Shown: piece after piece, positions 1 through 64,000 of the stretch
Numbering within the stretch: position 1 is the stretch's first letter
Layout of the letters: each line of letters starts with the position of its first letter
From: an uncultured Nitrososphaerota archaeon
GTDB lineage: Archaea > Thermoproteota > EX4484-205 > JAAOZO01
Direction: 5' to 3'
Assembly (NCBI GenBank): GCA_964408285.1
Contig: CAYOYV010000006.1
Coordinates: forward strand, 11,274 to 75,273
Length of the DNA stretch: 64,000 nt
Program-made: the position numbers and the translations under genes
The notes under the pieces: model-generated
The model's input: the letters and a program-made list of their open reading frames with translations, nothing else
Told to the model about the DNA's origin: nothing
Databases searched by the model: none

Positions 1-2
1 TT

Positions 3-539
3 TCAGCTATGCGTGATTTTCATGTTTTCAACTATTTGCCTATATTTCTCGTGTATCATCTTCCTGTCGAATTCCCAAAATTCGTGAAGCATATCGTCCA
101 GTTCCTGCCTGCTGAAATATTCCATGCTTGGGTAGAAGAAGTGTTTGTCCTCTTTCTCTATATGCCTGGGGTAGAGCTCGATCAGTCTTTTCAAGCTTGT
201 TTCAATCTCATCTTTGGCCTGCGTGTTTCCTCGGACATATCTTTGCTTGGCGTCTGCGAGCTCACTCACTGTTTTCCTCCCATAGACATGCTCTTCTAGC
301 AATTCCTCCATCATCCTCTTGTGTTCGGGGGAGAGCTGCTTTGTGGCAAGATCTCGGAAGAGAATCTTCTCCTCCTTACCGTGATGGCATGTATCAGCGT
401 ACGTTCTGAAGAAATCGACGACTTTGTCTATAAGACTTGGATCGAAATGCTTTTCCATTCTGCCTAGCGTTTCTTTGAGCAGACCCACCACTTGTTCAAT
501 GAGCCTATGCTCGATCATCAAGGGACCAATCGGAATCAA
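3..539 (-). CDS. hemerythrin domain-containing protein
   Basis: EH...HHGKEE...EEH...HIEKED pattern of hemerythrin/HHE cation-binding domains. Confidence 0.85.
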   Translation of the reverse strand: MIPIGPLMIEHRLIEQVVGLLKETLGRMEKHFDPSLIDKVVDFFRTYADTCHHGKEEKILFRDLATKQLSPEHKRMMEELLEEHVYGRKTVSELADAKQRYVRGNTQAKDEIETSLKRLIELYPRHIEKEDKHFFYPSMEYFSRQELDDMLHEFWEFDRKMIHEKYRQIVENMKITHS

Positions 540-712
540 TTCGACACCCTCGGCAAGACCATGCCAAATCGTGATTCTGGAGGTATTTGAATGAATCGCG
601 CGCGCTTTGAGGCGCTTTCCATATGACTATCTTGTATCATGCCATGTCTTTACTGTCCGGCGGCGATAGCTCACGCGGTTATGCATAAATCAGGCACTCA
701 CGAGTCGTATCC

Positions 713-1774
713 ATGAGATCCAGCGAGAGGTTCGAATTAGTTCTGAAACATCGTGAACCCGATAGGGTGCCGATTCACGACAGCCCGTGGACGTCAACAG
801 TAGATAGGTGGCGATCTGAGGGTTTGCCTTCTGGAATTACACCTGCGGACTACTTCGGCTTCGAGATGGCCGTTTTTTCTGCAGACACATCTCCCCAGCT
901 ACCAGTGGCGATTCTTCAAGAGGACGAAACACATCTAGTCGAGAAAGATCCCTTCGGGGGAATCAGAAAGAATTATCGAGACTTCTCTTCTACTCCCATG
1001 GTTATTGATTTCCCCTGCAAGAATCGACAAGATTGGGAGGATCTGAAGCCAAGGCTGAAAGCCAGTGAGTACCGCGTCGATTGGGTCTCGGGTCTTCAGG
1101 CGTTTCACCGCGAAAGGAGTCGGGGGCGTTTCATAACCTACTCCGCGGGGGTAGGTCTCACTAAGATTCAGAACTATGTGGGCTTTGAACAGCTGCTTAG
1201 GAACATCATTATGGATCCTGAATGGGTGAAGGACATGTACCAAGCGGACGCGAAACTGACAATGGAAATGTGCGAATGCATGATGAGGGGAGGCTTTCAA
1301 TTCAATGGGGCTTTCATAGCCTGTGATCTTGGGTACAGAAAAGGCCCGCTTTTATCTCCCAAGCACTTCGAGGATCAGCTTCATCCGGTATTCAAGGAGC
1401 TGTTTCAATTTTTCCACAATAGAGGGTTACCAGTAATCCTACACTGTTGCGGTGGAGTCAAGGACTTGATCCCTTACTTCATTGAAGAGGGCATTGATTG
1501 CCTTCAGCCACTGGAGGTGAAGGCAGGTATGAATTTGATTGAGCTAAAAACGAAGTATGGAGACAGACTTTCGTTCATGGGAGGTATCGATGTTCGGCTA
1601 ATGTCTTTGGACGACCCTAGACCTTTAGAGAACGAGATCAAAGAGAAATTCGCAGTCGCAAAAGAAGGAGGCGGCTATATCTATCACTCTGATCACTCTA
1701 TCCCCAAGGACGTGAGTTTCCAGCAATACAAAAGAGTGATGGACCTGGTCAGACAATATGGAAAGTATGACTAG
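713..1774 (+). CDS. uroporphyrinogen decarboxylase (UroD/MtaA-like methyltransferase) family protein
   Basis: N-terminal REPDRVP, HCCG and GGYIYHSDHSIP motifs. Confidence 0.85.
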   Translation: MRSSERFELVLKHREPDRVPIHDSPWTSTVDRWRSEGLPSGITPADYFGFEMAVFSADTSPQLPVAILQEDETHLVEKDPFGGIRKNYRDFSSTPMVIDFPCKNRQDWEDLKPRLKASEYRVDWVSGLQAFHRERSRGRFITYSAGVGLTKIQNYVGFEQLLRNIIMDPEWVKDMYQADAKLTMEMCECMMRGGFQFNGAFIACDLGYRKGPLLSPKHFEDQLHPVFKELFQFFHNRGLPVILHCCGGVKDLIPYFIEEGIDCLQPLEVKAGMNLIELKTKYGDRLSFMGGIDVRLMSLDDPRPLENEIKEKFAVAKEGGGYIYHSDHSIPKDVSFQQYKRVMDLVRQYGKYD

Positions 1775-1972
1775 GAGGCCTTATTTCCGCGAAGTGCTCT
1801 CGCCTAGATCGAGATTGGCAAATCGACGGTGCAGCAATCCAGTTGAAAGCGATTGTCCATGCCATCAATAGGATGAGTTTTGACTTGAACCTCCAGATTT
1901 CCATGTTGCAGCGGTCCGAGTATCCATATTGGGCCGCTTAATCTTATATCCACACCAATTGCGGCTGTCCCC

Positions 1973-3370
1973 ATGTCCGTGAGCGATCTGCTGGAGTCGT
2001 GTGTCCAGAAGGGGCTGGCACTAGGTTCCAGCTTCTGTGAAGCGAGATTCTTCGAGGAAAGAGGGGCAAATATCTCTGTAGAAAATGGCATTGCGAGATC
2101 CTTGGGATCTGGGATAATCAGGGGGGTAGGAATAAGGGTCATACTAGGCGACAAATGGGGCTTTGCGTCCACTAATGTGATTAATCAAAATAGCATAGAA
2201 AGAGCACTCAATGACGCAATCGGGGGCTCGAAATCAATAGCTGGACAAGGTGGAGAAGAGGCGAAGATTGTTGAATCCAAGCCCATGATCGATACGGTCG
2301 TGCACAAGGTGAAGGTGGATCCAGAGGACGTGAGCCCTGAGGAGAAGGTCAAGAGGATACTTGAGATAGAGAAAGCCGCCAGAACCTATGACGAGCGCGT
2401 GAAGGATACCTCTGCAAGCTATAGGGATGTCCTGACGAGAGTAATGATATGTAACTCCTTTGGGACATCCATCGAGGAAACAACCCCTAGGACTCGAGTA
2501 TTCTGCAGAGCAATATCAAGGGAAGGTGAGAATCAGCAAATAGGGTTCGAGTTCGTCGGCAATGTTGCTGGTTACGAGCTCGTTGAGGGCATCAGAGAAG
2601 AGGAGTTCTCGAGAAGGGCAGCCGAGAAGGCTGTGAATTTGCTGAAGGCGCAATCTCCTCCTCGGGGTTCACTTCCGATAATAATGGACCAACAAGTGGG
2701 CGCTACCTTCGTCCACGAGGCATTCGGTCATAACAGTGAAGGGGATTTGGTGTTCGGTGGGCAATCGATAATCTCAGACAAGATGGGAAGGAAAGTCGCG
2801 AGCAGCTTGGTCACTATAATAGATGATCCGACTCAAGTCAAATATGGTCACTTCGTATATGACCATGAAGGGACAAGAGCTAGGCCGCACGTGATAGTGA
2901 AGGATGGAGTTCTAGTTGGATTCCTTCACTCATTAGAATCCGCCGCCAAGTTGGAAGGTGAGCCAGCCGGAAGTGCCCGTGCTCAATCGCATCAATATCC
3001 GCCCATCGTGAGAATGTCGAACACTTACTTCGCTCCAGGAGACAAGTCAATTGAGGAGATGATGGAGGGCATACAACTAGGTGTTTATCTCTCAGGTTCT
3101 GACTATGGATATGTGGAAACGCAGAAGGGCCAGTTCACATGCCATGCCGAACAAGGTTGGCTAATAGAGAAAGGCAAGCTCACTGAGCATCTCAGGGATG
3201 TTGCCGTCAATGGTATCACGTTAGATGCTCTAAACAATGTGACTGCCGTAGGCAAGGACTTCAAGATGGAAGCGCCTGGAACGTGCGGCAAGATGGACCA
3301 AGGAATGTATGTCGACGGAGGGTCCCCTCCCATCAAGATCGAAGGGGTAGTTGTAGGAGGCCGGAGGTGA
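1973..3370 (+). CDS. tldD: TldD family metalloprotease
   Basis: HEAFGH zinc motif, RMSNTY and GTCGK.DQ motifs. Confidence 0.9.
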   Translation: MSVSDLLESCVQKGLALGSSFCEARFFEERGANISVENGIARSLGSGIIRGVGIRVILGDKWGFASTNVINQNSIERALNDAIGGSKSIAGQGGEEAKIVESKPMIDTVVHKVKVDPEDVSPEEKVKRILEIEKAARTYDERVKDTSASYRDVLTRVMICNSFGTSIEETTPRTRVFCRAISREGENQQIGFEFVGNVAGYELVEGIREEEFSRRAAEKAVNLLKAQSPPRGSLPIIMDQQVGATFVHEAFGHNSEGDLVFGGQSIISDKMGRKVASSLVTIIDDPTQVKYGHFVYDHEGTRARPHVIVKDGVLVGFLHSLESAAKLEGEPAGSARAQSHQYPPIVRMSNTYFAPGDKSIEEMMEGIQLGVYLSGSDYGYVETQKGQFTCHAEQGWLIEKGKLTEHLRDVAVNGITLDALNNVTAVGKDFKMEAPGTCGKMDQGMYVDGGSPPIKIEGVVVGGRR

Positions 3371-3376
3371 GAAAAA

Positions 3377-4723
3377 GTGGCAGGAACCATTGATCTGATC
3401 GCACCTGCTGAGAAGGCGATGAGGCTACTCTCCACAGCTGGTCTGGATTTCTATGACGTCTTCTCAGCGTACTCACGCACAATGACCGTGACTCTGCTCG
3501 GCAAGGGAATAAACGAAGCTAGGTCAAGCATTGACTTGGGCTTGGGAGTGAGAGCCTACAAGAATAAAGGATTGGGGATTGCCTCGTCTCAAAGCCTTGA
3601 TCCAAGTGACATCGAGACAACAGTCAACAAGGCAGTCAGTTTCGTAAACGTAGCCCAGCCGGATCCGTACTTTAAGCGAATTCCCGGCCCAACTAGGGCA
3701 AATCCGGTTCCGGGGCTCCAGGATAAGGCGATAATCTCGTTGACAATGGAAGAAGCTGCCGGAATGTCTAAGAGAATGATAGACGCTGCAGAGGCGACTC
3801 ATTCTGGTGCAATGTATGAGGGGGGAATGAACGTAGCAAATTCAATGGGCTTTCTGATGACCTCGACGGGAGTATCAGTTGAAGCCCAGAAAACATATGT
3901 CTCAGCATATCTGGTGCCAACATACAGGAACGGAGACGACGTCGGCAGTTCCTATGAGTATGACTATGCAATATCCCTTGCAGAAATAGATTTTGAAAGA
4001 ATTGGAAAGAGGGCATCCGAAAAAGCAATGGCGCAATTCGGCTCAAAAGGAGTCGAAAGCACAGTGCTTCCGCTTGTTGTTGCTCCCGATGCTGTAAGCA
4101 GCCTATGCTTCGGTCTTCTGGCAGCGGTATCGGGTGAGCCGGTGGTCAAGGGAAGAACGTTTGCCTCAAAGTCCTTGGGACAGCAAGTCGCTCCGGAAAT
4201 AGTTCAGATACAGGATGATGGAACGATATCGGGCGGAATCGGAAGCAACACATATGATGGAGAGGGGGTTCCCAGGAGGCCTACGAAGGTACTGGACAAA
4301 GGCACGGTGTTGACCTTTCTACATAACTCCTACTCGGCAGGGATTGCCGGGGTTGAAACTACCGGGCACGCCCAAAGAGCGGGCTATGGAGGCTATGTGG
4401 GCGCAGGTCCCTCAAATGTGCAGTTCAAACCGGGGAACAGCTCTCAGGATGAAATGATCGCAGAAACAAGCAGGGGAATTCTGGTCAATGTCGCGGGCTT
4501 CAACACGAACATGGTTTCGGGGGAACTCTCATCAACCATAGACGAGGGTTTCCTAATCGAGAAAGGAGAGAAAAAACACCCAGTCAAGAACCTGATGATT
4601 GGCGGCCGGTTACTGGAGCTGTACAAGAACATCGAATTGGTATCGAAAGAGGGTCGCACGATAGGAAAGGGATACTTCTTCCCAGCAGTAAAGATTAGCG
4701 AGGCAAAACTGGCCGGAAAGTGA
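3377..4723 (+). CDS. pmbA: PmbA/TldE family protein
   Basis: YDGEG and TTGHA motifs, no HExxH, directly after tldD. Confidence 0.85.
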   Translation: MAGTIDLIAPAEKAMRLLSTAGLDFYDVFSAYSRTMTVTLLGKGINEARSSIDLGLGVRAYKNKGLGIASSQSLDPSDIETTVNKAVSFVNVAQPDPYFKRIPGPTRANPVPGLQDKAIISLTMEEAAGMSKRMIDAAEATHSGAMYEGGMNVANSMGFLMTSTGVSVEAQKTYVSAYLVPTYRNGDDVGSSYEYDYAISLAEIDFERIGKRASEKAMAQFGSKGVESTVLPLVVAPDAVSSLCFGLLAAVSGEPVVKGRTFASKSLGQQVAPEIVQIQDDGTISGGIGSNTYDGEGVPRRPTKVLDKGTVLTFLHNSYSAGIAGVETTGHAQRAGYGGYVGAGPSNVQFKPGNSSQDEMIAETSRGILVNVAGFNTNMVSGELSSTIDEGFLIEKGEKKHPVKNLMIGGRLLELYKNIELVSKEGRTIGKGYFFPAVKISEAKLAGK

Positions 4724-4910
4724 TGATCTGAGGGTCTCGGGAGGGACTTCCAGAATGGGGCCGTTCCTTTATCGTACATATAGCAGATAACTGGAGCGGA
4801 AGATTCAGTATTTCGTAAGTCAGGTGTTTACATACAAATATTTTATACGATAAGATGTCTTCATGTATATCGATTATGGGGAGGAGGGCTCGCGTAGGAA
4901 GGTGGAGGCC

Positions 4911-5123
4911 ATGAAGGCTGACTGGAGTTTCAGTTCCTGTGCCCTTTGCTTGGCAGTGTTATTTTTACTGATGGGCTGGTCCATTGTGGACCCGGTTCTT
5001 CTACTCGAACAGAGGGTTGCTCTCTTTGGAGTCGCTCTCTCGTGCGTGATTGGCTTGGGCTTATCGACCGGAAAGAATGGACGGGAACTTAACAAGACTC
5101 AGCAGAGAATCAAACAGGATTGA
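4911..5123 (+). CDS. small putative two-helix membrane protein
   Basis: GGTGGAGG RBS before ATG 4911; two hydrophobic stretches. Confidence 0.4.
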   Translation: MKADWSFSSCALCLAVLFLLMGWSIVDPVLLLEQRVALFGVALSCVIGLGLSTGKNGRELNKTQQRIKQD

Positions 5124-5259
5124 CATTATGCATTAATCACGCCCCATACTTGACCCGCTCCATGTCTCTATCCTGCTGATTGGGCGGTTCCTCTTGTTGA
5201 GCTTTCTGAAAAAACCTATATCGCTACCACCGGCTGCGGAGAGAAAGAGCTGGCCTCGC

Positions 5260-6159
5260 ATGATTGAGAGCGTGATCAGAATGCAAGGGTTGACGAAGTT
5301 CTATGGAAAGCAGAGAGGAGTCATTGATCTTGACATGGAGGTTCAGAAAGGAGAGGTTTTTGGTTACCTGGGGCCGAACGGAGCCGGCAAGACTACGACC
5401 ATTAGGTTGCTATTGGATCTAATTCGACCGACAAGAGGGAAAGCGACGATCTTCGGATTGGATGTGAACGAACAAGGATTGGAAATCAGGAAACGCGTGG
5501 GTTACATTCCAGGGGAGTTGGCGATGTATGAAAACATGAGGGGTAGGGACCTCCTGACATATTTCGCTCACTTGCGGGACGGAGTCGATTGGGAGTTCGT
5601 TGAGGGAATGGCCAAAAGACTTGACTGCAATCTCTCTCAGCCTATCCGCTCACTCTCCCACGGTAACAAGCAGAAGATCGCGGTAATTCAAGCCTTCATG
5701 CACAGGCCAGAGCTACTGATCCTTGACGAGCCGACGACCGGCTTGGACCCCTTCATGCAGAGGGAGTTCTACAGTTTGATTGCAGAGGCAAAGGAAGATG
5801 GGAGGACCGTCTTCATCTCCTCACATATATTGCCGGAGGTAGAACGCATGTGCGACCGAGTTGGCATATTGCGTGCGGGAAAGCTGGTGACGGTGGAGGG
5901 TGTGAAGGCTTTGAAGGAACGAGCCTTGAGGCACTTGGAGATTCACTTCGCGGAGCAAGTTCCAAAAGACGCTTTCACAGGGATAACCGGCATCCGCGAT
6001 ATCACGGTTGAAAATGGTGTAATGCACTGCACTGTAGTGGGATCTTTGGACGCTGTGATAAAGGCTGCCTCAAGATTTCGAGTGGAAAACGTCATAACTC
6101 AAGAGCCAAGCTTGGAGGAGATATTCGTGTCATACTATGGGGAAGGTGACCGAACATGA
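5260..6159 (+). CDS. ABC transporter ATP-binding protein
   Basis: Walker A GPNGAGKTT, LSHG signature, ILDEPT Walker B; ATG 5260 is the likely start. Confidence 0.92.
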   Translation: MIESVIRMQGLTKFYGKQRGVIDLDMEVQKGEVFGYLGPNGAGKTTTIRLLLDLIRPTRGKATIFGLDVNEQGLEIRKRVGYIPGELAMYENMRGRDLLTYFAHLRDGVDWEFVEGMAKRLDCNLSQPIRSLSHGNKQKIAVIQAFMHRPELLILDEPTTGLDPFMQREFYSLIAEAKEDGRTVFISSHILPEVERMCDRVGILRAGKLVTVEGVKALKERALRHLEIHFAEQVPKDAFTGITGIRDITVENGVMHCTVVGSLDAVIKAASRFRVENVITQEPSLEEIFVSYYGEGDRT

Positions 6160-6977
6160 TGTTTGATAACATCTTCCTGAAGACATTAAGGGATAAGCGG
6201 CGCGCCCTAATCGGGTGGGCACTTGTCATGACAGGGATGTCACTGATCTACCTCGCGTATTGGCCCTACATACGTGACAATCCGTTCATGGGGGAAATGA
6301 TGATCTCTTACCTGCAATCGTTCCCCCCAGGGCTAATCGAGGCCTTCATGGGTGGTACTCTGGGAGAGTTCACCACGAAGGCCGAGGCCTTCCTCAACTC
6401 TGAACTATTCTTCATGTTCGTTCCACTCTCTTTCATGATATTCACGGCCTCATTCGGTAGTGATTCAATAGCTGGAGAAGAGGATCGTGGGACGCTTGAC
6501 CTCCTTCTGTCGAATCCGATGCCGAGAAGTAGAGTAGTGCTGGAGAATTTCGGCGCACTGGCAGCGTCTACTTTCCTGCTCGGTGTCGTCTTGGCAATAG
6601 AGCTGACAATAGCATCAGCGGCCACCAGCACGAACCTCAACCTTATTCGACTTGGGGAGATCACACTAAGCCTAATTCTGCTGAGCCTCGTATTCGGTTC
6701 AGCAGCCTTGGCTTTTGGTTGCATCGGACTCGGGCCGGGCATGAGCACCGGTGCAGCAGTGACCTTGGGGGTCGCATCTTACTTTCTCAATTCCCTTGGC
6801 GCTGTTATCAAGGAGCTTGAGCCCTATCGCAAACTCTCACCATTTTATTACTACATCCGCGCCGATCCGTTGATCAATGGACTGAATTTAGGAGATGCAG
6901 CAGTACTAGCTGTGATTGCCCTAGTCTTGTTGGTTCTAGCAATAGTCACATTCCAGCGGCGCGACGTCTCAGTATAA
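6156..6977 (+). CDS. ABC-2 type transporter permease
   Basis: Multi-TM protein with IAGEEDRGTLDLLLSNP motif; overlaps the ATPase stop. Confidence 0.9.
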   Translation: MMFDNIFLKTLRDKRRALIGWALVMTGMSLIYLAYWPYIRDNPFMGEMMISYLQSFPPGLIEAFMGGTLGEFTTKAEAFLNSELFFMFVPLSFMIFTASFGSDSIAGEEDRGTLDLLLSNPMPRSRVVLENFGALAASTFLLGVVLAIELTIASAATSTNLNLIRLGEITLSLILLSLVFGSAALAFGCIGLGPGMSTGAAVTLGVASYFLNSLGAVIKELEPYRKLSPFYYYIRADPLINGLNLGDAAVLAVIALVLLVLAIVTFQRRDVSV

Positions 6978-6987
6978 GAAACCGGCC

Positions 6988-8721
6988 TTATGCTCGAGTG
7001 GTTGGTTCCTTCTTCATCATGCTGTACCAATCGACAGTGGACGTGTCAATTGAAACCGGTGCAGGTTGGACGGTGAAAGCACGTTCGAGAAGATATCCTC
7101 TATCATATAGAGTTCCTGGTCCATCGCCGCTGTAATAGAGCCTTACGTTTCGCTTTATCAAATCGGAGTAGCCAATTGTGGGATTCTTGGCATCTGGTAC
7201 AGCCTTGACGACGGTGTCTCCCCTCCACAGTACACTGTACCCGTAGGACTGGTAACCCGGATTTCCAATGCTTACGGTTTCTTGGATCATCGGCAAAGGG
7301 TAGATCATCTCAATGTCAGTGCCGGCCTTAACCCCTTTCAGAGTGGCGTACACTCCTTGGTGAGTAAAATCACTATTGATTCCATTCACTTTCATTTTGA
7401 TTTCAGAAGGGCCGACAAAACTAGGAATCCTAATGTGGGCATCACAGCCTCGCTCAATCCTCAAGACAGTTCGCCCCTCATATGGCTGGCAGCCAATGAT
7501 AGATACCCCCGGAATCAGCTTGTCTATGTGAAGATTCACGAATAAATCATCATCAAGGAAGTAAGCTATATTTCTCCAGACTTGAAAGATTGCCCGAAGG
7601 CCTGACCCTGCGCAGCAATTCTGCAAGGCGCGAATCTTACCCAAGTAATAGGGGTGCTGTTTCTCATCTTTACACCAAGACGGCCACAATTCATCCTCAT
7701 AAGCAAGGTAATGATCCGGGGAACTCCAACCGGCAAAGGCCCCTATGACCTTCTTGCCGACATCTCGGTATAGAGTCCTGTCAGTATCTTCGATCTGGGG
7801 CTCATTGCTCAACCAGGAAGCACTTTTTATCTGGCTTTCTACCAAATGATTTCTCGTAGTCTTTTCAACTATATCCCAATATTGGGGATAGCCATACCTC
7901 GCAAGCAGAATCGCCACATCCAGGTAATCCATTATCGCACATGTCTCGCAACCCACAATGTCCGATGGCCTCTTGATCAATTCAGGGACGAATCCGAAGC
8001 TTGTGCTCATTGAGCGGCAGAAATCGAAGGATTTCCTCACTTCATGGATGAGGTCAGTGTCTCCCGTAACTATCCCGTAACTGAGAAGGCCTGCCAACAG
8101 GGCAAGATGAGCATGGTTATGGCCACTATAGCTACCGTCTGGGGATAATTCCTTCGAACGATGTATCGCATCATCTGTAACCTCTTTTGCCATGTCCAAG
8201 GCAGGCGCATAACGGATTGTCATCCAGCTTTGCACGATTGGTCTCAAGAGGAAGTACCTATCCTCCTTCTTGATTGAGGGGCTGCTTATTGCATCTACTA
8301 ACCCTCTGATGCTATTTGAGACCTCTGGTTCAGGGTTGTCCATGTACATCGTGTTTAGCGCCTTTAATACCAAGGCTTGTTCCATCACATTCACTTCCGG
8401 CCTAGAGTATGGCGTTTCTGGCCTATGTGCGAACCCATCTGAACGGAATGTCGAAAAGAGTCTTCTCCTAAGAACGTCCTCCGTGGCGACTTTGATTCCT
8501 AGCATCTGCCTGATCATGACGGACGCTTCGAGATATCTTGAAGGTAGATCCACGAAATCTGGCCAGTCGTGTACGGCTTCTGCGGGCTTGGTCATGAAGA
8601 CATCGAAGTACGGCTGTCCAGTTGAATCAACAAGATTCTCGAGATGATTTATCCCAAGACTCATGGATTCTTCAAGATTGAATGTCGTGTGAGCCGTGTT
8701 GCCGGATTTCTGCACCATCAT
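6988..8721 (-). CDS. GH127-like (beta-L-arabinofuranosidase-like) protein
   Basis: CETC and NCC cysteine motifs resembling GH127/HypBA1; 577 aa. Confidence 0.6.
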   Translation of the reverse strand: MMVQKSGNTAHTTFNLEESMSLGINHLENLVDSTGQPYFDVFMTKPAEAVHDWPDFVDLPSRYLEASVMIRQMLGIKVATEDVLRRRLFSTFRSDGFAHRPETPYSRPEVNVMEQALVLKALNTMYMDNPEPEVSNSIRGLVDAISSPSIKKEDRYFLLRPIVQSWMTIRYAPALDMAKEVTDDAIHRSKELSPDGSYSGHNHAHLALLAGLLSYGIVTGDTDLIHEVRKSFDFCRSMSTSFGFVPELIKRPSDIVGCETCAIMDYLDVAILLARYGYPQYWDIVEKTTRNHLVESQIKSASWLSNEPQIEDTDRTLYRDVGKKVIGAFAGWSSPDHYLAYEDELWPSWCKDEKQHPYYLGKIRALQNCCAGSGLRAIFQVWRNIAYFLDDDLFVNLHIDKLIPGVSIIGCQPYEGRTVLRIERGCDAHIRIPSFVGPSEIKMKVNGINSDFTHQGVYATLKGVKAGTDIEMIYPLPMIQETVSIGNPGYQSYGYSVLWRGDTVVKAVPDAKNPTIGYSDLIKRNVRLYYSGDGPGTLYDRGYLLERAFTVQPAPVSIDTSTVDWYSMMKKEPTTRA

Positions 8722-8831
8722 TTACGAAGGCAGGGGTTGTGTCTTAAGCATTTGGGCTGGAAAATCCGTGCTCGAACCTAACAGCGTTCATCGAATGGCT
8801 AAATGCTTGTCCGAAATGGGGGCAGGCGCCT

Positions 8832-9590
8832 CTATTGTTCTTTCAGTATGTGAGCGATATATGGTGATCCTCCAGAATCGAAGAGTTCTTTCACCCTCCA
8901 ACCGGTTCCCCTAAGAATTTCCTTCATTTCATCTCTTGACACGAGTAGATAATCGAACCAGTCCCCAACGTATTTCCCAAACCTGACCCTTATCCTCAAT
9001 TGCCCTGCCATTCTGCCCCTCTGCAGATTGAATTTGTGGTATTCTAGGTGAGACGGATTATCCGTCTTGTATGGGTCGTTGCTCTCTGCAATTATCATCC
9101 CGCTGGAGGAGGTTATTCTGTGGAATTCCTTCAATAGGGATTTCGCCCCATTGAAACTACCCAGAAGCCCGAAGTTATTGCCCATCATGATTATGGTGTC
9201 AAAGGAGCTTTCCTCGAATCTTCCAACGTCGACTATTGAAATGTTCTCTGCCTTTCTGAGGCCCCTGAGCTTGCAGACTCTTATTGCAAGAGGGGAGATG
9301 TCGATCCCTGTCACGTCCAATCCATTCTTCTGAAGATGGAGTGAATGCCTTCCCGCCCCGCACCCAATGTCGAGAACTCTGCCCTTTGCAAGGTCAATCG
9401 CTCTCTTCTCATGGTCCGGCCAATCATCGTACTCAGAGAAATACGGCTTGGGTCCACCTGAGACATCGAAGTAGCCATCATCTCTCTCAATGATTTCAAA
9501 GCTGTCCCTTCCGTTGAAATGTGCCAGAATTTCTTGACCGTATGCATCATTGATTGGATCCATGGGCGTTGAGAGCCGATGAGACAGCAA
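8832..9590 (-). CDS. class I SAM-dependent methyltransferase
   Basis: VLDIGCGAG motif I. Confidence 0.9.
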   Translation of the reverse strand: MLSHRLSTPMDPINDAYGQEILAHFNGRDSFEIIERDDGYFDVSGGPKPYFSEYDDWPDHEKRAIDLAKGRVLDIGCGAGRHSLHLQKNGLDVTGIDISPLAIRVCKLRGLRKAENISIVDVGRFEESSFDTIIMMGNNFGLLGSFNGAKSLLKEFHRITSSSGMIIAESNDPYKTDNPSHLEYHKFNLQRGRMAGQLRIRVRFGKYVGDWFDYLLVSRDEMKEILRGTGWRVKELFDSGGSPYIAHILKEQ

Positions 9591-9819
9591 TTATAAGCTA
9601 TCGCTTTCTTGGTCGGATTTCTGGGCGTTTCGATTAATCCCAAAAGAACTAGGCAGAGGCCGCAAAAGCAAACGCATGGCTTACAAGAATCCTCATGAGA
9701 GGGGCAAGCGTTGGCCTGTAGCTCGGGATCTCATGAACGCAAGTTGAAAATGGATTTGACCCTGTTGCTTTCGGAACACGAATCTAGAATCTCAAAGACC
9801 AATTCTTAGACATAGTCTC

Positions 9820-11094
9820 TCACCCGATAGGATAATTGTCATGCTCATGGAGTGCTTCGTAGATTGCAAGGATGTTCTGGACCGGCACTTCCGGCTGAAT
9901 GTTGTGGATGGCGCTGAAAACGAAACCGCCACCCGTACCAAGCACCCTTATCCTTTCGCGGACCTCCTTCCGTATCTGCTCTGGTGTGCCGAACGGCAGT
10001 GTGCTCTGGGTATCCACGCCTCCTCCCCAGAACGTCAATTTGTGCCCGTACTTCTCCTTCAGTTTCCTCAAATCCATGTTGACAGCTGAAGTCTGAATCG
10101 GGTTGATGATGTCAAATCGTGCCTCAATGAACTCTCTGATCAGGGGTTCAATAGAGCCGCAGGAATGTATGAACGTTTTCCATGGCGCATGCTCATGGAT
10201 CCAATCATTGACCGCTTTGTGAAATGGAAGATAGAATTTCCGATACATAGAGTTTGACATGATTGACCCTCTTTGCATTCCAAAATCTGTTCCAGTCACA
10301 AATACAGCAGCTATTCTGTCTCCGACAACTTCGTGGATTCTAGCGAGATTGGCGATAGCCAACTCAGACTGTTTCTGAAATACTCGATACACGTAGTCTG
10401 GTCGAGTTATATGGCTGGCATACCACTCCTTGGGGTCCCTGATGCCCCGGGGATATTTCAGACGCATGCCTCGAATTAACGCGATGTCTCCGAAGCTCGA
10501 TCCTCCGAAATGGGCAAGTATCGCGTTGTCGGTCTCATTGAAAAGCCGCTCAGTCTCATACCGATAGTGCTTCAAATCATCTTCAGATACCATTCCGTAC
10601 TCTTCGAGGTTGTCCTGAGGATTCATGTTGCTGTCCTTCAATGGCTGTTCGCGTGCTATGGCATCGAAGTAGAATCCGCCCTTCGGCATCATCGCGCTGG
10701 GCGGCACTGTGCTGTCGCCTTCTGGGTACATGAGAATGTCTCCTCTTTCGTTTGGCCTGGTGTTGAATCCCCCGGGGACTAGCACGGGAGTTCCGTCGAA
10801 TAGCCTCCAAGGTTTCCAATTCTCGAACCTAAAGCCGAAATTGGTCGTAGGTGCGGCTAGTCGAACAACATCAACACGAAGGACCTTCCTCAGATCAGGT
10901 CCTATTTCTCCCAACATCTGAAACGGTTCCATCACCTTGACTGGAGTGCCGGGAGGGTCAAGGTTCAAGGCCTGTCGGAGGGCATAAACCCTGCTGACAT
11001 GCATACCTGTCACACTACTACCACCGAGGTCAAGCGGAACGCGATCCGGCTCTCGATGTTCTAATGCGAGAGTCACGCGCTCTCTAGATCTCAC
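9820..11094 (-). CDS. uroporphyrinogen decarboxylase family methyltransferase
   Basis: EPDRVPLDLG, HSCG, WGGGVDTQ and HNIQ motifs. Confidence 0.85.
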   Translation of the reverse strand: MRSRERVTLALEHREPDRVPLDLGGSSVTGMHVSRVYALRQALNLDPPGTPVKVMEPFQMLGEIGPDLRKVLRVDVVRLAAPTTNFGFRFENWKPWRLFDGTPVLVPGGFNTRPNERGDILMYPEGDSTVPPSAMMPKGGFYFDAIAREQPLKDSNMNPQDNLEEYGMVSEDDLKHYRYETERLFNETDNAILAHFGGSSFGDIALIRGMRLKYPRGIRDPKEWYASHITRPDYVYRVFQKQSELAIANLARIHEVVGDRIAAVFVTGTDFGMQRGSIMSNSMYRKFYLPFHKAVNDWIHEHAPWKTFIHSCGSIEPLIREFIEARFDIINPIQTSAVNMDLRKLKEKYGHKLTFWGGGVDTQSTLPFGTPEQIRKEVRERIRVLGTGGGFVFSAIHNIQPEVPVQNILAIYEALHEHDNYPIG

Positions 11095-11287
11095 TCAGAA
11101 TCCCCCAGATGTTCTCGTCATGGTGGCATATAGGTCATATCCTTGGAAAGAGCGGTCATCATGGGTGGAGCAATAATTGTAGTCGAAAATGGATGTGTCG
11201 TTGAGGTCGACAAAGGGCACCCCTTTGAAACTTCTCAAGGCAACGAAGATAATTCCGCTGTCGAGTCGCCATCGGAGAGAAAGTTCC

Positions 11288-12217
11288 CTAGATTGACGAT
11301 AGAGAGGCCAACAGCCACTTTGTCAATTTCATCCTATTCAAGCAGAGTGTTTCATCGGTTTCGTATCCTGGGATTTCTACGATTAGCCCTCCACGGTAGG
11401 AGACATCTTCAATTCCTTGGAAGAACTCCGGCCAGTCTATGTTCCCCATATAAGGCAGTAGGTGAAGATCAGAGCGTCCATCATTATCGTGAATGTGCGT
11501 TGCTACTAGTCGATCCCCTAGCTCCCTAACGAATTGCCCCGAACCAATTCCATTCACGTTCGCGTGACCCGTATCGAGACATGCGCCAAGATTGTCAGGA
11601 TCGTCGGATATGATGTCCAAGAGATCACGTGGCTTCGATCCAAATTCGCTCTCCAGCCTGTTCTCTAAGGCAACCTTCACGCCCATTTGAGCGCCAAGTC
11701 TACCTACTCGCGCGAAAACCTCCTTATTCAGATTCCTGCAACGAGCCACTTGCTCCACAGTCGACAGGTCGTCGCCCTTCGTGGCCCGCGCAGTGTGAAA
11801 TACCAACGATCTGACCCCTAGAATGCTTGCATGGCCTATCCATTCCTTTGCCTTCTCAATGGCCTTCATCCTTATCGCTTCATCAGAGGAAGCCATTTGT
11901 ACTTCAAGATCGACATAAGGTGCATGCATCTGAGATGGTTCTATCTTCAGGGTCGACACAAGATCTGACAAGTTCCTTAACCTCGAACCCATTGTTCCCT
12001 TAGCATCGTCCTCCCGGAAATGCTCATAGGCGTATTCGAAAGATTGGAATCCTTGCTCCTGTAGCATGAGCGGGACTTTTTCTATTGGGAATGACATGAG
12101 GATCCATGTGTCGACGCCCCATTTTTGAGATACGCACATGCTAACCGGCATTTCCACAGGTTGCCTCAATGTCGGAATAAAAGCCTTAGAATCTGGTTGA
12201 GTCCTCGGTGAACGCAA
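11288..12217 (-). CDS. sugar phosphate isomerase/epimerase (TIM barrel, AP endonuclease 2 family)
   Basis: ALEN, CLDTGH, HIHDNDG and G.IDW motifs; start uncertain. Confidence 0.85.
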   Translation of the reverse strand: MRSPRTQPDSKAFIPTLRQPVEMPVSMCVSQKWGVDTWILMSFPIEKVPLMLQEQGFQSFEYAYEHFREDDAKGTMGSRLRNLSDLVSTLKIEPSQMHAPYVDLEVQMASSDEAIRMKAIEKAKEWIGHASILGVRSLVFHTARATKGDDLSTVEQVARCRNLNKEVFARVGRLGAQMGVKVALENRLESEFGSKPRDLLDIISDDPDNLGACLDTGHANVNGIGSGQFVRELGDRLVATHIHDNDGRSDLHLLPYMGNIDWPEFFQGIEDVSYRGGLIVEIPGYETDETLCLNRMKLTKWLLASLSSI

Positions 12218-12309
12218 AGAGGGATTCGCCGGTCCAACTAGCGGGTGGCGCCTTGAGTAACAATGTTCTCTTGTCGCCCGCCTGAGATCCCTCTCGAGAT
12301 GTTTTCAGT

Positions 12310-13911
12310 TCAGAGTCTGACGGCTGAGCCAGCCGCTAGTAATGAGATGGCGATGACGAACATAGCAAGAGAAGCAACACGACCAGCCCCTCCCTTTCCT
12401 GCTAATCTCGATTCCAATATATATATCGGCAATAGCATCAGCAGGATGGAGTAGATGAAGATTATGAAAATACCTCTGAATTGCTGGGAAAGGAAGTACA
12501 TAATAAGCAGGGAGAAGGAAAGCGAAATGGCTTTTGTGCCAATGCCGGTCAACCACCTCGGAAACCGACTTCTGATGGAATCGAGCACGGAACTCTCCAA
12601 AAATGCAAGGAGCAATATGATCGGAGAGGAGAGCACGAATGCTGGGATCTCATATACTGATGGCATTAGCCTGATTAGGTCGCTTCCCAATATCAGATGT
12701 AAGCCACCGGAGTATCCAAGTCCAATACACGAACCAAAGATCAAAGCCCGTACGTCAAGCCGTGGCAGGTCGAGCTTCACTGGAACTAGGTGAAGCAAAA
12801 TGGCCACTCCAAATACCAATACAATCGAAAGGAAAAAGCCAATTGTGAAAAAACTCATCCCCAAGCCAGGGACCATTGCGACCGCTCCAGAAGCAAGCGG
12901 ATATAGAAGACCCGCTACAGCATATGAAACAAGTATCGGGATGGCCGTTCCATGGGGAGTTGATTGCATTTTTGCATTAGATTGGCTACTGAGGCTCAAA
13001 TCTGAGGTGACAACGAACAGACCAATCACCCACAGAACCGCGGCTATCAGCTTTGCCACTATGACCTCTTGGAAGGGAGGGTCAGCAATAGAATCAAGGA
13101 AGGTTAGCACTTCCTTGGATAATGCTTGACTGTAGAGAACAGTCAAATGATCAAGTCCGTTTATGGTGACTGCCCTAAGCCTCGATCCGCTTTTCGAATA
13201 GTATGTGGACCCGGGGGTTATCGACGAATTTATGGCGATGGATATCGATCTGAGCACCCTGTCAGGATTCACCACCGTATCCAGTGAAGCAACGACGAAC
13301 AAGGTATCAGTTCTGTCTGCTAGCGCTGAGTCAAGCAAATTCTGCATTGCCCCGGAGCAGATTACTATTAGGAACCTCGGCTTAAGTTCTGAGGCTGCGA
13401 GTTGGGCGAATCCCCCGCCCATGGAATGCCCTCCAATGACCCCAAAGGACAAGTTATATTTGGAGCCGAGCGCCTGTGAGAATGCCCTAATGTCTGATAT
13501 CACGGTCTCATTCTGTCCGGTCAGTCTTCCGCCGGTTGCTCCCTGACCCCTCCAGTCAGGTGTGAAAACGACGTACCCAATTTTCGAAAGTGAACATGCC
13601 AGCAAAGCCAAGTTCTCCTTTGTCCCGCTGAAGCCATGCAGTAGAAGTGCTGCTCCCATTGGTCTTTCCTTTGGAAGGTAGACAGCAACGGAAGAGATGA
13701 CACCATCTGCCAACTTCACATCGATATATTGCCTTTCGATGACACTCTGATCGGACAATAGAGCGACTATGATGGCTAGCATAAGCAACGCGAGTCCGGC
13801 TGCCATGTTTCTCCTAGGAAGCACGTACTTGGTCAAGGTCCAACCCCCAGCAAAAGGGGAGGAGTTAAAAGATTTCCGGCGTTGTTCATGTTTTACTCTG
13901 CGAACCATCAT
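12310..13911 (-). CDS. alpha/beta hydrolase with C-terminal multi-pass membrane domain
   Basis: LLHGF and GHSMGG nucleophile elbow; hydrophobic C-terminal half; true start probably downstream of 13911. Confidence 0.75.
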   Translation of the reverse strand: MMVRRVKHEQRRKSFNSSPFAGGWTLTKYVLPRRNMAAGLALLMLAIIVALLSDQSVIERQYIDVKLADGVISSVAVYLPKERPMGAALLLHGFSGTKENLALLACSLSKIGYVVFTPDWRGQGATGGRLTGQNETVISDIRAFSQALGSKYNLSFGVIGGHSMGGGFAQLAASELKPRFLIVICSGAMQNLLDSALADRTDTLFVVASLDTVVNPDRVLRSISIAINSSITPGSTYYSKSGSRLRAVTINGLDHLTVLYSQALSKEVLTFLDSIADPPFQEVIVAKLIAAVLWVIGLFVVTSDLSLSSQSNAKMQSTPHGTAIPILVSYAVAGLLYPLASGAVAMVPGLGMSFFTIGFFLSIVLVFGVAILLHLVPVKLDLPRLDVRALIFGSCIGLGYSGGLHLILGSDLIRLMPSVYEIPAFVLSSPIILLLAFLESSVLDSIRSRFPRWLTGIGTKAISLSFSLLIMYFLSQQFRGIFIIFIYSILLMLLPIYILESRLAGKGGAGRVASLAMFVIAISLLAAGSAVRL

Positions 13912-15202
13912 TAAGACTGGGATCTACATTTGTTCTAGTTAGCACTAGGCTACCTAATACTACAAAGAGAACGCAAACCGGCCCCCACCATATAAGTCCG
14001 CCGGTGTATCCCTTCTGTGGAATGATCGGAAGGGACAATATATACCCAGTGATGATATATGACAAAGTCTGAAAAACGTTAAGTGGAATGCTATTGAAAC
14101 CGGTGTACATACCGGCCCTGTTTTCTCCAGTCTTGATTCCATCCTCATGCGCCAGATCTGCTATTATGGCGTACGGGAAGAGTTGGAATCCGGATAGACC
14201 GACCGCCCCAAGGGCGATGAAGGCGTATGCCAACATGCTCGTTGGAATCGGCAGATCAACCTGCCCCAGAGCAAGGGTCCAAGGCAAGATAAGGGCGAGG
14301 ATTGAGTTTGAGATCAGGAGGACCTTTCCCTTCCCATATTTTCTCGCAAGATTGCCCCAAGCATAGAAGAAAATTACCATTATTACGAAGAGGGCTATTC
14401 CGAAGCCTATCATGCCGAAGGCTCCTTGGATTCCAAGGACTGTGGTGATGTATGAGAGAACGATAGAAGTCATCATGATGGTTGCTACGGATATCAAGCC
14501 TTGGGCAACCAACCATTTGACGTAATTCGGATTCGATACCACAATTCTCAACTCCCTCACGATGTCCGGCTTGGGAGGCCGTTTCCGGTCCCTTGGAACG
14601 AGTAGGAGAGAAGGAAGGTACAGGAGAATCTCTATTGCCGCTAAGCCGATGAGAAGGGCCAAGAACTTCCAATCGTAAGGATTTGATAGGATGCTTGGCA
14701 ATGAGAAGCTCAGCATGACTCCGATCGCGTTCGACAACAGGTTGGAGATATTTTGGATTCGTGCGACCCTCACTCTCTCGGAAGGTTCTGTTATCTCCGG
14801 CATCCAAGACTGAAAAGGCGTTAGGAGGAAAGCATAAGAGAGATGAAATAACCCGTTGAATGTGGCGGCATAGAGGAATAGACCGAGCTGATCGCCCATG
14901 CGTACAAAGTAGTGGGGTGTAAAATAGAGGATAAACGACAAAGCAAGGAGCGGGGCCCCAATCACGACGAAGGGTTTCCTTCTACCCCATCTTGTATTGC
15001 TGACGTCGCTGATGTATCCCATGAGGAACCCGGCGATCGCGATGACGATCTTCCCCATCGCGTTTGCCCAACCGGTTAGGACCGGATCGAGCCCAAAATG
15101 CTCCCAATATACGTAGACGCTCGCGAGACTGAAGAGGCTCAATAGTGTGCTAGAACCCAATCTGCCGATGCCGTATGAAATGCGCTGCACCCTAGTGAGC
15201 AT
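13886..15202 (-). CDS. MFS transporter, glycoside-pentoside-hexuronide (MelB-like) family
   Basis: ISDVSNTRWGRRKPF motif, about 12 TM segments; ATG 15202 follows GGGAGA. Confidence 0.85.
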   Translation of the reverse strand: MLTRVQRISYGIGRLGSSTLLSLFSLASVYVYWEHFGLDPVLTGWANAMGKIVIAIAGFLMGYISDVSNTRWGRRKPFVVIGAPLLALSFILYFTPHYFVRMGDQLGLFLYAATFNGLFHLSYAFLLTPFQSWMPEITEPSERVRVARIQNISNLLSNAIGVMLSFSLPSILSNPYDWKFLALLIGLAAIEILLYLPSLLLVPRDRKRPPKPDIVRELRIVVSNPNYVKWLVAQGLISVATIMMTSIVLSYITTVLGIQGAFGMIGFGIALFVIMVIFFYAWGNLARKYGKGKVLLISNSILALILPWTLALGQVDLPIPTSMLAYAFIALGAVGLSGFQLFPYAIIADLAHEDGIKTGENRAGMYTGFNSIPLNVFQTLSYIITGYILSLPIIPQKGYTGGLIWWGPVCVLFVVLGSLVLTRTNVDPSLNDGSQSKT

Positions 15203-15483
15203 TCTCCCAGCCGGTGACCATGTAGAGCGATATATACTCAGTGAGACGCACTGTTTGGCTTCACGGGGGGTCATTTCGATTAGGAATCGTAGGATTCGCT
15301 GCTTCGTGTCTCACGAACTCGTTTCCGTCAGATCCCGCAACAACCCAGGAAGGAGCAAAACCGCATTCACCGGACCCTGCTTCAGGCCGATTCGGACCCA
15401 ATTTCCCCTCTCATCGGGGAGCACAACTTTTATTTAGCCCAAAGGCAATGAATCGGCTTTCCAAAGTCGAGGCACGAGTATAG

Positions 15484-15951
15484 ATGCCAGAATTCGGCTA
15501 CTCTTGGCGAAAGGCAGGCCCAGAAGAGGGCGTTGTAAGAGCTAGCATTAGGGAAGTCAGGATGTCCGGAAAGGACGCAATGGAGGTAGCCGCCTGGATA
15601 AAGGGGATGAAGACGACCCAAGCCAGGACAAGGCTGCAGCGAGTGCTCGAAAAAAGGGATTTCGTCCCGTTCAGGAGACATAAGAAAAAGGTGCCCCACA
15701 GGGCAGATGCCACTGGCTTCTACTCCGGTCGCTACCCAATTAAAGTAGCCGGCCACTTCCTGAAGCTTATCGACACACTAGAGGCCAATGCCCAAGACAG
15801 GGGCCTTGATCCAGACAATCTCAGAATCATTCATGCCTCTGCCTATGTCGGAAGAAAAATGGTCAGATATACGCCAAGGGCCTTTGGAAGGACATCGCCC
15901 AAGATAGGCCCCCTGGTTCATGTCGAAATGGTTGCGAGGGAGGCGACGTAG
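15484..15951 (+). CDS. rpl22: 50S ribosomal protein uL22
   Basis: GRYP and RAFGR motifs of archaeal L22. Confidence 0.95.
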   Translation: MPEFGYSWRKAGPEEGVVRASIREVRMSGKDAMEVAAWIKGMKTTQARTRLQRVLEKRDFVPFRRHKKKVPHRADATGFYSGRYPIKVAGHFLKLIDTLEANAQDRGLDPDNLRIIHASAYVGRKMVRYTPRAFGRTSPKIGPLVHVEMVAREAT

Positions 15952-15953
15952 CG

Positions 15954-16619
15954 ATGTCCGTTAACGAGATTCTGTCCGAAGCAAAACAGCGGGTAGCCAT
16001 TGCCGATTTTCTAAGGGAAGAACTGAAGGCAGCAGGCTTTTCCTCGGTCAGAATGACTAAGACGCCGTTGGGCGTCAACATAACCCTCGAGACGGGAAGA
16101 CCCGGAAGGGTCATCGGTCCCGGAGGGAAGAACATAAAGGACCTATCAGAACTATTGGCGAGAAAGTTTGGGCTCAAAAACCCCCAGATTTCTGTAGTGG
16201 AAGTTCCAAATCCAATGCTTGACCCGAACATAATCGCTACTAGGATAGCGGAAGCGATGGAGAAGGGCATCAAATATAGGAGGATAATCAGGCTTTACTT
16301 GAGGAAGATAGCAAGTGCCGGAGCCATTGGTGCTCAGATTAAAGTCCAAGGGAAGCTCACAACCGAGAGATCTCGTTTCGAGAAATTCACCTTCGGTTAT
16401 CTGCCTGCGACGGGAAATCCAAGGGAGAAATTCGTGCAGGTTGCAACGAAGAACATATTGCTCCCGCAAGGCTTAGTAGGAATTAAGGTAAAAATCGTAT
16501 CTCCCAACGCGACGTTTCCAGATCAGGTCAAGATTGTTGAGGCTACAGCTCGGCCCAGTCCAATTCAGGGAGAAGAAGGAGAAAAAGGTGAAGTGACGGA
16601 TGACAAAATCGAAGGCTGA
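15954..16619 (+). CDS. rps3: 30S ribosomal protein uS3
   Basis: KH domain PGRVIGPGG; operon position. Confidence 0.95.
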   Translation: MSVNEILSEAKQRVAIADFLREELKAAGFSSVRMTKTPLGVNITLETGRPGRVIGPGGKNIKDLSELLARKFGLKNPQISVVEVPNPMLDPNIIATRIAEAMEKGIKYRRIIRLYLRKIASAGAIGAQIKVQGKLTTERSRFEKFTFGYLPATGNPREKFVQVATKNILLPQGLVGIKVKIVSPNATFPDQVKIVEATARPSPIQGEEGEKGEVTDDKIEG

Positions 16620-16815
16620 GCAACTGGCAAAGCTTACCCCAGAGCAAAGATCGAAGAAGTTGAGTGAGCTAAGGGACGAACTCGCGCTCCTAATATCGAA
16701 AGGAGGAAAAACAAGCGAGAACTTCAAGGCCATCAAGGAGATAAAGAAGGAAATCGCTAGGACACTTACATACGAGAGCTCCACGAAGAAAGGTGGTTCC
16801 AATGAGAGAGAATGA
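16600..16815 (+). CDS. rpl29: 50S ribosomal protein uL29
   Basis: IKKEIARTLT motif; operon position. Confidence 0.9.
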   Translation: MTKSKAEQLAKLTPEQRSKKLSELRDELALLISKGGKTSENFKAIKEIKKEIARTLTYESSTKKGGSNERE

Positions 16816-17068
16816 TCCGATCCTCCTGTTGGGCCTCGAAGTGAGGGTAAGCGAATCAACAAACAAGCGCCAGCGAGGGATCAAAGGTCGAGCGGTGGGA
16901 GAGACAATGAAGACAGTGATCATCAGCACAAAGCAAGGCGACAAAGTGGTGCCAAAAAATGGCTCTACGTTCGAAGTTGTGCTTCCATCTGGCGAGGTTC
17001 AGACCATATCTGGAAAAAAGATCATCGGCAGGCCAGAACAACTGATAAGGAGGTCTTGTTCGCAATGA
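16802..17068 (+). CDS. rnp1: ribonuclease P protein subunit Rpp29/Pop4
   Basis: LLGLEVRV...GIKGRAVGET; conserved position between L29 and S17. Confidence 0.85.
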   Translation: MRENDPILLLGLEVRVSESTNKRQRGIKGRAVGETMKTVIISTKQGDKVVPKNGSTFEVVLPSGEVQTISGKKIIGRPEQLIRRSCSQ

Positions 17069-17391
17069 GGGACTTTGTCAAGGATCTCGGGCTGAATCCT
17101 CCAAGCGCGACTTGCCAAGATCCAGACTGCCCGTTCCATGGCAGTGTTTCGGTTAGAGGGAGGATACTGAAAGGGGAAGTTATCAAGGATAGGATGCAGA
17201 AGAACGTAGTTGTCCGCATGGACTATATTCATCCGATTCCTAAGTTCAAAAGATACGAAAGAAGGAGGGGAAATATCTCGGCTCATAATCCCCCATGCAT
17301 TTCAGCGAAATCCGGCGACAGGGTGCTGATAGGTGAGACGCGTGCTCTCTCTAAGACTGTAAGCTTCGTGGTTTTGGGAAAGGTGACGTAA
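17056..17391 (+). CDS. rps17: 30S ribosomal protein uS17
   Basis: CPFHG, KRYERRR and HNPPC motifs. Confidence 0.95.
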   Translation: MFAMRDFVKDLGLNPPSATCQDPDCPFHGSVSVRGRILKGEVIKDRMQKNVVVRMDYIHPIPKFKRYERRRGNISAHNPPCISAKSGDRVLIGETRALSKTVSFVVLGKVT

Positions 17392-17392
17392 A

Positions 17393-17830
17393 ATGTCGGT
17401 CAGAAAATCGAGAGCAGTGTCGGCAAAAGGAATTCTAGAGTATAAGATAAGCGGAGCAAGGGGCCTTCCCCATGGAGCCAGACTGCATTGTGCGGACAAT
17501 AGTGGTGCCAAGGATCTTCTTCTTATTCAAGTTCATAGATACGGTGGGCGACTGAGAAGGGTTCCATCTGCCAACGTCGGAAGCATTGTGACCGTTAGTG
17601 TTGTGAATGGCCCCCCTGACATGAAAGGCCAAATGTTTCCGGCTGTGGTCATAAGACAGAAATTCCCATTCAGAAGGCCTGAGGGAATAAGGGTGGCATT
17701 CGAAGACAACGCGGCGGTCTTGACAACAAAAGAGGGAGACCTGAAGGGAACCGAAATAAGAGGTCCGGTAGCTAGGGAGGCAGCCGACATGTGGCCGAAG
17801 TTAGCTGGAATGGCCAGCATAATAGTATGA
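17393..17830 (+). CDS. rpl14: 50S ribosomal protein uL14
   Basis: ADNSGAK and FEDNAAV motifs. Confidence 0.95.
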   Translation: MSVRKSRAVSAKGILEYKISGARGLPHGARLHCADNSGAKDLLLIQVHRYGGRLRRVPSANVGSIVTVSVVNGPPDMKGQMFPAVVIRQKFPFRRPEGIRVAFEDNAAVLTTKEGDLKGTEIRGPVAREAADMWPKLAGMASIIV

Positions 17831-18195
17831 GGGTGTGGATCTTGTCAACGAGCCATAGGCCAGGGAAACAAAGGAAGTCGTTGCATGGCATACCCATTCA
17901 CATGACCAAACTTCTTCTTCGCGCTCCCTTGGCTAAGTCGCTTGTGGAGAAACATGGGTTGAAGAAAATCTGCATAAGGACTGGAGACGAAGTGACAATC
18001 ATCAAGGGTGATTTCAAGGGGGTAAAGGGGGTCGTCTCGAGGGTGGATAGGAAAAAGGGGAGGCTTTTCGTCGAAGGAGCGACTAGGGAAAAGGCTGATG
18101 GCACAGTCGTGAGATTCCCGCTATTCCCGTCGCATGTAGTACTCACTAAGCTCAAGACGGAAGACAAGAGAAGATTACCGGAGGTTACGAAATGA
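17827..18195 (+). CDS. rpl24: 50S ribosomal protein uL24
   Basis: PGKQRK and KOW motif GDEVTIIKG; start approximate. Confidence 0.92.
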   Translation: MRVWILSTSHRPGKQRKSLHGIPIHMTKLLLRAPLAKSLVEKHGLKKICIRTGDEVTIIKGDFKGVKGVVSRVDRKKGRLFVEGATREKADGTVVRFPLFPSHVVLTKLKTEDKRRLPEVTK

Positions 18196-18196
18196 T

Positions 18197-18922
18197 TTGG
18201 CCAGAAAGGGAGGAAGCAGACATCTAAAGGCATTAGCTGCTCCAAAGAGCTGGTTAGTGAGAAGGAAGCTATTTCATTTCATCGCGAAGCCAAGACCGGG
18301 TCCTCACGCCGTAGAGGACTCCATGCCGGCCTATCTGATATTGAGAGATCTCCTGCGGGAGGTCTCCTCTATAAGAGAAGCAAAGATGGTATTCAAAAAG
18401 GGCAACGTCCTGATCGACGGGAGACAGGTAAAGGACGAGAAAAGGGCAGTCGGATTCATGGATGTGATCGCGTCTCCGCAATGGTCTGAGTCATTCAGGT
18501 TGGTCGTCGACAACAAAGGCAGGTTCTCTCCGATAAAGATCCCAGTGGAGGAGGCCAGTATCAAGATTCTGAAGGTACTATCCAAGTTCACAAACAGAGG
18601 TGGACGAATCGGGATAAGACTTCACGATGGAACCAGTCTCAATGTGGCTGGGGAGCTTCCGGTTTCAGTCGGGGATTCGATAGTGATATCGCTCCCGGAT
18701 AGGGAGCTGAAGGAGATCATTCACCTGAAGCAGGGTGCCCATTGTTTTGTTTTCAAGGGTCGGTCAGCTGGTAAGGCCGGCATATTTGCAGGGGAGGTTG
18801 CATCCACCATGAGAAGGATGGGTTTGATTCAACTGCAACTAGAAGATGGATCTACAGTCTCCACGCCCAAGGACTATGTGATTGCCATCGGGGAACACGC
18901 TCCGAAGGTGAGATTGAAATGA
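18197..18922 (+). CDS. rps4e: 30S ribosomal protein eS4
   Basis: RHLKALAAP and PRPGPH motifs. Confidence 0.95.
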   Translation: MARKGGSRHLKALAAPKSWLVRRKLFHFIAKPRPGPHAVEDSMPAYLILRDLLREVSSIREAKMVFKKGNVLIDGRQVKDEKRAVGFMDVIASPQWSESFRLVVDNKGRFSPIKIPVEEASIKILKVLSKFTNRGGRIGIRLHDGTSLNVAGELPVSVGDSIVISLPDRELKEIIHLKQGAHCFVFKGRSAGKAGIFAGEVASTMRRMGLIQLQLEDGSTVSTPKDYVIAIGEHAPKVRLK

Positions 18923-19458
18923 ACGTTGAGGAACAAACAGTCATTAGGGAGAACCCGATGAGGGCGATCCGTGTGGAAAAAATCGTCATGAACATCGGGG
19001 TCGGAAAATCCGGCGAACAACTTGAACGGGGAAAGAGCGTGTTGTCTTCCATAACTGGTGTCAAAAAGATCTGGGAGAGAAAGGCAAGAAGTACGATAAG
19101 AGAATTCGGAATAAGAAAAAATGAGCCAATAGGCGTGGCGGTAACCATCAGAGGCGAGCGAATTGGGGTGCTCTTGCCGAGATTACTTAAAGCCATTGGC
19201 ATGAGATTGAAGAGGTCATCGATTGTTGGGAGGACTGCTTCATTCGGGATAAGGGAACACATCGAAATCCCGGGCGTTAGATACGACCCGAGAATGGGCA
19301 TATTCGGAATGGACGTCACGGTAGTGTTGGAGAGGCCAGGCTACCGTGTTAGCAGAAGAAAGAGGAGGACCTCGGATATCGGGCACAGGGCAATCATTAG
19401 TTCAGAAGAAGCCGCGAACTTCCTTACATCGAAATATGGTGTTACGGTGCTGAGTTGA
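18919..19458 (+). CDS. rpl5: 50S ribosomal protein uL5
   Basis: NPMR, NIGVG and [11 protein letters not shown] motifs. Confidence 0.95.
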
Positions 19459-19459
19459 A

Positions 19460-19624
19460 ATGGCGAAACTCAAAATGCCGAAGCAAAGGGAATTCGGGAA
19501 AGCCGCACATAGGTGCATAAGATGCGGTTCAACAGGGCCGGTGATACGAATGTACAAACTGAACTACTGCAGGCACTGCTTCAGGGAGGTAGCCCCATCC
19601 TTGGGCTTCAAGAAATACATGTGA
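19460..19624 (+). CDS. rps14: 30S ribosomal protein uS14 (not in ORF track)
   Basis: Read manually: [54 protein letters not shown], with CxxC-CxxC zinc finger. Confidence 0.95.
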
Positions 19625-19635
19625 GGTGAAGATCG

Positions 19636-20028
19636 TTGACTTTGCTAGATCCTCTGTCGAATGCGATGGTAGCCCTGCAGAACGCAGAGTCCAGAAACCT
19701 AAAGACATGCAGAATCTGGCCAGCATCGAATCTCATTGGCAAGACCCTTCAGGTTCTCCAAAAGAATGGATACATCGGGGAATTCGAATTCATAGATGAT
19801 GGGAAGGCAGGCATGTTCTCGGTTCAATTACTCGGTCGCATCAACAAGAGCAGGGCGGTCAAACCAAGATACAAGGTAGAATTGCGTGAGTTCTCTGAAT
19901 GGGAGGAAAGACTGCTGCCTGCCTACAATGTTGGAATAATCATAGTCTCGAATCCGAAAGGAGTGATGTCACATAGAGAGGCAATCGAGAAGAACGAAGG
20001 AGGAAGACTTCTGGCCTATGTCTACTGA
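19636..20028 (+). CDS. rps8: 30S ribosomal protein uS8
   Basis: DPLSNA and GGRLLAYVY motifs. Confidence 0.95.
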   Translation: MTLLDPLSNAMVALQNAESRNLKTCRIWPASNLIGKTLQVLQKNGYIGEFEFIDDGKAGMFSVQLLGRINKSRAVKPRYKVELREFSEWEERLLPAYNVGIIIVSNPKGVMSHREAIEKNEGGRLLAYVY

Positions 20029-20593
20029 GACCGGACGACGAGTGGAATCCTCAGGCATCGAGCTCGTGATCCCTAGCAGCGTCCAAATGCTGCTTGAAGG
20101 AAAGAAAGTCACAATGAAGGGAGAATTGGGTACCTTAAGTTGGGACTTCTCTGGCTCCAAGGTTCAGCTAATGGTCGACGGTAATATCCTGAGAGCAACG
20201 ACTCAGAAGAAGGGCAAAAGAGGTGATGCCCTGCTGGGAACAGTCAGCAAGAGAGTGAAGAACCTAATCAGAGGAGTGAACGAGAGATATGTGGTGAAGA
20301 TGAAGGTAGTGCACTCTCACTTTCCGACGACTGTCAAGAAGGAGGGCAAGACCTTGAGGATAGAGAATTTCATGGGGGAAAGATCCCCGCGCAGGATTAC
20401 CATACCGGATGGGGTTGAAGTCAACGTGACTGGGGTCGATCTTCTGATGAAAGGAATTGATAAAGACGGCGTAACCCAATTGGCTGGTTCAATACAGTCA
20501 ACTACGAGAATACTCCGCAAGGACCCTAGGGTCTACTTGGACGGCATATACGTTGTAGAAAAGGGGTATGAAAGCGAGATCGGAGGGGCATAG
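20018..20593 (+). CDS. rpl6: 50S ribosomal protein uL6
   Basis: SHFP, NFMGE and KDPRVYLDGIY motifs. Confidence 0.95.
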   Translation: MSTETGRRVESSGIELVIPSSVQMLLEGKKVTMKGELGTLSWDFSGSKVQLMVDGNILRATTQKKGKRGDALLGTVSKRVKNLIRGVNERYVVKMKVVHSHFPTTVKKEGKTLRIENFMGERSPRRITIPDGVEVNVTGVDLLMKGIDKDGVTQLAGSIQSTTRILRKDPRVYLDGIYVVEKGYESEIGGA

Positions 20594-20595
20594 TC

Positions 20596-20994
20596 TTGAC
20601 GGATCGAGGCCGAGGCCTGAAGAGGAAGCTAGGGGTAAGAGAGAGAGTTCCCCACTTCAGAAGACAGGAAACTTGGAAATACAGACGCCTAGGCGAGTCG
20701 TGGAGAAGACCGAAGGGATTGGATAACAAAATGAGGCAAGAACGGAAGGGTTGGCCGAGCCGTCCCAAGGTGGGATATGGCGTTCCCAAGGAGATTAGGG
20801 GGCTGCATCCCTCCGGATTGAAGCCTGCAATGATTCAGAATCTGAATGACCTAGACGACCTTGAGGAAAAAGAGGACGTAATCGTTGTGATATCAAGCAG
20901 GATTGGGAACAGGAAGAAGAAGTTGATAACTGACAAGGCAAGGAACATGGGTCTAAGAATAGCAAATCCGTTCAAGGAAGAGGTGTTCGAGTGA
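20596..20994 (+). CDS. rpl32e: 50S ribosomal protein eL32
   Basis: WRRPKGLDNKMR and GLHPSG motifs. Confidence 0.95.
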   Translation: MTDRGRGLKRKLGVRERVPHFRRQETWKYRRLGESWRRPKGLDNKMRQERKGWPSRPKVGYGVPKEIRGLHPSGLKPAMIQNLNDLDDLEEKEDVIVVISSRIGNRKKKLITDKARNMGLRIANPFKEEVFE

Positions 20995-20995
20995 G

Positions 20996-21448
20996 ATGGC
21001 AGTGAAGACAGTCAAGAGGATTGCTGCTGACCTGCTGAAGGTGGGGAGGTCAAGGATCTGGATGGACCCAAACCGACTGATGGACATGGACGCCGCCGTT
21101 ACGCGAGGTGACGTTAGACGCCTCATCAAGGATGGAGCGATAGCAGTCAGGCCAGCCAGCACTCCATCAAGAGGAAGAAAACGGATCTTGCACTCCAGCA
21201 AACGCTCTGGTGGAAGAAGGGGGCATGGCAGCAGAAAAGGCTCCGCAAGAGCTCGAGCTACGAAGCACGAAAGCTGGCCCGAGAAGGTAAGAGCTCAAAG
21301 GAGTGAACTGCGGAAGCTCAGGGACTCAGGAAAGGTAACAAGGGAAGTGTACCGGGACCTCTACATGCAGGTCAAAGGAGGAAAATTCGGATCAAGGAGG
21401 ATGCTGTTGGATGCCGTACAACCCATGATGAAGAGGGGCAGAAGATGA
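20996..21448 (+). CDS. rpl19e: 50S ribosomal protein eL19
   Basis: KRIAADLLKVG and GHGSRKG motifs. Confidence 0.95.
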   Translation: MAVKTVKRIAADLLKVGRSRIWMDPNRLMDMDAAVTRGDVRRLIKDGAIAVRPASTPSRGRKRILHSSKRSGGRRGHGSRKGSARARATKHESWPEKVRAQRSELRKLRDSGKVTREVYRDLYMQVKGGKFGSRRMLLDAVQPMMKRGRR

Positions 21449-22011
21449 GAAAAGGAACAAGATTGAAATTGAAAAGGCGACGGGAAGGCCTGACCTATTA
21501 TAGGAGAAGAGAAAGCACTGCACCCTCTGGAAAGCCCCGGTTGGTCGTCAGGTCATCGAACAAGTACGTTTACGTCTATCTCACCGAAACCGTGGCGGGA
21601 GGCGATAGGATATTGTCGTCGGCGAACTCAAGGGAACTCAGGCAGCTAGGTTGGGAATTTGGACTTGGGAATACACCAGCAACCTATCTGACAGGTGCAT
21701 TGTTGGCGAAAAGGGCCGCGAGCACCGGAGTCAACGAAGCTATTCTCGACATTGGATTGGCAACACCGACAACAGGAAACAAGCAGTTCGCGGCAGCGAA
21801 GGGATGCGCTGATCTCGGTTTGTCTGTCAGATGCGATGAGTCCGTGATCCCGAACGAGGATAGAATCAGGGGAAGGCACATAGCTGCATTTCTCTCAGAT
21901 ATCACGAATGCCAAAACCTTCTCAAAGATCAGGGCAAAGAATCTGGGTCCCGAGTCAATGATCCAACAGTTCGAGGCGGTTCTCTCGAAGATAAAGGGAG
22001 GCGGGAAATGA
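21445..22011 (+). CDS. rpl18: 50S ribosomal protein uL18
   Basis: RRREGLTYY, RLVVR and GNTPATYLTG motifs. Confidence 0.93.
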   Translation: MRKGTRLKLKRRREGLTYYRRRESTAPSGKPRLVVRSSNKYVYVYLTETVAGGDRILSSANSRELRQLGWEFGLGNTPATYLTGALLAKRAASTGVNEAILDIGLATPTTGNKQFAAAKGCADLGLSVRCDESVIPNEDRIRGRHIAAFLSDITNAKTFSKIRAKNLGPESMIQQFEAVLSKIKGGGK

Positions 22012-22012
22012 G

Positions 22013-22645
22013 ATGTCGGAAGAGCCAACGAGTTCCTCGATTGGGCAGAGCTCGGATGAGGGTCTAATAGCCGTTCGTTCGAACCAAGTCACCACTCTTG
22101 AGGAATACTTCGAAAAGGGACTGAAGATATTAGATCCACAGGTAATAGATCTGCTCCTTCCCAAATTGAGGGAGGAGTTGATTGCCCTAAGCCCTGTTCA
22201 AAAGCAGACAGACGCCGGAGAGAGGACAAGAATAAGAACAATTGTCGTGATTGGTGACGAAAACGGTCATGTTGGAGTTGGATCTGGCAAGGCATCTCAG
22301 GTGAGCGATTCGATAGCCAAGGCCTCAAGACGCGCGAAACTTGGCATGATCTCTGTACGCAGGGGTTGCGGATCATGGGAGTGCAGGTGTGGGGAATCAC
22401 ACTCCCTGCCTTTCAAGGTAAAATCAAGGGCGGGTTCAGTTGGCATAGAGCTAATTCCGGCGCCAAAGGGAGTCGGGCTCGTTACAGGAGACAAGGTCAG
22501 GATTGTTCTCTCATTGGCGGGCATAAGAGATGCTTGGTCCAGATCCGATGGCAGCACTACGACCTCTGTCTCCGCTGCGTTCGCGGCCTTCAACGCACTG
22601 AAACGCACTTATGTCACACCGACCACAGGAGATTGGGGGGCATGA
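22013..22645 (+). CDS. rps5: 30S ribosomal protein uS5
   Basis: QKQTDAGE and RRGCGSWEC motifs. Confidence 0.95.
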   Translation: MSEEPTSSSIGQSSDEGLIAVRSNQVTTLEEYFEKGLKILDPQVIDLLLPKLREELIALSPVQKQTDAGERTRIRTIVVIGDENGHVGVGSGKASQVSDSIAKASRRAKLGMISVRRGCGSWECRCGESHSLPFKVKSRAGSVGIELIPAPKGVGLVTGDKVRIVLSLAGIRDAWSRSDGSTTTSVSAAFAAFNALKRTYVTPTTGDWGA

Positions 22646-22648
22646 TAG

Positions 22649-23140
22649 ATGAGCAATAAGGAATCCGCTAGAATGGTCATCGCGGTCCGGATCAGGGGCG
22701 AGCCAAATCTGCGCCAAGACATAAGGATGGCTCTTGAGTCGTTACGCCTGAGGAAAGTTCATACAGCCGTTGTTATAAAGGCGAATCAGGACGTGATCGG
22801 ATCGCTTCGAAAGCTGAAAGATGTAATTGTGTGGGGAGAGATAGAGGAGAAAACTCTTGTTGAGCTCCTGAAAAAGAGGGGCCTTATGAAGGGCGGTTTC
22901 AGATTGAGCGAGAAGTTCATAAAGGAAAAATTGAATCTTCCGGATTTCGATGCCCTGGCAAAGGCTTTGCTCAATAATGAAATGGAGATGAAGAAGATGC
23001 CTGGCTTGGTGCCCTACTTTAGACTGGCTCCTCCTTCGCGTGGCTACATTCTGAGGACTGAGCACAGAAGAAGGGGTAAGAGGGAGATCACTGGTTATGC
23101 TGGGACATCGATCAATGAACTCGTCATGAGAATGGTCTAA
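22649..23140 (+). CDS. rpl30: 50S ribosomal protein uL30
   Basis: AVRIRG and FRLAPP motifs. Confidence 0.93.
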   Translation: MSNKESARMVIAVRIRGEPNLRQDIRMALESLRLRKVHTAVVIKANQDVIGSLRKLKDVIVWGEIEEKTLVELLKKRGLMKGGFRLSEKFIKEKLNLPDFDALAKALLNNEMEMKKMPGLVPYFRLAPPSRGYILRTEHRRRGKREITGYAGTSINELVMRMV

Positions 23141-23142
23141 CA

Positions 23143-23151
23143 TTTTTAAGG
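23143..23151 (+). promoter_or_regulatory. putative TATA box upstream of hsp20
   Basis: ATTTTTAAG about 30 nt upstream of ATG 23179, inside the ribosomal operon. Confidence 0.5.
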
Positions 23152-23178
23152 GAGTGACCTCGGCCTGTCTGATGAAGG

Positions 23179-23724
23179 ATGAGCGAGAACGCGGACTCCT
23201 GGGATGAGTGGTTCAAAAACCGGAAGTCGATTTTCGAGAAGTTCTTTGAGGAGGTCTTCAGAGAAATAGAGGAGATGGACAAGGCCCTCGATGCCTTCGG
23301 GCCCATACGGCCAGAAGACATAGAGCGGTTCAGAAGGCCCCTCACGTGGGGTTTCAAGTATCATCTGGGTCCGGACGGGAAACCAGCAATAAGCGAGTTC
23401 GGGAACGTCAGGAGGAAGGGAGGCATTCCCAAGGTCGTGGGGGAAACTGAGCCTCTGACCGATGTCATGGAGAAGGATGATGCCATCTCGGTGGTGGCGG
23501 AATTACCCGGCGTTGAGAAGGATGATATCGACGTTAGATGTGACGGAAGGGCCGTGACAATCAACGCCAAATCCGAAAAGAGACAATACTCAAAGGAGAT
23601 TCCCTTACCAGCTGAAGTCCTGCCGAAATCAGGAATGGCGAGGTATAAGAATGGAATACTGGAGCTCACACTTAAGAAGAAGGCGGCGAGCTCCATCTCA
23701 GGAGAACAAATCAAGGTAGAGTGA
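23179..23724 (+). CDS. hsp20: archaeal small heat shock protein Hsp20
   Basis: GPDGKP..EFGN, AELPGVEK and YKNGILE alpha-crystallin motifs. Confidence 0.92.
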   Translation: MSENADSWDEWFKNRKSIFEKFFEEVFREIEEMDKALDAFGPIRPEDIERFRRPLTWGFKYHLGPDGKPAISEFGNVRRKGGIPKVVGETEPLTDVMEKDDAISVVAELPGVEKDDIDVRCDGRAVTINAKSEKRQYSKEIPLPAEVLPKSGMARYKNGILELTLKKKAASSISGEQIKVE

Positions 23725-23730
23725 GAGCAG

Positions 23731-24141
23731 TTGCCTCACGATTTGCGTAAGACAAGAAAGCTCAGAGGGGGGCGTCACTATGGTTGGGGCCAAGTGGGAC
23801 AACACAGGGGCTCTGGTATGCGCGGGGGATATGGAAGAGCGGGGTCCAAGAGTCATAAGCTCCTAATGTATGAGGACAGCGGAACGAAAAAGAAGGGGTT
23901 TATCAAGAAACCTTTGCCAAGAAAAGCAAACACGGTCAACGTCGGAGGCCTTGAGCGTTTCTTAGATAAGGGAAAGACAGAGGGCGGGAAAATCATCATC
24001 GACATGATCAGCCTTGGCTATGATAAGTTACTTGGCTCCGGGATTCCTCCCTCGAACGTTGAAGTGATCATCTCAAGTTGGTCGAAGAGGGCAGAAAAGA
24101 AGCTATTGGAGGTTGGAAGCAACGTGAAGAAACTCAGCTGA
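23731..24141 (+). CDS. rpl15: 50S ribosomal protein uL15
   Basis: RKLRGGRHYGWG, GGYGRAG and KLLGSG motifs. Confidence 0.95.
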   Translation: MPHDLRKTRKLRGGRHYGWGQVGQHRGSGMRGGYGRAGSKSHKLLMYEDSGTKKKGFIKKPLPRKANTVNVGGLERFLDKGKTEGGKIIIDMISLGYDKLLGSGIPPSNVEVIISSWSKRAEKKLLEVGSNVKKLS

Positions 24142-24155
24142 GTTGAGAGTGCAAA

Positions 24156-25583
24156 ATGGTAAGGTTCCTTGAGGTTTTCGGAAGAATCGGGCAAGTCATA
24201 CCCCAAGTGCAGAAGCCAACGAAGAAGCCTCGCCTATCTGAGAAGCTGCTTTGGACGGGGATAGCCTTGGTGTTATATCTTATCATGGGTTACGTGGAGC
24301 TTTACGGAATCCCAACAGGGACCGCTGATCCACTCAGGGCGCTTCGAGTGATAGTTGGAGGGGCAAGGGGTTCGCTGGCCGAGCTGGGAATAGGGCCGAT
24401 AGTCACAGGAGGCCTGATACTTCAATTGCTGGCGGGCGCAGGGCTGATGAGTTACAACCAGTCAGATTCTGCGGACAGGGAGTTGTTCGCGAGCGCCAAC
24501 AAACTATTCTCGCTTCTGTTCACAGTCGTAATAGCGTCCCTAACGGCCTTCGGTGGAACTTACGGTGCCTTGGGTCTTTCGACGAAAGTCATCATACTTA
24601 CTCAATTGATTGTCGCTGGTTTTGTCCTAATACTCCTTGACGAGATGATGCAGAAGGGTTGGGGCATAGGAAGCGGAATAAGTCTGTTCATCCTTGCCGG
24701 GACGGCCAGGGAGATCTACCTGATGACCCTCTCGCCATTAGGACCAATGGGTGATGGATTCTCCGAGGGCTCAGTTATTGCCCTTTTTCAGTCGGTATTC
24801 TCAGGGAATTTCAATGCTACCTCGTTGATAATAAGAGAGGAGGACACAACGCTCCCTACGATCTTTCAGCTCGTTGTGACGTTTGCCCTTCTGGCGGTGG
24901 TAGTTTACTTGGAGAACGTGAGCATCCAAGTGCCAATATCCTCCTCTAGGGCAAGAGGATTCTCAGGGAACTATCCGATAAAGTTACTCTTCGTATCGAC
25001 GCTTCCAATAATCCTTGCCATAGCGATATTCGCGAACGTAGGCCTAGTCTCGAATCTCATCCAGAACAACAGCAATCTGTCATCAATCACGTTGTTCAAT
25101 ATGTCTCTAGTTGACATTGTGGGAAGAACCGACTCGCAGGGTAATCCCGAGAGCGGTTTGTTGTTATATATAACTCCCCCTAGGAGCGTTGAGGCCTCGA
25201 TCAAGGATCCCACAAGGGCTTTCGTATATGCGATAATCTTGGTTGTGCTGTCAATGTTTTTCTCGATAATCTGGATGGAGGTGTCTGGCATGGATGCCAA
25301 GTCTATGGCCTCCCAACTGGTTGAGGCTGGAATTGCCATGCCGGGATTCAGAACATCGACGAAACCACTTGAATCCCTGATTTCTGACTATCTTGATGCC
25401 GTTACGATTGTTGGTGGTGCCCTGATAGGTCTTTTGGCCGCGGTAGGAGATATCGTGGGGGTCTACGGATCTGGAACTGGATTGTTGCTATCAGTGGGAA
25501 TCGTCTACGGGCTATATGAAAGCATACTGAGGGAACAGGCAGAGGAGATCTTCCCGCAGTTGAGAAGATTGCTTCCCATCTAG
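24156..25583 (+). CDS. secY: preprotein translocase subunit SecY
   Basis: ELGIGPIVT, WGIGSGISLFI and PGFR motifs. Confidence 0.97.
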   Translation: MVRFLEVFGRIGQVIPQVQKPTKKPRLSEKLLWTGIALVLYLIMGYVELYGIPTGTADPLRALRVIVGGARGSLAELGIGPIVTGGLILQLLAGAGLMSYNQSDSADRELFASANKLFSLLFTVVIASLTAFGGTYGALGLSTKVIILTQLIVAGFVLILLDEMMQKGWGIGSGISLFILAGTAREIYLMTLSPLGPMGDGFSEGSVIALFQSVFSGNFNATSLIIREEDTTLPTIFQLVVTFALLAVVVYLENVSIQVPISSSRARGFSGNYPIKLLFVSTLPIILAIAIFANVGLVSNLIQNNSNLSSITLFNMSLVDIVGRTDSQGNPESGLLLYITPPRSVEASIKDPTRAFVYAIILVVLSMFFSIIWMEVSGMDAKSMASQLVEAGIAMPGFRTSTKPLESLISDYLDAVTIVGGALIGLLAAVGDIVGVYGSGTGLLLSVGIVYGLYESILREQAEEIFPQLRRLLPI

Positions 25584-25626
25584 GTCTTACGTCATTTTTA
25601 TATGACCGGAGGCACGAGTCAGCGCA

Positions 25627-26211
25627 ATGGGCAAATTCGCCATCATAGTAGGGATACCAGGGGTCGGAAAGACCACTGTGTTAGATGTATTGTTGAATCT
25701 AGCAAAAGATTCGGGCATCAGGGCCTCTGTTGAGAATATGGGTTCCCTTATGTTGGAGGCCGCAAAGGAAGCAGGGACCTCCATTGGTAGGGACAAGATG
25801 AGAACACTCTCCCTACAGGAGCAAGCAAAGCTCAGGATGAAGGCAATAAAGAAGCTGGTCGAAAGGAAATCCGCCAATGACCTTACAATACTTGACACCC
25901 ACTTCCTCATTCGCTCAAAGGGAGGATATCTGGTCGGCCTCCCGAAGGATCTATTGGATGCAGTCGGACCAGAGTACTTTGGCATAATAGAGGCCTCTGT
26001 TCAAGACATTCTATCAAGGAGGGCCGTCGACGCGACCAGGTCCAGAGACGAGGTGAATGAGGAGGAAGTGAAACTTGAACAAGACTTGACCAGGACTTCA
26101 GTATTTCTGCTCGCTGCCCTCTACAACGCGAATGTGATACGGGTCACCAATGAACAGGGGAAGGCATCGGAATCCGGTAGAAAATTTTATGACTTCCTCC
26201 TGAGGGGATAG
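25627..26211 (+). CDS. adkA: archaeal adenylate kinase
   Basis: GIPGVGKTT and LDTH motifs; follows secY. Confidence 0.92.
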   Translation: MGKFAIIVGIPGVGKTTVLDVLLNLAKDSGIRASVENMGSLMLEAAKEAGTSIGRDKMRTLSLQEQAKLRMKAIKKLVERKSANDLTILDTHFLIRSKGGYLVGLPKDLLDAVGPEYFGIIEASVQDILSRRAVDATRSRDEVNEEEVKLEQDLTRTSVFLLAALYNANVIRVTNEQGKASESGRKFYDFLLRG

Positions 26212-26217
26212 CAGAGG

Positions 26218-26670
26218 ATGGATCCTTCAACAACACTGCTGATCGTGACAGGAGCTGCTCTTGTCGGATCGGTTGGCCAGACTGTGATTTCTGTGAAAAT
26301 CGGTGACCCAGAAAAGCTACGGGAGTTGCAGGGACAACTGAAGGACTACCTGTCGGATTTGGAAGCTGCAAAGAAATCCTCCGACAAGAAGTTGCTCAAG
26401 CAGATGGAGAAGAAGAAGAAATACATGGATACTCTTCAGAGCGAGGTCAGTAACGCCACTATGAAAATGACTATCTTATCTTCTGTATTCGCCCTATTGA
26501 TTTTCGCTGGACTTTATTACTTATTCAACCCAGAACAGGGCATTGCGTACCTTTCAACCTATTTATGGGAAGCGGGGTCTGGGTTAGTAAACTTGACCAT
26601 AATTTACTGGTATATTGTCTCCTCATTCTACTTCTCAACAATTGTCAGGAAACTGATGAGAGTGAGCTAG
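26218..26670 (+). CDS. EMC3/TMCO1-like (DUF106) membrane protein
   Basis: TM, coiled coil, TM layout ending in WY..SS; conserved position after adk. Confidence 0.8.
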   Translation: MDPSTTLLIVTGAALVGSVGQTVISVKIGDPEKLRELQGQLKDYLSDLEAAKKSSDKKLLKQMEKKKKYMDTLQSEVSNATMKMTILSSVFALLIFAGLYYLFNPEQGIAYLSTYLWEAGSGLVNLTIIYWYIVSSFYFSTIVRKLMRVS

Positions 26671-26673
26671 ACT

Positions 26674-27258
26674 TTGGTGGGCGAGGAACCCCGCATTATG
26701 CCAGGAGGCCCGGTCATAACGATAGGAGGTCTTCATGGCGTCGGCAAATCTACGCATTCCGAGCTTCTTTCGAAGCTTCTTGGCCTCGAATATGTTTCAA
26801 CAGGCTTGATCTTCAGGGATCTGGCCAAGCAAAGGGGCCTTAGCCTTATAGAACTGACTAAAGTCTCGGCCGAGGATAGATCAATAGATCTACAGATAGA
26901 CAACCTTAGCAAGGAGAGACTTATGAAAGGTGGGATTGTATTTGACAGCCTGCTGGCCCCTCATCTCTCAGTCGGCTTTGAGGCGCTAAGGATATACCTT
27001 TTTGCTCCTATAGAAGTCAGGATGGCCCGCATAGCTGAGAGAGAAAAAAGGAATCTGGACGAGATATGGCAGGAGACCCTCTTCAGAGAGAAACTGGAGA
27101 TACAGAGATTCAAGGAGTATTACGACATAGACATGAGCGACACGTCTGCCTATCATCTGTTGCTTGACACTTCACTGATGCGTATAGACGACAATGTTAA
27201 AATCCTAATGGAAGCATCAAAGGTCTATATTGAGAGGAGGTGGCCCAATTGGCGTTAA
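26674..27258 (+). CDS. cmk: cytidylate kinase
   Basis: GLHGVGKST, GLIFR, IAERE and RFKEYY motifs. Confidence 0.9.
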   Translation: MVGEEPRIMPGGPVITIGGLHGVGKSTHSELLSKLLGLEYVSTGLIFRDLAKQRGLSLIELTKVSAEDRSIDLQIDNLSKERLMKGGIVFDSLLAPHLSVGFEALRIYLFAPIEVRMARIAEREKRNLDEIWQETLFREKLEIQRFKEYYDIDMSDTSAYHLLLDTSLMRIDDNVKILMEASKVYIERRWPNWR

Positions 27259-27533
27259 TCTCTGTTGGAAGAATATGCAAGAAATTGGCAGGAAGAGATT
27301 CCGGGCAGAGGTGCGTGATCATCGACGTATTGGACACAAACTTCATAATGATTACTGGCCCAAAAAAGATCACAGGAGTCAGAAGGAGAAAGGTGAACAT
27401 GAATCATGTCTTGCCGCTTGGGAAATCAATAAGAGTGAGGAAGAATGCCTCGGACGATGCAGTTGCCTCTGCGCTGGAGCGGAGGAAGCTAATACCATTC
27501 ATGAAGGGTGAGGATGTTGAACCTGCTGAATGA
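27240..27533 (+). CDS. rpl14e: 50S ribosomal protein eL14
   Basis: GRICKKLAGRDSG and GVRRRKVN motifs. Confidence 0.93.
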   Translation: MAQLALISVGRICKKLAGRDSGQRCVIIDVLDTNFIMITGPKKITGVRRRKVNMNHVLPLGKSIRVRKNASDDAVASALERRKLIPFMKGEDVEPAE

Positions 27534-28521
27534 GCTGAGAAAACCTAGGAGGCTTGTCATAAGGGAAGAGTCAACGACATCTTGGGATTATGGCTGGAAC
27601 CCGAATCTAAGACGATTGGATCAATTGGTGGACTCTGGCGTAATAGTCCTTGACAAACAGAGCGGCCCCACCAGTCATGATTTTGTGGCAACCCTGAAGA
27701 GACTCCTGAATCTCAAAAAAGCCGGTCACAGCGGGACCCTTGAGTGAATTCGGGGAAATCCTGGCGTGACTGGAGTACTAATCGCGCTTTCCGGAGCAGC
27801 CACAAACCTGGTCCCATACTTGCATAGGCTAGGAAAGGAATATGTCGGAGTTGGGGAGCTGCATTCCGACGTATCAAAATCCAAACTTCAGGAAGCGATG
27901 GGTATATTCATAGGGCAGATATTCCAAAGACCCCCTGTTAGGGCTTCGGTCAGCAGGAAGTTAAGGACAAGATCTGTCTTCTACTTTGACCTTTTGGAAT
28001 ACGAGGATAGACGATTTCTTTTCAGGGTTGGAACGGAAGCAGGTACATACATAAGGAAATTGATACATGACCTTGGGCTGTTGACTGGATCGGGAGCTCA
28101 TATGGTTCAGCTTCGAAGGACTAGGGACGGCCCCTTCGGCGAGTCTCAATCACATGGGATGTGGAGCATCGCCTTGGCCCTTGAGATATATAGATCACGA
28201 AATGATGAGACCGAGCTAAGGAAAGTAATACTACCGATAGAATCGGCAATTGCTCTATATCCATCGATTTATATCAAGGACGGTGCAGTTTCTGCAGTGT
28301 GTCATGGCGCTAATCTCTCGATTGGTGGCGTCTCGTCATTTGAGGAACCTGTGGAAAAGGGAAACGTTGTTTGCGTGAAAACTCTCAAGGGCGAGCTAGT
28401 GGCAATGGCCAGGTCAGAGAAGGATTCTCATGGTCTGCTAAATGACAGAACTGGTCTAGCTGCAATCACCGAGAGGGTTCTAATGGATAGAGGGCTATAT
28501 CCAAAAATGTGGAGACAATAG
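27514..28521 (+). CDS. cbf5: H/ACA pseudouridine synthase Cbf5, interrupted by a 15-nt BHB intron (exons 27514-27742, 27758-28521)
   Basis: LDK.SGPTSH, GHSGTL[D]PGVTG, QRPP, GTYIR and a PUA domain; removing the intron gives a 330-aa ORF. Confidence 0.93.
27743..27757 (+). other. BHB mRNA intron in cbf5 (AGTGAATTCGGGGAA)
   Basis: GGGA-CCCU-[UG|A]...GGGG-[AA|A]-UCCU; excision restores the GAT codon of the catalytic Asp. Confidence 0.9.
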
Positions 28522-28526
28522 GCCTA

Positions 28527-28541
28527 GAGAAATCTTAATAT
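28527..28541 (+). promoter_or_regulatory. BRE/TATA promoter of the tRNA gene
   Basis: GAGAAATCTTAATAT about 25 nt upstream of the tRNA 5' end. Confidence 0.55.
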
Positions 28542-28564
28542 CACTTGAGGTTTTGGAATTCCAC

Positions 28565-28695
28565 GCCGAGGTGCCGAGTTGTCAAACACGGCAGGTGCCC
28601 GAATCTGGCCAAGGGGCAATGGAGCCTAAGCCTGGAGTGTCGTAGATAGCTTGTGAACCTTCGGGTTCTTATGGGTTCGAATCCCTTCCTCGGCG
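28565..28695 (+). tRNA. tRNA-Ser(GGA) with three putative introns (positions 6/7, 29/30, 37/38)
   Basis: Acceptor GCCGAGG/CCTCGGC, discriminator G, T loop TTCGAAT, long variable arm GAACCTTCGGGTTC; removing 28571-28594, 28620-28629 and 28638-28647 gives anticodon arm CAAGC-CTGGAGA-GCTTG. Confidence 0.8.
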
Positions 28696-28897
28696 CCTCC
28701 TTCTCTCTGTTAGTTTATTTCGTGCCCCTTCAGTTGAGGCCCCCCAATAGCGTTCCAATTTGCCTCAGTTCAAGTGTTAGTCTTCCAGTTCTGCAGTGCT
28801 TTGTACATGAGAATTAGCTATTCGAGCTGCGACGTATTTCCAGTAATGGATTTGCTTTATATCATCGCACGATGTTTTTTCTCGGAGGAGGATTCGA

Positions 28898-29881
28898 TTG
28901 ACACCCCAAAGAGTCAACTTCGGGGTTGACATGGGCCCCTTCCTTGGACTCGAAAGAAGCTTCTCGTTCTTAGCTAAGGCCGCAATGGAAACGGAAGGTC
29001 TCGGTTTTGACTCAGTCTGGGTTCCGGACCACGAGGTCGATCCGCTCTCGACTCTGTCATTTCTCAGCTCAGTCACAAAGAACATGAAGTTGGGCACATG
29101 TGTACTGATACCAGACCATAGACATCCGGCTTTATTGGCTAGAGAGATAGCTACTCTGGACAATCTCTCAGAAGGACGGTTGATTCTTGGACTCGGGGCT
29201 GGAGAAGGCAAGCAAATGTTCGGCACTCCGATTGACAGACCTGTTGCAAGGATGTTGGAGACGATCACTATAATCAAGAAACTGTGGCAGCATCCGAAGG
29301 TGACGCACCACGGCGATTTCTGGGAAATAAGAGACCATTCCCTAGAGTGCAACCCGCTGCAGCGACCTCATCCCCCGATCTGGATTGGCGCAAGTGGACC
29401 GAGAATGCTCGAGATAACAGCGAGGCATGCAAATGGCTGCTTTGGCCCTCAGCTTATCCCACAACAGTATCGAAATTGGTTGAACAGGCTGCACAGAATC
29501 GCGGGCGAAATCGGCAGAAACCCTGAAGAGATTATCCCGGCGCATTTGCCCTTCACAAGTATTTCAAAGGATCATGACCTGGCAGTCAAATGGATCGAAC
29601 CTTATGTGAGATGGTTCCTGGTATGGGCTTCTAAGCCTCCAAGCTCACTGCAGCAAATACTCGGTTACAAGGAAAGGTGGGAAAAAGAGGAAGATGTGCC
29701 GCGAGAAGCAATCGAGAGATGCTTCATTGTGGGAACACCAGAGGAGTGCACTGACAGAATAGAGGAATTTGTTCACAACGGCGCAAGCTACTTCGTGCTA
29801 GCGATTAGGGCTCCTGATGTAAAGAACTACTTGGAATCACTTGAGCTATATGCCAGAGAGGTATTGCCACACTTCAAGTAA
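28898..29881 (+). CDS. LLM class flavin/F420-dependent oxidoreductase
   Basis: GFDSVWVPDH, LDNLSEGRLILGLGAG and PPIWIG motifs. Confidence 0.9.
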   Translation: MTPQRVNFGVDMGPFLGLERSFSFLAKAAMETEGLGFDSVWVPDHEVDPLSTLSFLSSVTKNMKLGTCVLIPDHRHPALLAREIATLDNLSEGRLILGLGAGEGKQMFGTPIDRPVARMLETITIIKKLWQHPKVTHHGDFWEIRDHSLECNPLQRPHPPIWIGASGPRMLEITARHANGCFGPQLIPQQYRNWLNRLHRIAGEIGRNPEEIIPAHLPFTSISKDHDLAVKWIEPYVRWFLVWASKPPSSLQQILGYKERWEKEEDVPREAIERCFIVGTPEECTDRIEEFVHNGASYFVLAIRAPDVKNYLESLELYAREVLPHFK

Positions 29882-30029
29882 CCCACAGCGCGGTGGGGGC
29901 GCGAAGACTCGGGGGACTCAGGTTCTGTTTGAGCTGCTTGCCATATGAACGCTAAATCATCGGATGAGGATCAGCGACGGATCCTTCATCCCCTGGGTCG
30001 CGACCGCGGAACTGGGACTGGCGGGATGA

Positions 30030-30335
30030 AGATCATGGGGGAACGGATAAGGTCAATGCCTTTTGGGGAGAAAGAGTGAAGGAAGAATTGAGCAAGGGGC
30101 ATGTTCACTTCATAGCGTTTGATGGAAGAAAACCAGTTGATTTTTCAGCAACCCGGATAGATAAAGCCTCTATCGAGAGAAGAGGGGTGAAGCTGGGGGC
30201 GCTCTGAGGCGGAGTGGCGGTGCTTCCAGAATTCAGGCGCAAATATGTTGTTTCCAGGCTTCTGACGGAAGCTCTAGTGTTCCTCAAGAGCATACGGTAT
30301 GGAAAAAGCAATAGTCGGGACGTTCTGTTATCTAG
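30030..30335 (+). pseudogene. degraded GNAT acetyltransferase
   Basis: HFIAFDGRKPV...GAL*GGVAVLPEFRRK...LLTEAL; in-frame TGA at 30205-30207 and a later frameshift; boundaries approximate. Confidence 0.55.
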
Positions 30336-30494
30336 AGTCGACTACACTTGGCATAGATCTCTATTTGTAATCCGGTGGTAGGATAACGACTGAGCTAGCG
30401 AGTTTGACGAAAACTACGTAGCTCTCCGTTTTTTGCCATCGCGGATGTAGCTACGTTCAGAATCTTATATACGATTCGTACGTTCAGCCTATTA

Positions 30495-31886
30495 TTGCCG
30501 GAGAGGAAGGAATTAGCAATGTCGTCACGATCCTTCGAGGACATGACGCGGAAGGATTGGGTGATAGCAATCAGTGCGACGATGATAGTTGCACTTGCCT
30601 ATGGCATAGTCCTGTTCAGATATCCCCTCGTATATGGCATCGATAGTCCATACTATTTGATACAAGTCAGGTCAATACTCCGGACGGGGATGATATCATA
30701 TCCCGATCCCCCACTTTCATTCTATTTCTTCGCCCTATTGACAATGATCATCGGGGATTCAATGGTTGCTGTGAAGTTAGGTACAGTGCTATTCTGCGCC
30801 CTGACGGTGATTCCTTCCTATCTGATTGGCAAGAGGATAAGTGGGAGCACTCCGGCTGCAATAGCATCAGTTGTTGCTGCTTCGCTTTCGGCAGGTCTGA
30901 TGGTAATGAGCGGACAGCTTCTGAAGAATACCCTTGGTGTATTCTTCCTGATGAGCTTTATCTACCTGTGCCTTCGAATTCTGGAAGGAGACGAAAGCAA
31001 AACAACCAAAGGCGTGGCTATTGCTACATTCACGCTCACTGCACTGACTCATATACTAGACCTAGGGCTGGCTCTGCTCTATCTGATGCTCCTCTCAATC
31101 GCATCTTTGGTTATGGGCAGCACCAGGAGGAAGTTCCTTCATTTTTCTGTGCCGTTCTTAGTTGGGTGTGTCATGATCGGAGGGCTCGCCTACTTCGTGT
31201 ACGCAGGATACACGACAGATATAGGGAAGGGACTGATCTTTCTCCAGCAGTTCGTGGAGAATCTTGAGAACAACGATGTGTCGATATTGGCGGTCACTGT
31301 CCCGTCAAGAGCAGTTTCCTATCTGAGCGCTGCAATGGGTGTGGTAGGAGTTGCCATATACTACAGAAGAAAGAAGCCTGATGAGGCCGCGTTCATGGCT
31401 ATATCGACGATGGTTATTGTACTGCTGAACCTTCCATTCGTTCCAGACCAATTCTCTATGAGATTCACGTTGATGTCCTTCGTACCAATGTCCTCGATAG
31501 TGGCGGGATTGGCTGGCCTTATAGGAAGAAAGGGATTTCAATGGGGAGCGGTGGTTCTATTTGTTCCTCTATTTCTCTTGACACAAACTATTCCGGTGTC
31601 TAGAAAGTTAGGACCCATGATATCACCAGAGGAATACAATGATCTTCTGGAAATGGCCAATCTTATTCCTGAAGGAAGCAAGGTCATCGGAGGCAAGCCA
31701 GGAGCAGGATATTGGGTACTATACCTTCTAGATTCGGAGCAGTTCAAGCCATCGCCAGGCGAGATAATCGACTACCCGCTATACTTTGTCTCCGGTCCTG
31801 GGTGGAGGCCTGCACCACGGAATGCAATTTCAATCTACAGCGGAAACGCCCTCCACATGTATGTGATTCCGCCAGCAAGACGCTAG
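30495..31886 (+). CDS. multi-pass membrane protein, GT-C/PMT-like glycosyltransferase fold
   Basis: GID.PYY loop after TM1, DPPL, more than 10 TM segments. Confidence 0.55.
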   Translation: MPERKELAMSSRSFEDMTRKDWVIAISATMIVALAYGIVLFRYPLVYGIDSPYYLIQVRSILRTGMISYPDPPLSFYFFALLTMIIGDSMVAVKLGTVLFCALTVIPSYLIGKRISGSTPAAIASVVAASLSAGLMVMSGQLLKNTLGVFFLMSFIYLCLRILEGDESKTTKGVAIATFTLTALTHILDLGLALLYLMLLSIASLVMGSTRRKFLHFSVPFLVGCVMIGGLAYFVYAGYTTDIGKGLIFLQQFVENLENNDVSILAVTVPSRAVSYLSAAMGVVGVAIYYRRKKPDEAAFMAISTMVIVLLNLPFVPDQFSMRFTLMSFVPMSSIVAGLAGLIGRKGFQWGAVVLFVPLFLLTQTIPVSRKLGPMISPEEYNDLLEMANLIPEGSKVIGGKPGAGYWVLYLLDSEQFKPSPGEIIDYPLYFVSGPGWRPAPRNAISIYSGNALHMYVIPPARR

Positions 31887-31938
31887 TAGGTTGATCGCAG
31901 GCGAAAGCATCAATAAATGAATACGTAAAGACAACTGC

Positions 31939-32217
31939 GTGGCCTCGACCGTGAAGGCAACTGCCTTGGTCTTCAGCGCCAGAAAGAAGGCGAACTGCTA
32001 TGATTTTGCCCGAACCATGCTGGATGAAATGGAAAAAGAAGGAGTGGAAACGGAGCTAATTCGACTGTGTGATTACAGCATCAAGCCCTGCCAGAATTGT
32101 GACTACGAGTGCCTGGCGCGCATTGATCGCCCTGCCAGCAACAAAGAGCACGAGAAGTGTCCGATGAGAGATGATGTCGAATCCATTTGGCGCAAGGTAT
32201 GGCTGTTTTTCATCTAG
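31939..32217 (+). pseudogene. truncated iron-sulfur flavoprotein / NADPH-dependent FMN reductase
   Basis: SAR...N, IKPCQNCDYEC...CPMRDD motif; stops at 92 aa, before the rest of the flavodoxin fold. Confidence 0.6.
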
Positions 32218-32496
32218 GATCTCCCCCACATTTGACTATGTGCCCACTAGGCTACAGATAGACGGAAATGGAGCAAGGTCGTATAATCAGGAAAGGCGGT
32301 AGTGGTCTTGGAAACCAGGAACAGGCGAAGCATACGGAACTTCTCTCGTATGTATTACATCCCCTAATGAAACAGGTTTCCCCAAATACCGCATGGGGCA
32401 ACCTTCAATTCGCCCACTGGAATGGCAAGGGAGAGTCTGGGCTTAATTCGTTGAACGTTAAGTATTAATACGAGTCGACCTTTTCCTGCTGGTCGA

Positions 32497-32994
32497 ATGT
32501 CCGAGAAAAAGGAGTTCAGGGCCATAATAAGGATAGCAGGGACTGACTGTGACGGAGGTCTGAAGCTACCATATGGCCTAAGCAGGATAAAGGGAATTGG
32601 CAATAGCTTCGCCAATGCAATTATCCTATCCGCTGGCCTTTCTCCAGAAATGAGGCTAGGCTATCTCACTGATGATGAGGTCGCGAAGATCGAGGGAATA
32701 ATGCATGACCCAACATCTCACGGCATTCCGGTCTGGTTATTGAATAAGAGATCCGATCAGACGACTGGCAAGAGCGCACACGTTGTTGGATCGGATGTTG
32801 ACATCAGCACAAGATCCGACGTGGAGTTGATGAAGAAGATTGCCTCTTGGAAGGGCATCAGACATTCCCTTGGACTCAGGGTGAGAGGACAGAAAACAAA
32901 GACGAGCGGAAGGAAGGGAAGAGCGATAGGTGTAGTGAAGACAACTCTGTTTGCAGAGAGGGCAGCAATCGGAGAGCAAGCGGAGAAAAAATAG
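32497..32994 (+). CDS. rps13: 30S ribosomal protein uS13
   Basis: IKGIG and WKGIRHSLGLRVRGQKT motifs. Confidence 0.96.
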   Translation: MSEKKEFRAIIRIAGTDCDGGLKLPYGLSRIKGIGNSFANAIILSAGLSPEMRLGYLTDDEVAKIEGIMHDPTSHGIPVWLLNKRSDQTTGKSAHVVGSDVDISTRSDVELMKKIASWKGIRHSLGLRVRGQKTKTSGRKGRAIGVVKTTLFAERAAIGEQAEKK

Positions 32995-33007
32995 CCGGTG
33001 ACTTTGC

Positions 33008-33529
33008 ATGGGTTCTCCCCGAAGGATCAGAAGTTACCTGGTGGCACCTAGACAGCCATGGGTCAAGGAACGCATAGATCAGGAGCTTTCGCTCATAGGC
33101 GAATTCGGGCTGAGGTCAAAGAAGGAGCTCTACGCTGCGTCATCTATCTTGAGGAAAATGAGGGCCGCAGCACGTTCTTATCTGGCATTGCCCATCGAAG
33201 ATAGGGCGTCAAGGGAAAGGGAATTGATCTCTCGTCTCCACAAATTGGGTCTCGTCGAGGAAAATGCCTCCTTGGATGACGTTCTATCATTGGACATCAG
33301 GGCAATACTGAGTAGGCGACTTCAGTCCATAGTCCGGGCAAAGGGTCTAGCTAACTCTCTTCATGAATCAAGACAGCTGATCGTTCATGGAATGATAAAG
33401 GTGGGAGGCAGGGTGGTCAAGAACCCGAGCAGGCTTGTGACGAGAACTGAGGACTCCGAAGTTACCTCTAAGAAGGGCCAGGCAAAAACAGGAGCCACTG
33501 GAACGGAGAGCAGTGGCGTTCAGTCATAG
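33008..33529 (+). CDS. rps4: 30S ribosomal protein uS4
   Basis: PRQPW, FGLRSKKE, RRLQS and RQLIVHG motifs. Confidence 0.95.
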   Translation: MGSPRRIRSYLVAPRQPWVKERIDQELSLIGEFGLRSKKELYAASSILRKMRAAARSYLALPIEDRASRERELISRLHKLGLVEENASLDDVLSLDIRAILSRRLQSIVRAKGLANSLHESRQLIVHGMIKVGGRVVKNPSRLVTRTEDSEVTSKKGQAKTGATGTESSGVQS

Positions 33530-33604
33530 ACAAACGTGTCCCGACTGCTAATCTGGAAGGACCCCAGTCATTTTTTCATCACATAGCACGTGCCATTCCT
33601 CTTG

Positions 33605-34468
33605 TCAGAATCTGGCGTCCGGTGCCACTTCGTATGAACTCCTAATCGCCTCCCAATAAGTCTGGGGTGTTCCTATGTCAAATCTGGTCTCGTCTTGCCT
33701 CAGTTTCACTGCATGTACATTGGTGCCGAGTTCAATCAACCTCTGTATCGCATCAGTCAACTGCAATTCGCCATGTAGGCCGGGCCTGATCGCTTTCAGT
33801 TCCGAGAAAATCATGGGTTTGAAGACATACAACGGGACTACCGCGAGATTGCTTCTTGGAGCCTCTGGCTTTTCCACGGCAGAGACGACCTTGAGATGAC
33901 CTGAATCGTCCGTTACCTCGACGACTCCATACTTCCTCGGATCCTCGACCTCCAATACGACCAAGGAGGCTGAGTCATCGGTTGAATGATGAAGTTGCAT
34001 CAGTCTCTTCACGAGGTCATTCTCCCTTGAGGATACGAATGTATCTCCCGCTGCCACCAAAAAGTCATCATCACCGACGAAATCCTTTGCCAAAAGAACT
34101 GCGTCTCCAAAACCTTTGGGAAAAGGTTGATTTATCCAGATGATACTCGATTTCTCGACTCTTTCATAGAAGGATTTCATCTCTTCGTGCAGTTCGGGCT
34201 TTCCAGAAGTCTGCAGGTAGGCTAGGAAATCATAGTCTGGAGTGAAGTGATCCTCTATTGCCCTCTTGCCGCGACCAACAATGAAGCAGAATTCAGCAAG
34301 CCCGCAAACGCATAGCTGCTCGAAAAGAGCCTGCAGAAGCGGCTTCAAAGTCATACCATTCTTTCCTGCAGAGAAGACAGGTAGCATTTCCTTGGGCAAT
34401 TCCTTGCTCATTGGAAGCAGCCTCGTTCCCAGGCCGGCCGCGGTTATCACTGCCTTCCTGATATGCAT
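33605..34468 (-). CDS. galU: UTP--glucose-1-phosphate uridylyltransferase-like sugar nucleotidyltransferase
   Basis: KAVITAAGLGTRLLP..K..PKEMLP, VEKP and ELQLTDAI motifs. Confidence 0.85.
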   Translation of the reverse strand: MHIRKAVITAAGLGTRLLPMSKELPKEMLPVFSAGKNGMTLKPLLQALFEQLCVCGLAEFCFIVGRGKRAIEDHFTPDYDFLAYLQTSGKPELHEEMKSFYERVEKSSIIWINQPFPKGFGDAVLLAKDFVGDDDFLVAAGDTFVSSRENDLVKRLMQLHHSTDDSASLVVLEVEDPRKYGVVEVTDDSGHLKVVSAVEKPEAPRSNLAVVPLYVFKPMIFSELKAIRPGLHGELQLTDAIQRLIELGTNVHAVKLRQDETRFDIGTPQTYWEAIRSSYEVAPDARF

Positions 34469-34572
34469 ACCAATTGCTCCCTGCGTCTTCAACAAATTAA
34501 AAGGTTTGTTAGTGTGGTTTGACGATAGGTTTACATGAACCCAATTGCTTCAGCGGATGGGAAGACCTCAGA

Positions 34573-35655
34573 ATGAAACTGCTCGCCTCGGCCCCAGGCA
34601 GGATTTGTCTCTTCGGGGAGCACATGGATTGGTGTCGCAGGTCAGTCATACCGGTGGCCGTAGACATGAGGATCTTCATGTTATTGAAGGATGCGACTGG
34701 AGACATCGTTAGGGTTGATTCACATCCTCCCTTCACTCTCCACGATCAATTTGACCTACGCGATTTCGACCCAACGGGAGGAGATGACCTCAGATATGTC
34801 AGGGCTGTTTGCAGGGCGATGATGAATGCTGGTCATCGTTTGCCCGGCTGCAACATTAGGTTAGCTAAATGTGGTGAAGTTTCAAGATTGACTGGGGAGA
34901 AGGGCATTGTTGATCTTCCAGCGGGACGTGGTTTGTCGTCGAGTGCGGCAGTTTGTGTCGCAGCAGCCGGAGCTCTAGGAACACTCGCCAACGGGATTGT
35001 AGAAGAGAGAAAGGAATTCGTTCCTTTGACAAAGATTGCAGACATTGCCTATACTGCGGAAAGGAAGATCTTGGGCGTCAATTGTGGGCAAATGGACCAA
35101 TATGCTTCCGCCTTGGGGAATGTTCTGTATATGGATTGCACCACTGAGCCGGCTACACCAACATTCCTCCGGCCCAACACAATCCTTCCTTTGGTCATAG
35201 GAGATACTAAACAAAGCAAGGACACCCCAATGATATTGGCTTGGTTGGGGGAGAGATTCGCACAAAGGGAGCGTCTCTTTATGGACGGGATGACGGAAAT
35301 CGTAAGCATAGTTGAGGAGGCAAAACATGAATTGACAAAAGAGAACCCTGATCTGGAGCGAATAGGCGAACTGATGAACCTCAATCAGCACTACCTGAAG
35401 GACTACCTAAGGGTTTCAGGAGACTGCCCCGTTTCGCCGAATGGGTTGGACCTCCTTATCGAGGTTTCTCTTTCCGCAGGAGCTTTGGGGGCAAAGCTCA
35501 GCGGTTCTGGGGGTGGAGGCGCGATGGTGGCGCTATGCAGACCTCAGGACGTAGATTCCGTTGCGGAGGCCATTAGGAAGAAAGGAGGAGAAGCCTTTGT
35601 GACTGTGGTTGCCAAGGAAGGACTATCTCTGAGGGACCTAACCTCTTGTGCCTAG
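34573..35655 (+). CDS. GHMP kinase (galactokinase-like)
   Basis: APGRICLFGEH, PAGRGLSSSAA, CGQMDQ and GAKLSGSGGGG motifs. Confidence 0.85.
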   Translation: MKLLASAPGRICLFGEHMDWCRRSVIPVAVDMRIFMLLKDATGDIVRVDSHPPFTLHDQFDLRDFDPTGGDDLRYVRAVCRAMMNAGHRLPGCNIRLAKCGEVSRLTGEKGIVDLPAGRGLSSSAAVCVAAAGALGTLANGIVEERKEFVPLTKIADIAYTAERKILGVNCGQMDQYASALGNVLYMDCTTEPATPTFLRPNTILPLVIGDTKQSKDTPMILAWLGERFAQRERLFMDGMTEIVSIVEEAKHELTKENPDLERIGELMNLNQHYLKDYLRVSGDCPVSPNGLDLLIEVSLSAGALGAKLSGSGGGGAMVALCRPQDVDSVAEAIRKKGGEAFVTVVAKEGLSLRDLTSCA

Positions 35656-36589
35656 AATCCAGAATCATCAGGGCCGCTCATCCAATGAGAAACATCCGAT
35701 AAGACTTAAGAAATTGATGGCACTCGAGCAACACATGGGAGTGAGAGTAACAGCGCCGGTAAGAATCGACATATCCGGAGGCTGGCCTGACTCTGATCCC
35801 TACAGGGCTGACTTCGGCGGTTTCGTATTGAATGCAGCGATTAACCTTCGCGTTTCGGCCTGCCTGAACAGGGATCTCGTGATCTCTCCAGGATCGGTTC
35901 CACCTCATAGTGGTCTTGGGGCTTCAGGTGCACTCAGAACGGCTGAACTGGTCGCCTCCAATCCACGTCTACTCAGGGATAAGATCGGCCTTATCGGAAA
36001 AGTCCATGCCTACGAAAATAAGATAATCGAGAACAGGGCTGGATTCCAAGATGAAGCGGCGGCCATTTTCGGTGGAGTGAATTATTGGGAGTTTGGCAGG
36101 AAGGGAAAAATCCGGTTGCAGAAGATTGCAAGGAAAAAGGCGGAGCACTTGGAGGAAAGGATACTCGTGATCTACACAGGTCAGACCCATCTTTCTGCAA
36201 ATGTCCACGATCTAGTTTTCGGACCCCGAAACTACAGGAGGAACATACCTGCACTGCACAGGATGAAGCAGATTGCGGCCGAAATGAGAGAGAATATGGC
36301 GAACGAAAAGGACATGGCGAGATTGATAGACGAGACTTGGGCTCTGCAGAAGTCCCTCCATTCTTCAATAGAAACGAGCCGAATGAGGACCGTTCAGAAA
36401 GTCCTGAGGCAATACTATCTGGCTGCCAGAGCTACCGGCGCGGGAGGGGGAGGATCCATGATCTTCTACACGGATGACAAAGAGAGGCTAATGAGGATCA
36501 TGAGACAGAGGAGAAGGGAACTAACCGGTATCAGCATGATCAAATGCAGATTCGATTATCTCGGCGTCAGGTGCACCGAATTCTCTTAG
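35648..36589 (+). CDS. GHMP sugar kinase (HddA heptose-7-phosphate kinase-like)
   Basis: APVRIDISGGWPD, SGLGASG, GFQD and GAGGGG motifs; start uncertain. Confidence 0.75.
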   Translation: MPRIQNHQGRSSNEKHPIRLKKLMALEQHMGVRVTAPVRIDISGGWPDSDPYRADFGGFVLNAAINLRVSACLNRDLVISPGSVPPHSGLGASGALRTAELVASNPRLLRDKIGLIGKVHAYENKIIENRAGFQDEAAAIFGGVNYWEFGRKGKIRLQKIARKKAEHLEERILVIYTGQTHLSANVHDLVFGPRNYRRNIPALHRMKQIAAEMRENMANEKDMARLIDETWALQKSLHSSIETSRMRTVQKVLRQYYLAARATGAGGGGSMIFYTDDKERLMRIMRQRRRELTGISMIKCRFDYLGVRCTEFS

Positions 36590-36650
36590 CACGGATTGGG
36601 AGTCCCTGAACAACCTAGAATGCGCCATTGCTTCTTTCATCCATCTCTGC

Positions 36651-37778
36651 TTAGACGGAAAAAACCTTGTCGACGATCTCATAACTCCGCGAAATGTCAT
36701 AATTCCTCACGGCACGTTCTCTGCCCTCGGTGCCCATTTTCCTACATAGCCCAAAATCGCCTAACAGACGCATTATCGCCCCGGCTATCTCATTAACTTT
36801 GAGCGGGTCAACATGAAAGCCGGTCAAGCCATCAAGAATGGTTTCCCGGGGGCCTCCTGTCCCAACGATCGTGGGTCGCCCTTGGGCCATCCCTTCTATT
36901 GGAACCAATCCCCACGGCTCATCTATGGTGGGATACGCTACAATCTGTGAACTCCTATAAAGCTCATCAAGATCACTCCCTGTCTTCACACCGAGATACT
37001 CCACTACTCCCTCACTTTCAGTCAGAGCCTCTTTGAATCTCTCCTCTTCGTTTTCGAGAATCGGACCTGCTATTGTGAGTCTTGAATCCTTGAAGCTTTG
37101 AGTCACGATCTTCATGGCCTCCATCAATCTATACACGTTCTTGATCCAATGAATGGCACCAACGTAGAGGATTCTCCTTGTTTCCTCTATTGGTTTGACG
37201 ATGATCTTTTCAGTATCTATTCCCCAGGGAATCTCGACGATCTTGTCCTGCGATACACCCATTCTCATCATGATGTTTCCTATGTAGCGAGAATAGACGA
37301 TTATCTTGTCGTAGTGGTTCCTGAAAGCGTCCATGTATAGCTTCTTATATATGGGAATCCTGATCCTAGGACGTATACCCTCATATTTTATGAAAGAGGA
37401 GCTTCCAAATTCGTCGAAGAATATGGATCTCCTGGGCTCATGACACCAGCAGTAATGCAGGGCGCGTCTCTTCCTTTTTCTTGAAATCAAGTAGTCAATT
37501 ATTGGGGGAGCATTGCTCATGAGAAGTATGTCATATGGAATCACATCCATCTTCCTCTGAATTTCCCTTGAAAACGCTAGATTGTTGATGAAATTGAATC
37601 CCCGGGAGTCTGTCTTTATTGAGATGTGCTGAGTTCCAGGGATTCCCACCGGGCCCTCATCGTGAGAGATGACGCATACTTCGTTTCTCACTGCCAGATG
37701 AGCGGCCAAATTCCTGATTATCAATTCCGCACCACGAACTTGGGCGAATGTTGGGTGATAGATCACAATCTTGGCCAA
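36651..37778 (-). CDS. glycosyltransferase family 4
   Basis: EPWGLVPIEGMAQG (Ex7E) motif. Confidence 0.9.
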   Translation of the reverse strand: MAKIVIYHPTFAQVRGAELIIRNLAAHLAVRNEVCVISHDEGPVGIPGTQHISIKTDSRGFNFINNLAFSREIQRKMDVIPYDILLMSNAPPIIDYLISRKRKRRALHYCWCHEPRRSIFFDEFGSSSFIKYEGIRPRIRIPIYKKLYMDAFRNHYDKIIVYSRYIGNIMMRMGVSQDKIVEIPWGIDTEKIIVKPIEETRRILYVGAIHWIKNVYRLMEAMKIVTQSFKDSRLTIAGPILENEEERFKEALTESEGVVEYLGVKTGSDLDELYRSSQIVAYPTIDEPWGLVPIEGMAQGRPTIVGTGGPRETILDGLTGFHVDPLKVNEIAGAIMRLLGDFGLCRKMGTEGRERAVRNYDISRSYEIVDKVFSV

Positions 37779-37944
37779 CTGCTGTTGTGACTTATTTTTT
37801 CGTTTGTATTAAACTTATTGAATCGCGTTGGCCATCTCAAGTGCTTGCTTTGTTGCTCCTTTGAGCGACCAAGGCGATGGGATCCGTGGTGATTGTCGGC
37901 TCGGCGCATTCTTGAAGCCTGAGAGGTTTGTTAGAAGTTAAATA

Positions 37945-39000
37945 GTGGAACTTTTTGAGTTGAACACCTTGAGGGTGCTGGTCACGGGTGGTGCCGGATT
38001 CATAGGGTCCCACATCGTCGAATTCTACTCGAATAGGGGTGACGAGGTCGTCGCTCTCGACAGCCTCGCAAGGGGAGAGATGCTAAGGAGGGAGGAGTAC
38101 GGCATTCAGAGCAATTGGGAATACCTCAGGTCTCTGAAGAACGTTACTCCTGTGAAGGGAGACATTCGAGACTTCGAAAAACTGAAGGACGTTGCAGCTG
38201 GCTGTGAAGTGATCTTTCACGCGGCAGCACAAGTGGCGGTTACATCATCAGTGACGGATCCAGTCCTGGATTTTGAGATAAATGCGAAGGGCACTATAAA
38301 TGTCCTTGAGGCATCTAGGTTACATGACGCCTCAGTGGTCTTCACTTCAACTAACAAAGCCTACGGCGAGAACGTCAACAAGATTCCAGTTACGGAGAAG
38401 GAGAAGAGGTACGAATATGCTGATCCGAAATACAATCGGGGAATACCTGAGGAGTTCCCAATAGATCTGACAGGTCATAGTCCCTATGGGTGCTCGAAGT
38501 TGTCAGCGGACCTCTATGTTCAGGATTATGCGCACACCTACGGCCTCAAGACTGGAGTATTCAGACAAAGCTGCATCTACGGCGAAAGGCAATTCGGAGT
38601 CGAAGATCAGGGATGGGTAGCTTGGTTTGTAATCGCCACGTTAAGCAATAGACCCATAACGATCTATGGCGATGGAAAGCAGGTTAGGGATGTTCTATAC
38701 GTCAAAGATCTAGTAACGGCCTTTGATGCGTTCTTGAACAGCCATTTGAGGCACGAGGTCTTCAACACTGGCGGCGGCCCGAAGAACACTCTTTCCTTAT
38801 TGGAGCTTCTGGACATACTCGAGGAATTCACACGAACTAGGCCGAGGATTTCGTTTTCGTCCTGGAGGCCTGCAGATCAGAAGGTCTATGTCTCCGATAT
38901 CTCCAAGATGTTCAGATTGCTCCACTGGAAGCCTCTCGTGGGGCCACAGGCTGGCGTAAAGAAGCTAGTTGAGTTCTTCAGGAAAAAATCAACATCTTAG
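37945..39000 (+). CDS. NAD-dependent nucleotide-sugar epimerase (CDP-paratose 2-epimerase-like)
   Basis: TGGAGFIG, AAQVAVT, STNK, YGCSK and EDQGWVAWF motifs. Confidence 0.88.
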   Translation: MELFELNTLRVLVTGGAGFIGSHIVEFYSNRGDEVVALDSLARGEMLRREEYGIQSNWEYLRSLKNVTPVKGDIRDFEKLKDVAAGCEVIFHAAAQVAVTSSVTDPVLDFEINAKGTINVLEASRLHDASVVFTSTNKAYGENVNKIPVTEKEKRYEYADPKYNRGIPEEFPIDLTGHSPYGCSKLSADLYVQDYAHTYGLKTGVFRQSCIYGERQFGVEDQGWVAWFVIATLSNRPITIYGDGKQVRDVLYVKDLVTAFDAFLNSHLRHEVFNTGGGPKNTLSLLELLDILEEFTRTRPRISFSSWRPADQKVYVSDISKMFRLLHWKPLVGPQAGVKKLVEFFRKKSTS

Positions 39001-39147
39001 TATAGATTGCTTGCGTGAAGCATCTCTAGAGCAAGGAGCTGCGATCTCCCTCGGGCATTTTCCACGTTCAAACCGAAGTGATCGGCCATCCTAGTGTTAA
39101 TTCTCACTTTACTTATAAGTGGCTTCTATTGCTCACCGTAAGTATAA

Positions 39148-40275
39148 TTGAAGGTCGGAATAGTGCTTGACTGGGCAGACAGATTCGGTGGGGGACAGCG
39201 TTGTGCCTCTTGGCTGGTTAGAGCCATGAAAAGCCTCGGGCACGATGTAGCATGTGCCTCCCTCGCGGGTCCAGTGCAAGGAAGAAGCTATCCAGAGTTC
39301 TTCGAAGTTAAGGATTGGTTCACCCCGCGTGGCCTCTTCCCTCCCAAGGGGAAACTCTACCAACTACTATTGGGATTGGGTGGTGCTACTCTCGATTGCG
39401 ACAGGGAGTTTCAACCAGAGGTGATCATAAACACCGCTCCATTCCCACCGGCGTTGAGAGACATAAAAGCAAAGAAGGTGCAATACATCTATTATCCGTT
39501 TGACCTCTCCCTTCTGAAAAAAGACAATCCGCTTTTCAGGTTATACAGGGCACCCATCTGGCACTTCAACAGAGAGGCTCTTGACAGGATAGACATGTTC
39601 ATAGCGATTAGCAACTACAGCAGACAGGCAACCATCGATGCCTGGGGGAAGTACCTTCACGGAAAAGATATCTCGGTGATATATTCCGCGGCAATCGACG
39701 TCGAAGATTTCCGAATGCAAATTCCAAGGGAGAATAAGGTATGCTATGTTGGAAGGATTCATCCGCTGAAGGGAGTGGACGACGTAATACAGGGATTTGA
39801 AAGGGCCAAAGTTCCGGGCAGTAGACTCGTAATAGCTGGAGGCGTGGACAATCAAGCGATTTCCCAGGCATACTATTCCCGCCTTCTGGAAAAAGAAGCA
39901 AAATCCCAGGGCAAGATCGAGGTAATGCCCAATCCATCTGACCAAAGGGTAATCGAAGTCTATGCATCAAGTCGTGCCTTTGCGAACTTCTTCTTCGGGG
40001 AGCATTTCGGCATAGTCCCTGTAGAGGCCATGGCAGCAGGTACTCCACCTGTTGTCGCAAGGGGGGGCGGGCAACTGGAAACTGTGGTTGACGGGAAAAC
40101 TGGCTTTCTCGTTTCAAACGTTGAGGAAATGGGCGATAGGATGAGTTGTCTCCTGACTGATGATGCACTCTTTCGAAGAATGTCGGAAGACGCAAGAAGA
40201 CACGTGGAGGCAAAATTCTCGAGAGAAGCTTTTGTTCGGAGCTGGAACGAGGCCATGGAAAAACTAATGGCGTGA
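39148..40275 (+). CDS. glycosyltransferase family 4 (ALG11/ALG2-like motif)
   Basis: GGGQR and EHFGIVPVEAMAAG motifs. Confidence 0.88.
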   Translation: MKVGIVLDWADRFGGGQRCASWLVRAMKSLGHDVACASLAGPVQGRSYPEFFEVKDWFTPRGLFPPKGKLYQLLLGLGGATLDCDREFQPEVIINTAPFPPALRDIKAKKVQYIYYPFDLSLLKKDNPLFRLYRAPIWHFNREALDRIDMFIAISNYSRQATIDAWGKYLHGKDISVIYSAAIDVEDFRMQIPRENKVCYVGRIHPLKGVDDVIQGFERAKVPGSRLVIAGGVDNQAISQAYYSRLLEKEAKSQGKIEVMPNPSDQRVIEVYASSRAFANFFFGEHFGIVPVEAMAAGTPPVVARGGGQLETVVDGKTGFLVSNVEEMGDRMSCLLTDDALFRRMSEDARRHVEAKFSREAFVRSWNEAMEKLMA

Positions 40276-40350
40276 GCAAGTCTACAGGAAACTCTCCGAA
40301 TATTCTCCAAATGACCGAGTGTAATCGATCTGCTTTTTCGCCTCCCTTGT

Positions 40351-41507
40351 TCACTTGATGCGCCTCGCGGCGGGGGTTTTGATTAGGGCGATCATCGCAA
40401 CTGCAGAAACAAGGGAGGTAAAGAAGCTGTACGTGAAAGGAGCGGATGGGCCGATTGTGTCCCAAAGATACCCGACAACGATATTCGCGAACAAGTAGCC
40501 CACTCCAACGACCAGGTAATAGATTCCATATGCGGTCCCACGAAGGCTTTCATCCGTAAAGGTCGGTACTGTTGCCCTTTGCACGGTCTCGATTGTTCCA
40601 AAGTAGAGACCGAACAACGCGGCCACAACTAACACCTGTAGTATTCCATTCGACAGAAGAATCAATATCAAATCCCCGCAGCCTAGGATGAGATATCCAA
40701 GTGCCAGAACCTTCCCCCTCCCTATCCTATCAAATAATGCTCCTGCTGGTATCCCTATAATTGCATGGAATATGTTAATCAACATATAGACTCCAGGAAC
40801 ATATTGCTCAGGAATTCCTGCCTCGCCAGCTCTGATGAGGATAAAGGAAAAATTGAACGCCCCGATGGAGAAAAGGGCAACAATGGCCAGGAACTTCAGA
40901 AACTCGGGGGAAAGGGACCGTCGAATGTCTCCCAATGGAGTTTCTCCTGGTCTGACAGAAGCGGCCTCCTTCACGAAGAAAAGCAACACGAAAAGGGCAA
41001 GTGCCCCTGGTAAAAGCGAGAAGACGAATAGGCCTCTGAAGGAAAGAATCGGCAGCAGAAGGATAGCCAACAGTGGGCCCAGGATTGCGCCTGACTGGTC
41101 CAACGTCCTGTGAATGCCAAACACCTTTCCCAGAGACTCCTTGGGCACTGAGGCGCTGAGAAGTGAGTCTCGCGGGGCCGTTCTGGTGGCCTTGCCAACC
41201 CCGTCCATAAATCTAATGATCAAGACATTCGTCCAATCTGTTGCAGTTGCGAACAAAGGTTTTGTCAGAGTTGACAGCATATATCCCAACAACACCAAGG
41301 GTTGCGCTTTCCAGTGCGATCCGATATGAAACCGGATAGCATCCTAAGAAGGTAGCTGGAGGATTCTGCAATACCCTCAATGAGGCCTAGTTCGATCTTT
41401 GTTCCTCCAAGTTCCTGAACTACGAAGGATGGGAGCACGCTGAATATCATTTCGCTTGAAACATCGGTCAGGAAACTTGTGGCCCCGAGTGCGTATACAT
41501 TCCTCAT
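40351..41507 (-). pseudogene. MFS transporter with a single-base frameshift near 41300
   Basis: SFLTDVSSEM...SDRTGKR in one frame and PLVLLGY...RTAPRD in the other; one base is missing from the expected Lys codon. Confidence 0.75.
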
Positions 41508-41700
41508 GTCGTTCTCCTGCTGTTGCTTAGCCTGCATCGGGATATCGCCTCTTCACTTCTGGCACGAAATAAAACTGTTCAGATCCTGACATGCGGAATG
41601 ACGTTTTTCAACAAGGAGTAGGCTAAGTTTCAAGGGAAGTACTCAACGGAGGAATGGTAGTCAATCTTTTGATATTCAGATGTCCATGGGACATTCTTAA

Positions 41701-42517
41701 AATGACCTCCAGCGTGCTTTTTGCGCTGATGGCGGAGCAAGGCAAGGACATAGAGCCCCTCGTCCAAGCCCTATCACACGACAAGAGGAGGCTGATAATC
41801 GCTCTCCTAGCAGAGGAAGGGCCGAAGGGGGTAACCGAATTGAAGTCAAGGCTCAGCCTAAGCACCGGAAGTCTATATCACAACTTGGAGTTCTTAGAGG
41901 GGTTCATTGACAGAGAAGGCAAGAAGTACAAGCTCAACGAGAGAGGAATGGAGCTCTACAGGATGATGAGAGAGGGAACGCTGAATCCTCCTTTCGCGGG
42001 GATTAGTGTAGTCAGGACCCTGATGCCGGTAGACTACATGGAAACCCTTCTGGACAATCCGAGGATTGCCATACCCTTGGCCTGCCTCATGTCACTAGTG
42101 ATCTTCGCATCAGCACTTTTGAGGGGATATGGGTTGGTCTTGCTTGTTCTTGCTGGCCCTTGGCCTGAAAGAATGTTCTCTGCGATGAGCGTGGCCCTTA
42201 GCCTAGCCATCATAATCTCTAGCACTACTATGATCTTCAGGTCTGTGAATATTAAGGACCTACTTATTCTGACTCTGATAAGCCTGATGCCACAAGCGCT
42301 TTATTCGATCGTAGCAGACTACATATATACGTTCGGAACGCCAGTTTCTGATGCGATCTATCTACTCGTAGCTGGGTTAGGGATCCTCACGACTGCCAGT
42401 GCAGTAAGGGTGGTCTCCAGGACTAGGACTGAATATGCCCTCTTGTTCTCATTTGTACTAGTCTACCTAGGAGCCGTATTGGCTCCCGTGATCTCAACGT
42501 TCCTGGCCGGAGGTTGA
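41701..42517 (+). CDS. ArsR-like winged helix protein with C-terminal transmembrane domain
   Basis: ALSHDKRRLII...STGSLYHNL followed by about 5 TM segments; start uncertain. Confidence 0.7.
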
Positions 42518-43306
42518 TTTCTTCATGAAGGTCCGAAGGTCTTCGCCTATCACGAGTCCATCCATGGGTTTGATGTCGTAGATGTAAGGTGCCAAATCAA
42601 CCCTCGTCCACCTCATTTTCCTGACCATTATCGTCCTGATGTTCGTGTGCCTCATCCTCTCTATGGATAGGCGCACTATGCCAGCAGCCAAGAATTCCTC
42701 CACTCCGAATCTGCTGAGTGCATTTGAGCCGGTCGGTATTTCTGAAGTTATTACGGTTGTGGTGCCAATGAATTTCTCAATGGCTGCGACAAAGGCCCTT
42801 ATGTAGTCTCTTGTCCATGACAGGTCTATAACCTCTCCGAGGAGAGGAGCCACAGGGTCCACAACCATTCTCTTGGCGCCTATTCTGTCTGCCCTTCGTT
42901 TAAGCTCGCCTATGATCTGCTTCATGGTCTCTGCCATGAACTTCTCCCTTACTACCTCGGCAAAGAAGGGCCTTACGTCGACTATGTCCAGCATTCCTTT
43001 CTTTATCGGGTCAAGAAGATCCCAGCCCATGGTCAGAGCGCCTTCGATTGTTCCGTCTATGGTTTCATCGAATGGTATATATATGCCAGGTTCTTGATTC
43101 TCGAAACCCGTCAGGAGAAATTTCAGCGAGAAGAGAGTCTTGCCGGTTCCTGTTTCTCCGGCGACGAGGTAGGTTTTGCCTCGCATGAAGCCTCCGTTGA
43201 CAAGCCTGTCAAAGTTGACAACTCCGGTGGGGATCCTGAGGGCCTCGTGCTGGATCTGCATGTCGTTGACAGATGGGATCTCCTTTTTACTGCTTTGACC
43301 TATCAA
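42494..43306 (-). CDS. KaiC/RAD55-like RecA-superfamily ATPase
   Basis: IPTG...GETGTGKT and RKMR motifs. Confidence 0.9.
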   Translation of the reverse strand: MIGQSSKKEIPSVNDMQIQHEALRIPTGVVNFDRLVNGGFMRGKTYLVAGETGTGKTLFSLKFLLTGFENQEPGIYIPFDETIDGTIEGALTMGWDLLDPIKKGMLDIVDVRPFFAEVVREKFMAETMKQIIGELKRRADRIGAKRMVVDPVAPLLGEVIDLSWTRDYIRAFVAAIEKFIGTTTVITSEIPTGSNALSRFGVEEFLAAGIVRLSIERMRHTNIRTIMVRKMRWTRVDLAPYIYDIKPMDGLVIGEDLRTFMKKSTSGQER

Positions 43307-43718
43307 CGAATATCACCTCAAACCAAATCGCCTTGCCGTCCTCCGCTATCCTATGTTGCCCAAGAGGTCGCATATTCTTGAAATGCTTGGCAGCCCTTTG
43401 CGTTGCAATGTGTGCCCTATCTAAGCTCGGAGTGTACAACACACTTCCGGCGTGTCTTGGCCTCCTCCCTGATCTGGGCCTCGGCTTCCTTCTTCCACCC
43501 CTTGGAACCCTGCTGACGACAACCGCATATCCTGGAACGGATCTGTATCCGAACGATTTGGCCCTCTGAAGATCGACAGGCCTTTCCAACCTGAAGACGG
43601 CTGGTTTCTGCTTCAGGGATGGCAGCATTCCGGATCTGGCGTTGCTCTTGGCTTCGATTAGTTCAACCTTGGATTGTTCGGATAGTTTCAGGTTCATGGT
43701 TGTCGCGTCCGTTGTCAT
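43287..43718 (-). CDS. rpl15e: 50S ribosomal protein eL15 (C-terminally short)
   Basis: RLERP...RAKSFGY, RGGRRKPRP.SGRRP and EDG...WFEVIFVD motifs. Confidence 0.85.
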   Translation of the reverse strand: MTTDATTMNLKLSEQSKVELIEAKSNARSGMLPSLKQKPAVFRLERPVDLQRAKSFGYRSVPGYAVVVSRVPRGGRRKPRPRSGRRPRHAGSVLYTPSLDRAHIATQRAAKHFKNMRPLGQHRIAEDGKAIWFEVIFVDRSKQ

Positions 43719-43792
43719 GACTAGGCTAATTAAAGGTTGTCTGATTTGCGTGCGAAGAAGTTTAAAAAAACAAGCTGCGAAAGATAGGCCGG

Positions 43793-44989
43793 ATGAGGAT
43801 AATCGGGGTAACGGGAAAACCGAACGTTGGGAAGAGCACCTTTTTCAGCGCAAGCACATTGATACCTGTCAAGATAGCAAACTACCCGTTCACCACGATT
43901 GAGCCCAATGTGGGGGTAGGCTATGTTCGGCTCAAGGAGGCGGCTCTGGATTTCAATATCATTCCCCAGCCGAACAATTCATACTCCAGGGGCGGATTCA
44001 GGTTTGCCCCTATCCAGCTCGTGGATCTTCCCGGTCTCGTTCCGGGAGCACATGCTGGCAGAGGCCTAGGAAACCAGTTTCTGACCGCTGTGAGCAATGC
44101 CGATGCGCTCATCCACGTTATTGATGCATCTGGTGGAACGGATTCTGAGGGAAGAACGATTAAGCCGGGGACTCATGACGTGATATCCGATGTCAAGTTC
44201 CTCGAGGAGGAGTACGAGATCTGGTTGCTTGATGTGATGAAGCGGAATTGGGAGAGGATCTCGAGGAAAGTCGATTCATCGAACATACCCCTATCTGAGG
44301 GCATCTCCATGACGATGACGAACTTGGCCGGCACAAGGGGAGAAGTTGAAACGGCATTGACCCAATCGGACGTGCCTCAAGAACCAGCTGACTGGAAGGA
44401 TGATGACTTCAACAGGTTTTCCAAAGTCCTTAGGCAGAAGACAATGCCGATATTGCTTGTCGCGAACAAGGCAGATGTTCCCGAGGCAGAGGAAAACATC
44501 AGGATCTTGAAGGAAGCCGGCCACAAAGTGATCCCTACCTCTGCTGAGGCCGAACTTGCGCTCAGAAGGGCGGACAAATCAGGACTCATCGAATACATAC
44601 CCGGTTCAGAGGATTTTAGTATCAAGAAGGAGGACCTGCTCAAACAGGAGCAGAGAAAGGGCCTCGAGTTGCTCAAGGAAAAAGTCCTCCGAAAATGGGG
44701 ATCGACAGGGCTCCAACGAGCTCTTGACGAAGCGACGTTCTCTCTCCTTCAGATGGTCGCAGTGTTCCCAGTTCAGGATCCAAGGAAGCTTACTGATGGC
44801 AAGGGGAGGGTCTTGCCCGACGTATATCTCCTTGACCCGGATTCAACGGCTAAGGATCTGGCCAATGCAATTCACTCGGAAATCGGTGAGAAATTTCTTT
44901 ACGCAATCGATGTCAGGACCCTCAGAAGATTGTCCGATGACTACAAGCTCAAGCCGGGTGAGGTAATCAGCATCGTGTCGGCGGCCTGA
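43793..44989 (+). CDS. ychF: YchF/Obg family GTPase with TGS domain
   Basis: GKPNVGKST, NYPFTT, DLPGL, NKAD and a C-terminal TGS domain. Confidence 0.92.
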   Translation: MRIIGVTGKPNVGKSTFFSASTLIPVKIANYPFTTIEPNVGVGYVRLKEAALDFNIIPQPNNSYSRGGFRFAPIQLVDLPGLVPGAHAGRGLGNQFLTAVSNADALIHVIDASGGTDSEGRTIKPGTHDVISDVKFLEEEYEIWLLDVMKRNWERISRKVDSSNIPLSEGISMTMTNLAGTRGEVETALTQSDVPQEPADWKDDDFNRFSKVLRQKTMPILLVANKADVPEAEENIRILKEAGHKVIPTSAEAELALRRADKSGLIEYIPGSEDFSIKKEDLLKQEQRKGLELLKEKVLRKWGSTGLQRALDEATFSLLQMVAVFPVQDPRKLTDGKGRVLPDVYLLDPDSTAKDLANAIHSEIGEKFLYAIDVRTLRRLSDDYKLKPGEVISIVSAA

Positions 44990-45026
44990 AATGTCCAGGG
45001 TCGATCTTCTTGTTGCCCTCTGGTTT

Positions 45027-45635
45027 CTAAGCTGCTTGCTTTGCTAGTTCCTTCGGCCCTTCGCTTGGAGGAGAAACAAGCTTGACTTTGGTGACACCGG
45101 CGTATTTCACTCTCATGTGTTTCTTTGCGAAATTGAAGATATCTGACTCGGTCTTGCCCGATACCATCTCCTGGACTAGCTGTGACAACTTATACGATGA
45201 GCACTTCTCCCTCATCAACTTCGCCAGCTGATTGGAGAGAAATGTCTTCTTATTGGTCGAGACCTTGTTCCTTGCTATCATCGTGACGCGCATCCGGAAT
45301 GCATGCCCATCCTTCGTGACAACATCCACTATCGGCTCTATTTTTGACGATCCCTTCCTCAAGACGCTCCTAATGTAATCCCTAGAGACCTCGTGTCCAA
45401 TGTATTCCGTGTTGGCCTTTCCCCCGGATACTTCGGAGATCCTCAAGTTGATCTTAGTGTACGCATGCGCCGGATCCTCAGTGAGATCTGACTGAAGAAC
45501 ATCGATTCTCCTTATCGATGGATCCTCATCCGAATAGATCACCATATTCCCCACTGCCTTTGCCCCAAGGTATTCAGGGGATACAACCTGCAGCCAGATT
45601 TCAGCCCTTTCTTGTTTCTTCTTGGCAGACGACAA
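45027..45635 (-). CDS. rps3ae: 30S ribosomal protein eS1 (S3Ae)
   Basis: GHEVSRDYIRS...SKIE...TKDG; cluster position. Confidence 0.9.
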   Translation of the reverse strand: MSSAKKKQERAEIWLQVVSPEYLGAKAVGNMVIYSDEDPSIRRIDVLQSDLTEDPAHAYTKINLRISEVSGGKANTEYIGHEVSRDYIRSVLRKGSSKIEPIVDVVTKDGHAFRMRVTMIARNKVSTNKKTFLSNQLAKLMREKCSSYKLSQLVQEMVSGKTESDIFNFAKKHMRVKYAGVTKVKLVSPPSEGPKELAKQAA

Positions 45636-45727
45636 CTTGCACCGGGGGTCATTTTGTCAAAGGTATTTAAGCAATTCTCGTGTTTCTGCCTCGACAATCT
45701 TGGCTATATCCTAGTCTTCGAGATTAC

Positions 45728-45988
45728 TCAATGGGCATCGATCACTTGCAGGACGAGATCGACTGCTCTCAGGAGGTCATCGATTGTCTCTGCCATGGAT
45801 TTTGGGCCTCTCTTGCAGAGCAAATGCGTCACAACAGAATTGCCCCTCTGAACCGTTCTAATCCTGAGGCCCTCAAGCTTGAACTTCTCGTCGGGCCGAA
45901 GCGCAAAGCACACTGCCCTTGCCTTGAGTTCATTCTCAAGTTGAATCTCGATCTTCGCTCTGATTAGGGGTGATTCCTTCTGAGGCAA
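45728..45988 (-). CDS. pcc1: KEOPS complex subunit Pcc1
   Basis: ALRPD motif; conserved position between the DHH gene and S3Ae. Confidence 0.7.
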   Translation of the reverse strand: MPQKESPLIRAKIEIQLENELKARAVCFALRPDEKFKLEGLRIRTVQRGNSVVTHLLCKRGPKSMAETIDDLLRAVDLVLQVIDAH

Positions 45989-47405
45989 GTTTGCCCACCC
46001 TCTCCAAGAATCTCTCTACTCTCCTTCGAGGAATAGTTGCGCCCGCTGCCACGTTGTGTCCCCCTCCTTGTCCCCCTACTGCCTTTGCAGCCAATTCCAT
46101 TATTTTGCCTGCGTTCACGCCGGATGTTGCCAGCTCATACGATGCTCTGCTCGAGACCTTGACATTGACATCATCCTCGAGCGCAACAGCTACAAAAAGC
46201 TTGTTCGGCCTGAAAAGTGTTCCAGTGGAAAGAATAGTGGCAACCGGACTCAATATGTTGGGATCGATCAGGTCTTCTCCTCTTACGATGACCAGTTTTT
46301 CAGTTTCGGTTATGGCTCCCGGAACGGTAAGAACGGACCTGATTGACGTCTGGATGGATGAAGTATATTCCTGTGACACCTGGATTGACTGCTCCAACAG
46401 CTCTCCTCGATAACCCATCGCCAAGCTCATGCCAAGATCGAATCTATTCGAACGTCCCAAGGAGTTTAGGAGGAAAGAGAACTCCCTAGCATCCCTAGTC
46501 GGAGACCATTTGTCCTCCCTTATGAAAGTGTAAGCCTTTCCAACGAATGGTAAGTCAGATGGCAATTGCATCCCCCTGTCGACGAGTATCTGCAGAAGCC
46601 CAGCCGTGAGCCTTTGCTTTTCCTCTTTTTTCAGGTCGGAAATCGTCCTGCTCATGTCATGTTCCTTCATATCTATCTGGAGGGAATCAAGCAACTTGAA
46701 CGCTCCCGCCTCATCACCGGTGACTCCGGGTATCTGAAAGGAGAAGGTGCCTGCGAGTGCCCGCATAAGAGGTCTGGTTTCTCTTCCGAAGAATATCAGA
46801 TCCTCCTCGACCTTGACAATTCCCCTTTCCTCGCCTTCGTTGACGACAAGTGCATTCAGCCCCCTCAACTCCCTCATTTCATTCTTGTCCTGAAGATCGG
46901 CTAGAGCTCCCACTATGCCGAGAACTGGCAGTTGCTCCGGTTCCCTGTTAATGCTGGAGGCGACGAAGAAAGCAGTTCCGGAGGCTGACAAATCCTTGCC
47001 TCCATCAAATCCGTAAAGGCATGGATTCAACTGGAGGACTCCTTCTCCAGATCCCTGTGGTTGATGGTGATCCAATACAACTGTCCGTCCAGATAACTTA
47101 CCTCCAATGGAATCAAGGGAGCCAGACCCTATGTCAATGAAAACCGACGGTAGTCCCCCTTTCGCCATTGATTCGATCACCTCTTCTGTTAGGGAATCCA
47201 CGAACTTCACCTTGAACGAGATGTTTTTCGCGGACAGTGAGAGGCTCAAGGTCGCCGCCGCGGCAACTCCATCCGCATCCCAATGCGACACAAGTGAAAG
47301 GTCAGTTCCCTGACTGCAATCGATTATCTTGTCCGCTGCTTCCTCGGCTCTCTCTAGAAAGCCATCCATATCTCCATGATCCGGAGTGATATCGCTACGC
47401 TTCAT
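45936..47405 (-). CDS. DHH family RecJ/Cdc45-like nuclease
   Basis: HWDADG, DIGSG, LDHH and GGGHNVAAG motifs. Confidence 0.9.
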   Translation of the reverse strand: MKRSDITPDHGDMDGFLERAEEAADKIIDCSQGTDLSLVSHWDADGVAAAATLSLSLSAKNISFKVKFVDSLTEEVIESMAKGGLPSVFIDIGSGSLDSIGGKLSGRTVVLDHHQPQGSGEGVLQLNPCLYGFDGGKDLSASGTAFFVASSINREPEQLPVLGIVGALADLQDKNEMRELRGLNALVVNEGEERGIVKVEEDLIFFGRETRPLMRALAGTFSFQIPGVTGDEAGAFKLLDSLQIDMKEHDMSRTISDLKKEEKQRLTAGLLQILVDRGMQLPSDLPFVGKAYTFIREDKWSPTRDAREFSFLLNSLGRSNRFDLGMSLAMGYRGELLEQSIQVSQEYTSSIQTSIRSVLTVPGAITETEKLVIVRGEDLIDPNILSPVATILSTGTLFRPNKLFVAVALEDDVNVKVSSRASYELATSGVNAGKIMELAAKAVGGQGGGHNVAAGATIPRRRVERFLERVGKLASEGITPNQSEDRDST

Positions 47406-47826
47406 ATTTCCAATCAGGCGGCAAAATCCCCTTCTCCTTGTAATATTTTGCCAGGCGTCTCACCTTCGAACTCACCAATTGGATGGTGTGAACGTTCAGG
47501 TGATCGGAAGGATATCTCTCGGAGTGCCTCTTCATCCTGTCGACCTTCTTCATCAATTGCGTCAGGTCTTCTGCCTCCATCGCTTGTTCCTTTGCCTCCT
47601 TCAAGATGGCAGTGATTGACTTACCAGTGACTAATTTCACAGAGGGTATTCCATATCTGTCTCTAAGCTCAAGTCCTATCTGGCTCTTTGTCCTGCCTTC
47701 CCTTGCCAAGGATAAGGTCAGTCTTTCAACCTCAGCGGCGGGAAGCTGTACCCATTCCGGCTTCACTTTGGACATGGGCTTGCTTGAGCCGCTTCTTCCA
47801 CGCCTGTGGCTATATAGACGCGCCAT
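47395..47826 (-). CDS. rps15: 30S ribosomal protein uS15
   Basis: MARLYSHRRGRSGS, LRDRYGIP and RRLAKYY motifs. Confidence 0.95.
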   Translation of the reverse strand: MARLYSHRRGRSGSSKPMSKVKPEWVQLPAAEVERLTLSLAREGRTKSQIGLELRDRYGIPSVKLVTGKSITAILKEAKEQAMEAEDLTQLMKKVDRMKRHSERYPSDHLNVHTIQLVSSKVRRLAKYYKEKGILPPDWKYEA

Positions 47827-47864
47827 GGGGATTGGCGAAGGATTGACCACCGGTTTAAAAAGCT

Positions 47865-48467
47865 TCATTCAACTATGCGGCGGTTTTTCAACACAAATGA
47901 GCACAATGCCCTGACCGCCCTGGATCTGTGGGAGAGTCGATTCTTCTCCATGATGCTCAACTGAGCAAAAGTCCTAGAAATGCCTGAAGGGACGAATACC
48001 GGGTCAAAACCAAATCCTCCTTCTCCCTTTGCAAGCTTCGAGATGCTGCCCTCGACCTCTCCGATGAAGAGCTTAGGTCCGGAAAGAGTCGAACTAGAGC
48101 AGAGGGCCACACAGGACTTGAACATGGCCCTTCTGTCGCTGATGCCGCTCATCAGCTTGAGAAGCCCGGGAACTCCGATGGAAGAATACACGTATGATGA
48201 GTAGACTCCTGGAAATCCGTGAAGCGAATCGATGAAAAGGCCCGCATCCTCTACGAAAAGAGGCTGTTTGATGATCTGAAACGCGAGCAAAGCTGTCGTC
48301 CTGGCCACGTATTCAATCGAATCCGACTGGGGTTCATCCAGTTCAAGATCCTCAAAAGACAGTCTAAGACCGAACTCCTTGGCTATTCTCGTGGCTTCTC
48401 TGAACTTGGCCTTGTTACCGGTTACAAAGTGAATGATCGGCAGTTCATGTACCCTATGTCTGTTCAT
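47865..48467 (-). CDS. rdgB: XTP/dITP diphosphatase (HAM1/RdgB)
   Basis: TGNKAK, EDAGL, GFGFDPVF and SHR motifs. Confidence 0.93.
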   Translation of the reverse strand: MNRHRVHELPIIHFVTGNKAKFREATRIAKEFGLRLSFEDLELDEPQSDSIEYVARTTALLAFQIIKQPLFVEDAGLFIDSLHGFPGVYSSYVYSSIGVPGLLKLMSGISDRRAMFKSCVALCSSSTLSGPKLFIGEVEGSISKLAKGEGGFGFDPVFVPSGISRTFAQLSIMEKNRLSHRSRAVRALCSFVLKNRRIVE

Positions 48468-49116
48468 GAGTGCCCCTCCTCCTGTATCTCCCCCTAGACC
48501 CTATCTCTTCAAGTCTCTGCAAGATGGACCTTGACTGATCGCCGCCCCGCTTAACATAGCCATCCACAAATCTCTGCCAATAGCTTTTCCCCGATTTCCC
48601 AAACATCGAATCGAGCGCCAATTTCATGACATTCAAGTCCTCAGCCAACTTCTCCGTTTCAGCCGTTATCTCTCCGAGTCCGAAGTCCAGGAATATCATG
48701 CTTTCCCCCCGGACCAAGATGTTGGATGGGGTGAGATCTCCATGTGATATTCTTGCTCTATGTAGTCTGTTCACCATGCTCCCTGCCTTCTCCGCAATAG
48801 ATTCGCGTTCTGTCGACAAGGCCTCCTTCAATGGGATGCCCTCTACATAGGACATGATTATCACTCCCGTAACAGGATTAACATGATAGATGACCGGTGT
48901 CGGAATCCCGGCCAGTTTGGCCTCATGCATTAGATTCGCCTCCTTGGCAGTTCTTGATCCAATTATCCTCTGGTTCAATTGCTCCAATCTATAGCCCTTT
49001 GACCTTCTAATCTTGGAGACGACTAGGAGATCCATCCATGTGCCGAGCCAGATCTCGGCCTCTGCCCCCAGATATAGTGAGCGGTTAGGCTCAAAACCTT
49101 CTGGGAATCTTGACAT
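48454..49116 (-). CDS. bud32: KEOPS kinase Bud32
   Basis: GAEA, HGDLTPSN and DFGL motifs. Confidence 0.92.
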   Translation of the reverse strand: MSRFPEGFEPNRSLYLGAEAEIWLGTWMDLLVVSKIRRSKGYRLEQLNQRIIGSRTAKEANLMHEAKLAGIPTPVIYHVNPVTGVIIMSYVEGIPLKEALSTERESIAEKAGSMVNRLHRARISHGDLTPSNILVRGESMIFLDFGLGEITAETEKLAEDLNVMKLALDSMFGKSGKSYWQRFVDGYVKRGGDQSRSILQRLEEIGSRGRYRRRGTHEQT

Positions 49117-50071
49117 CGTCAATCCTCCATTTGTGCAAAACGTTGGACGATCCAACTGGAAGGATCTGGTTAGAAAGGAATTGTTCCAGTCCGGCCCATG
49201 CGATCATCACACCGTTGTCCTGATAAAATCTCTCATCGTAGTCCAAGAACTTCGCTCCCCTCTCCTCACACATTATCCTGCACATCTCCCTCAGCCTCTT
49301 GTTCGCACCTACGCCTCCAGTAAGTGTGAGTTCCTCCTTTCCCAAGAACGCCATCGCCCTTTCGGACGCTTCCAGCAACATCGAGAAGCAGATCTCTTGT
49401 ATTGAAAGCGCCAAGTCCTCAAGCGGTTCTTTTTCAAGAAGGGACTCTGCCATCGTGAGTAGACCTGAGAACGAAACATTCATTCCTTTGACAATGTAGG
49501 GCAGATCGATCAGCCTCCTTCCTTTTGTCGCAAGCTCCTCCAGCTTTGGCCCCCCCGGGAATGCCAAGCCGACGTTCCTCGCAAAGGCGTCTAGGAGATT
49601 GCCCAAGGATATGTCCTCGGTCTCTCCAAATACAACATATCTCCCGTCGACCTCGGAGATCACTTGGGTGTTGCCGCCCGAGAGGTACAGGAAGACGGGG
49701 TCCTTCGCTCCCCCGAGCTTCATGGCTATTTCGAGGTGTGCTAGACAGTGATTAACCCCGACAAGTGGTTTCGAATGAGAGATTGCGATCGCCCTTGCCA
49801 TTGTGGCACCCACTCTGAGGCATGGTCCCAAGCCAGGACCTTGGGAAAACGCAACCGCATCTATTTGGTCTAGAGATAGCCCCGATTCTCTCAGTGCCTC
49901 ATTGATGACGTGAGGACCCACCGAATAGTGGTGTCTTGATGTTTCTCGAGGGTGAATCCCGCCCTTTTCTGGCTTGATGGTACTTCTTGAGTCCGCCAGT
50001 ATCTTTGCATTTGAGTCTACAATGCCGATTCCGAACGTGTGAGCCGTTGACTCTATTCCGAGGGATATCAA
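49091..50071 (-). CDS. kae1: tRNA N6-adenosine threonylcarbamoyltransferase Kae1
   Basis: LGIESTAHT, HCLAHLE, SGGNT and DNG motifs. Confidence 0.96.
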   Translation of the reverse strand: MISLGIESTAHTFGIGIVDSNAKILADSRSTIKPEKGGIHPRETSRHHYSVGPHVINEALRESGLSLDQIDAVAFSQGPGLGPCLRVGATMARAIAISHSKPLVGVNHCLAHLEIAMKLGGAKDPVFLYLSGGNTQVISEVDGRYVVFGETEDISLGNLLDAFARNVGLAFPGGPKLEELATKGRRLIDLPYIVKGMNVSFSGLLTMAESLLEKEPLEDLALSIQEICFSMLLEASERAMAFLGKEELTLTGGVGANKRLREMCRIMCEERGAKFLDYDERFYQDNGVMIAWAGLEQFLSNQILPVGSSNVLHKWRIDDVKIPRRF

Positions 50072-50072
50072 C

Positions 50073-50246
50073 TCAGGCGAACTCGGTATAGTGACAGCGC
50101 CCGCAGTAATATCTCTGTTTGCCTTCTCCGTAGAAGCCCATGAACGAGCCGCATCTGGGGCATCTCTTCCTCTTTGGCTTGAGCTGCTTTTTCCCCTGAT
50201 CTACATCGTAATATCCCCAGACTCCCTTCTTCTCTTTCTCGCTCAT
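50073..50246 (-). CDS. rps27ae: 30S ribosomal protein eS31 (S27ae; not in ORF track)
   Basis: Read manually: MSEKEKKGVWGYYDVDQGKKQLKPKRKRCPRCGSFMGFYGEGKQRYYCGRCHYTEFA. Confidence 0.93.
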   Translation of the reverse strand: MSEKEKKGVWGYYDVDQGKKQLKPKRKRCPRCGSFMGFYGEGKQRYYCGRCHYTEFA

Positions 50247-50602
50247 TTCTTGACACCAGCCTTCGCTGCCTTAGCTTCGACTTTCTTCTTCTTCATTTCT
50301 TCTATTGCCGCCTTCCTTGCCTGAGGTTCCATGTTCGCCAAGATCACATGTTTGGGCTCGGATTTCCTCATCTCTTCCTCTGTCCCATAGATATGTGCCT
50401 CCCCTTCACTTGAATCGATCCCACTCTTTCCATGGATTCTCACCACCGCAACTCCATCGGGCTTGAAACCTCCGGCCGCAGCCAAGGCACTTCTAGTTTC
50501 CCAAATCGAAGGGGTAGGTTGCGAAGTCCGCCCGATCCTGAATCTGACCTTCTTCCTCCCCAGCAGCTTCATATCCGAAATGTCCAATATCCTAATCTCC
50601 AT
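50243..50602 (-). CDS. rps24e: 30S ribosomal protein eS24
   Basis: LLGRK, TPS and G.AHIY...EPKH motifs; cluster position. Confidence 0.85.
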   Translation of the reverse strand: MEIRILDISDMKLLGRKKVRFRIGRTSQPTPSIWETRSALAAAGGFKPDGVAVVRIHGKSGIDSSEGEAHIYGTEEEMRKSEPKHVILANMEPQARKAAIEEMKKKKVEAKAAKAGVKK

Positions 50603-50628
50603 GGCGCCCAGCCTCTTTCCACGGGAAA

Positions 50629-51198
50629 TTAAGGCTTTTGCCGAGAAGTGCGTGGTATCTGAGGGAATGACGCGAGAAGTTCTCGAATTCGCTTCTTGAT
50701 CTCGGGTTGAATCCTTATCACGACCATTCCCTTGGCGGGTTGGCCATAGATCACCAGTGTGCCCTCTTCACTCACATCAATCGCAACGGCCGCAAGAAGA
50801 TCCTCCTCTCCCTCGACGAGCACTAGGCTATTCGGACCCTCTGTCATGGCGGTCTTCAGCACTGACCAAGCCGCTGTGTTGATGTGACCAGCCGGATTTC
50901 TCAGGAAGAATTTCCTCCGAAAGCGCTCTGTTTCGAAATCTGCTTTCTTCCTCTGTATCCTCAGATCGATTATCGCTGCCTGAAATGAAACCTCTCCTTT
51001 GATCAGAGTCTGAGTGACTACGTCGCCCACGCTGAAAGAGATCCCTTCTGAACTGCCCAAGTATCTCTCTCTAAGAATTCGAACTGCCTCCTCGGGCCTC
51101 GCCTCGACCAGATCTCCGAGGGGGGCAGAGAGGATTTCCCTCTGGGACGGAGTAGGACGTAGATAGGATTCGTCTGACTCAATGAGCCTTGATGGCAT
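50629..51198 (-). CDS. GTP-dependent dephospho-CoA kinase (DUF359)
   Basis: VGDVVT, NPAG.I, GEEDL and YGQP motifs. Confidence 0.88.
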   Translation of the reverse strand: MPSRLIESDESYLRPTPSQREILSAPLGDLVEARPEEAVRILRERYLGSSEGISFSVGDVVTQTLIKGEVSFQAAIIDLRIQRKKADFETERFRRKFFLRNPAGHINTAAWSVLKTAMTEGPNSLVLVEGEEDLLAAVAIDVSEEGTLVIYGQPAKGMVVIRIQPEIKKRIRELLASFPQIPRTSRQKP

Positions 51199-51364
51199 AT
51201 CGCCCTACCTTCTTGGCTCCTATCTGTCTTGCGATCGAAGAGCTCTCAGGATCGACCACAAAGACCACTCCGGACCAGTCGGTCGTGAAGCTGTTGGATC
51301 CGCAGTTCGGACAGGTCTGGTCATTCGTTATGAACTTACATTTCAGGCAGGCTTTTTCTCTCAA
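51179..51364 (-). CDS. spt4: transcription elongation factor Spt4 (RpoE'')
   Basis: ACLKC...CPNCGS...WSG...GRYAIK. Confidence 0.93.
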   Translation of the reverse strand: MREKACLKCKFITNDQTCPNCGSNSFTTDWSGVVFVVDPESSSIARQIGAKKVGRYAIKAH

Positions 51365-51939
51365 GTTGTCTCACCTGCCTTCTCAGCAACAGCCAATTTC
51401 CTGAGGTCGTGATCGATCCATTCCGCCTTGCCCAAGAAGGGTTGCCTCGTTGTGACACCTATCCTGTCGCCACCAGTAGCACCACCTATGGAGACGGCAG
51501 TCACTCTTAATCTGACCCAATCCCCGACTGAAAGTACCCTTGCGTTTTTCCTACCAGTCAATACAGCCTGCGCCTTGTTGAAGTCCACATAATCATCCAT
51601 AACGGAGCTGACATGTAGCAGAGCCTCGAAGGGACCTATCCTCACGAAAGCGCCATATTCTTCTATCTCGACGACCCTACCAAGCATGACCTCTTGTACC
51701 TCAGGAACAAACGTCAGAACCTTGAACTTCGCTTTGTGATATGATCCCCCATCGCCCGGGGCCAGTTTCCCCTTATAATCGAAATCGAAGGAGACCACCC
51801 CTGCGACAAAGCCCAGATCATCGAAGACCACTCCTTCATATTTCTCGACGAGGAGCGACCTTATTGCCTCCTCTATAGGCTTCCCGTATAGTTCGGGGGG
51901 AATCCTGACTATGTCCTCCAAAGTGATAAGCTTAAACAA
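51361..51939 (-). CDS. rpoE1: DNA-directed RNA polymerase subunit Rpo7 (E')
   Basis: VRIPP, GDGG, S1 domain and RQPFLGK motif. Confidence 0.95.
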   Translation of the reverse strand: MFKLITLEDIVRIPPELYGKPIEEAIRSLLVEKYEGVVFDDLGFVAGVVSFDFDYKGKLAPGDGGSYHKAKFKVLTFVPEVQEVMLGRVVEIEEYGAFVRIGPFEALLHVSSVMDDYVDFNKAQAVLTGRKNARVLSVGDWVRLRVTAVSIGGATGGDRIGVTTRQPFLGKAEWIDHDLRKLAVAEKAGETT

Positions 51940-52024
51940 TTTCCCTAAACTCCGCCCTTTTCATCTGTTCTTATCTTTTTCCCTGAATGGAATCCGTTCC
52001 CGATCTAGGGCGCGAAATGACTTT

Positions 52025-52465
52025 TCAACATAAAGGCTTATTGTCAATCATTATTCTTTTTCCCTTTGAGACGAAGATGACAGTCATTCCCCTTTTCTTG
52101 AGCTTACTCCTTAGAGAGGAGTCGGCAGTGGCCACTGCTGCATCCAGTCGCTGTGCCAATTTGATTATACTCTCGTCCTCTGGCAGGCCTCTTTCAGATC
52201 TCAGGCTCCTCAGGTTCATGGCAAAATCCAAGGCCTTCCGTGAAGCAATGGCCAAAAGAGGTTTGTTTCCACCCTGGAGCTTCCTCAGCTCACTTATGGT
52301 GCCCTCCGTCACTACTAGTTCGTAGCGGCCCTCGAGAGCATGTTGAATTCCTTTCACGAAATCCACGCGCTTCTGGAACGGGTATAGCAACGCACTCGTG
52401 TCCAGTATGACAGGTAGCTTCCTCGCTCTGCTCAAACTACTTTCCCGTATCCTATTAGCCTCCAT
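52025..52465 (-). CDS. PIN domain protein (Fcf1/Utp24-like)
   Basis: VILDTS...EL...D...VATAD; conserved position after aIF2gamma. Confidence 0.8.
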   Translation of the reverse strand: MEANRIRESSLSRARKLPVILDTSALLYPFQKRVDFVKGIQHALEGRYELVVTEGTISELRKLQGGNKPLLAIASRKALDFAMNLRSLRSERGLPEDESIIKLAQRLDAAVATADSSLRSKLKKRGMTVIFVSKGKRIMIDNKPLC

Positions 52466-53679
52466 CGCCTCTCGAAAAGCCTACTTACAGTTGCCCTCTG
52501 GCCAATCTGGGCAACTATCGGGATCTCCAGATTCAGTTCGGCTATCTTGCCCTTCTTCGAAGTGATAGTGCCCCTGCTTGTCCCAACTCCCACGTTCAGA
52601 TTCAGCTTTTCTCCCACTGAAACTGGCTTGACCTCCTGAAGGCTTTCTGTCCCTAGCAGTTTTTCAAATAGCTCCAACTCAAGCCCGAGTGCCCTCACAA
52701 CGGGAAGTGGATTGTCAGAAGGCGAGAGAATAGAACCAGAAAGCCTATCGTTCTTCGCAAGGGCTGGATCAAGAGACGTGCCGACTGCTATGAGCCCTCC
52801 TGCATTGGCCTCGTCCAATGAGGCACCATCGAACATAATGGAACCGACAGTGCTCTCCAAGAGCAGATTGGAGTAATTCGGACTCGTTCCCCTTAACCAT
52901 CCCGGTGAGATGAGAATTCGATCCCCTAAGGAGAGTTTGCCACTTGTGATAGATCCCCCAACGACCCCGCCATTTATCTGCTCCAATGGAACCCCAGGCC
53001 TGTTCACATTGAACGACCTTATGATTGGCATCCTAAGCTGGGCATTCGGATCCCTCTTTGGATTCGGAAAATATTCCTCTAGGGCCCACATCAATATATC
53101 TATATTGAGACTTCTCTCGGCAGAAACCGGTATCACTGGGGACTGACCGTAACCTGCTTCAGAAAGAAATTGGGCTATCTGCTTCTGATTCTGGATCGCA
53201 GTTTCCCTGTCGACCAGGTCTACCTTGTTCTGAATGACCAGAATCTTCTCAAGGCCTAGGACTTTGGCTGCATAGAGATGTTCCCTTGTCTGTGGTTGAG
53301 GACAGTCCTCATTTGCGGCTATTATAAGGAGTGCGCCGTCCATTATTGCGGCTCCACTGAGCATGGTCGTCATTAGCACTTCGTGGCCTGGGGCATCGAT
53401 GAATGAGATGCTCCTGACGAACTCACATGTATGTCCTTTTGGGCAGGTTGCTCGCGTAAAGTAATTGTAAGGGGGATCGCAGGTGTTGCACTTGTACACC
53501 GACATCATCGCGTAACCGAGCTTTATCGTTATGTTCCGAGCAATCTCTTTGCTATATCTACTCGTAAAGACTCCTGTCAGTGCTTTCACAAGGGAAGTCT
53601 TGCCGTGGTCGACATGGCCTAAGGTCCCTATGTTGATTTCTGGTTTTCTCAGCACCAATTCGATGAAGCCCGTCTTCAC
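52432..53679 (-). CDS. eif2g: translation initiation factor aIF2 subunit gamma
   Basis: [21 protein letters not shown], QTREH and RWRLIG motifs; real start probably near 53658. Confidence 0.96.
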   Translation of the reverse strand: [415 protein letters not shown]

Positions 53680-53680
53680 T

Positions 53681-53695
53681 TATAGAAAAGCCTTA
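53681..53695 (-). promoter_or_regulatory. putative BRE/TATA promoter of aIF2gamma
   Basis: Minus strand TAAGGCTTTTCTATA; near-identical copy upstream of S6e. Confidence 0.5.
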
Positions 53696-53786
53696 TCGTA
53701 GGTGTCCGGCCTCACTCGATATCGTCTGACTGTTTTCCGTCCAACCTTTCAGGAATGGCCTAGCCCAGCGTGTGTGAATGAAGTAC

Positions 53787-54137
53787 CTATTCGATCTTGA
53801 CTAGGTTCACTTGGCTGGTTTCTTCTGAGATTTGTTCTCCCCTTATCGTCGCCCGTATGAGTTCGCCCTTCTTGGCTCGCCTCGTTCCCGTTCCTCTCTT
53901 TAGCAGGATATGCCTCTTTGCCGGCCCATGAATTCCGCTCAGCATCGGAAGGCCCGATGTGTCTGATCCTCCTGTTATCTGAAGTCTCTCCCCGGGTCTC
54001 TTGATCGCAGAACCTTCTATTATGTCTCCTATCTTGCGTCCCAGAAGGGGTGTTGCGTCCGATCCTTCCAACACCAGATTCTCCATTTTCCCCGTTTTCT
54101 TATCCACCACGATATCGACTTTCATTCTTGCCGGCAA
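53787..54137 (-). CDS. rps6e: 30S ribosomal protein eS6
   Basis: LLGRKIGD, ITGGSD.SG.PM and QVNL motifs. Confidence 0.92.
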   Translation of the reverse strand: MPARMKVDIVVDKKTGKMENLVLEGSDATPLLGRKIGDIIEGSAIKRPGERLQITGGSDTSGLPMLSGIHGPAKRHILLKRGTGTRRAKKGELIRATIRGEQISEETSQVNLVKIE

Positions 54138-54161
54138 TTTTCGCCTGACGCCGTCGTTGGG

Positions 54162-54176
54162 TATAGAAAAGTCTTA
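54162..54176 (-). promoter_or_regulatory. putative BRE/TATA promoter of rps6e
   Basis: Minus strand TAAGACTTTTCTATA, 25 nt upstream of the TTG start. Confidence 0.5.
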
Positions 54177-54304
54177 CCTCATACTGCACTGGTAGGTTGC
54201 CTTGGACGGGAGGCAAGGACTTATCTGCACCAGAGGAAAGACGCCTTTGAGCAAGCGATGTCCCGATCATTAATGCAACGGTTGAAGGCAGTGAGGCGAT
54301 CTTC

Positions 54305-55672
54305 ATGAGCATACTGATTGTGGATTCGAGGAAGCAGCTCTTCATCGACGATCGCTTTATCCAGTCATCCCAAGGAGTCGTTTTGTCGGTTAACGAAGCA
54401 CGGAAATACCAAGAACCGGTCCTCATCGCGGACCGCCCTTGGGAAAGCATGTGCATAGGCGGCTATAGCACAGTGATGGAGGAGAACGGACTTTACCGCC
54501 TGTGGTATGAGGCCTATGCTTCAGACTATAGGGAGGATTATGATGCGAAGCTATGCTATGCGTTTTCATACGATGGCATTCATTGGGAAAAACCTGCTCT
54601 AGGGCAATCTGAATTTCAAGGCTCAAGGGACAACAACATTGTGTTTGACGACTGCCATAATTTCGGCTATCATGGCGGAACTGTGTTTAAGGATCCAATA
54701 GCCAGCCCTGAGGAAAGATACAAGGTCCTCTACCAAGCCAGGGGAGGAACGCGATCGGATCAATCCAACGCCTGCATGCGAGGAATATACTCGAAAGACG
54801 GAATAAGATGGGTCAAGTACCCAGGCATTCTTGCAGATCACCTAAGCGATACTCAGACTGTTGTTCACTATGACGAGGATTCAGGCAGATACGTTGGTTA
54901 CTTCCGAGTCTGGACAGAGAAGGGATATCGTGCCATAGGTCGCTCTGAGACGCCAGATTTCCTTTGTTGGCCCAGAGACCCAGAATTGATCTTGGCCCCG
55001 GATCAAAATGACCCTACAGACATCCACCTATACACGAACGGTTACAGATCCTATCGCGTGGCCCAAGATGCACATATCTTTGTGATCTCCAGCTTCCATG
55101 CGACAACAGATCTCGTTGATGTTCAGCTTGCCACAAGCCGTGATGGTATTTCGTGGCGTAGACCTGATCGCCGCCCCCTCATACGCCTTGGAGAGGAAGG
55201 GACTTGGGACAGCGGGCAGATCTATGTAGGTGCCGGAACCATAGATAAAGGCAGTGAGCTCTGGGTCTATTACACCGGATTCAGACATGGACACGGGGAG
55301 AACAGGCCGGATGTCATAAGTTACGAGGGAAAAATAGGAATAGCGAAAATTCGAAAGGACGGGTTCATGTCAGCCGAAGCTGGACCTCAGGGTGGCTTTG
55401 TCATGACCCCCCTCCTGAAGTTCTCCGGCAGCCATCTGGAATTGAATTACGATGCCGGAACAGAAGGAGAGGTTTCGGTTGAGCTGCTTGGCGAGGATCT
55501 CATTCCCATCAGGGCTTTCTCAGGGCCCGATTGTGATCCGCTTCACGGTGATTCAACCACCAAGACTGTGACATGGAAAGGTAATGACGACTTGGGCCAT
55601 ATTGCCGGAAGACCCACGCACCTCCGCTTCAATATGAGAGATGCCAAGCTCTTCGCGTTCCACTTCTTCTGA
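54305..55672 (+). CDS. five-bladed beta-propeller glycoside hydrolase-like protein
   Basis: KQLFIDD N-terminus, repeated S.DG..W (Asp-box-like) motifs, R.DGF. Confidence 0.65.
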   Translation: MSILIVDSRKQLFIDDRFIQSSQGVVLSVNEARKYQEPVLIADRPWESMCIGGYSTVMEENGLYRLWYEAYASDYREDYDAKLCYAFSYDGIHWEKPALGQSEFQGSRDNNIVFDDCHNFGYHGGTVFKDPIASPEERYKVLYQARGGTRSDQSNACMRGIYSKDGIRWVKYPGILADHLSDTQTVVHYDEDSGRYVGYFRVWTEKGYRAIGRSETPDFLCWPRDPELILAPDQNDPTDIHLYTNGYRSYRVAQDAHIFVISSFHATTDLVDVQLATSRDGISWRRPDRRPLIRLGEEGTWDSGQIYVGAGTIDKGSELWVYYTGFRHGHGENRPDVISYEGKIGIAKIRKDGFMSAEAGPQGGFVMTPLLKFSGSHLELNYDAGTEGEVSVELLGEDLIPIRAFSGPDCDPLHGDSTTKTVTWKGNDDLGHIAGRPTHLRFNMRDAKLFAFHFF

Positions 55673-55686
55673 TCTTGCGTGCGGAC

Positions 55687-57512
55687 TCACTTCAGGTATC
55701 CCCAATAGGGTTCCTTCTGTCTCTTTATCTTGGTTATTTCCTCGATGGCATCCAACATGTCTTGCGTGGCGAACTGGGACAGGTTCGTCTTTAGGGAAAT
55801 CGCATCTGAAGCCCTGATCTCAACGTACAATGTCTCTCCTTCCTGCACATTTCTTCCCATGACGGCCTCCTTAATGGATATCGACACCTCATCCCCCTTC
55901 TTTGCCTCATTGACCGACTGATCCTGCAGCCTTATGGAGTCAATAGCTCCTATTCTTTCGCCACCTTCACTAATCAAGTTGGAACCTTGTCGCATCAATC
56001 CCTTTTCAACCCTTACCCCGAATATGGCTGGTTTGCTCCTCCTAAAGACAAAGCCTGGCATTATGAACAGCTTGGCGGGCGTGACCAACTTTGAGAAGAG
56101 CTCTTCAGCTGTAGCCTTCTCATAGCTAGTCTTCCAGGAGAAGTATTCATCCATCAGGCCGTATATGACCTTACCCGTCATTATCCTGACTCCCAAGTCT
56201 CTTGCCGCCTCCTCTGCCTCCCCTGTTACGTCTACGTTGAACGCAATTATCACCCTCTGAGTCATGTCTCCGGATGCCGTTGAGGCGCCAATGACATCCT
56301 TCTTGGTTACAGGACCTATATCCGCCATCCTCACCTTGATCGCCTTCGATTGAAGCTCAGGGACAATCGCCTCAAGCGCCCCCAACGTATCGGCCTTCAG
56401 GATTATGCCTTGGATTTCCGTCTTGAACAGGATGGAGGACACCTCTTGCGACAATTCCTCAATTGCTCTTCTCTGTTCCTCCAAAGTATTGCAGACTATT
56501 ACGCTTGAGCCAGCCAGTGCGCCGGCTAGATCTGGGCCACTCAACTTTATTCCGCTGGAGGCCCTCATCTGTGCAACTGAATCAAACCTGTCCCTGGGGT
56601 CGCGTATTTCATCCAATGGCTTAGGAGAAAGAAGGGCCCGAACCTTTGTGACCGTTGGTCCGGTTAACGTTGTGAGTGCGATGGAATCGCCCACCTTGAT
56701 GATGCCGTCATATACGATGACGTTTATCGTTGTGCCCAACCCAACATCCTCCGTTACCTCGAGGACTACGCCCTTGCCCCTGTTCGACTTTGTCTCCAAG
56801 GATTTCGTTTGGAAGGACTGAATCATTCCCGACATGACCGCGATCAGTTCCGCGATTCCCTCTCCCGTCTTAGCGCTGACAGGGACAACTGGATTCTTAT
56901 CCTTGAAATCACTCAGAGAATAGAACAAATCCGTAGTTAGGCCAAGCTTGGATACCTGCCCTACGATATCATACAGCTTCTGCTCGAGCAATTTTCTTGT
57001 ACCTGGTTCCTGCTCCTTGATTGCCTTTAGGAATGAAAGAGAACTGGACGGACGCCAACCTCTCGTGAGATCAATCTTGTTTGCCGCAATGACGAAAGGA
57101 GTCTTTCTTGACCTGAGTATCTCAATAGACTCTATGGTCTGGGGCATGACACCGGCCGTGATGTCTATTACAAGGATCGCAAAGTCTGCTATTGATCCCC
57201 CCCGTTTTCTCAAATTCATGAACGCTTCATGACCAGGTGTGTCAATTACCAATAGCCCCCCGATTTTCAGCCTTGAAGCCACTTCAATTCCCTCTATCTG
57301 GCCCACGACATCAACCAATGTGTCTAGTGGAAGATATGAGGCCCCAACGTGCTGGGTTTGGGACGGTTTCTACCGCTATCCCCCCGGCTTCCCTTTTGGC
57401 CACTAAGGTGCCTCTTATCTTATCCAGAAGGGACGTCTTGCCATGGTCCACATAGTCCCCAGACATGCAAGGTATGACCTAGAACCACGACTATGGGTTC
57501 CCTTAGGCGCAA
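55687..57512 (-). CDS. infB: translation initiation factor aIF5B/IF2 with two BHB introns (exons 57512-57474, 57451-57377, 57357-55687)
   Basis: GGGGTGAT RBS, TTG start; spliced product [44 protein letters not shown]...DTPGHEAF, 594 aa. Confidence 0.92.
57358..57376 (-). other. 19-nt BHB mRNA intron 2 of aIF5B (GCGGTAGAAACCGTCCCAA)
   Basis: GGG-GGGA-[UA|G]-CGGU-agaa-ACCG-UCCC-[AA|A]-CCC. Confidence 0.9.
57452..57473 (-). other. 22-nt BHB mRNA intron 1 of aIF5B (ACCTTGCATGTCTGGGGACTAT)
   Basis: UCUA-GGUC-[AU|A]-CCU...GGG-GACU-[AU|G]-UGGA. Confidence 0.87.
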
Positions 57513-57553
57513 ATTATATCACCCCCCAAAACGGCCGAACTACGTCCGTCCGT

Positions 57554-58009
57554 TTAATAAACGTATTCTGAAATGGGACTCTTCCAGTCCTGTATCTCGT
57601 CCTTCCTGAAAAGTAGGGAGATCTCCTTTGTTGCGATCTCAACCGAATCGGAGCCGTGAATAAGGTTCTTTCCTGTGGATAGGGAATAATCTCCTCTGAC
57701 CGTTCCAGGCTGTGCTTGCAGGAAATCGGTCGCACCGATCATATTCCTGACAACCTTCACACAATCGGGTCCCTCCAGAATAAATGCTACTATCGGACCT
57801 GTCATCATGAATTCTATAAGTTCATTGAAGAATTGCTTTCCCCTATGTACTGAGTAGAATTCCTCAAGCATCTGTTTGGATGGTCTAGTCATCTTCAGCC
57901 CGATCATCCTAAATCCTTTGTCCTCGAATCTGCGTATTACCTCGCCGATGAGCCCCCTGTAAACACAGTTCGGCTTAAGCAGCACCAGTGTCCTTTCCTC
58001 TTGGACCAA
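57554..58009 (-). CDS. ndk: nucleoside diphosphate kinase
   Basis: [16 protein letters not shown] and NLIHGSDS motifs. Confidence 0.96.
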   Translation of the reverse strand: MVQEERTLVLLKPNCVYRGLIGEVIRRFEDKGFRMIGLKMTRPSKQMLEEFYSVHRGKQFFNELIEFMMTGPIVAFILEGPDCVKVVRNMIGATDFLQAQPGTVRGDYSLSTGKNLIHGSDSVEIATKEISLLFRKDEIQDWKSPISEYVY

Positions 58010-58184
58010 CCTTCATCACCCACTTCATTCGCCTAGGATTCCTGCCCAACTCTAAAGCATTTTTCCTGCACTTCTTGCTGCAGAACCACGACATGGTGCC
58101 ATCATTTCTCACGTAAAGGGTACCACTTCCCGGCTCCATCTTCGAACCACAGAATGAGCAATTCCTGAGAACAGGCATGTTCAC
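57975..58184 (-). CDS. rpl24e: 50S ribosomal protein eL24
   Basis: CSFCG...PGSG...FCSKKC...RNPR..KW. Confidence 0.95.
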
Positions 58185-58399
58185 CTGAGCCTCCTTGCTT
58201 CCCTTTCGGCTTCTCTTAGATAGATCAATTCTCCCACTCTGATTGGCCCTCTTACGTTTCTTAGGATGACCCTTCCCTTGTTCCTTCCGGTCTGAATCCT
58301 CACTCTAGCCTGTATTACCTCGCCCGTGGCTCCAGCTCTTCCAAGTACCTCCACGACCTCAGCGATGACGCCCTCCTCAGAGCTCAAGGTAGAAGTCAC
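58181..58399 (-). CDS. rps28e: 30S ribosomal protein eS28
   Basis: LGRAG.TGE...[10 protein letters not shown]...EREAR. Confidence 0.95.
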
Positions 58400-58791
58400 T
58401 CCTTTTGCTCTGTTGCGGTGCCGGACCTTAGCCTATCTACCTTATCGACCAGCTCCATCAGCTGCTTCTGGCTCTGCCCTGGATCCTCAATCGCCACACA
58501 AGAGGCAGGCACCATTAGACCAACGCTATTGCCCAACGTTTTCCTGTCTGGAACAACGATATAGGGGATCTTCCTATCGCGGCACAGCAAAGGCACGTGC
58601 AATACTATCTCGACTGGGTCGACATTCTCTGCAATGTACACCAATTTAGCGACTCCCCTTTCGACCGACTTGGTGGTCTCATTGGTGCCCTTTCTCACCT
58701 TTCCAGTCTGGGCCGCGAGCTTCAGCACATCAAGGGCCTCCGTCTGAAGGGCCTCAGGTACTTCATACTCAGCGGTCGTTATTTTTCCCAT
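58396..58791 (-). CDS. rpl7ae: ribosomal protein eL8 (L7Ae)
   Basis: [14 protein letters not shown] motif. Confidence 0.96.
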
Positions 58792-58832
58792 TCTTAAACA
58801 CCTCGACCAAGCGGGCCGGATTGCCGTTCTAG

Positions 58833-59670
58833 TTAATATAAAGATTGTTCTCCAGACGAGATATTTAGCGTGCCCATCATGTCCTTTCTGAGCGTTTCCC
58901 AGAGCGCTCTAGCATAGATCTCAGCCTCGTCCTTCTCAGTCACTATTGTTCTGCCGGCCATGAACTCAGGCTTCAGGTATTTTCCCGGATCCTCGCCTTT
59001 GGGTTTGATTATTTCGCTTGGCACGTCCACCAAGGCCGCTTTCTTTTCCAGTCTGATCCTCAGGTTGGCCGGTGTGTAGATGCTTCGGTGGAATCCGATC
59101 CCTTGCTTGCAATGTCTTGATAGGTTGAAAGCCGGTGTCCCATGAATTCGATACACTTCGCTGGAACGCCTAACGCTGTCATTATGGTCCGTAGAATTCT
59201 GCCAAGCCATGAGTCCTGACATCGTATCTCTTGTTGTTCTTCTTTGAGATTCCGGTCATGTTCATGAGGCTCCTGATTGCAGCATAGGCTCTAGTCCTGT
59301 TTAATCGCACGACCTTTCTCTCATTGTTTCGGAACAGGGGAGACTCATCGGTTATCTTTTCTGCCGATGTTTTCTATGTGCCCCTTCTCCTTCCGCTAGG
59401 TAGAGCTTCAGATAATTCGCGGCCTCTTCGTTTATGAAAGTGTCAAAGTCGCAGTATTCTCCTCTTGCGAGTTCCGCCTCGACATGGACATGAGCCACGA
59501 CCCTGTTTGCCTCGAGGTTCTGCCTTACGTGTCTATATCCGAGTTTTGCTAGATTTCCGATCCTGAAGCATCCTGTGGCGAGTATTACAATCAATGCTTT
59601 CTCCCTGATTGGAGCCACTTCAATTAGCTTCTCGATTTCCTCTCCGGAAGGGCCCTGTTCTTGCAGGTTG
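58833..59670 (-). pseudogene. degraded tyrosine recombinase/integrase
   Basis: Fragments EEIEKLIEVAPIREKALIVILATGCFRIG, DFDTFI, ITDESPLFR and YDVRTHGL are split over several frames and stops. Confidence 0.65.
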
Positions 59671-59699
59671 ATCCGCGCATGCGAATTGTATTATTCCGC

Positions 59700-60371
59700 T
59701 CAGGAAGCCATCGTCCACAATATGCCTTCGAGCAGGTGCTTTCTGAGCCATTCTTGGCCCCAGGTCTCCTTGAAGTGACCGAAGGCAGTATAAAACACTC
59801 TTCCTTTGCCATACCTATGACACCAACAAAGAGCATAGTCATTATCTTCTCTCGTTCCCTTGCCAAGGTCAACTGACGAATTGTCTAGGCTCAACAACAC
59901 ATGAGTCTTATCCCTTTGCCAATTCCTGAATGTGTACACCTCCTCTTTTGTCACAAACTTCCTCGGCAGATGCCTTGTGGAGGGATGCGAGGGATCTTCG
60001 ACTATGACCCTGACCTCTTGAGTCCAAGGGTGTCCATTGAAATAACCTCCAAGCATCTCTCCGTATTCCGGGAATTTGTAGAAGGTGACGGCCGCGTTGT
60101 GTACGCCAACAAAGGCATTTCCGTTCCTAACGAAATCCAATAAGGCGGTCTTCTGATCATCGCCCAAAGGCAGTTCGCCCTCTGTCGCGAATAGTATCGC
60201 GGAGAAATCCCGCAAGTTCGCTTCCGTAACGATTGAACAATCCTCCGTGGCGAGTGTATCATACATGCCAGAGACTTCGCCCAATTCCTTCATTGATCGG
60301 GAGGCGACTGCCAGGTAGTCATGTCGGAAAGTCACTGAATGCGTGAGCATGAGCAATCTCTTGTTCGTCAT
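59700..60371 (-). CDS. ThuA domain-containing protein (class I glutamine amidotransferase-like)
   Basis: FRH, FVGVH, GGYF.GHP and GKGRVFYTAFGH motifs. Confidence 0.85.
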   Translation of the reverse strand: MTNKRLLMLTHSVTFRHDYLAVASRSMKELGEVSGMYDTLATEDCSIVTEANLRDFSAILFATEGELPLGDDQKTALLDFVRNGNAFVGVHNAAVTFYKFPEYGEMLGGYFNGHPWTQEVRVIVEDPSHPSTRHLPRKFVTKEEVYTFRNWQRDKTHVLLSLDNSSVDLGKGTREDNDYALCWCHRYGKGRVFYTAFGHFKETWGQEWLRKHLLEGILWTMAS

Positions 60372-60892
60372 CTGATTTGGCTTCTACCCAACACGGGTAA
60401 TTCAACGTTCGGATATTAACTTTGGGGGATGCAGAAAATCGTGCGCATTCTCGCAATGTCGATATTACCATTGGCCTGGTGCCTTCTGACTTAGATCTTG
60501 AACTCTTTCGGATTTTGGGTCCCAATAGAGAAAAAATCAGAAGGGGATGGCGTGTGTGATTATGTCGGCGCACACGAGCATACCAGATAATACTCGTATT
60601 TCATGCACGGCTTTCGCAAGTTAGCAATGACGGACAAATCAGATCTAGAGAACTGGAGGTGGATCCTGCCTACCTGTTTCTCCGACATTCAGGTCCAGTC
60701 ACACTCGGGGAATCTCTCGGTACGGTCAAGCCTTAACGCGCATGCCGTTTGGTCCAGAAGTCATTGGGGCGATAGGGATACTCGGTTAAGCAGCAATCAA
60801 GCGGAAACAGAAAGTGCACGAGGAAAAAGAAGTGAGAGGAGTGGCTTAACTCATCTCTCCAGAAGCTTTTCTAAATATGAACTTACCTCACT

Positions 60893-62641
60893 TCACCGAT
60901 GGGCAAAGACTGCGCTAACCGAGTCTTCTTCGAGCTTCTCCAGTTTGACGAAGCCAAATCTGACGAACTGCGCCATTTCGCCCTTCCGATGCTGAAGCAC
61001 GTTGCGCTCAGTTAGGCCCCTAGTGATTGTGGCATCTGACATGAGGACCTCGGTTTGGACGGCGAAGGATACGGGCACCCATTGTACTATCTTTACTCCT
61101 GCCTTCTCAACAAGTTCAAGAGGAGTCTCCAAGGCATTCGCTCGCGAAATTTCCTGCTCCAAGGAATCCACTCTCACGTTGAACAGTCCCATCAGCCTTA
61201 TCTCATGTCCAACATCAAAAGAGAAAAGATCGAGTGAAGCCAAGTAGAGGTCAAGAACGCCATCCTTGATCTCTATTGGAACGCGTCTTTCGCCAAGATC
61301 CTTGTTGTCAGGGTGATTGGGCAATGGGATTTCCTTGATTGCCTCCTTCACCCCACTTATCCTTAGGATCACCGGGTTCTCAACGAAGAACAACCTAGGA
61401 GTGGCTCCATCTATCAGGGTCCTGTTCGCCGAATACAGGTTCTCCCATTTAAGAGTAGCCTCCACGGATTTTGTTCCCAAATCCAGCACAGCATTTCTTA
61501 TCACCTCGGCCTTGATTCCCTTTCGAATCACTGACCTAACAGTTCCGAGCCTTGGATCATCGAACCCTGAGTATTCGCCGGCTTTCAGACCCTCCATCAT
61601 CTTCGACTTGCTCAGTGAGTAGCCCTCAAGCTTCACCCTTCCTATGGTGACGGTCGTCGGCTTCTTCCATCCGAAGTGCTTGTACACGTATGATTGCCGG
61701 ACATCATTCGTGAGATGTTCCTTCGCCCTTATCACATGCGTAATCTTCATGGCATGATCGTCGATTGCACATGCCCAGTTGTAAAGGGGCCAGACCCTGT
61801 ACTTCTTCCCTACCCTTGGATGCGTGGTCTCATCTATCCTCAACGCCGGCCAGTCCCTGAGAGCAGGATTGGGATGAGTCAACTCAGTCTTCACTCTCAC
61901 GACCGCCTCTCCCTGACGAATTTCCCCATCGAGCATTGCTTTCCAGAGTCTCATGTTTTCCTCCGGGCTCTGGTCTCTGTGTGGGCAAGGTCTTCCATTC
62001 TTCACAAGCTCGCTGAATTCTTCCCGAGGGCATCTGCACACATAGCCAGCCCCCATGGAGAGCAATTTCTCCGCGCCCGCATAGTATATGTGGAGCCTGT
62101 CGGACTGATAGTATATCTCATCTATTCCTATCCCGAGCCAATAGAGATCTCCAAGTATCCAATCATAGGCTTCAAGAAGTGGTGGCTTGACTGATGGTGA
62201 GGTGTCCTCAAACCTGAGAATGAACGTGCCATTGTATTTCTTCGCAAAGTGGTCACAGAGCAGGGCGGCCCTAGCATGTCCCAACGTTAGCGGACCATTT
62301 GGATTTGGGGCAAACCTCAGCACGAAACCTCGGATGCCAGGGTTTGGTTGGAGTTCGAGCTTATCCTGCACCTCCTTCTTCTCTATCTGCGTTGTTGGGA
62401 CCTCACCCAGTTCAGAGAGTCTAGATGATATTTCATCCATGGACATCGAATTGACCTCTCTACACACATCGGCGACAATCTTGAGGATCTCTCCAGACCT
62501 TTGCTTGAGGTCTGGTCTCCTTGCTACCAGATGACCCATAACTATCCCTGGTGAGGTCTTTCCTCCGAACTTCGCAGCATTCTCAAGGGCCAAGTGCAGA
62601 ATCAGTGCTCTGGTCTCACCATCACTCGACAAGAGATCCAC
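60893..62641 (-). CDS. gltX: glutamate--tRNA ligase
   Basis: RFAPNPNGPLTLGH, LRFEDT and LSKS motifs; archaeal N-terminal extension. Confidence 0.96.
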   Translation of the reverse strand: MDLLSSDGETRALILHLALENAAKFGGKTSPGIVMGHLVARRPDLKQRSGEILKIVADVCREVNSMSMDEISSRLSELGEVPTTQIEKKEVQDKLELQPNPGIRGFVLRFAPNPNGPLTLGHARAALLCDHFAKKYNGTFILRFEDTSPSVKPPLLEAYDWILGDLYWLGIGIDEIYYQSDRLHIYYAGAEKLLSMGAGYVCRCPREEFSELVKNGRPCPHRDQSPEENMRLWKAMLDGEIRQGEAVVRVKTELTHPNPALRDWPALRIDETTHPRVGKKYRVWPLYNWACAIDDHAMKITHVIRAKEHLTNDVRQSYVYKHFGWKKPTTVTIGRVKLEGYSLSKSKMMEGLKAGEYSGFDDPRLGTVRSVIRKGIKAEVIRNAVLDLGTKSVEATLKWENLYSANRTLIDGATPRLFFVENPVILRISGVKEAIKEIPLPNHPDNKDLGERRVPIEIKDGVLDLYLASLDLFSFDVGHEIRLMGLFNVRVDSLEQEISRANALETPLELVEKAGVKIVQWVPVSFAVQTEVLMSDATITRGLTERNVLQHRKGEMAQFVRFGFVKLEKLEEDSVSAVFAHR

Positions 62642-62748
62642 CCTGCAAAATCAGGCCTGATTAGGATTCGTTGTATTATTAAATCATAGGTCGATTCGGG
62701 CGCAAAGACCCCGTATATCAATCTCCCGCCCAAATCCTTTTCTGAGGC

Positions 62749-63576
62749 ATGACAGCCATGAAAGGCAACATGGAATTGAGACGAGAGAAGATAGTCAGAG
62801 CACTCAACGACGCCTTGGCGCCGCTCGACTACGCCAAAGCCTTCTATGAGGGAGGCGCTGTAGCGTTCAACAGGATCGACGAGTGGTCTGACTTGGATTT
62901 CTATGTGGTTGTGGATGACGACAAGGTGAATGATACTTTCGCTATCATTGAGAAGGCCCTTGAGTCCATTTCGCGGATTAGTCAGAAATGCGAGCGACAG
63001 AATCCAGAGTGGCCAGACATGTCGCAAGCCTTCTACAGATTGGAGGGCACGAGCGAATACCTTCTCATCGACCTAGTCGTCATCAAGCTGAGCAGCCCTG
63101 AAAAATTCCTCCAACCTGAGATCCATGGTAATGTCTTATTCCACTTCAATAAGTCCAATATGGTCAAGGCCCTTCCTTTTGATAAGGCTCATCTAGTGAC
63201 CAAAATCCAGCGGGGGCTAGAGAGGCTCAGAGCGAGGTATAGCATGTTCAACAAGTTCGTACAAAAGGAGATAAACAGGGGAAACAAACTCGAGGCAATT
63301 GATCTGTACCACAACCTAACTCTCGCAATGCTCGTCGATGTTCTCAGGTTGAAGAACAACCCTTTCCACTGGGATTTCAGGATGCATTACATACACTACG
63401 AGCTGCCCCAAGAGGTAGTGAAGCGGCTCGAGCATTTGTATTTCGTTCGAGACGATGTAGATCTGAAGAGCAAATACGACGAGGCGACTCAGTGGCTCTG
63501 CGAACTACTTTCGGAAATCAGAGAAGATGATGTTCGAAAAATAATGGGAGCCACCGAGACGAAAAGCATACCTTGA
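62749..63576 (+). CDS. Pol-beta superfamily nucleotidyltransferase with helical C-terminal domain
   Basis: EGGAVAF..IDEWSDLD (G[GS]...DxD) motif. Confidence 0.7.
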   Translation: MTAMKGNMELRREKIVRALNDALAPLDYAKAFYEGGAVAFNRIDEWSDLDFYVVVDDDKVNDTFAIIEKALESISRISQKCERQNPEWPDMSQAFYRLEGTSEYLLIDLVVIKLSSPEKFLQPEIHGNVLFHFNKSNMVKALPFDKAHLVTKIQRGLERLRARYSMFNKFVQKEINRGNKLEAIDLYHNLTLAMLVDVLRLKNNPFHWDFRMHYIHYELPQEVVKRLEHLYFVRDDVDLKSKYDEATQWLCELLSEIREDDVRKIMGATETKSIP

Positions 63577-63734
63577 TCTTCTCTGGCCGGCAGCCAATGA
63601 CATAGAGTCACACGTGAATGGACGTTACGAACATTGGAATGAAGAAGATTCTGGGGAAGCCTTCGCTGCCATATCCAGCCGCAACCCATGAACGATATGC
63701 TTTTAAGACATAGCCTTCTCGGCTTGCGGAAAGC

Positions 63735-64000
63735 ATGACCGAGCCATTCTACTCTAGGGAGTCCCTGCTTAACTTAGCAGTTGAAATAGAGAAAAGTGCA
63801 GAGGCCTTCTATACAGCCTTGGCGGACAAGTTTGCACAGAGTGCCGAAACATTCAAGCAACTTGCCCAAGATGAGAAGGGACATGCCATAAGCTACTCAA
63901 GACTATTGTCAAAGGGAGAGAATGTTGCAGGTGAGAAGGGTCTGGAGAAGGCTAGATCGTACATAGAAGCTTTGGATAGCCTCGACATTGTGGCTTCCCT
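63735..64000 (+). CDS. ferritin/rubrerythrin-like protein (partial, runs off the window)
   Basis: LNLAVEIEKSAEAFY...FKQLAQDEKGH diiron pattern. Confidence 0.75.
   Translation, partial: MTEPFYSRESLLNLAVEIEKSAEAFYTALADKFAQSAETFKQLAQDEKGHAISYSRLLSKGENVAGEKGLEKARSYIEALDSLDIVAS

What the first reader, a model, noticed from the sequence alone, without database searches (positions are those of the whole stretch)
27514..57512. Candidate system: BHB micro-introns splicing mRNAs of essential genes beyond cbf5
Seen: three 15-22 nt insertions sit in two housekeeping genes (cbf5 and aIF5B). Each folds as a 4-bp helix between two 3-nt bulges, and cutting after the second bulge nucleotide restores the reading frame and an invariant motif in all three cases. 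A multi-intron tRNA lies next to cbf5. Established: archaeal EndA cleaves BHB motifs in this way and RtcB ligates the exons; the only archaeal protein-gene introns I know to be established are the crenarchaeal cbf5 introns. Inference: this lineage uses its tRNA splicing machinery on multiple mRNAs, with introns in catalytic motifs. Such genes would be auto-annotated as pseudogenes, and splicing could tie translation capacity to endonuclease activity.
Basis: partly seen in the sequence, partly recalled or inferred. Interest (0 to 1): 0.95.

Follow-up and report, generated by a model that had tools for sequence, protein, structure and literature searches.

The report
tRNA-type micro-introns in essential archaeal mRNAs
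An uncultured archaeon related to Brockarchaeota carries tiny tRNA-style introns in the active-site codons of several essential protein genes, a kind of gene interruption so far documented in archaeal coding sequence only for cbf5.

Summary
cbf5 carries a 15-nt insert (27743-27757). aIF5B carries a 22-nt insert (57452-57473) and a 19-nt insert (57358-57376). Each forms a bulge-helix-bulge (BHB). Cutting after the second bulge nucleotide restores GTL-D-P, [8 protein letters not shown] and GGI-TQH. The neighbouring tRNA-Ser(GGA) has three introns.

A genome-wide homology scan found three more such introns: in aIF5A at the hypusine lysine codon, in DnaG, and in CTP synthase. Each of the five genes gives only one match in the assembly.

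The introns recur at the same codons in independently assembled relatives. Their lengths differ and base changes are compensatory:
- cbf5: 28 of 30 loci.
- DnaG: 23 of 23 loci in the order.
- aIF5B intron 2: 10 of 30 loci.

Intron-less relatives have uninterrupted DNA that encodes the predicted junction motif. The genome encodes a two-subunit EndA with the crenarchaeal specificity loop, and an intact RtcB.

The cbf5 intron sits at the already published site. The other five are not in the literature I searched. No RNA data were available, so splicing is inferred, not shown. This is a new member of a known kind, of high interest. The idea that splicing regulates these genes is untested.

The parts
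27514..27742 (+). cbf5 exon 1 (229 nt), ends with the first letter (G) of the catalytic Asp codon
   Evidence: Pfam DKCLD domain
27743..27757 (+). cbf5 BHB micro-intron, 15 nt, contains the in-frame TGA; relaxed form with an 8-nt loop in place of the inner helix
   Evidence: same site in 28 of 30 loci
27758..28521 (+). cbf5 exon 2 (starts with AT of the Asp codon; stop codon included)
   Evidence: frame open with no second interruption
28573..28697 (+). tRNA-Ser(GGA) gene with three introns: 28579-28594 (16 nt, position 6/7), 28620-28629 (10 nt, 29/30), 28638-28647 (10 nt, 37/38)
   Evidence: an intron-less tRNA-Ser(GGA) lies beside cbf5 in relative G034
57474..57512 (-). aIF5B exon 1 (TTG start, 13 codons, ends ...LGH)
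57452..57473 (-). aIF5B intron 1, 22 nt, full BHB, splits the P-loop between GH and VDHGKT
   Evidence: bridged without gaps by DNA contigs of runs X3 and X4
57377..57451 (-). aIF5B exon 2 (25 codons, VDHGKT...EAGGI)
57358..57376 (-). aIF5B intron 2, 19 nt, full BHB, splits GGI from TQH (switch I)
   Evidence: bridged without gaps in X3, X4 and X6
55687..57357 (-). aIF5B exon 3 (556 codons plus stop)

Best explanation
These are genuine archaeal bulge-helix-bulge introns in pre-mRNAs. After transcription, the exon-coded strand of a 4-bp helix pairs with the 3' part of the insert, leaving a 3-nt bulge on each side. The genome's two-subunit (alpha-beta)2-type splicing endonuclease EndA cuts between the second and third nucleotide of each bulge. 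RtcB then joins the exons and probably circularises the 15-23 nt intron. This restores the reading frame and the active-site motif of Cbf5, aIF5B (two introns), aIF5A, DnaG and CTP synthase. Shown here: the geometry, the exact register, conservation with compensatory changes, one match per gene, and presence of the enzymes. Inferred: cleavage and ligation in the cell. I think the introns persist mostly as tolerated, selfish or constraint-locked insertions in a lineage whose tRNA genes are also heavily interrupted, not as a dedicated regulatory device. That last point is opinion.
For: (1) Register. At six sites fixed by protein homology, a BHB with canonical cuts gives the conserved motif: GTL-D-P, [27 protein letters not shown] and GGVLSS-V-GKG. 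The same test passed in 28 to 299 of 20,000 shuffles per site.
(2) Recurrence in relatives, 30 loci examined per gene. cbf5 28 of 30 (11-34 nt). aIF5B intron 1 in 6 of 30, all in the family. aIF5B intron 2 in 10 of 30. DnaG in 23 of 23 order-level loci and 0 of 7 outside the order. CTP synthase in 3 of 30. aIF5A in 2 of 30.
(3) Covariation. aIF5B intron 2: 92.9% of cells paired against 26-53% when partners are slid, and 6 pairs changed on both sides. The exon-coded strand GGGA becomes GCCA while the intron strand UCCC becomes UGGU. DnaG: 91.8% against 35-56%, 8 pairs changed on both sides.
(4) Intron-less relatives carry uninterrupted DNA that encodes the predicted junction motif.
(5) One match per gene in G000, which is 93.7% complete. 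The proteins are otherwise intact (E = 4.6e-144 and 1.1e-82 against solved structures).
(6) Machinery. The EndA alpha subunit is closest to the S. tokodaii and A. pernix catalytic subunits, with Lys/Lys aligned to A. pernix K44/R46 of the specificity loop. A second, non-identical EndA-like gene is present, and RtcB is intact.
(7) The inserts are in DNA contigs of other samples, with no gap or joint.
(8) tRNA genes of the same genome carry the same kind of intron.
Against: No RNA evidence: no listed run holding this stretch is on record as RNA. Folding energy is unremarkable for 5 of the 6 sites (z from -1.17 to +0.88). Two introns are relaxed forms: cbf5 lacks the inner helix and aIF5A lacks the outer helix. 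In G002 and G004 the DnaG intron has a G.A mismatch in the central helix. My intron finder required 4 of 4 central pairs, so that helix is 100% paired partly by construction. The CTP synthase intron was found only by the BHB-conditioned scan. BHB-like motifs that merge open frames show no genome-wide excess over shifted registers (62,958 against 62,923-64,311; 495 against 452-519), so this is a handful of introns, not a genome-wide phenomenon. Relatives are kin, not independent samples.
Confidence: 0.88

Rival explanations
1. The interrupted genes are decaying pseudogenes, or the insertions are sequencing or assembly artefacts.
For: The same genome does hold ordinary lesions: a 1-nt frameshift in an MFS transporter, a decayed ATPase remnant with two in-frame stops, an in-frame stop in a cation-efflux gene and a scaffold gap of N. 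The assembly is a 46-contig draft.
Against: Five essential genes each give one match and have no lesion other than the insert. The inserts recur at identical codons in many independent assemblies, with different lengths and sequences. Contigs of other runs carry them without gaps. Chance does not give a BHB in register six times.
Confidence: 0.02
2. The inserts stay in the mRNA and the ribosome recodes around them by translational bypassing or hopping, or by frameshift plus read-through.
For: The inserts are short (15-23 nt) and hold a small hairpin, as the bypassed gap of phage T4 gene 60 does (recalled, not from a call). No RNA data exclude it.
Against: By my own reading of the sequences, I see no matching take-off and landing codons flanking the inserts. 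The conserved features are those of an EndA substrate: two 3-nt bulges 4 bp apart, with the exon strand co-varying with the intron strand. Lengths vary from 11 to 41 nt between relatives at one site. The same architecture interrupts tRNA genes, which are not translated. The cbf5 site is the one where splicing was shown experimentally in Crenarchaeota, according to PMC2738675 (sections 3 and 8).
Confidence: 0.04
3. EndA cuts at these BHBs, but mainly to inactivate or process the mRNA; ligation to a translatable message is rare or conditional.
For: Splicing endonucleases also act in rRNA processing and on one Haloferax 5' UTR (PMC7714728 passages). All six introns lie within the first 13-77 codons (my count), where cutting would abort expression early.
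Against: With one match per gene for aIF5B, aIF5A, DnaG, Cbf5 and CTP synthase, the cell needs the joined product. The cuts restore frame and motif exactly. RtcB is intact.
Confidence: 0.05

Closest known systems
Crenarchaeal cbf5 pre-mRNA intron (Watanabe 2002; Yoshinari 2006; Yokobori 2009, PMC2738675)
   Same: The insertion point is identical: between the first and second letter of the catalytic Asp codon (Methods passage; here G27742 | A27758). The cleavage motif is a relaxed BHB. The cut falls between the 2nd and 3rd bulge nucleotide, and the endonuclease is hetero-oligomeric.
   Different: The paper lists the intron only in Desulfurococcales and Sulfolobales, at 16-44 bp, and scores Thermoproteales, Cenarchaeum, Nitrosopumilus and Korarchaeum as 0. 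Here it is 15 nt (11-34 nt in relatives) in a lineage of the same order as a genome whose aIF5B contig coincides with a record titled Candidatus Brockarchaeota. I could not see the paper's Additional file 1 with species and sizes.
Non-canonical and multiple tRNA introns cut by (alpha-beta)2 EndA with the Crenarchaea-specific loop (PMC3241643)
   Same: Same motif, same relaxed variants (bulge-helix-loop), same enzyme type. The window's own tRNA-Ser(GGA) has introns at 6/7, 29/30 and 37/38. The EndA alpha subunit keeps the loop lysine.
   Different: The substrates here are open reading frames. The exon strand of the helix is also a codon string, and the product must keep its reading frame.
BHB intron in the 5' UTR of Haloferax volcanii HVO_1309 (Schwarz 2020, PMC7714728)
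   Same: An mRNA processed by the tRNA splicing endonuclease; the authors say that only cbf5 had been reported before.
   Different: It lies in an untranslated leader, in a euryarchaeon, and does not interrupt a codon.
IRE1-dependent HAC1/XBP1 mRNA splicing in eukaryotes (mentioned in PMC13149111; details recalled)
   Same: Spliceosome-independent removal of a very short intron from an mRNA by an endonuclease plus an RNA ligase (RtcB in animals, recalled), which changes the reading frame.
   Different: A different nuclease and a different RNA motif; one stress-regulated substrate. No evidence here for regulation.
Inteins and homing introns in conserved motifs of essential genes (recalled, no call)
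   Same: They sit in the most conserved, active-site-coding parts of housekeeping genes and have a patchy distribution among relatives.
   Different: These inserts are 10-41 nt, encode nothing and are removed at RNA level by host enzymes. No mobility mechanism is known.

Membership tests
Archaeal BHB intron (EndA substrate) | Two 3-nt bulges on opposite strands separated by a 4-bp helix | tested here: met
   6 of 6 G000 sites have 4 of 4 central pairs, with 0-2 G-U each. In G002 and G004 the DnaG intron has 3 of 4.
Archaeal BHB intron (EndA substrate) | Cleavage between bulge nucleotides 2 and 3 gives a functional junction | tested here: met
   In silico only. Frame and invariant motif are restored at all six sites; intron-less relatives have uninterrupted DNA encoding the same motif.
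Archaeal BHB intron (EndA substrate) | Flanking outer (h) and inner (h') helices of the strict hBHBh' form | tested here: inconclusive
   Both helices of at least 3 bp in aIF5B introns 1 and 2, DnaG and CTP synthase. cbf5 has no inner helix and aIF5A no outer helix. Such relaxed forms are accepted by (alpha-beta)2 enzymes according to PMC3241643.
Archaeal BHB intron (EndA substrate) | Base pairs kept by compensatory change among homologues | tested here: met
   Caveat: the central helix was a selection criterion.
Archaeal BHB intron (EndA substrate) | Cleavage by EndA and ligation by RtcB seen in vivo or in vitro | not testable with these tools
   No listed run is on record as RNA.
cbf5 intron of Crenarchaeota | Insertion between letters 1 and 2 of the catalytic Asp codon | tested here: met
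   against the PMC2738675 Methods passage.
cbf5 intron of Crenarchaeota | Sequence descent from the Desulfurococcales/Sulfolobales intron | not tested
   No named crenarchaeal cbf5 intron sequence was fetched. The taxonomy of the 'same phylum' relatives that carry it is unknown.
(alpha-beta)2 heterotetrameric EndA | Two different EndA-fold genes, one catalytic | tested here: met
   PF01974 hits of 105 and 68 bits. The 194-aa protein is closest to catalytic subunits 2cv8 and 3p1z_B. In the 217-aa protein the aligned position of the catalytic His region is not His, by my reading of the alignment.
(alpha-beta)2 heterotetrameric EndA | Crenarchaea-specific loop with the conserved Lys | tested here: met
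   Query ...PKPKN... aligns to A. pernix ...EKPRG... (K44, R46) without a gap (role of K44 from PMC3241643).
(alpha-beta)2 heterotetrameric EndA | Assembly as a dimer of heterodimers | not tested
   No complex prediction was run.

The most novel reading that the evidence does not exclude
BHB micro-introns in this lineage are more than tolerated debris. They may be gained repeatedly at, or spread to, the most conserved active-site codons near the 5' end of core genes for translation initiation, replication and nucleotide supply, somewhat as inteins do but at RNA level. Production of aIF5B, aIF5A, DnaG, Cbf5 and CTP synthase would then depend on EndA/RtcB activity, which couples growth-limiting functions to the RNA-repair and tRNA-maturation state of the cell. 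Hints: all six introns lie in the first 13-77 codons and inside signature motifs; aIF5A has an intron at the same lysine codon in two distant genomes but in none of the five family relatives; aIF5B intron 2 has a patchy distribution.
Probability: 0.15. Interest if true: 0.95.

Novelty: new member of a known kind. Interest (0 to 1): 0.8.

Why it matters
In the papers I read, splicing of a coding sequence by the tRNA machinery in Archaea rests on a single gene, cbf5. A 2020 paper still calls it the only earlier example, and a 2025 paper cites only the cbf5 work for pre-mRNA. Five further introns in four other essential genes, conserved across an order of uncultured archaea, would show that this route is a general way to interrupt protein genes.

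The practical effects are direct. Standard gene callers would presumably report such genes as split or as pseudogenes; I ran no gene caller. Marker-gene completeness estimates and phylogenomic alignments for these lineages would suffer accordingly.

It also gives a defined test set (15-23 nt introns, known enzymes) for asking how splicing is timed against coupled transcription and translation. It lets one ask whether exon codon choice is constrained by the need to form the helix: 8 of 8 carriers of the GGGA-type helix (the two g13 genomes excluded) share GGGGGGATA and ACCCAG, while 0 of 13 intron-less relatives have that exact string (kin are not independent). Finally, it reopens the question of how such introns are gained.

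Tried and rejected
**Searches that gave no signal or no answer**
- Genome-wide BHB plus ORF-merging scans without homology gave no excess over shifted-register controls. They cannot find introns on their own.
- Counts of loci with high homology gain were equal across registers (30, 30 and 24 at gain >= 40). Any deletion of the right length near a real break scores, so that control is uninformative.
- Of 854 in-frame insertions relative to G026, 59 were BHB-like. Only cbf5 and DnaG carry a stop. A 30-nt BHB-like in-frame insert at C16:3858 was not resolved.

**Candidates rejected as introns**
- The MFS transporter at window about 41289 is a 1-nt frameshift.
- The ATPase at C5:74827/75187 has no upstream domain in any frame.
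- The HSP pair on C13 is a run of N.
- The stop at C27:6461 has no BHB that keeps conserved residues.
- Apparent second breaks in relatives' cbf5 were artefacts of alternative frames.

**Second reference genome.** The partial G032 reference (722 kb, 370 ORFs with hits) gave no new intron.

**tRNA and RNA-family tools.** ARAGORN and Rfam see no tRNA in the unspliced window. Removing BHB candidates with perfect central helices in combinations of up to three found nothing. The tRNA was solved only by comparison with an intron-less orthologue.

**Sequencing runs.** No RNA holder is listed for the aIF5B stretch. Contigs cannot show rare intron-less DNA variants.

**Not run or not available.** No structure or complex prediction was run. 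The supplementary files of PMC2738675, which hold intron sizes by species, could not be seen.

Full report
**What is in the window.**
The window is contig C6:11274-75273 of a 1.82-Mb, 46-contig genome that is 93.7% complete. cbf5 runs from 27514 to 28521 on the + strand and has an in-frame TGA. Compared with solved Cbf5 structures (E = 1.1e-82), the only defect is a 5-residue insertion exactly at the catalytic GTLD-P.

aIF5B starts with TTG at 57512 on the - strand and is spread over three frames.
- The long ORF aligns to solved aIF5B (E = 4.6e-144) only from TQH onward.
- Its Pfam GTPase match starts at profile position 71 of 188, so it lacks the P-loop.
- tblastn with the intact aIF5B of relative G026 places residues 1-13 and 13-38 in the two other frames just upstream.

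The inserts are 27743-27757 (15 nt), 57452-57473 (22 nt) and 57358-57376 (19 nt).

**Bulge-helix-bulge geometry.**
In a BHB the last six exon letters are a 4-nt helix strand plus two bulge letters. The last six intron letters are the partner strand plus two bulge letters. The published cut lies between the 2nd and 3rd bulge residue (PMC2738675, section 8). Read in this way:
- cbf5 gives CCCU UG|A ... GGGG AA|A, with a 5-bp outer helix.
- aIF5B intron 1 gives GGUC AU|A ... GACU AU|G, with an outer helix of 4 bp and an inner helix of 3 bp.
- aIF5B intron 2 gives GGGA UA|G ... UCCC AA|A, with an outer helix of 3 bp and an inner helix of 4 bp.

These cuts restore GTL-D-P, [8 protein letters not shown] and GGI-TQH. 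With the cut fixed by homology, a BHB appeared in 65, 299 and 28 of 20,000 shuffles. Ordinary folding energy is not a useful statistic here: only cbf5 stands out (z = -4.86), and the two aIF5B sites gave -1.17 and +0.88.

**The neighbouring tRNA.**
ARAGORN and Rfam find nothing in the unspliced window. Relative G034 has an intron-less tRNA-Ser(GGA) beside cbf5. Aligning it showed three inserts in the window copy:
- 16 nt at position 6/7,
- 10 nt at 29/30,
- 10 nt at 37/38.

After all three are removed, ARAGORN at default settings calls an 89-nt tRNA-Ser(GGA). Over the whole genome ARAGORN finds only 12 intron-less tRNAs, and 21 candidates when introns are allowed. This fits a genome in which most tRNA genes are interrupted.

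**More intron-bearing genes.**
I fetched the complete genome of relative G026, in which both genes are intact, as a reference and ran tblastn with its ORFs against G000. I then scored BHB candidates near the ends of matches by how much the spliced product improves the alignment. Besides the three known sites, three more stood out:
- DnaG: 21 nt, C15:5546-5526, with an in-frame stop.
- aIF5A: 19 nt, C14:36146-36128, cut inside the hypusine lysine codon of SKPG-K-HG.
- CTP synthase: 23 nt, C1:204650-204628, in GGVLSS-V-GKG, with 6-bp and 5-bp flanking helices.

Among strict BHBs the alignment gains were 97, 55, 53 and 45. A chance alternative inside aIF5B scored 34, and all others scored 10 or less. 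DnaG and aIF5A were also flagged without any BHB criterion; CTP synthase was not.

A partial second reference (47% of G032, containing none of the five genes) added nothing. Motif-only scans show no genome-wide excess. The system is therefore a handful of introns, not hundreds.

All six introns lie in the first 13-77 codons and inside signature motifs. My method favours conserved genes, so part of the motif pattern may be ascertainment.

**Relatives.**
In 30 loci per gene drawn from 40 relatives:
- The cbf5 intron is present in 28 of 30 loci, at 11-34 nt.
- aIF5B intron 1 is present in 6 of 30, all in the family.
- aIF5B intron 2 is present in 10 of 30, including two genomes of another family in which the protein reads GAM-TQH. 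There the helix has changed on both strands, from GGGA/UCCC to GCCA/UGGU.
- The DnaG intron is present in all 23 order-level loci and in none of the 7 outside the order. It measures 18-41 nt, and in two genomes the helix carries one mismatch.
- The CTP synthase intron is present in 3 of 30 loci.
- The aIF5A intron is present in G000 and in one distant genome, where it is 35 nt and the helix again differs on both strands.

Formal pair counts:
- aIF5B intron 2: 92.9% paired, against 26-53% for slid partners.
- DnaG: 91.8% paired, against 35-56%.
- 6 and 8 pairs respectively changed on both sides.

My finder demanded a perfect central helix, so that helix is paired partly by selection; the outer and inner helices were not fully required. 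Intron-less relatives have uninterrupted DNA that encodes the predicted junction motif.

**Ruling out artefact and decay.**
Each of the five genes gives one match in G000. DNA contigs of runs X3 and X4 bridge both aIF5B introns with no differing letters, no gaps and no joints; X6 bridges intron 2. X2 may be the source sample and is not counted. The genome does contain ordinary lesions, and they look quite different from these inserts.

**Machinery.**
There are two EndA-fold genes.
- The 194-aa protein is closest to the catalytic subunits of the S. tokodaii and A. pernix enzymes. It keeps Lys/Lys at the positions of A. pernix K44/R46 in the loop that confers broad specificity, including bulge-helix-loop substrates (PMC3241643 abstract and passages).
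- The 217-aa protein looks like the structural subunit.

RtcB is intact at 494 aa.

**Lineage.**
The best named record for aIF5B is a MAG titled Candidatus Brockarchaeota (47% identity; taxonomy).

**Comparison with what is known.**
PMC2738675 (abstract; sections 3 and 8; passages) places the crenarchaeal cbf5 intron between the first and second letter of the catalytic Asp codon. It gives a size of 16-44 bp, reports it in Desulfurococcales and Sulfolobales, and scores other groups as 0. The intron here is at that same site, so the cbf5 part is a known intron in a new lineage.

For the other genes I found nothing in seven full-text searches. PMC7714728 (passages) states that only cbf5 had been reported before its own Haloferax 5' UTR case. 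The reference list of PMC12397907 (2025) cites only the cbf5 papers for pre-mRNA. Subscription journals and supplements were not searchable.

**Verdict.**
cbf5 is already known. aIF5B (two introns), aIF5A, DnaG and CTP synthase are new members of the known class of BHB pre-mRNA introns. Splicing itself and any regulatory role remain to be shown.

Noticed in passing
window 41265-41310 (-), ORFs 40351-41298 and 41265-41537: An MFS transporter (Pfam MFS_1 on both pieces) is split by a simple 1-nt frameshift in ...AACCCTTGGTG..., with no insert and no BHB. It may be a sequencing error, a pseudogene or a programmed frameshift.
   Followed up: partly
window 28573-28697 (+): tRNA-Ser(GGA) has three micro-introns at positions 6/7, 29/30 and 37/38, two of them only 10 nt long. 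An 8-nt direct repeat of the acceptor 5' end lies just upstream (28565-28572).
   Followed up: yes
whole genome G000: ARAGORN finds only 12 intron-less tRNAs, and 21 candidates when introns are allowed, several of them dubious. This is in a 93.7% complete genome, so most tRNA genes are probably hidden by non-canonical introns.
   Followed up: partly
G000 C5:74800-75400 (+): A remnant of a PilT/KH-type ATPase has two in-frame stops, one inside the P-loop codons, and no recognisable upstream domain in any frame. It looks like a decaying gene.
   Followed up: partly
G000 C27:6461 (-): A cation-diffusion-facilitator gene has a single in-frame TAA replacing a residue. There is no insertion and no convincing BHB. 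Unexplained.
   Followed up: partly
G000 C16:3858 (-): A 30-nt in-frame insert without a stop has a BHB-like fold (8-bp inner helix). The reference ORF is the first on G026; it was not identified. It could be an in-frame intron or simply extra residues.
   Followed up: no
aIF5B intron 2 site in relatives (alignment A2; loci L032-L059): The 8 carriers of the GGGA-type helix (the two g13 genomes excluded) all share the exon letters GGGGGGATA and ACCCAG. None of the 13 intron-less relatives has that exact string; they vary at synonymous positions. This suggests that the helix constrains codon choice. Kin are not independent.
   Followed up: partly
six intron sites of G000: All six mRNA introns lie within the first 13-77 codons of their genes, and the bulges are A-rich; the third 3'-bulge letter is usually A in the relatives.
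   Followed up: partly
window 26671-27533 (+) and 57554-58012 (-): By my reading of the ORF translations (not checked against any profile), cbf5 is preceded by a cytidylate-kinase-like ORF and an L14e-like ORF that overlaps its start by 20 nt. aIF5B is preceded by a nucleoside-diphosphate-kinase-like ORF.
   Followed up: no

Follow-up and report, generated by a model that had tools for sequence, protein, structure and literature searches.

Does the stretch at 28565-28695 of the window (by which we mean the whole 64,000-nt piece of DNA that was analysed) hold a working serine tRNA gene, and if so, how might its three very short insertions, one of them within the acceptor stem, be removed? The locus lies between a cbf5-type pseudouridine synthase gene, which ends at 28521, and a luciferase-like monooxygenase gene, which starts at 28898, and standard tools pass over it: on the raw 64-kb window ARAGORN called no tRNA and Rfam gave none at the gathering threshold, and in a permissive Rfam scan of 28300-28950 a T-loop fragment was the sole tRNA match. 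When 28571-28594, 28620-28629 and 28638-28647 were excised by script, ARAGORN recognised a tRNA-Ser(gga): its acceptor stem is a perfect 7 bp, anticodon stem and variable arm have 5 bp each, the T stem contains a single U-U mismatch, and the discriminator is G73 at 28695. Excision of the first two insertions alone gave a Ser(gga) call with a 10-nt canonical intron. The spliced form combines a long variable arm, a serine anticodon, a 7-bp acceptor stem and G73, as a class II tRNA-Ser should; G73 and the long variable arm are identity elements of tRNA-Ser. The stretch 28565-28695 is thus a real tRNA-Ser(GGA) gene, probably an essential one, with three very short introns.

Anatomy of the locus

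All the elements of the gene lie on the forward (+) strand. A putative promoter box of the BRE/TATA-like kind (AAATCTTAATATC, 28530-28542) stands at its head, and similar boxes precede other tRNA genes: by eye, A/T boxes with a TTAA core occur about 23-29 nt before the mature 5' end in those genes, and G002, a relative of the same class, has a near-identical box ahead of its own Ser(GGA) gene. The box is followed by a proposed 5' leader (28565-28572), made up of a copy of acceptor positions 1-7, GCCGAGG, plus a U; in a rival reading, 28565-28570 would be exon 1. In the reading we prefer, exon 1 (GCCGAG, tRNA positions 1-6) occupies 28573-28578, and its positions 1-4 pair with 28589-28592 in the central helix of intron 1. 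This intron (28579-28594) has 16 nt, lies at site 6/7 and is of the HBh' type; the rival drawing gives it 24 nt (28571-28594). Exon 2 (28595-28619) carries positions 7-29 of the cloverleaf, that is, the end of the acceptor stem, the D arm and the start of the anticodon stem. Intron 2 (28620-28629, 10 nt) sits at 29/30, and its helix is formed by GGGC (28614-17) and GCCU (28624-27). Exon 3 (28630-28637, positions 30-37) holds the anticodon GGA at 28634-28636, intron 3 (28638-28647, again 10 nt) lies at the canonical site 37/38 with a central helix CUG/UAG, and exon 4 (28648-28695, positions 38-73) supplies the 3' strand of the anticodon stem, the variable arm, the T arm, the 3' acceptor strand and the discriminator G. 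On the reverse strand just downstream of the gene (28796-28870), the SNORD98 model gave a weak hit resembling a C/D box (15 bits, E 6.3), which is probably due to chance.

All three introns are relaxed BHB forms. In the drawing of intron 1 that uses the inner copy of GCCGAG, the central helix GCCG/CGGC has four Watson-Crick pairs out of four, and is accompanied by a bulge AG-U, an inner helix UGU/ACA and a bulge AG-G (the dash marks the splice site); there is thus a 3-bp inner helix h' and no h (HBh'). The central helix of intron 2 likewise has 4/4 pairs, one of them G-U; its 5' site lies inside a 6-nt hairpin loop and its only bulge is the 3' one, AA-G. Intron 3 employs the anticodon stem as h, with a 3' bulge AU-A and a 5' site inside an 8-nt loop, and its 3/4 central pairs fall under what published classifiers score as 'relaxed' (bioRxiv 2026.10.13.758758, section 4.8). 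As in BHB introns, the predicted splice sites lie two bases 3' of the strands of a 4-bp central helix, and removal restores a cloverleaf that matches the orthologues. The initial annotation had proposed a tRNA-Ser(GGA) with introns at 6/7, 29/30 and 37/38, the helices GCCG/CGGC with AGG bulges, GGGC/GCCU and an imperfect CUGG/GUAG, and one T-stem U-U mismatch. This description stands: the spliced form is a clean cloverleaf with exons near-identical to those of orthologues, the three sites are supported, the helices are present as drawn (the last with 3/4 pairs), and the mismatch is seen in the ARAGORN cloverleaf.

The position of the first intron deserves some comment. Placing it at 7/8 was tried and rejected, as the central helix would carry mismatches. 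A 7-nt direct repeat, AGGTGCC, found at 28569-28575 and 28593-28599, borders a 24-nt insertion, so that a 24-nt removal has 8 equivalent registers; only the 6/7 register yields a 4-bp central helix. The repeat resembles a target-site duplication, and may be just the acceptor copy together with a chance identity of positions 1-3 and 9-11. Since the comparable Leu and Met cases (see below) have no such repeat, we record the resemblance without reading an origin from it.

Orthologues and the intron load of the genome

The assembly comprises 1.82 Mb in 46 contigs, is 93.7% complete and is found in metagenomes of freshwater and other sediments. Neither blastn-short over the whole assembly, with the spliced form as the query, nor spliced alignment over 232 candidate regions brought up a second Ser(GGA) gene. 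The initial annotation had allowed for a decayed copy existing beside an intact Ser(GGA) gene, and this provision loses its footing in the failure of both searches to turn up another copy in an assembly of that completeness. In 731 long ORFs, UCU and UCC are used often, at 24 per 1000 codons taken together. Across the gene, the contigs of runs X3 and X7 show 0 differences, and a contig from run X5 differs downstream alone, at 28767, 28779 and 28797. That this is a single-copy, working tRNA-Ser(GGA) gene, which would read UCU and UCC and be driven by its own promoter, forms one part of the joint explanation that we put forward below.

Another X5 contig (record 8, 849 nt) belongs to another organism: it matches 28594-28638 (exon 2, intron 2 and exon 3) gaplessly with 5 differences, and its flanks differ on both sides, which suggests a further relative with a 10-nt intron 2.

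Five orthologues from the sister family f4 (genus g6; L002, L003, L004, L005 and L007) have near-identical exons and a single canonical intron of 18-28 nt, introns 1 and 2 being absent, so that the latter stand out as clean insertions. In the window's own family, f1, a search with the D-arm exon pattern matched 0/5 genomes, the D arm being different there; a T-arm BLAST match located the orthologue of G003 (genus g2), a Ser(GGA) with a 13-nt canonical intron alone. Exon 2 is 100% identical over 27 nt to the G024 orthologue. The changes seen by eye in the variable-arm and acceptor pairs relative to the orthologues are two-sided, as expected of working tRNAs, and the position of the T-stem U-U mismatch is a G-C pair in the five f4 orthologues.

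The three introns differ in their distribution. Every orthologue has an intron at 37/38, of 11-28 nt. A class-wide pattern search of 26 genomes found an insertion at 29/30 also in G002 (11 nt), G007 and G009 (18 nt each), and all of these end in GCCUA[A/C/U], which comprises the central helix's 3' strand and the bulge. Because these three genomes have homologous 29/30 insertions with a common 3' part, intron 2 is an inherited intron that has been shortened to 10 nt in the window's lineage. Intron 1 has no counterpart in any orthologue examined; among the genomes searched it was found in the window's genome only, and a single sequence offers no covariation for its motif.

The Ser(GGA) genes of these relatives are themselves heavily interrupted. 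That of G002 has three insertions, at 29/30, at 37/38 and in the T loop. Those of G007 (L076) and G009 (L077) show, by eye against G003, four apparent insertions: 13 and 17 nt in the D loop, 18 nt at 29/30, 12 nt at 37/38, and 19 and 21 nt in the T loop. A passage of PMC8450103 states three introns per tRNA gene as the maximum outside Asgard archaea, and four is one above the 'up to three' stated for the non-Asgard archaea; for the Asgard, up to five per gene are reported in bioRxiv 2026.10.13.758758.

The rest of the genome looks much the same. Over the whole assembly, ARAGORN called 20 tRNA genes, several of them with dubious anticodon or intron calls, and the Rfam tRNA model gave 17 above its cut-off. 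With a script that tolerates long gaps, the tRNAs of the relative G024 were aligned to candidate regions, and about 30 loci were recovered; isotypes and anticodons were read by us from the alignments, several labels being our own reading, and the script misses tRNAs with no standard T loop and may be a few bases off at the boundaries. Two or three short insertions are found in many loci, for example the initiator Met (30, 16 and 22 nt), Leu(GAG) (26 and 18 nt), Glu(CUC) (11 and 16 nt), Thr(CGU) (11 and 12 nt), and Ser(UGA) has a 9-nt canonical intron. Among 26 introns that comparison alone had delimited in the 21 best loci, the splicing register gave 4/4 central pairs in 14 and at least 3 in 19, against 15/520 (2.9%) and 24.8%, respectively, in shifted controls; the 7 of 26 with at most 2 central pairs probably have misplaced boundaries. 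Introns of 9-12 nt are thus routine in this genome, a point that the initial annotation had missed.

Two of these genes merit separate mention. The tRNA-Ser(UGA) gene (G000:C15, minus strand, ~38278-38376) has a 9-nt intron that nearly repeats the preceding anticodon-loop bases; all four central pairs form, two as G-U, and the orthologue in G024 is intron-free. The ranges published in PMC4090602 and PMC2738675 begin at 11 nt, and this intron falls below that minimum. The initiator tRNA-Met gene (G000:C18, minus strand, ~5627-5772) is a second three-intron gene, whose introns lie at 7/8 (30 nt), in the D loop (16 nt) and in the T loop (22 nt), and it too has an acceptor-strand copy in its leader.

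Short introns are found outside tRNA genes as well. The neighbouring cbf5 gene (27508-28521, +; Cbf5/TruB pseudouridine synthase) contains at 27743-27757 a 15-nt insert of BHB style that includes a stop codon and breaks the catalytic Asp codon between its bases 1 and 2 (GTL-DP). This is the position of the crenarchaeal cbf5 intron described in PMC2738675; in 2009 that intron was reported to be lacking in Thermoproteales, Cenarchaeum, Nitrosopumilus and Korarchaeum. The cbf5 stretch was matched in 14 of the 26 genomes of the class, the window's own included, and in all 13 matched relatives the reading frame breaks, or meets a stop, at that codon, the inserts measuring about 13-15 nt. A mini-intron of the same style is present in 14/14 matched genomes, and we counted it among the points in favour of the explanation put forward below.

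The acceptor-strand copy and the proposed removal of intron 1

The hexamer GCCGAG occurs twice, at 28565 and at 28573, and this duplication turned out not to be peculiar to the serine gene. In 5/5 genes of this genome in which the central helix of an intron engages the acceptor stem, namely Ser GGA (6/7), Leu GAG and initiator Met (7/8), and Gln CUG and Gln UUG (10/11), a copy of the 5' acceptor strand with at least 6/7 identities lies 8-11 nt upstream; such a copy was found in 2/23 other genes with defined 5' ends. Fisher's test gives 1.8e-4 when 2/24 is used, and about 2e-4 in a hand recount with 2/23, for a five-gene class that was defined after the pattern had been noticed. The Gln genes of relatives kept the copy in 5/5 cases (G001, G002, two genes in G003, and G005) with differing flanks, which makes 7/7 Gln genes with both copies across three genera. 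A Gln-pattern match in G011 was dropped, as it does not resemble a tRNA. Searched class-wide, the initiator 7/8-intron pattern returned only the gene of the window's genome and matches that we took for chance, and the Leu pattern had G002 as its sole match. The tRNA set of G024 has no acceptor-proximal introns, and hence offers neither examples nor counter-examples.

The G002 tRNA-Leu gene (L098, G002:C32) has a GCGGGGG copy 7 nt before the true acceptor strand and no 7/8 intron; in its orthologue in the window's genome, copy and 7/8 intron are both present. The lone copy may be the relic of an intron loss, or may predate the intron.

By eye, the upstream copies start about 22-27 nt after the TTAA core (26 nt for the Ser(GGA) leader), and ordinary tRNAs start 23-29 nt after it. 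The upstream copy, being at the usual distance of a tRNA start, is thus predicted to form the first bases of the transcript. Pair probabilities were computed for the five genes with two forms of the precursor, one that includes the leader copy and one that begins at the true 5' strand. In the leaderless form of all 5, the acceptor stem forms and the probability of the central helix is at most 0.01; with the leader, which then occupies the 3' acceptor strand, the central helix reaches 0.99 for Ser, 0.12 for Leu, ~0.5 for Met, ~0.75 for Gln CUG and ~0.45 for Gln UUG. In Ser(GGA), the pairing between leader copy and 3' acceptor strand has a probability of ~1.0, and the central helix of intron 1 falls from 0.99 to 0.01 when the leader is left out. 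Only one assignment is nested, that of the leader copy to the 3' strand and of the true strand to the intron; the other would be a pseudoknot. According to this folding model, the upstream spare copy probably lets intron 1 fold for removal. The initial annotation had taken the GCCGAG repeat as an ambiguity between a 24-nt intron and an 'alternative' 16-nt one. It was right that both drawings give the same tRNA; the repeat itself is better described as a recurrent design, and of the two drawings it is the 16-nt intron, with a mature 5' end at 28573, that we favour over the 24-nt one.

The enzymes that such a pathway would call for are encoded in the genome. There are two EndA paralogues, each with both domains. 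The 194-aa protein aligns full-length to 2cv8 (Sulfolobus tokodaii; E 2e-45), including the Tyr/His/Lys residues and the loop segment, and also to the catalytic subunits 3p1z_B and 3ajv_B (Aeropyrum pernix) and 2zyz_B (Pyrobaculum). Its Y..H..K residues are spaced by 8 and 30-31 residues, the same spacing as in the MKA enzyme numbering given in PMC5829648, and its region 'GKPIGVPKPKNF' aligns with the Crenarchaea-specific loop. The 217-aa paralogue lacks the catalytic His. From these alignments, the EndA belongs to the (alpha-beta)2 type with a Crenarchaea-specific loop, with one predicted catalytic and one predicted structural subunit. RtcB (561 bits) and an archaeal RNase P RNA (175 bits) are present. 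Among named records with an EndA, the closest (67-70% identity) are MAGs that bear the labels Nitrososphaera sp., Thaumarchaeota and Candidatus Brockarchaeota. A relaxed-specificity splicing endonuclease, as the initial annotation had anticipated, is what the two-subunit EndA and its loop-bearing catalytic subunit point to. That this EndA should be unusually permissive goes too far: its catalytic subunit can be aligned over the whole length with crenarchaeal enzymes of solved structure, and relaxed motifs are already among the known substrates of (alpha-beta)2 enzymes with the specific loop, according to PMC5829648. Ordered splicing, which the same annotation had read from the introns, is not called for either, as the motif of intron 1 is independent of the others, and the helices of introns 2 and 3 coexist in a local fold of 28610-28654, with probabilities of 0.6-0.9 and ~0.46, respectively. 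In the same fold, the terminal UAA of intron 2 replaces positions 27-29 in the anticodon stem. In folds of the whole precursor, and in every splicing intermediate, the central helices of introns 2 and 3 have a probability of ~0; long-range mispairing dominates, and we judged these folds uninformative as to splicing order. On the folding models there would be no need for a fixed order.

We infer the transcription start, the cleavage sites, the succession of steps and the leader's role as follows. The gene's own promoter would yield a precursor starting at about 28565. The two-subunit (alpha-beta)2 EndA would cut two bases past each strand of the 4-bp helix, and RtcB would join the exons. The central helix of intron 1 would borrow acceptor bases 1-4, for which the far stronger acceptor stem competes; because the acceptor stem would otherwise capture these bases, the gene would carry a second copy of the 5' acceptor strand (28565-28571). 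This leader copy would pair with the 3' acceptor strand, so that the body stays folded and the true strand (28573-28578) is freed for the splicing motif; the same pairing may tether the 6-nt exon 1 to the body after cutting. EndA would then excise the 16 nt at 28579-28594, and RNase P would trim the 8-nt leader, leaving the mature 5' end at 28573. Introns 2 and 3 would be minimal bulge-helix-loop versions of ordinary introns. Taken as a whole, this explanation, in which a single-copy, promoter-driven, working gene has three introns spliced by EndA and RtcB and a leader copy that enables the removal of intron 1, seems to us reasonably likely.

The same functional gene can also be read with a 24-nt first intron (28571-28594), the upstream GCCGAG being then exon 1 and the second copy a by-product of the insertion. 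Such an intron would give the identical spliced product with no need for RNase P trimming, and it agrees with the position of the upstream copy at the usual tRNA start distance from the promoter box, with the 24-nt length of the insertion relative to the orthologues and its 7-nt direct repeat, and with the ability of GCCG at 28565-68 to pair with CGGC, giving AGG/AGG bulges. The computed ensemble, however, has the upstream copy paired with the 3' acceptor strand (~1.0) and the central helix made by the downstream copy (0.99); in the 24-nt drawing, 17 mostly unpaired bases, rather than an inner helix, would come after the 5' bulge, the simultaneous pairing of the inner copy with the 3' strand would be a pseudoknot, and the retention of both copies in 7/7 Gln genes of three genera would be left unexplained. 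We regard it as rather unlikely as a description of the splicing; it may hold for the origin of the insertion, since the upstream copy stands where the 5' end lay ancestrally. One might also suppose that introns 2 and 3 are spliced and the 5' insertion stays in the mature tRNA as an additional hairpin at 7/8, 28565-28571 then serving as the acceptor strand, and the minimum-energy fold of the precursor does consist of an acceptor stem made with the upstream copy plus a hairpin at 28572-28593. A retained arm is extremely improbable in our view: the element has the geometry of a splicing motif (4-bp helix, 3-nt bulges, inner helix), the same layout in the Leu, Met and Gln genes ends in a conserved register, no orthologue has such an arm, and an insert at the 7/8 corner of a tRNA would generally disturb the core.

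Nor does it seem that the locus is a decayed tRNA copy with junk insertions, the Ser(GGA) being supplied from the unassembled part of the genome. Such decay would account for the U-U mismatch in the T stem and for the weak helices of introns 2 and 3, and a genome 93.7% complete in 46 contigs leaves room for another gene. It is nonetheless very unlikely, when set against the absence of any other Ser(GGA) gene from the blastn-short and spliced-alignment results, exons near-identical to those of the orthologues with two-sided changes in the stems, three insertions in exact splicing register, the maintenance of intron 2 in three other genomes, an intact promoter, and a gene that is invariant across four metagenome populations while its flank varies; moreover, most tRNA genes of this genome look alike in this respect. 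We thus keep to the spliced, working gene with a leader copy. It is a broader matter whether a leader-encoded stand-in for the 5' acceptor strand, which would occupy the 3' strand, hold the tiny first exon in place for ligation and then be removed by RNase P, is a general and selected device of archaeal tRNA genes for introns that borrow acceptor bases; we put this at slightly less than even odds. If so, the 5' leaders of pre-tRNAs can carry structural information for splicing, and leader copies with no intron, as in the G002 tRNA-Leu, would mark the past loss of an intron from spliced, untrimmed RNA.

Comparison with known systems

Some features of this lineage have consequences beyond the gene itself. 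Standard tRNA finders fail in it, ARAGORN's 20 genes, several of them dubious, being all that it reports for a 1.8-Mb genome. Introns of 9-10 nt are near the smallest size that offers a 4-bp helix and a cut site, and provide a natural test of the minimal substrate of the endonuclease. How an intron can sit in the acceptor stem, when that stem should out-compete the splicing helix, may find a simple explanation in the recurrent leader copy. In the literature that could be searched, including the 'leader' passages of reviews, no description of a leader copy of the acceptor strand came up.

The closest parallel is found in the Thermoproteales, where, for instance, the tRNA-Pro(UGG) of Pyrobaculum islandicum has introns at 25/26, 37/38 and 56/57, as described in Yoshihisa 2014 (PMC4090602). 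Like the three-intron genes of that order, the present one has one canonical and two non-canonical BHB-type introns, and the genome shares with theirs a heterotetramer-type EndA with the specific loop and a high genome-wide intron load. The gene works like Thermoproteales genes and lies outside that order, in a lineage of sediment MAGs whose closest named records carry the labels Thaumarchaeota and Brockarchaeota. Its introns, of 10, 10 and 16 nt, are at or below the 11-129 nt range given in the review (PMC4090602), and, in contrast to the three-intron genes there, one of them engages the acceptor stem and is accompanied by a leader copy of the acceptor strand. Some Thermoproteales tRNAs do have an acceptor-stem intron, at 3/4 (Sugahara 2008, as cited in a passage of PMC4090602); it likewise lies within the 5' acceptor strand, but the site here is 6/7, and the reviews searched for 'leader' make no mention, in the passages so retrieved, of an upstream acceptor copy for the 3/4 introns.

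In a published tRNA-intron survey of another phylum, most genes are likewise interrupted, often repeatedly, and missed by standard finders, and the sites likewise fit the BHB register far above chance; the median intron there is of 22-23 nt, whereas many are of 9-16 nt here, and the few acceptor-stem cases were grouped as 'other'. A looser likeness is to split and permuted tRNAs, in which leader and trailer pair to build the BHB (Randau 2005; Soma 2007; via passages of PMC4090602 and PMC4033280). In both situations, flanking RNA that is not part of the tRNA would create the structure needed by the splicing enzyme. The flanks of split and permuted tRNAs pair with each other, whereas the leader proposed here would mimic an exon strand and take up that strand's partner, leaving the real strand free for the motif. 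Archaeal tRNA genes with several introns are, in sum, already known; the present gene adds one from a sediment lineage that has had little study, with introns of near-minimal size and a recurrent, proposed leader stand-in for the acceptor strand.

Follow-up and report, generated by a model that had tools for sequence, protein, structure and literature searches.

Two bulge-helix-bulge inserts in an archaeal aIF5B gene as predicted mRNA micro-introns removed by EndA and RtcB

The archaeal homologue of IF2/eIF5B, aIF5B, is an essential translation GTPase, and the locus considered here, which lies in a window of 64,000 nucleotides (the whole stretch of DNA that was analyzed), raises the question of how such a protein could be made from a gene whose P-loop and switch I codons are both interrupted by short inserts. 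We hold it to be very probable, from the nucleotide sequence, that the gene is composed of three exons of 13 + 25 + 556 codons, with the following parts.

57474..57512, minus strand: predicted aIF5B exon 1, 13 codons, beginning with TTG and ending in the LGH codons (from the list of open reading frames)
57452..57473, minus strand: putative intron 1, 22 nt, at the LGH / VDHGKT boundary in the P-loop (G1); motif at 57447-57483
57377..57451, minus strand: predicted aIF5B exon 2, 25 codons, VDHGKT to EAGGI, equivalent to residues 14-38 of 1g7r_A (E = 1.5e-6)
57358..57376, minus strand: putative intron 2, 19 nt, at the GGI / TQH boundary in switch I (G2); motif at 57354-57385
55687..57357, minus strand: predicted aIF5B exon 3, 556 codons plus the stop codon, from residue 39 of 1g7r_A (E = 7.7e-131)

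The third exon carries the Pfam domains GTP_EFTU, IF-2, D2, and D4 and, taken alone, matches the NCBIfam profile PRK04004 (IF-2) with 641 bits against a cutoff of 468, the match beginning at profile position 70. It is full length, contains no internal stop, and shares 46-62% identity with its orthologues, while the alignment to 1g7r_A assigns to exon 2 the G1 and G2 motifs of the GTPase. Exons 2 and 3 abut exactly in three reference structures, at 38|39 of 1g7r_A, 49|50 of 5fg3_A, and 59|60 of 7yyp_A; likewise, in the orthologues of exon 1 the residues on the LGH side run straight into VD[HS]GKT with no gap between. A first-pass annotation of this DNA had placed a 19-nt insert on the minus strand at 57358-57376, and we read it at exactly 57376->57358, between GCC GGG GGG ATA and ACC CAG CAC; the 22-nt insert in the P-loop codons, a second insert of the same gene, was absent from that annotation. 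Between the ORF at 57311..57466 and the ORF at 55687..57318 there is a +1 frame change, and excision of the 19 nt joins both, so that the proposed in-frame product stands; the 543 residues ascribed to the downstream ORF correspond only to its TTG-limited form, the open frame comprising 556 codons (55687-57357). Once both inserts are removed in silico, aIF5B forms a gapless frame of 594 codons.

The inserts belong to the DNA as it was sequenced. The host genome (labeled G000) is a metagenome-assembled genome of 46 contigs, 93.7% complete and with 2.6% contamination, in which aIF5B occurs in one copy. Identical sequence is present in contigs of three further metagenome runs (X4, X6, and X8), in which the two inserts are covered without a single difference or gap. 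No DNA contig without the inserts, and thus no exon joint, was found among four runs, and for positions 57000-57700 none of the runs holding the stretch is on record as RNA.

Both inserts, together with their exon flanks, present two 3-nt bulges on opposite strands with a 4-bp helix between them, which is the arrangement of the bulge-helix-bulge (BHB) motif. Each element that had been described for intron 2 (outer GGG/CCC, central GGGA/UCCC with four Watson-Crick pairs, the bulges, and the hairpin CGGU-AGAA-ACCG) was found in the sequence. In particular, the 5' halves of the outer and central helices are GGG (57385-57383) and GGGA (57382-57379), followed by bulge 1 (U57378 A57377 | G57376), the inner hairpin CGGU (57375-72)-AGAA-ACCG (57367-64), the 3' half of the central helix UCCC (57363-60), bulge 2 (A57359 A57358 | A57357), and the outer CCC (57356-54). 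In G000 this is a canonical strict hBHBh' structure, with an h helix of 3 bp (GGG/CCC) and an h' helix of 4 bp (CGGU/ACCG). In intron 1, GGUC/GACU forms the central helix H and UCUA/UGGA the outer helix h, with AU|A and AU|G as bulges; here h has 4 bp and h' has 3 bp, one of the pairs being G-U. According to the accessible text of PMC2738675, archaeal cleavage separates the second bulge residue from the third, and when each bulge is cut in silico behind its second nucleotide, the frame is restored at both inserts.

Taken alone, the motif carries little weight, since a decoy pairing rule yields no fewer occurrences in the genome. A strict hBHBh' scan gave 13,207 matches over 2 x 1,821,214 positions x 60 lengths (by our own arithmetic, about 6e-5 per position and length) against 16,265 for the decoy; after filters for open reading frames and coding there were 611 against 702, and a relaxed genome-wide scan gave 1,951 against 2,140, again with no enrichment. 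Minimum free-energy (MFE) folding did no better than shuffled sequences for the region of intron 2 (z = +0.58, 142 of 200 shuffles as good) or for that of intron 1 (z = -0.65, 49 of 200), and in intron 1 it favors another register of the outer helix (10 bp) that is incompatible with 3-nt bulges; free-energy folding is a useless discriminator for so small a motif. The motif alone is thus common throughout the genome, but a motif with both cuts at one of the 2-3 equivalent boundaries that restore the frame has an expected frequency of about 1-2e-4 per insert, and both inserts show this coincidence.

Further evidence comes from 29 orthologous aIF5B loci, 24 in genomes of the same order and 5 in outgroups. 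Of the 24 order genomes, 8 (G000, G001, G003, G005, G006, G007, G009, and G010) share intron 2 at one site, as do 0 of 5 outgroups, and intron 1 is found in all six genomes of the family (G000-G005) and again in none of the five outgroups. The codon boundaries are identical in the eight and the six genomes, respectively, which represent up to four families, and the flanking residues are conserved. Across both sites the orthologous inserts range from 17 to 22 nt (17, 18, 19, 20, and 22 nt); G001 and G003 have 18-nt copies that keep the frame, each with two stops inside. When 401 genomes of the phylum were searched with a degenerate pattern of the split site, 8 matched, every one of them in this order, and the reversed-pattern control gave 0. 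Among 12 loci retrieved by a related-locus search of genome contigs, the intron-bearing group was represented by L038 only, with intron 2, which is not present in five other archaeal loci (L039-L043).

The geometry of bulge, 4 bp, and bulge is the sole feature conserved across all insert copies, and the H helix is fully paired in 8/8 copies of intron 2 and 6/6 copies of intron 1. For intron 2, 98.6% of 71 cells of the pairing table are paired, compared with 20-68% when the partners are slid, 5 cells show two-sided changes, and 0 of 500 shuffles scored as high; for intron 1 the corresponding pairing is 95.5% of 66 cells, compared with 24-64%. Inner-helix pairs of intron 2 alternate across orthologues in a compensatory manner (CG/GC and CG/UA/AU/GC), and in the H helix of intron 1 a synonymous exon change GGC->GGU (C->U) is matched by a G->A change in the intron. 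The h helix and three of the four H pairs of intron 2 are invariant because their exon side is fixed by the Gly-Gly-Ile and Thr codons, and therefore its covariation comes from a pair of inner-helix positions plus a single G-C/G-U switch, in a sample that is small (8 and 6 sequences) and in which the eight intron 2 genomes are related rather than independent. The inner helix h' is weak in G007, G009, G010, and G001, where one or two pairs beside the bulge characterize relaxed forms.

The genome also encodes the enzymes that such inserts would need. Two EndA paralogues, encoded at C4:48440-49024 and C8:13425-14075 of G000 and each with PF01974 and PF02778, are 28% identical to each other; the first is closest to the tRNA-splicing endonuclease chains 2cv8_A, 3p1z_B, 3ajv_B, and 2zyz_B, and the second has no His aligned to the DHAP His of the first, so that EndA is here presumably an (alpha-beta)2 heterotetramer. 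RtcB is encoded as well, at C15:34836-36143 (PF01139, E = 1.1e-168). Moreover, only 17 tRNA matches lie above the Rfam cutoff, many of them 88-125 nt long, and the genome seems rich in tRNA BHB introns.

On this basis, there is every likelihood that the two aIF5B inserts are BHB micro-introns removed from the mRNA by EndA and RtcB. Both would be transcribed within the aIF5B mRNA, each folding with its exon flanks into a bulge-helix-bulge; EndA would cut each 3-nt bulge between nucleotides two and three, and RtcB would ligate the exons, with an uninterrupted frame of 594 codons as the outcome. From the unspliced transcript no functional aIF5B is possible. The claim that the 19-nt insert is a functional mRNA intron is borne out in all its predictions at the level of sequence, and we strongly infer the splicing itself, with its cleavage and ligation; any regulatory role would be hypothetical.

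Removal of the inserts without EndA and RtcB, by another endonuclease, by self-splicing, or by excision at the DNA level, appears improbable to us. It would be in keeping with the alternative 10-bp register of the intron 1 outer helix, which dispenses with the 3-nt bulges; however, inserts of 17-22 nt are far below the size of group I or II introns, the 19-nt insert is also too small for an intein, positions 56900-57800 gave 0 Rfam matches at E <= 1, and no consistent direct repeats surround the inserts, whose one feature common to all copies is the BHB geometry. The uniform presence of the inserts in the contigs of four runs speaks against excision from the DNA. Flanking direct repeats at the insert copies were also sought as the target-site duplication of a mobile element, and none was consistent.

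Translational recoding, in which the ribosome would shift frame at the inserts, hop over them as in the T4 gene 60 bypass, or read through their stops, with the hairpins as stimulators, deserves mention since each insert contains a small stable hairpin and produces a +1 frame change in G000, and since, as noted in the available part of PMC2738675, some archaeal split genes were once read as frameshifts. We regard it as very improbable. No one frameshift rule covers the five insert lengths, and the 18-nt copies would require no frameshift, being already in frame, yet are closed by their two stops. For a bypass, the take-off and landing codons are unmatched in G000 and its relatives (AUA vs CAA/UAG at intron 2, CAU vs UAU/UAA at intron 1), and read-through would bring 6-7 foreign residues into the P-loop and switch I.

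Two frame breaks within 120 nt, in a genome assembled from a metagenome into 46 contigs, could suggest a decaying pseudogene or inserts produced by assembly or binning, an explanation that is hardly credible given the identical sequence in three other runs, the single copy of aIF5B, the intact exon 3, and codon boundaries shared across families. That aIF5B is made in separate pieces that assemble (13, 25, and about 543-556 residues) is next to inconceivable, even though all three are open frames and a TTG could serve as the start of the third, because this would split both the P-loop and switch I in two, exon 2 is without its own 5' start codon (its ORF begins within intron 1), and frames and stops differ in the copies of the relatives.

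Comparable inserts occur elsewhere in the genome, one of them within the window, in cbf5.

27743..27757, plus strand: cbf5 insert, 15 nt, within the catalytic Asp codon, which it divides as G|AT, with an in-frame TGA

This insert is a relaxed BHB in which CCCU/GGGG forms H and GGA/UCC forms h, the bulges are UG|A and AA|A, and there is hardly any inner helix; 29 of 30 related cbf5 loci have 11-36 extra nt at the catalytic Asp codon, which the accessible text of PMC2738675 gives as the classical crenarchaeal mRNA intron site. The DnaG and CTP synthase genes contain one frame-restoring strict BHB insert each. A first genome-wide scan, which demanded 40 open codons on both sides, was discarded, as its matches were mostly junctions of neighboring genes; it missed the aIF5B introns because exons of 13 and 25 codons fall under the 40-codon filter. 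When the candidates of the later scans were judged by eye from the spliced peptides, only four were convincing (the two of aIF5B, DnaG, and CTP synthase), the remaining ones resembling gene starts or neighboring genes. The strict and relaxed scans demanded at least two inner-helix pairs and missed the relaxed cbf5 intron; therefore, the census of at least five inserts in G000 (two in aIF5B and one each in DnaG, CTP synthase, and cbf5) is a lower bound.

It is possible to hypothesize, though we consider it rather unlikely, that the BHB micro-introns in protein genes of the order form a small population still in evolution, and that an active process is behind their gain. In such a population, all five inserts of G000 would lie early in their genes, within the first fifth, and in codons for loops that bind nucleotides or act in catalysis. 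The depths of gain would differ: those of DnaG and aIF5B intron 2 would extend across the order, that of aIF5B intron 1 across the family, and that of CTP synthase over two genera. Gain might proceed, for example, by reverse action of EndA and RtcB on an mRNA followed by reverse transcription, the G-rich motif codons of the target mRNAs already offering half a BHB. If this were true, translation initiation, priming or exosome function, and CTP supply would depend on EndA/RtcB activity, and the order would provide an archaeal, spliceosome-free model for the colonization of mRNAs by introns and for their loss.

For the splicing of the aIF5B inserts by EndA and RtcB, one of the closest precedents is the cbf5 pre-mRNA intron of Crenarchaeota, reportedly described by Watanabe in 2002, Yoshinari in 2006, and Yokobori in 2009. 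As far as the available portions of PMC2738675 and PMC10485636 go, that intron is short, lies in the codons of the most conserved catalytic motif, has hosts with a hetero-oligomeric EndA, and shows patchy gain and loss. The aIF5B inserts are likewise short, lie within the coding sequence in codons of conserved catalytic motifs, break the frame or bear stops, have a BHB-type structure with predicted cuts between the second and third bulge residues, and are patchily distributed among relatives; in addition, G000 resembles the hosts of the cbf5 intron in its two divergent EndA paralogues and carries a cbf5 intron itself. Different from the cbf5 intron, they affect another gene, occur as two in one gene, are strict canonical hBHBh' structures in G000 as opposed to the relaxed form, and are confined to one order among the genomes searched, with splicing predicted here from sequence.

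A second archaeal mRNA with a BHB is that of HVO_1309 in Haloferax volcanii, which, according to the accessible passages of PMC10485636 and PMC7714728, is cleaved by EndA and appears spliced; it is thus an EndA substrate where aIF5B is a predicted one, and differs in belonging to a euryarchaeon whose EndA is of the alpha2 type and in concerning one gene only. The aIF5B inserts share the motif, the size class, and, by prediction, the enzymes of archaeal tRNA and rRNA BHB introns, said to have been treated by Marck and Grosjean in 2003, whereas their substrate is an mRNA, in which codons constrain the exon halves of the helices and mis-splicing ruins the frame. For archaeal tRNA and rRNA BHB introns a size range of 11-175 nt is given in the part of PMC2738675 at hand. 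The aIF5B inserts also bear comparison with HAC1/XBP1, in which a very short mRNA intron is removed independently of the spliceosome, as predicted for aIF5B, and the frame is changed. HAC1/XBP1 splicing is cytoplasmic, IRE1 recognizes twin stem-loops, RtcB performs the ligation in metazoa, and the whole acts as a regulated stress switch, while the aIF5B inserts are BHB motifs and predicted substrates of EndA. The unconventional splicing of HAC1/XBP1 by IRE1 and RtcB is named in the accessible text of PMC13149111.

The inserts in aIF5B are, in the best reading of the sequence, new cases of known but very rare archaeal protein-gene introns. To our knowledge, such introns have amounted since 2002 to essentially two entries. 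A review of 2023 (PMC10485636, in the text available) names cbf5 and HVO_1309 as archaeal mRNA introns and states that others have yet to be found. Our literature search, which had most subscription journals and supplements outside its reach, returned no report of introns in aIF5B, DnaG, or pyrG, nor of introns in Brockarchaeota. Confirmation at the RNA level would more than double the known repertoire, would make mRNA splicing by EndA and RtcB a recurring lineage-wide feature rather than an oddity of cbf5, and would provide a system for comparing how introns independent of protein-free ribozymes enter and leave coding sequence, one in which gains are dated and losses are precise. Furthermore, gene callers will report truncation or a frameshift in such essential genes, and in metagenome-assembled genomes of this kind both completeness estimates and "pseudogene" calls will be wrong.

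As regards the related GTPases, two other strong GTP_EFTU matches in the genome run from profile position 3 in one frame and are uninterrupted, and the loci L036 and L037 represent other GTPases. Contig C29 ends within the aEF-2 gene, at profile position 246, and the G domain of aEF-2 lies beyond the contig. The aIF5B gene is located directly downstream of L7Ae-S28e-L24e-NDK, on the same strand.

The 19-nt insert (intron 2) that the first-pass annotation had described in the switch I codons (GGI/TQH) of the aIF5B gene lies exactly at 57376-57358 on the minus strand, between GCC GGG GGG ATA and ACC CAG CAC, and the helices, both bulges and the hairpin of its proposed bulge-helix-bulge (BHB) fold can all be read directly in the sequence, including the four Watson-Crick pairs claimed for the central helix GGGA/UCCC. 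The archaeal tRNA-splicing endonuclease, EndA, cleaves each bulge between its second and third residues (as the accessible text of PMC2738675 has it), and this rule, applied to intron 2, excises precisely 57376-57358. In the ORF listing, the frames of the ...EAGGI ORF and of the long downstream ORF differ by +1, which the excision cancels, as had been claimed for rule-based cleavage. Furthermore, a second frame break, absent from the earlier annotation, is found 76 nt upstream of intron 2, in the P-loop codons, where a 22-nt insert (intron 1) also fits the BHB cut rule. The elements of the gene are the following:

57512-57474, minus strand: aIF5B exon 1, 13 codons, TTG first
57473-57452, minus strand: intron 1, 22 nt, separating the ...VVVLGH codons from the VDHGKT... 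codons
within intron 1 and its flanks, minus strand: central helix GGUC/GACU; bulges A-U-A and A-U-G, cut after the U; outer helix UCUA/UGGA; inner helix CCU/GGG
57451-57377, minus strand: aIF5B exon 2, 25 codons
57385-57383 with 57356-57354, minus strand: intron 2 outer helix, GGG with CCC
57382-57379 with 57363-57360, minus strand: intron 2 central helix, GGGA with UCCC
57378-57376, minus strand: intron 2 5' bulge, U-A-G
57359-57357, minus strand: intron 2 3' bulge, A-A-A
inside intron 2, minus strand: inner hairpin, CGGU-AGAA-ACCG
57357-55687, minus strand: aIF5B exon 3, 556 codons plus stop

The gene thus modeled comprises 594 codons across three exons. The downstream ORF is aIF5B (Pfam GTP_EFTU, IF-2, domain 2 and domain 4), and it matches the NCBIfam IF-2 profile PRK04004 with 641 bits, only from profile position 70. 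Exon 2 corresponds to residues 14 to 38 of the aIF5B chain 1g7r_A (E = 1.5e-6), the alignment of exon 3 begins at residue 39 (E = 7.7e-131), and exon 1 is exactly long enough for the 13 residues before residue 14; the abutment of exons 2 and 3 is repeated in 5fg3_A (49/50) and 7yyp_A (59/60). The predicted spliced product is thus colinear with known aIF5B, with neither gap nor extra residue. aIF5B is the final gene of a conserved translation-related cluster, in which NDK, L24e, S28e and L7Ae stand directly upstream on the same strand (57554-58791, minus), with ends that overlap or abut. A convergent 455-aa ORF (54305-55672, plus) matched no Pfam family at E <= 0.001.

A BHB motif alone means nothing as evidence: the strict scan (outer helix, bulge, central helix, bulge, inner helix) of the 1.82-Mb genome, on both strands and for lengths of 11 to 70, returned 13,207 motifs vs 16,265 under a decoy pairing rule, from which we computed a frequency of about 6e-5 per position and length. 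The argument that an exact, frame-restoring BHB is unlikely to arise by chance stood up, the probability that both cuts fall on one of two to three equivalent boundaries being about 1-2e-4; such a match occurs twice in aIF5B, and again in the orthologous copies (eight for intron 2, six for intron 1), with differing inner sequences. Pairs were counted on MAFFT alignments with the BHB structure written in by hand: 98.6% of 71 cells are paired in intron 2 (8 sequences; 20-68% when partners were slid) and 95.5% of 66 cells in intron 1 (6 sequences; 24-64% when slid), the sample being small and made up of relatives, with codons fixing the exon strands of the outer and central helices, the scored structure derived from the same sequences, and the helices of relatives that depart from the strict form assigned by hand. 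In particular, the inner-helix pairs of intron 2 vary (CG/GC and CG/UA/AU/GC), five cells carry changes on both sides, and none of 500 shuffles matched the pairing score. In intron 1, a synonymous exon change in our genome (G000), GGC to GGU, is met by G to A in the intron strand of the central helix.

aIF5B was found in all 31 related genomes, and its 5' region was read in 29 loci, the comparative sample being 24 genomes from a single order, most of them MAGs, with completeness of 57-94%. Eight of the 29 loci carry intron 2: in family f1, G000 and the genus g2 genomes G001, G003 and G005; in the other families, G006 (f2), G007 and G009 (f3), and G010 (the one carrier among 15 f4 loci read). 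G002 and G004 (f1, genus g3), 14 f4 loci and five outgroups lack it. Its length is 17, 18, 19, 20 or 22 nt, and the 18-nt copies are in frame, with two stop codons each. Intron 1 (17-22 nt) occurs in 6/6 f1 genomes and nowhere else among the 29 loci. In a midpoint-rooted maximum-likelihood tree of exon-3 proteins (29 rows), the order (98/95) and f1 (100/100) are clades, all of f2 and f3 carry intron 2, and G010 is one among three unresolved basal f4 branches. Most simply, intron 2 would have been gained once by the ancestor of the order and later lost precisely in g3 and inside f4, and intron 1 would have been gained once by the ancestor of f1; we infer this order of events, since the tree is a gene tree rooted at its midpoint. 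Among 401 genomes sampled from the phylum, the degenerate DNA pattern EAGGI, 11 to 45 nt, TQH[VI]GA matched eight, the same eight carriers, and its reversed control none; since the pattern requires those exact residues, its 0/375 matches outside the order hold for this pattern alone. The group's one named public record, a Candidatus Brockarchaeota archaeon (L038), carries intron 2, which is absent from five other named archaeal loci.

Thirteen public runs, none recorded as RNA, contain part of the stretch, and the contigs of four were placed on 57000-57700. Three of these metagenome runs cover 57201-57700 (X4), 57236-57522 (X6) and 57000-57481 (X8), each with 0 other letters and 0 gaps; X2 covers the region too, but is possibly the window's own source, and the study codes of the runs differ, with one common campaign possible. 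No joint in the contigs over this interval skips an insert. Both aIF5B inserts are real DNA. Their removal by a nuclease other than EndA is possible, but the geometry recognized by EndA is the one feature that every copy shares. Ribosomal frameshifting, hopping or read-through cannot account for inserts ranging in length over 17-22 nt, among them in-frame copies bearing two stops; for hopping, moreover, the take-off and landing codons differ. Known self-splicing or other RNA families, to which no match was found, are forbidden by the small size of the inserts. Other runs contain the identical DNA, aIF5B is single-copy, the insert sites are conserved over four families and exon 3 is intact, which excludes a pseudogene or an artefact.

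Read as EndA substrates, the aIF5B inserts would extend canonical BHB introns to another host gene, with two in that one gene, and to a new lineage. The closest known system is the cbf5 intron, which shares their enzyme logic, preference for catalytic-motif codons, and patchy gain and loss. In the accessible parts of PMC10485636 and PMC2738675, archaeal EndA-dependent mRNA splicing is reported for cbf5 and HVO_1309 only, and those of PMC13149111, PMC12397907, PMC11291895 and bioRxiv 10.64898/2026.10.13.758758 make no mention of other protein-gene introns. Our literature search, thin for subscription journals and supplements, found no aIF5B, DnaG, pyrG or Brockarchaeota introns; an earlier mention is possible.

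G000 encodes the ligase RtcB and two proteins (194 and 217 aa, 28% identical) in which both the N- and the C-terminal domain of tRNA-intron endonucleases are present. Nearest to the first are the tRNA-splicing endonuclease chains 2cv8_A, 3p1z_B, 3ajv_B and 2zyz_B, which we take to be crenarchaeal catalytic subunits, and the second lacks the His aligned to the DHAP His of the first, presumably part of the EndA catalytic triad. Two such paralogues are the make-up expected of an (alpha-beta)2 EndA, a form linked to relaxed substrates and mRNA splicing in the available text of PMC10485636 and PMC5829648. Only 17 tRNA matches exceed the Rfam cut-off in this 94%-complete genome, many spanning 88-125 nt, and ARAGORN reports 21 tRNA genes; the low count and the long matches fit a tRNA-intron-rich lineage, and in G000 multiple or non-canonical introns probably hide the majority of tRNA genes.

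The aIF5B introns appear to have siblings in other essential genes:

about 27547-28515, plus strand: cbf5, within the window
27743-27757, plus strand: cbf5 insert, 15 nt, dividing the catalytic Asp codon behind its first letter
G000 C15:5526-5546 (L050:1527-1547), minus strand: DnaG insert, 21 nt, strict BHB
G000 C1:204628-204650 (L051:1929-1951), minus strand: CTP synthase insert, 23 nt, strict BHB

Translation of cbf5 meets an in-frame TGA within the GTL-D-P motif, and the insert forms a relaxed BHB (central helix CCCU/GGGG, outer helix GGA/UCC, next to no inner helix). A crenarchaeal cbf5 intron is described at this same Asp-codon site in the accessible text of PMC2738675; since the insert sits at a known intron site, the organism, by analogy with this published precedent, must already be splicing one or more mRNAs through an EndA-type route. 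In 29 of 30 cbf5 loci (29 related genomes), 11-36 extra nt occur at the catalytic Asp codon, the plain GAT being found only in G026. G011 holds a second cbf5-like locus (L142, C32:1-2591) with a longer insert at the same site (36 nt beyond the Asp codon), which could be a paralogue or contamination of the bin by another organism.

With filters for a restored frame and for coding potential, the strict scan recovers both aIF5B introns and the DnaG and CTP synthase inserts. The DnaG insert, with an in-frame TAA and the inner hairpin GGGCC/GGCCC, separates the GVV[DE] codons from the KHD codons, and the ORF downstream matches the NCBIfam DnaG profile from position 16. An insert of 18-41 nt occupies the same site in 23/23 loci read from the order, 18 of them with a strict BHB and frame-exact cuts, and in 0 of 4 outgroup loci read; the inner helices vary widely, e.g., GAAUCUUC/GAAGAUUC and GAACC/GGUUC. 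The CTP synthase insert lies inside the codons of the GGV.SS/.GKG motif, and the downstream ORF matches from NCBIfam profile position 15. It is present in 3/25 loci, those of G000, G002 and G004; in the g2 genomes, which belong to the same family, pyrG is more distantly related (about 50% identity) and lacks the insert. Since filtering leaves no more real candidates than decoys (611 vs 702 in the strict scan; 1,951 vs 2,140 in a looser one) and the scans miss relaxed BHB forms such as that of cbf5, these five inserts are a lower bound, not a census. The aEF-2 gene (L143, G000 C29:5860-8782) is cut off by the end of its contig at profile position 246, which puts its G domain outside the assembly, where any interruption like that of aIF5B would not be visible. 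All five inserts fall within the first fifth of the coding sequence and in codons of highly conserved loops (P-loop, switch or catalytic motifs); this leaning towards the 5' end, like the G richness of the helices' exon strands, may bear on insert gain or loss (n = 5).

What the first reader, a model, noticed from the sequence alone, without database searches (positions are those of the whole stretch)
57452..57473. 22-nt BHB intron in the P-loop (GHVDHGKT) of aIF5B/IF2
Seen (minus strand): CTA GGT CAT [ACCTTGCATGTCTGGGGACTAT] GTG GAC CAT GGC AAG ACG. The fold is central helix GGUC/GACU, bulges AUA and AUG, inner pairs CCU/GGG, and outer pairs UCUA/UGGA. Unspliced RNA ends at a TAA after 30 codons. 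Removing both introns gives a 594-aa protein with a 75-nt middle exon. The aIF2gamma gene nearby has the same GHVDHGKT motif with no insertion. Inference: two splicing events are needed to make this factor.
Basis: partly seen in the sequence, partly recalled or inferred. Interest (0 to 1): 0.9.

Follow-up and report, generated by a model that had tools for sequence, protein, structure and literature searches.

The report
Two tiny introns split archaeal aIF5B
The only gene for an essential translation start factor in this uncultured archaeon is broken by two very short insertions shaped like the sites cut by the tRNA-splicing enzyme, so its RNA probably has to be spliced twice, which is rare for archaeal protein genes.

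Summary
On the minus strand, infB/aIF5B is split into 39 nt, [22 nt], 75 nt, [19 nt] and 1671 nt. Each insertion sits in a canonical bulge-helix-bulge (hBHBh') motif. Cutting after the 2nd base of each 3-nt bulge restores GHVDHGKT and GGITQH in frame. The product is a 594-aa protein that aligns without gaps to intronless orthologues.

It is the only infB in the genome. The insertions are unchanged in DNA contigs of three other runs.

Relatives carry introns at the same sites, with different lengths (17-33 nt), in-frame stops and compensatory base changes. Intron 1 is in 6 of 6 genomes of the window's family. Intron 2 is patchy across at least seven families.

Two EndA homologues and RtcB are encoded. 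The same genome has similar mini-introns in dnaG, pyrG and cbf5.

No RNA data exist, so splicing itself is inferred. In the literature I searched, only cbf5 and one Haloferax 5'-UTR are known BHB-spliced mRNAs.

Verdict: real, new member of a known kind, high interest.

The parts
57474..57512 (-). infB/aIF5B exon 1: TTG start plus 12 codons, ending in ...VVVLGH (first half of the G1/P-loop motif)
   Evidence: Translation. Relatives have the same N-terminus with ATG or TTG starts. A GGGGGGTGAT stretch lies 5 nt upstream (read; calling it a ribosome-binding site is my inference).
57452..57473 (-). Intron 1, 22 nt: the finding itself. The BHB motif spans 57447-57483: outer helix 57480-57483 with 57447-57450; central helix 57476-57479 with 57454-57457; 5' bulge 57475-57473; 3' bulge 57453-57451; inner helix 57470-57472 with 57458-57460.
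   Evidence: 4 of 4 central pairs, outer 4, inner 3. Conserved in 6 of 6 genomes of the family, with 95.5% of cells paired.
57377..57451 (-). Exon 2, 75 nt, 25 codons: VDHGKT...REAGGI (second half of G1 up to the switch-1 region)
   Evidence: Translation. Ungapped alignment to intronless orthologues.
57358..57376 (-). Intron 2, 19 nt. The BHB motif spans 57351-57388: outer GGG/CCC (57383-57385 with 57354-57356) plus 2 more pairs beyond a C-A mismatch; central GGGA/UCCC (57379-57382 with 57360-57363); bulges UA|G and AA|A; inner CGGU/ACCG with loop AGAA.
   Evidence: BHB -15.9 against MFE -16.0 kcal/mol. Covariation over 25 sequences.
55687..57357 (-). Exon 3, 556 codons plus stop: TQHVGA... 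to the end. Carries the rest of the GTPase domain, domain II, the IF-2 domain and domain 4.
   Evidence: Translation. Pfam GTP_EFTU, GTP_EFTU_D2, IF-2 and GTP_EFTU_D4. It aligns from residue 39 of PDB 1g7r_A and residue 50 of 5fg3_A.
57554..58009 (-). Upstream neighbour on the same strand: nucleoside diphosphate kinase (context; possibly the same transcript)
   Evidence: ORF. Pfam NDK, E 8e-53. Co-transcription is an inference.
53596..53619 (-). Uninterrupted GHVDHGKT in a 415-aa ORF.

Best explanation
The infB (aIF5B) gene carries two archaeal bulge-helix-bulge introns of 22 nt and 19 nt. One lies inside the P-loop (GH|VDHGKT) and one inside the switch-1 region (GGI|TQH).

Proposed mechanism:
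1. In the primary transcript each intron, together with a few flanking exon bases, folds into an hBHBh' motif.
2. The tRNA-splicing endonuclease cuts after the second base of each 3-nt bulge. The genome encodes two EndA paralogues, so it is probably the heteromeric crenarchaeal type.
3. RtcB joins the three exons.
4. Only the doubly spliced mRNA encodes the 594-aa factor. Unspliced RNA gives a 30-residue peptide, and RNA spliced only at intron 1 gives 59 residues.

Shown:
- the anatomy, and the frame restoration at the canonical cleavage sites
- single copy, and presence in independent DNA assemblies
- conservation and covariation of the motif in relatives
- presence of the enzyme genes

Inferred: that cleavage and ligation actually happen, the type of endonuclease, and any regulatory role.
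For: (1) Exact anatomy.

(2) Canonical cleavage restores GHVDHGKT and GGITQH. The 594-aa product aligns from residue 1-3 to about 591 with five intronless orthologues, with no gap in the first 60 residues. Exon 3 starts at residue 39 of the 594-aa 1g7r_A, and exons 1 and 2 supply 38 residues.

(3) infB matched at only one place in the own genome. The second hit is a weak match to another GTPase-like frame.

(4) Contigs from three other runs cover both introns with no gap and at most one difference. No intronless DNA form was seen.

(5) Of the 49 relatives' loci I read, 25 have intron 2 and 7 have an intron at or beside the intron 1 site.
- Lengths are 17-33 nt, often not a multiple of three.
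- The 18-nt and 27-nt in-frame ones contain stop codons.

(6) Covariation.
- Intron 2: 97.0% of 334 cells are paired, against 27.7-41.9% when the partner is slid. 7 of 14 pairs change on both sides, and 0 of 500 shuffles reach the observed values for four of the five measures (3 of 500 for the number of pairs changed on both sides). The central helix is 100% paired while switching GGGA/UCCC to GCCA/UGGY.
- Intron 1: 95.5% paired against 24-64% slid.

(7) The exon codon that forms the outer helix is constrained. Thr is ACC in 24 of 25 intron-2 genes and in 7 of 24 intronless ones.

(8) Two PF01974 (EndA) hits and one RtcB are above cut-off.

(9) The same genome has BHB mini-introns with the same cleavage rule in dnaG, pyrG and cbf5. 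The cbf5 intron sits where the experimentally spliced crenarchaeal cbf5 intron sits (PMC2738675, passages read).
Against: - No RNA evidence of any kind: no run listed as RNA holds the stretch.
- For intron 1 the BHB is not the predicted fold of the naked RNA. It scores -4.9 against an MFE of -11.1 kcal/mol, with ensemble probability 7e-6. The region folds no better than shuffles (z +0.56).
- The intron 1 covariation rests on only 6 related sequences. 17 of 500 shuffles reach the observed score.
- The genome is 93.7% complete, so a second intact infB on an unassembled piece is not strictly excluded.
- The genome-wide scans gave weak support or none: 44 hits against 28-29 in offset controls, and no excess under looser criteria (101 against 100-116).
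- In a cell with coupled transcription and translation, a BHB 39 nt after the start codon must be cut before ribosomes unwind it. How that is achieved is unknown.
Confidence: 0.85

Rival explanations
1. Translational recoding: ribosomes bypass or frameshift over the two insertions, as in phage T4 gene 60 hopping (recalled), and no RNA splicing occurs.
For: Both insertions are 3n+1 nt long in this genome (22 and 19), so two shifts could in principle restore the frame. No RNA data exclude it.
Against: - Reading through with a shift would add 7 and 6 residues inside the P-loop and switch 1, which are ungapped in all intronless orthologues.
- In relatives the insertions are 17, 18, 20, 22, 24, 27, 31 or 33 nt long. 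The in-frame ones contain stop codons.
- What is conserved is base pairing with compensatory changes, not a take-off/landing codon pair or a slippery site.
Confidence: 0.03
2. The gene is a decaying pseudogene, or the insertions are assembly or sequencing artefacts.
For: Taken at face value the frame is broken twice. The genome is a 46-contig assembly, 93.7% complete.
Against: - It is the only infB in the genome.
- The 556-codon exon 3 is intact and 61-62% identical to orthologues in the same family.
- Contigs from three other runs carry the same insertions.
- The same two sites are interrupted in many species, including single-contig genomes with a single infB match (G032, G039).
- The interruptions always obey BHB geometry.
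Confidence: 0.03
3. The BHB sites are cut by EndA but mainly as a switch. Most transcripts are cleaved and degraded or left unspliced, and ligation is conditional. The introns would then throttle aIF5B synthesis according to tRNA-splicing capacity, rather than being neutral passengers.
For: - Intron 1's BHB is thermodynamically weak in this genome, which would make splicing inefficient or conditional.
- The four intron-bearing genes (infB, dnaG, pyrG, cbf5) are core growth functions, and all five introns lie within the first 77 codons.
- Yokobori et al. raised a regulatory role for the cbf5 intron (PMC2738675, passage seen).
Against: - There are no expression data.
- Intron 2 has been lost cleanly in close relatives (G002 and G004) and is absent from 14 of 15 genomes of family f4 with no other visible change. 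This argues against an indispensable regulatory role.
- This is a refinement of the best explanation, not an alternative to splicing.
Confidence: 0.08

Closest known systems
cbf5 pre-mRNA intron of Desulfurococcales and Sulfolobales (Watanabe 2002, known to me only as cited; Yokobori 2009, PMC2738675, passages read)
   Same: - A short intron (16-44 bp there; 22 and 19 nt here) inside a protein-coding sequence and within a catalytic motif.
- It is flanked by a BHB motif with cleavage between the 2nd and 3rd bulge residues.
- The hosts have hetero-oligomeric EndA.
- The distribution is patchy, implying gain and loss.
   Different: - A different gene (a translation GTPase rather than a pseudouridine synthase).
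- Two introns in one gene, with a 75-nt internal exon.
- The motifs here are canonical hBHBh', whereas most cbf5 motifs are described as relaxed.
- A different lineage.
- cbf5 splicing was shown by cDNA and in vitro cleavage; here nothing was shown at the RNA level.
BHB intron in the 5' UTR of HVO_1309 mRNA, Haloferax volcanii (PMC7714728, passages read; PMC10485636, passages read)
   Same: An mRNA substrate of the tRNA-splicing endonuclease outside tRNA and rRNA.
   Different: It lies in the untranslated leader, so it does not interrupt a reading frame. The host is a euryarchaeon with a homodimeric enzyme.
Archaeal tRNA and rRNA BHB introns
   Same: Same motif, same predicted enzymes (EndA, RtcB) and same size range. 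This genome's tRNA genes are themselves intron-rich.
   Different: Those substrates are stable RNAs. Here excision decides a reading frame, and it must compete with translation.
IRE1/RtcB unconventional splicing of XBP1/HAC1 mRNA in eukaryotes (mentioned in PMC13149111; the details are recalled)
   Same: A small intron is removed from an mRNA by a protein endonuclease and an RtcB-type ligase without a spliceosome, and excision changes the reading frame.
   Different: The endonuclease (IRE1) and the recognition structure (twin stem-loops) are unrelated. It is stress-regulated and eukaryotic.

Membership tests
Archaeal BHB (hBHBh') intron, substrate of the tRNA-splicing endonuclease | Two 3-nt bulges on opposite strands separated by a 4-bp helix | tested here: met
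   Intron 1: GGUC/GACU between AU|A and AU|G. Intron 2: GGGA/UCCC between UA|G and AA|A. Both have 4 of 4 pairs. The central helix is 100% paired in 24 distinct intron-2 sequences and in 6 intron-1 sequences.
Archaeal BHB (hBHBh') intron, substrate of the tRNA-splicing endonuclease | Flanking outer (h) and inner (h') helices | tested here: met
   Intron 1: outer 4 bp, inner 3 bp. Intron 2: outer 3 bp (plus 2 beyond a mismatch), inner 4 bp with a 4-nt loop.
Archaeal BHB (hBHBh') intron, substrate of the tRNA-splicing endonuclease | Cleavage between the 2nd and 3rd bulge residues yields the functional product (rule as stated in PMC2738675) | tested here: met
   These exact sites remove 22 and 19 nt and give a 594-aa ORF that aligns without gaps to intronless orthologues.
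Archaeal BHB (hBHBh') intron, substrate of the tRNA-splicing endonuclease | Structure rather than sequence is conserved among homologous introns | tested here: met
   7 of 14 pairs show double changes, with 97.0% of cells paired against at most 41.9% when slid. One search is weaker (6 sequences, 2 of 11 pairs).
Archaeal BHB (hBHBh') intron, substrate of the tRNA-splicing endonuclease | The host encodes the splicing endonuclease and an RNA ligase | tested here: met
   Two PF01974 hits (105.3 and 67.6 bits) and one PF01139 RtcB hit (560.7 bits) in the own genome.
Archaeal BHB (hBHBh') intron, substrate of the tRNA-splicing endonuclease | The spliced junction and the excised intron are observed in RNA | not testable with these tools
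   No run on record as RNA holds the stretch. All runs laid were DNA contigs.
aIF5B / IF2 translation GTPase | GTPase domain with G1 (GHVDHGKT) and DTPGH, then domain II, the IF-2 domain and domain 4, full length about 594 aa | tested here: met
   Pfam hits on exon 3. PDB aIF5B chains at E 7e-144 to 8e-131, starting at residue 39 of 1g7r_A. G1 is complete only after intron 1 is removed.
Self-splicing group I or group II intron, or another curated RNA family | A ribozyme core of hundreds of nucleotides, or a match to an Rfam model | tested here: not met
   The insertions are 22 and 19 nt. Rfam found 0 matches at E up to 1 in 57200-57700.
Programmed frameshift or translational bypass | The insertion can be read or hopped over by the ribosome, with conserved recoding signals | tested here: not met
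   Homologous insertions vary in length class, and the in-frame ones carry stops. Conservation is in base pairing.

The most novel reading that the evidence does not exclude
This lineage is an order-level group of Thermoproteota; the best-matching named record my one genome-collection scan returned, at 47% identity, is titled Candidatus Brockarchaeota. It may hold an active, spreading population of endonuclease-dependent mini-introns in core protein genes. This one genome has at least five, in infB (two), dnaG, pyrG and cbf5.

Features that point this way:
- The infB switch-1 site needs at least 4 gains or losses on the gene tree.
- An intron one base away from the P-loop site occurs in an unrelated family.
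- In one genus the interiors of introns 1 and 2 are nearly identical, as if intron 1 arose by copying intron 2 into a BHB-compatible site 75 nt upstream.

If true, this would be a prokaryotic system in which intron gain, intron loss, multi-intron genes and mini-exons can be studied without a spliceosome. It would also tie translation, replication and nucleotide synthesis to the tRNA-splicing machinery.
Probability: 0.35. Interest if true: 0.88.

Novelty: new member of a known kind. Interest (0 to 1): 0.78.

Why it matters
Protein-coding genes that need the tRNA-splicing endonuclease are extremely rare in the literature I could search.
- Within a coding sequence, only cbf5 is reported.
- One Haloferax 5'-UTR intron is also known.

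An essential translation initiation GTPase that cannot be made without two such splicing events would be a clear addition. It has a 75-nt internal exon, and the introns are conserved across several Thermoproteota families.

It also has practical weight. Gene callers will annotate these infB, dnaG, pyrG and cbf5 genes as truncated or frameshifted. That affects marker-gene phylogenies and completeness estimates for these lineages.

The recurrent use of the same site, and the 5'-proximal position of all five introns, give testable handles on how such introns are gained and how splicing competes with coupled translation.

Tried and rejected
- RNA evidence: the look-up of sequencing runs listed 13 runs, none on record as RNA, so no RNA holder was listed. 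Reads were laid on DNA contigs of four runs.
- Thermodynamic folding alone does not recover the intron 1 BHB. I therefore rely on geometry and comparative data.
- My first reading of the intron 2 MFE fold gave a 3-bp central helix and a 20-nt excision that would break the frame. Re-registering the G run gives the canonical 4-bp GGGA/UCCC helix and 19 nt, confirmed across 24 distinct sequences.
- Genome-wide census of BHB introns that merge ORFs:
  - loose criteria showed no enrichment (3067 against 3044-3244; 101 against 100-116);
  - stricter criteria gave a weak excess (155 against 124-135; 44 against 28-29);
  - from those lists I accepted only pyrG and dnaG by eye, and treated candidates such as C14:17227-17249, C1:283079-283103 and C11:40885-40901 as probable gene junctions or unresolved. 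L069, fetched for the last of these, was not analysed.
- The metagenome scan found no close (family-level) relatives to enlarge the intron 1 alignment. The best hit was 46% identical and carries intron 2 only.
- The genome-contig scan gave only 12 loci, 6 of them archaeal. Two of those (L033, L036) gave no motif in my script.
- L063 gave no motif.
- 5 of 30 pyrG loci gave no motif.
- ARAGORN found no tRNA in the window, and Rfam found nothing at the locus.
- Literature: eight searches found no report of a BHB intron in infB/aIF5B, dnaG or pyrG. Subscription journals and supplementary files were not searchable, so prior description cannot be excluded.
Full report
**What is there**

On the minus strand of the window, downstream of a nucleoside diphosphate kinase gene (57554-58009; Pfam NDK), lies a gene for the archaeal translation initiation GTPase aIF5B/IF2. 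It cannot be read as one frame. Its pieces are:

| Piece | Coordinates | Length | Content |
|---|---|---|---|
| Exon 1 | 57512-57474 | 39 nt | TTG start, ...VVVLGH |
| Intron 1 | 57473-57452 | 22 nt | the finding |
| Exon 2 | 57451-57377 | 75 nt | VDHGKT...REAGGI |
| Intron 2 | 57376-57358 | 19 nt | |
| Exon 3 | 57357-55687 | 1671 nt | TQHVGA... to the stop |

- Exon 3 carries Pfam GTP_EFTU, GTP_EFTU_D2, IF-2 and GTP_EFTU_D4.
- Exon 3 matches solved aIF5B structures at E 7e-144 to 8e-131. The match begins at residue 39 of the 594-residue chain 1g7r_A. Exons 1 and 2 supply exactly the missing 38 residues.
- Joined in a script, the three exons give 594 codons. They align with five intronless orthologues from residue 1-3 to about 591, with no gap across either junction.
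- Unspliced RNA stops at TAA after 30 codons. RNA lacking only intron 1 stops after 59 residues.
I did not confirm the aIF2gamma name of that neighbouring ORF with a tool.

**The fold**

The rule stated for the experimentally studied cbf5 introns is cleavage between the second and third residues of each bulge (PMC2738675, passage read). Under that rule a canonical motif reads, from outside to inside: outer helix, 3' bulge, 4-bp central helix, 5' bulge, inner helix.

| | Outer helix | Central helix | 5' bulge | 3' bulge | Inner helix |
|---|---|---|---|---|---|
| Intron 1 | UCUA/UGGA | GGUC/GACU | AU\|A | AU\|G | CCU/GGG |
| Intron 2 | GGG/CCC | GGGA/UCCC | UA\|G | AA\|A | CGGU/ACCG, loop AGAA |

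Both fit this layout. The canonical cleavage sites are precisely the boundaries that restore GHVDHGKT and GGITQH.

Loose BHB geometry occurs at about 1.4e-4 of all (site, length) combinations in this genome (55,476 hits). Two hits at the only frame-restoring boundaries are therefore far beyond chance.

Thermodynamics agree for intron 2: the BHB scores -15.9 against an MFE of -16.0 kcal/mol and holds 35% of the ensemble. They do not agree for intron 1: -4.9 against -11.1 kcal/mol. This is the main weakness of the structural argument for the 22-nt intron in this particular genome.

**Not an artefact and not a pseudogene**

- The genome (46 contigs, 93.7% complete) has one infB.
- Contigs assembled from three other runs span both insertions with no gaps and at most one base difference. 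No intronless DNA form was seen.
- A short contig in one of those runs matches exon 1 and then continues with a different 22-nt interior that keeps the central-helix strand. It comes from a related strain or species (table 7).

**Relatives**

I read the N-terminal region of infB in 49 loci. Thirty came from a search of 40 relatives. Nineteen of 20 more were fetched from a 400-genome sample of the phylum. This second batch was chosen largely because the open frame was short (three for a reported in-frame stop), so it is biased towards intron carriers.

Intron 1 site:
- It is occupied in all 6 genomes of the window's own family (17, 17, 17, 18, 18 and 22 nt).
- It is empty in the 18 loci read from the other three families of the order.
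- An unrelated family (G072) has a 31-nt BHB intron one base further on.

Intron 2 site, occupied in 25 loci:

| Family | Loci with intron 2 |
|---|---|
| f1 (own family) | 4 of 6 |
| f2 | 1 of 1 |
| f3 | 2 of 2 |
| f4 | 1 of 15 |
| f11 | 15 of 15 fetched |
| f17 | 1 of 1 |
| f38 | 1 of 1 |

- Every f11 row visible had a short open frame.
- Two single-contig f11 genomes (G032, G039) have a single infB match.
- A named record titled Candidatus Brockarchaeota (L032) and one metagenome contig (L133) also carry intron 2.

Lengths range from 17 to 33 nt. The 18-nt and 27-nt in-frame versions contain stop codons, so they cannot be translated through.

**Covariation**

On an alignment of the 25 intron-2 sites (A1), the structure I named was scored:
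- 97.0% of 334 cells are paired, against 27.7-41.9% when the 3' partner is slid by 1-3 columns.
- 7 of 14 pairs change on both sides.
- No shuffle out of 500 reaches the observed values for four of the five measures (3 of 500 for the number of pairs changed on both sides).
- The central helix stays 100% paired while the exon strand changes from GGGA to GCCA and the intron strand from UCCC/UCCU to UGGU/UGGC.
- The inner helix differs almost completely between lineages but stays paired.

The exon is constrained as well. The Thr codon that forms the outer helix is ACC in 24 of 25 intron-bearing genes and in 7 of 24 intronless ones.

For intron 1 (6 sequences, A2), 95.5% of cells pair against 24-64% when slid. 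Two pairs change on both sides, including U-A to C-G in the central helix. With so few related sequences this control is weak: 17 of 500 shuffles reach the score.

**History**

On a maximum-likelihood tree of exon-3 proteins (30 rows), intron 1 marks one clade with 100/100 support. Intron 2 needs at least 4 changes, 3 of them forced by well-supported branches. It has therefore been gained or lost repeatedly. This is a gene tree with midpoint rooting and several long branches, so I cannot tell gains from losses.

**Machinery and context**

- The genome encodes two proteins with the endonuclease catalytic domain (105.3 and 67.6 bits) and one RtcB ligase. Two paralogues fit the heteromeric enzyme of Crenarchaeota, which the literature links to mRNA and relaxed-motif splicing (PMC2738675). 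The subunit type is my inference.
- ARAGORN finds only 21 tRNA genes, most of them with introns.

**The same thing in other genes of this genome**

| Gene | Place | Length | Junction | In relatives |
|---|---|---|---|---|
| dnaG (archaeal primase) | G000:C15:5526-5546 | 21 nt | ...EGVVD \| KHDVIGAVFGQTEG | intron in 23 of 30 loci, all from the four families of this order; contiguous in 7 of 7 from other families |
| pyrG (CTP synthase) | G000:C1:204628-204650 | 23 nt | VTGGVLSS / GKG | 3 of 25 resolved loci |

- The cbf5 position is the one reported for the crenarchaeal cbf5 intron (PMC2738675).
- All five introns lie within the first 77 codons of their genes and inside catalytic or nucleotide-binding motifs.
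- A strict scan for BHB sites whose excision merges ORFs gave 44 hits at the canonical cleavage offset against 28-29 at four control offsets. Looser scans showed no excess. The full number of such introns is unknown.

**Mechanism, as I read it**

The pre-mRNA forms two independent BHB motifs. Each uses a few exon bases for the outer helix and for the 5' strand of the central helix. EndA cuts at the four bulge sites, and RtcB joins exon 1 to exon 2 and exon 2 to exon 3. Only then is a P-loop GTPase encoded. These steps are inferred from the anatomy, the comparative data and the known chemistry of the pathway. None was observed, because no RNA run is listed.

I do not know whether the introns are neutral passengers or throttle synthesis of the factor. 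Clean loss of intron 2 in close relatives argues against an indispensable role.

**Comparison with what is known**

In the library I could search, reported endonuclease-spliced archaeal mRNAs are:
- cbf5 (coding sequence; Desulfurococcales and Sulfolobales; 16-44 bp);
- the 5' UTR of HVO_1309 in Haloferax (PMC7714728; PMC10485636; PMC2738675).

Eight full-text searches found nothing on infB/aIF5B, dnaG or pyrG. Subscription journals and supplementary files were out of reach.

The infB introns meet every sequence-level criterion of a BHB intron that I could test. They differ from cbf5 in four ways: the host gene, canonical rather than relaxed motifs, being two in one gene with a 75-nt middle exon, and their lineage.

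**Verdict**

I rate it a new member of a known kind. Confidence that these are RNA-level BHB introns is 0.85, and interest is 0.78.

Noticed in passing
window 27743-27757 (+ strand): cbf5 is interrupted by a 15-nt BHB mini-intron: central helix CCCU/GGGG, outer helix 5 bp, inner helix 1 bp. [quoted passage not shown] That is the position reported for the cbf5 intron of Desulfurococcales and Sulfolobales, so the known intron, or a convergent one, extends to this lineage.
   Followed up: partly
G000:C15:5526-5546 (minus strand; locus L068/L100): A 21-nt BHB intron in archaeal dnaG between ...EGVVD and KHDVIGAVFGQTEG. A homologous intron (21-33 nt, with variable paired interiors) is present in 23 of 30 relatives' loci, all from the four families of this order. 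It is absent from 7 of 7 loci of other families.
   Followed up: partly
G000:C1:204628-204650 (minus strand; locus L067/L070): A 23-nt BHB intron in CTP synthase (pyrG), inside VTGGVLSS/GKG. It is shared only with G002 and G004 (3 of 25 resolved loci), and the inner helix differs between them.
   Followed up: partly
L005, L007 (genus g2): infB introns 1 and 2: In G003 the 11-nt interiors of intron 1 and intron 2 are identical at 10 of 11 positions (8 of 11 in G001). This would fit intron 1 having arisen as a copy of intron 2 placed 75 nt upstream. It could also be chance in short hairpins.
   Followed up: no
L062 (G072, family f23): A 31-nt BHB intron (central GGCA/UGCC, 9-bp inner helix, only 1 outer pair) sits one base downstream of the intron 1 site in the infB P-loop of an unrelated family. 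This suggests independent use of nearly the same site.
   Followed up: partly
window 57474-57523, run X6 record 10: A 277-nt contig matches exon 1 with 5 differences and then continues with a different 22-nt interior that keeps the central-helix strand. It is a co-occurring relative with a diverged intron 1.
   Followed up: no
first codon of infB exon 3 in 49 loci: The Thr codon that pairs in the outer helix is ACC in 24 of 25 intron-2 genes and in 7 of 24 intronless genes. Synonymous codon choice in the exon seems constrained by the intron's structure.
   Followed up: yes
own genome, all contigs: ARAGORN finds only 21 tRNA genes in a genome 93.7% complete. Most have introns, several at non-canonical positions. 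One call with a 1514-nt 'intron' and several odd anticodons look like artefacts. Many tRNA genes are probably too interrupted to detect.
   Followed up: no
infB, dnaG, pyrG, cbf5 of G000: All five introns lie within the first 77 codons of their genes and inside catalytic or nucleotide-binding motifs. I did not test whether this reflects where BHB-compatible exon sequence exists, a need to splice ahead of ribosomes, or biased loss.
   Followed up: no
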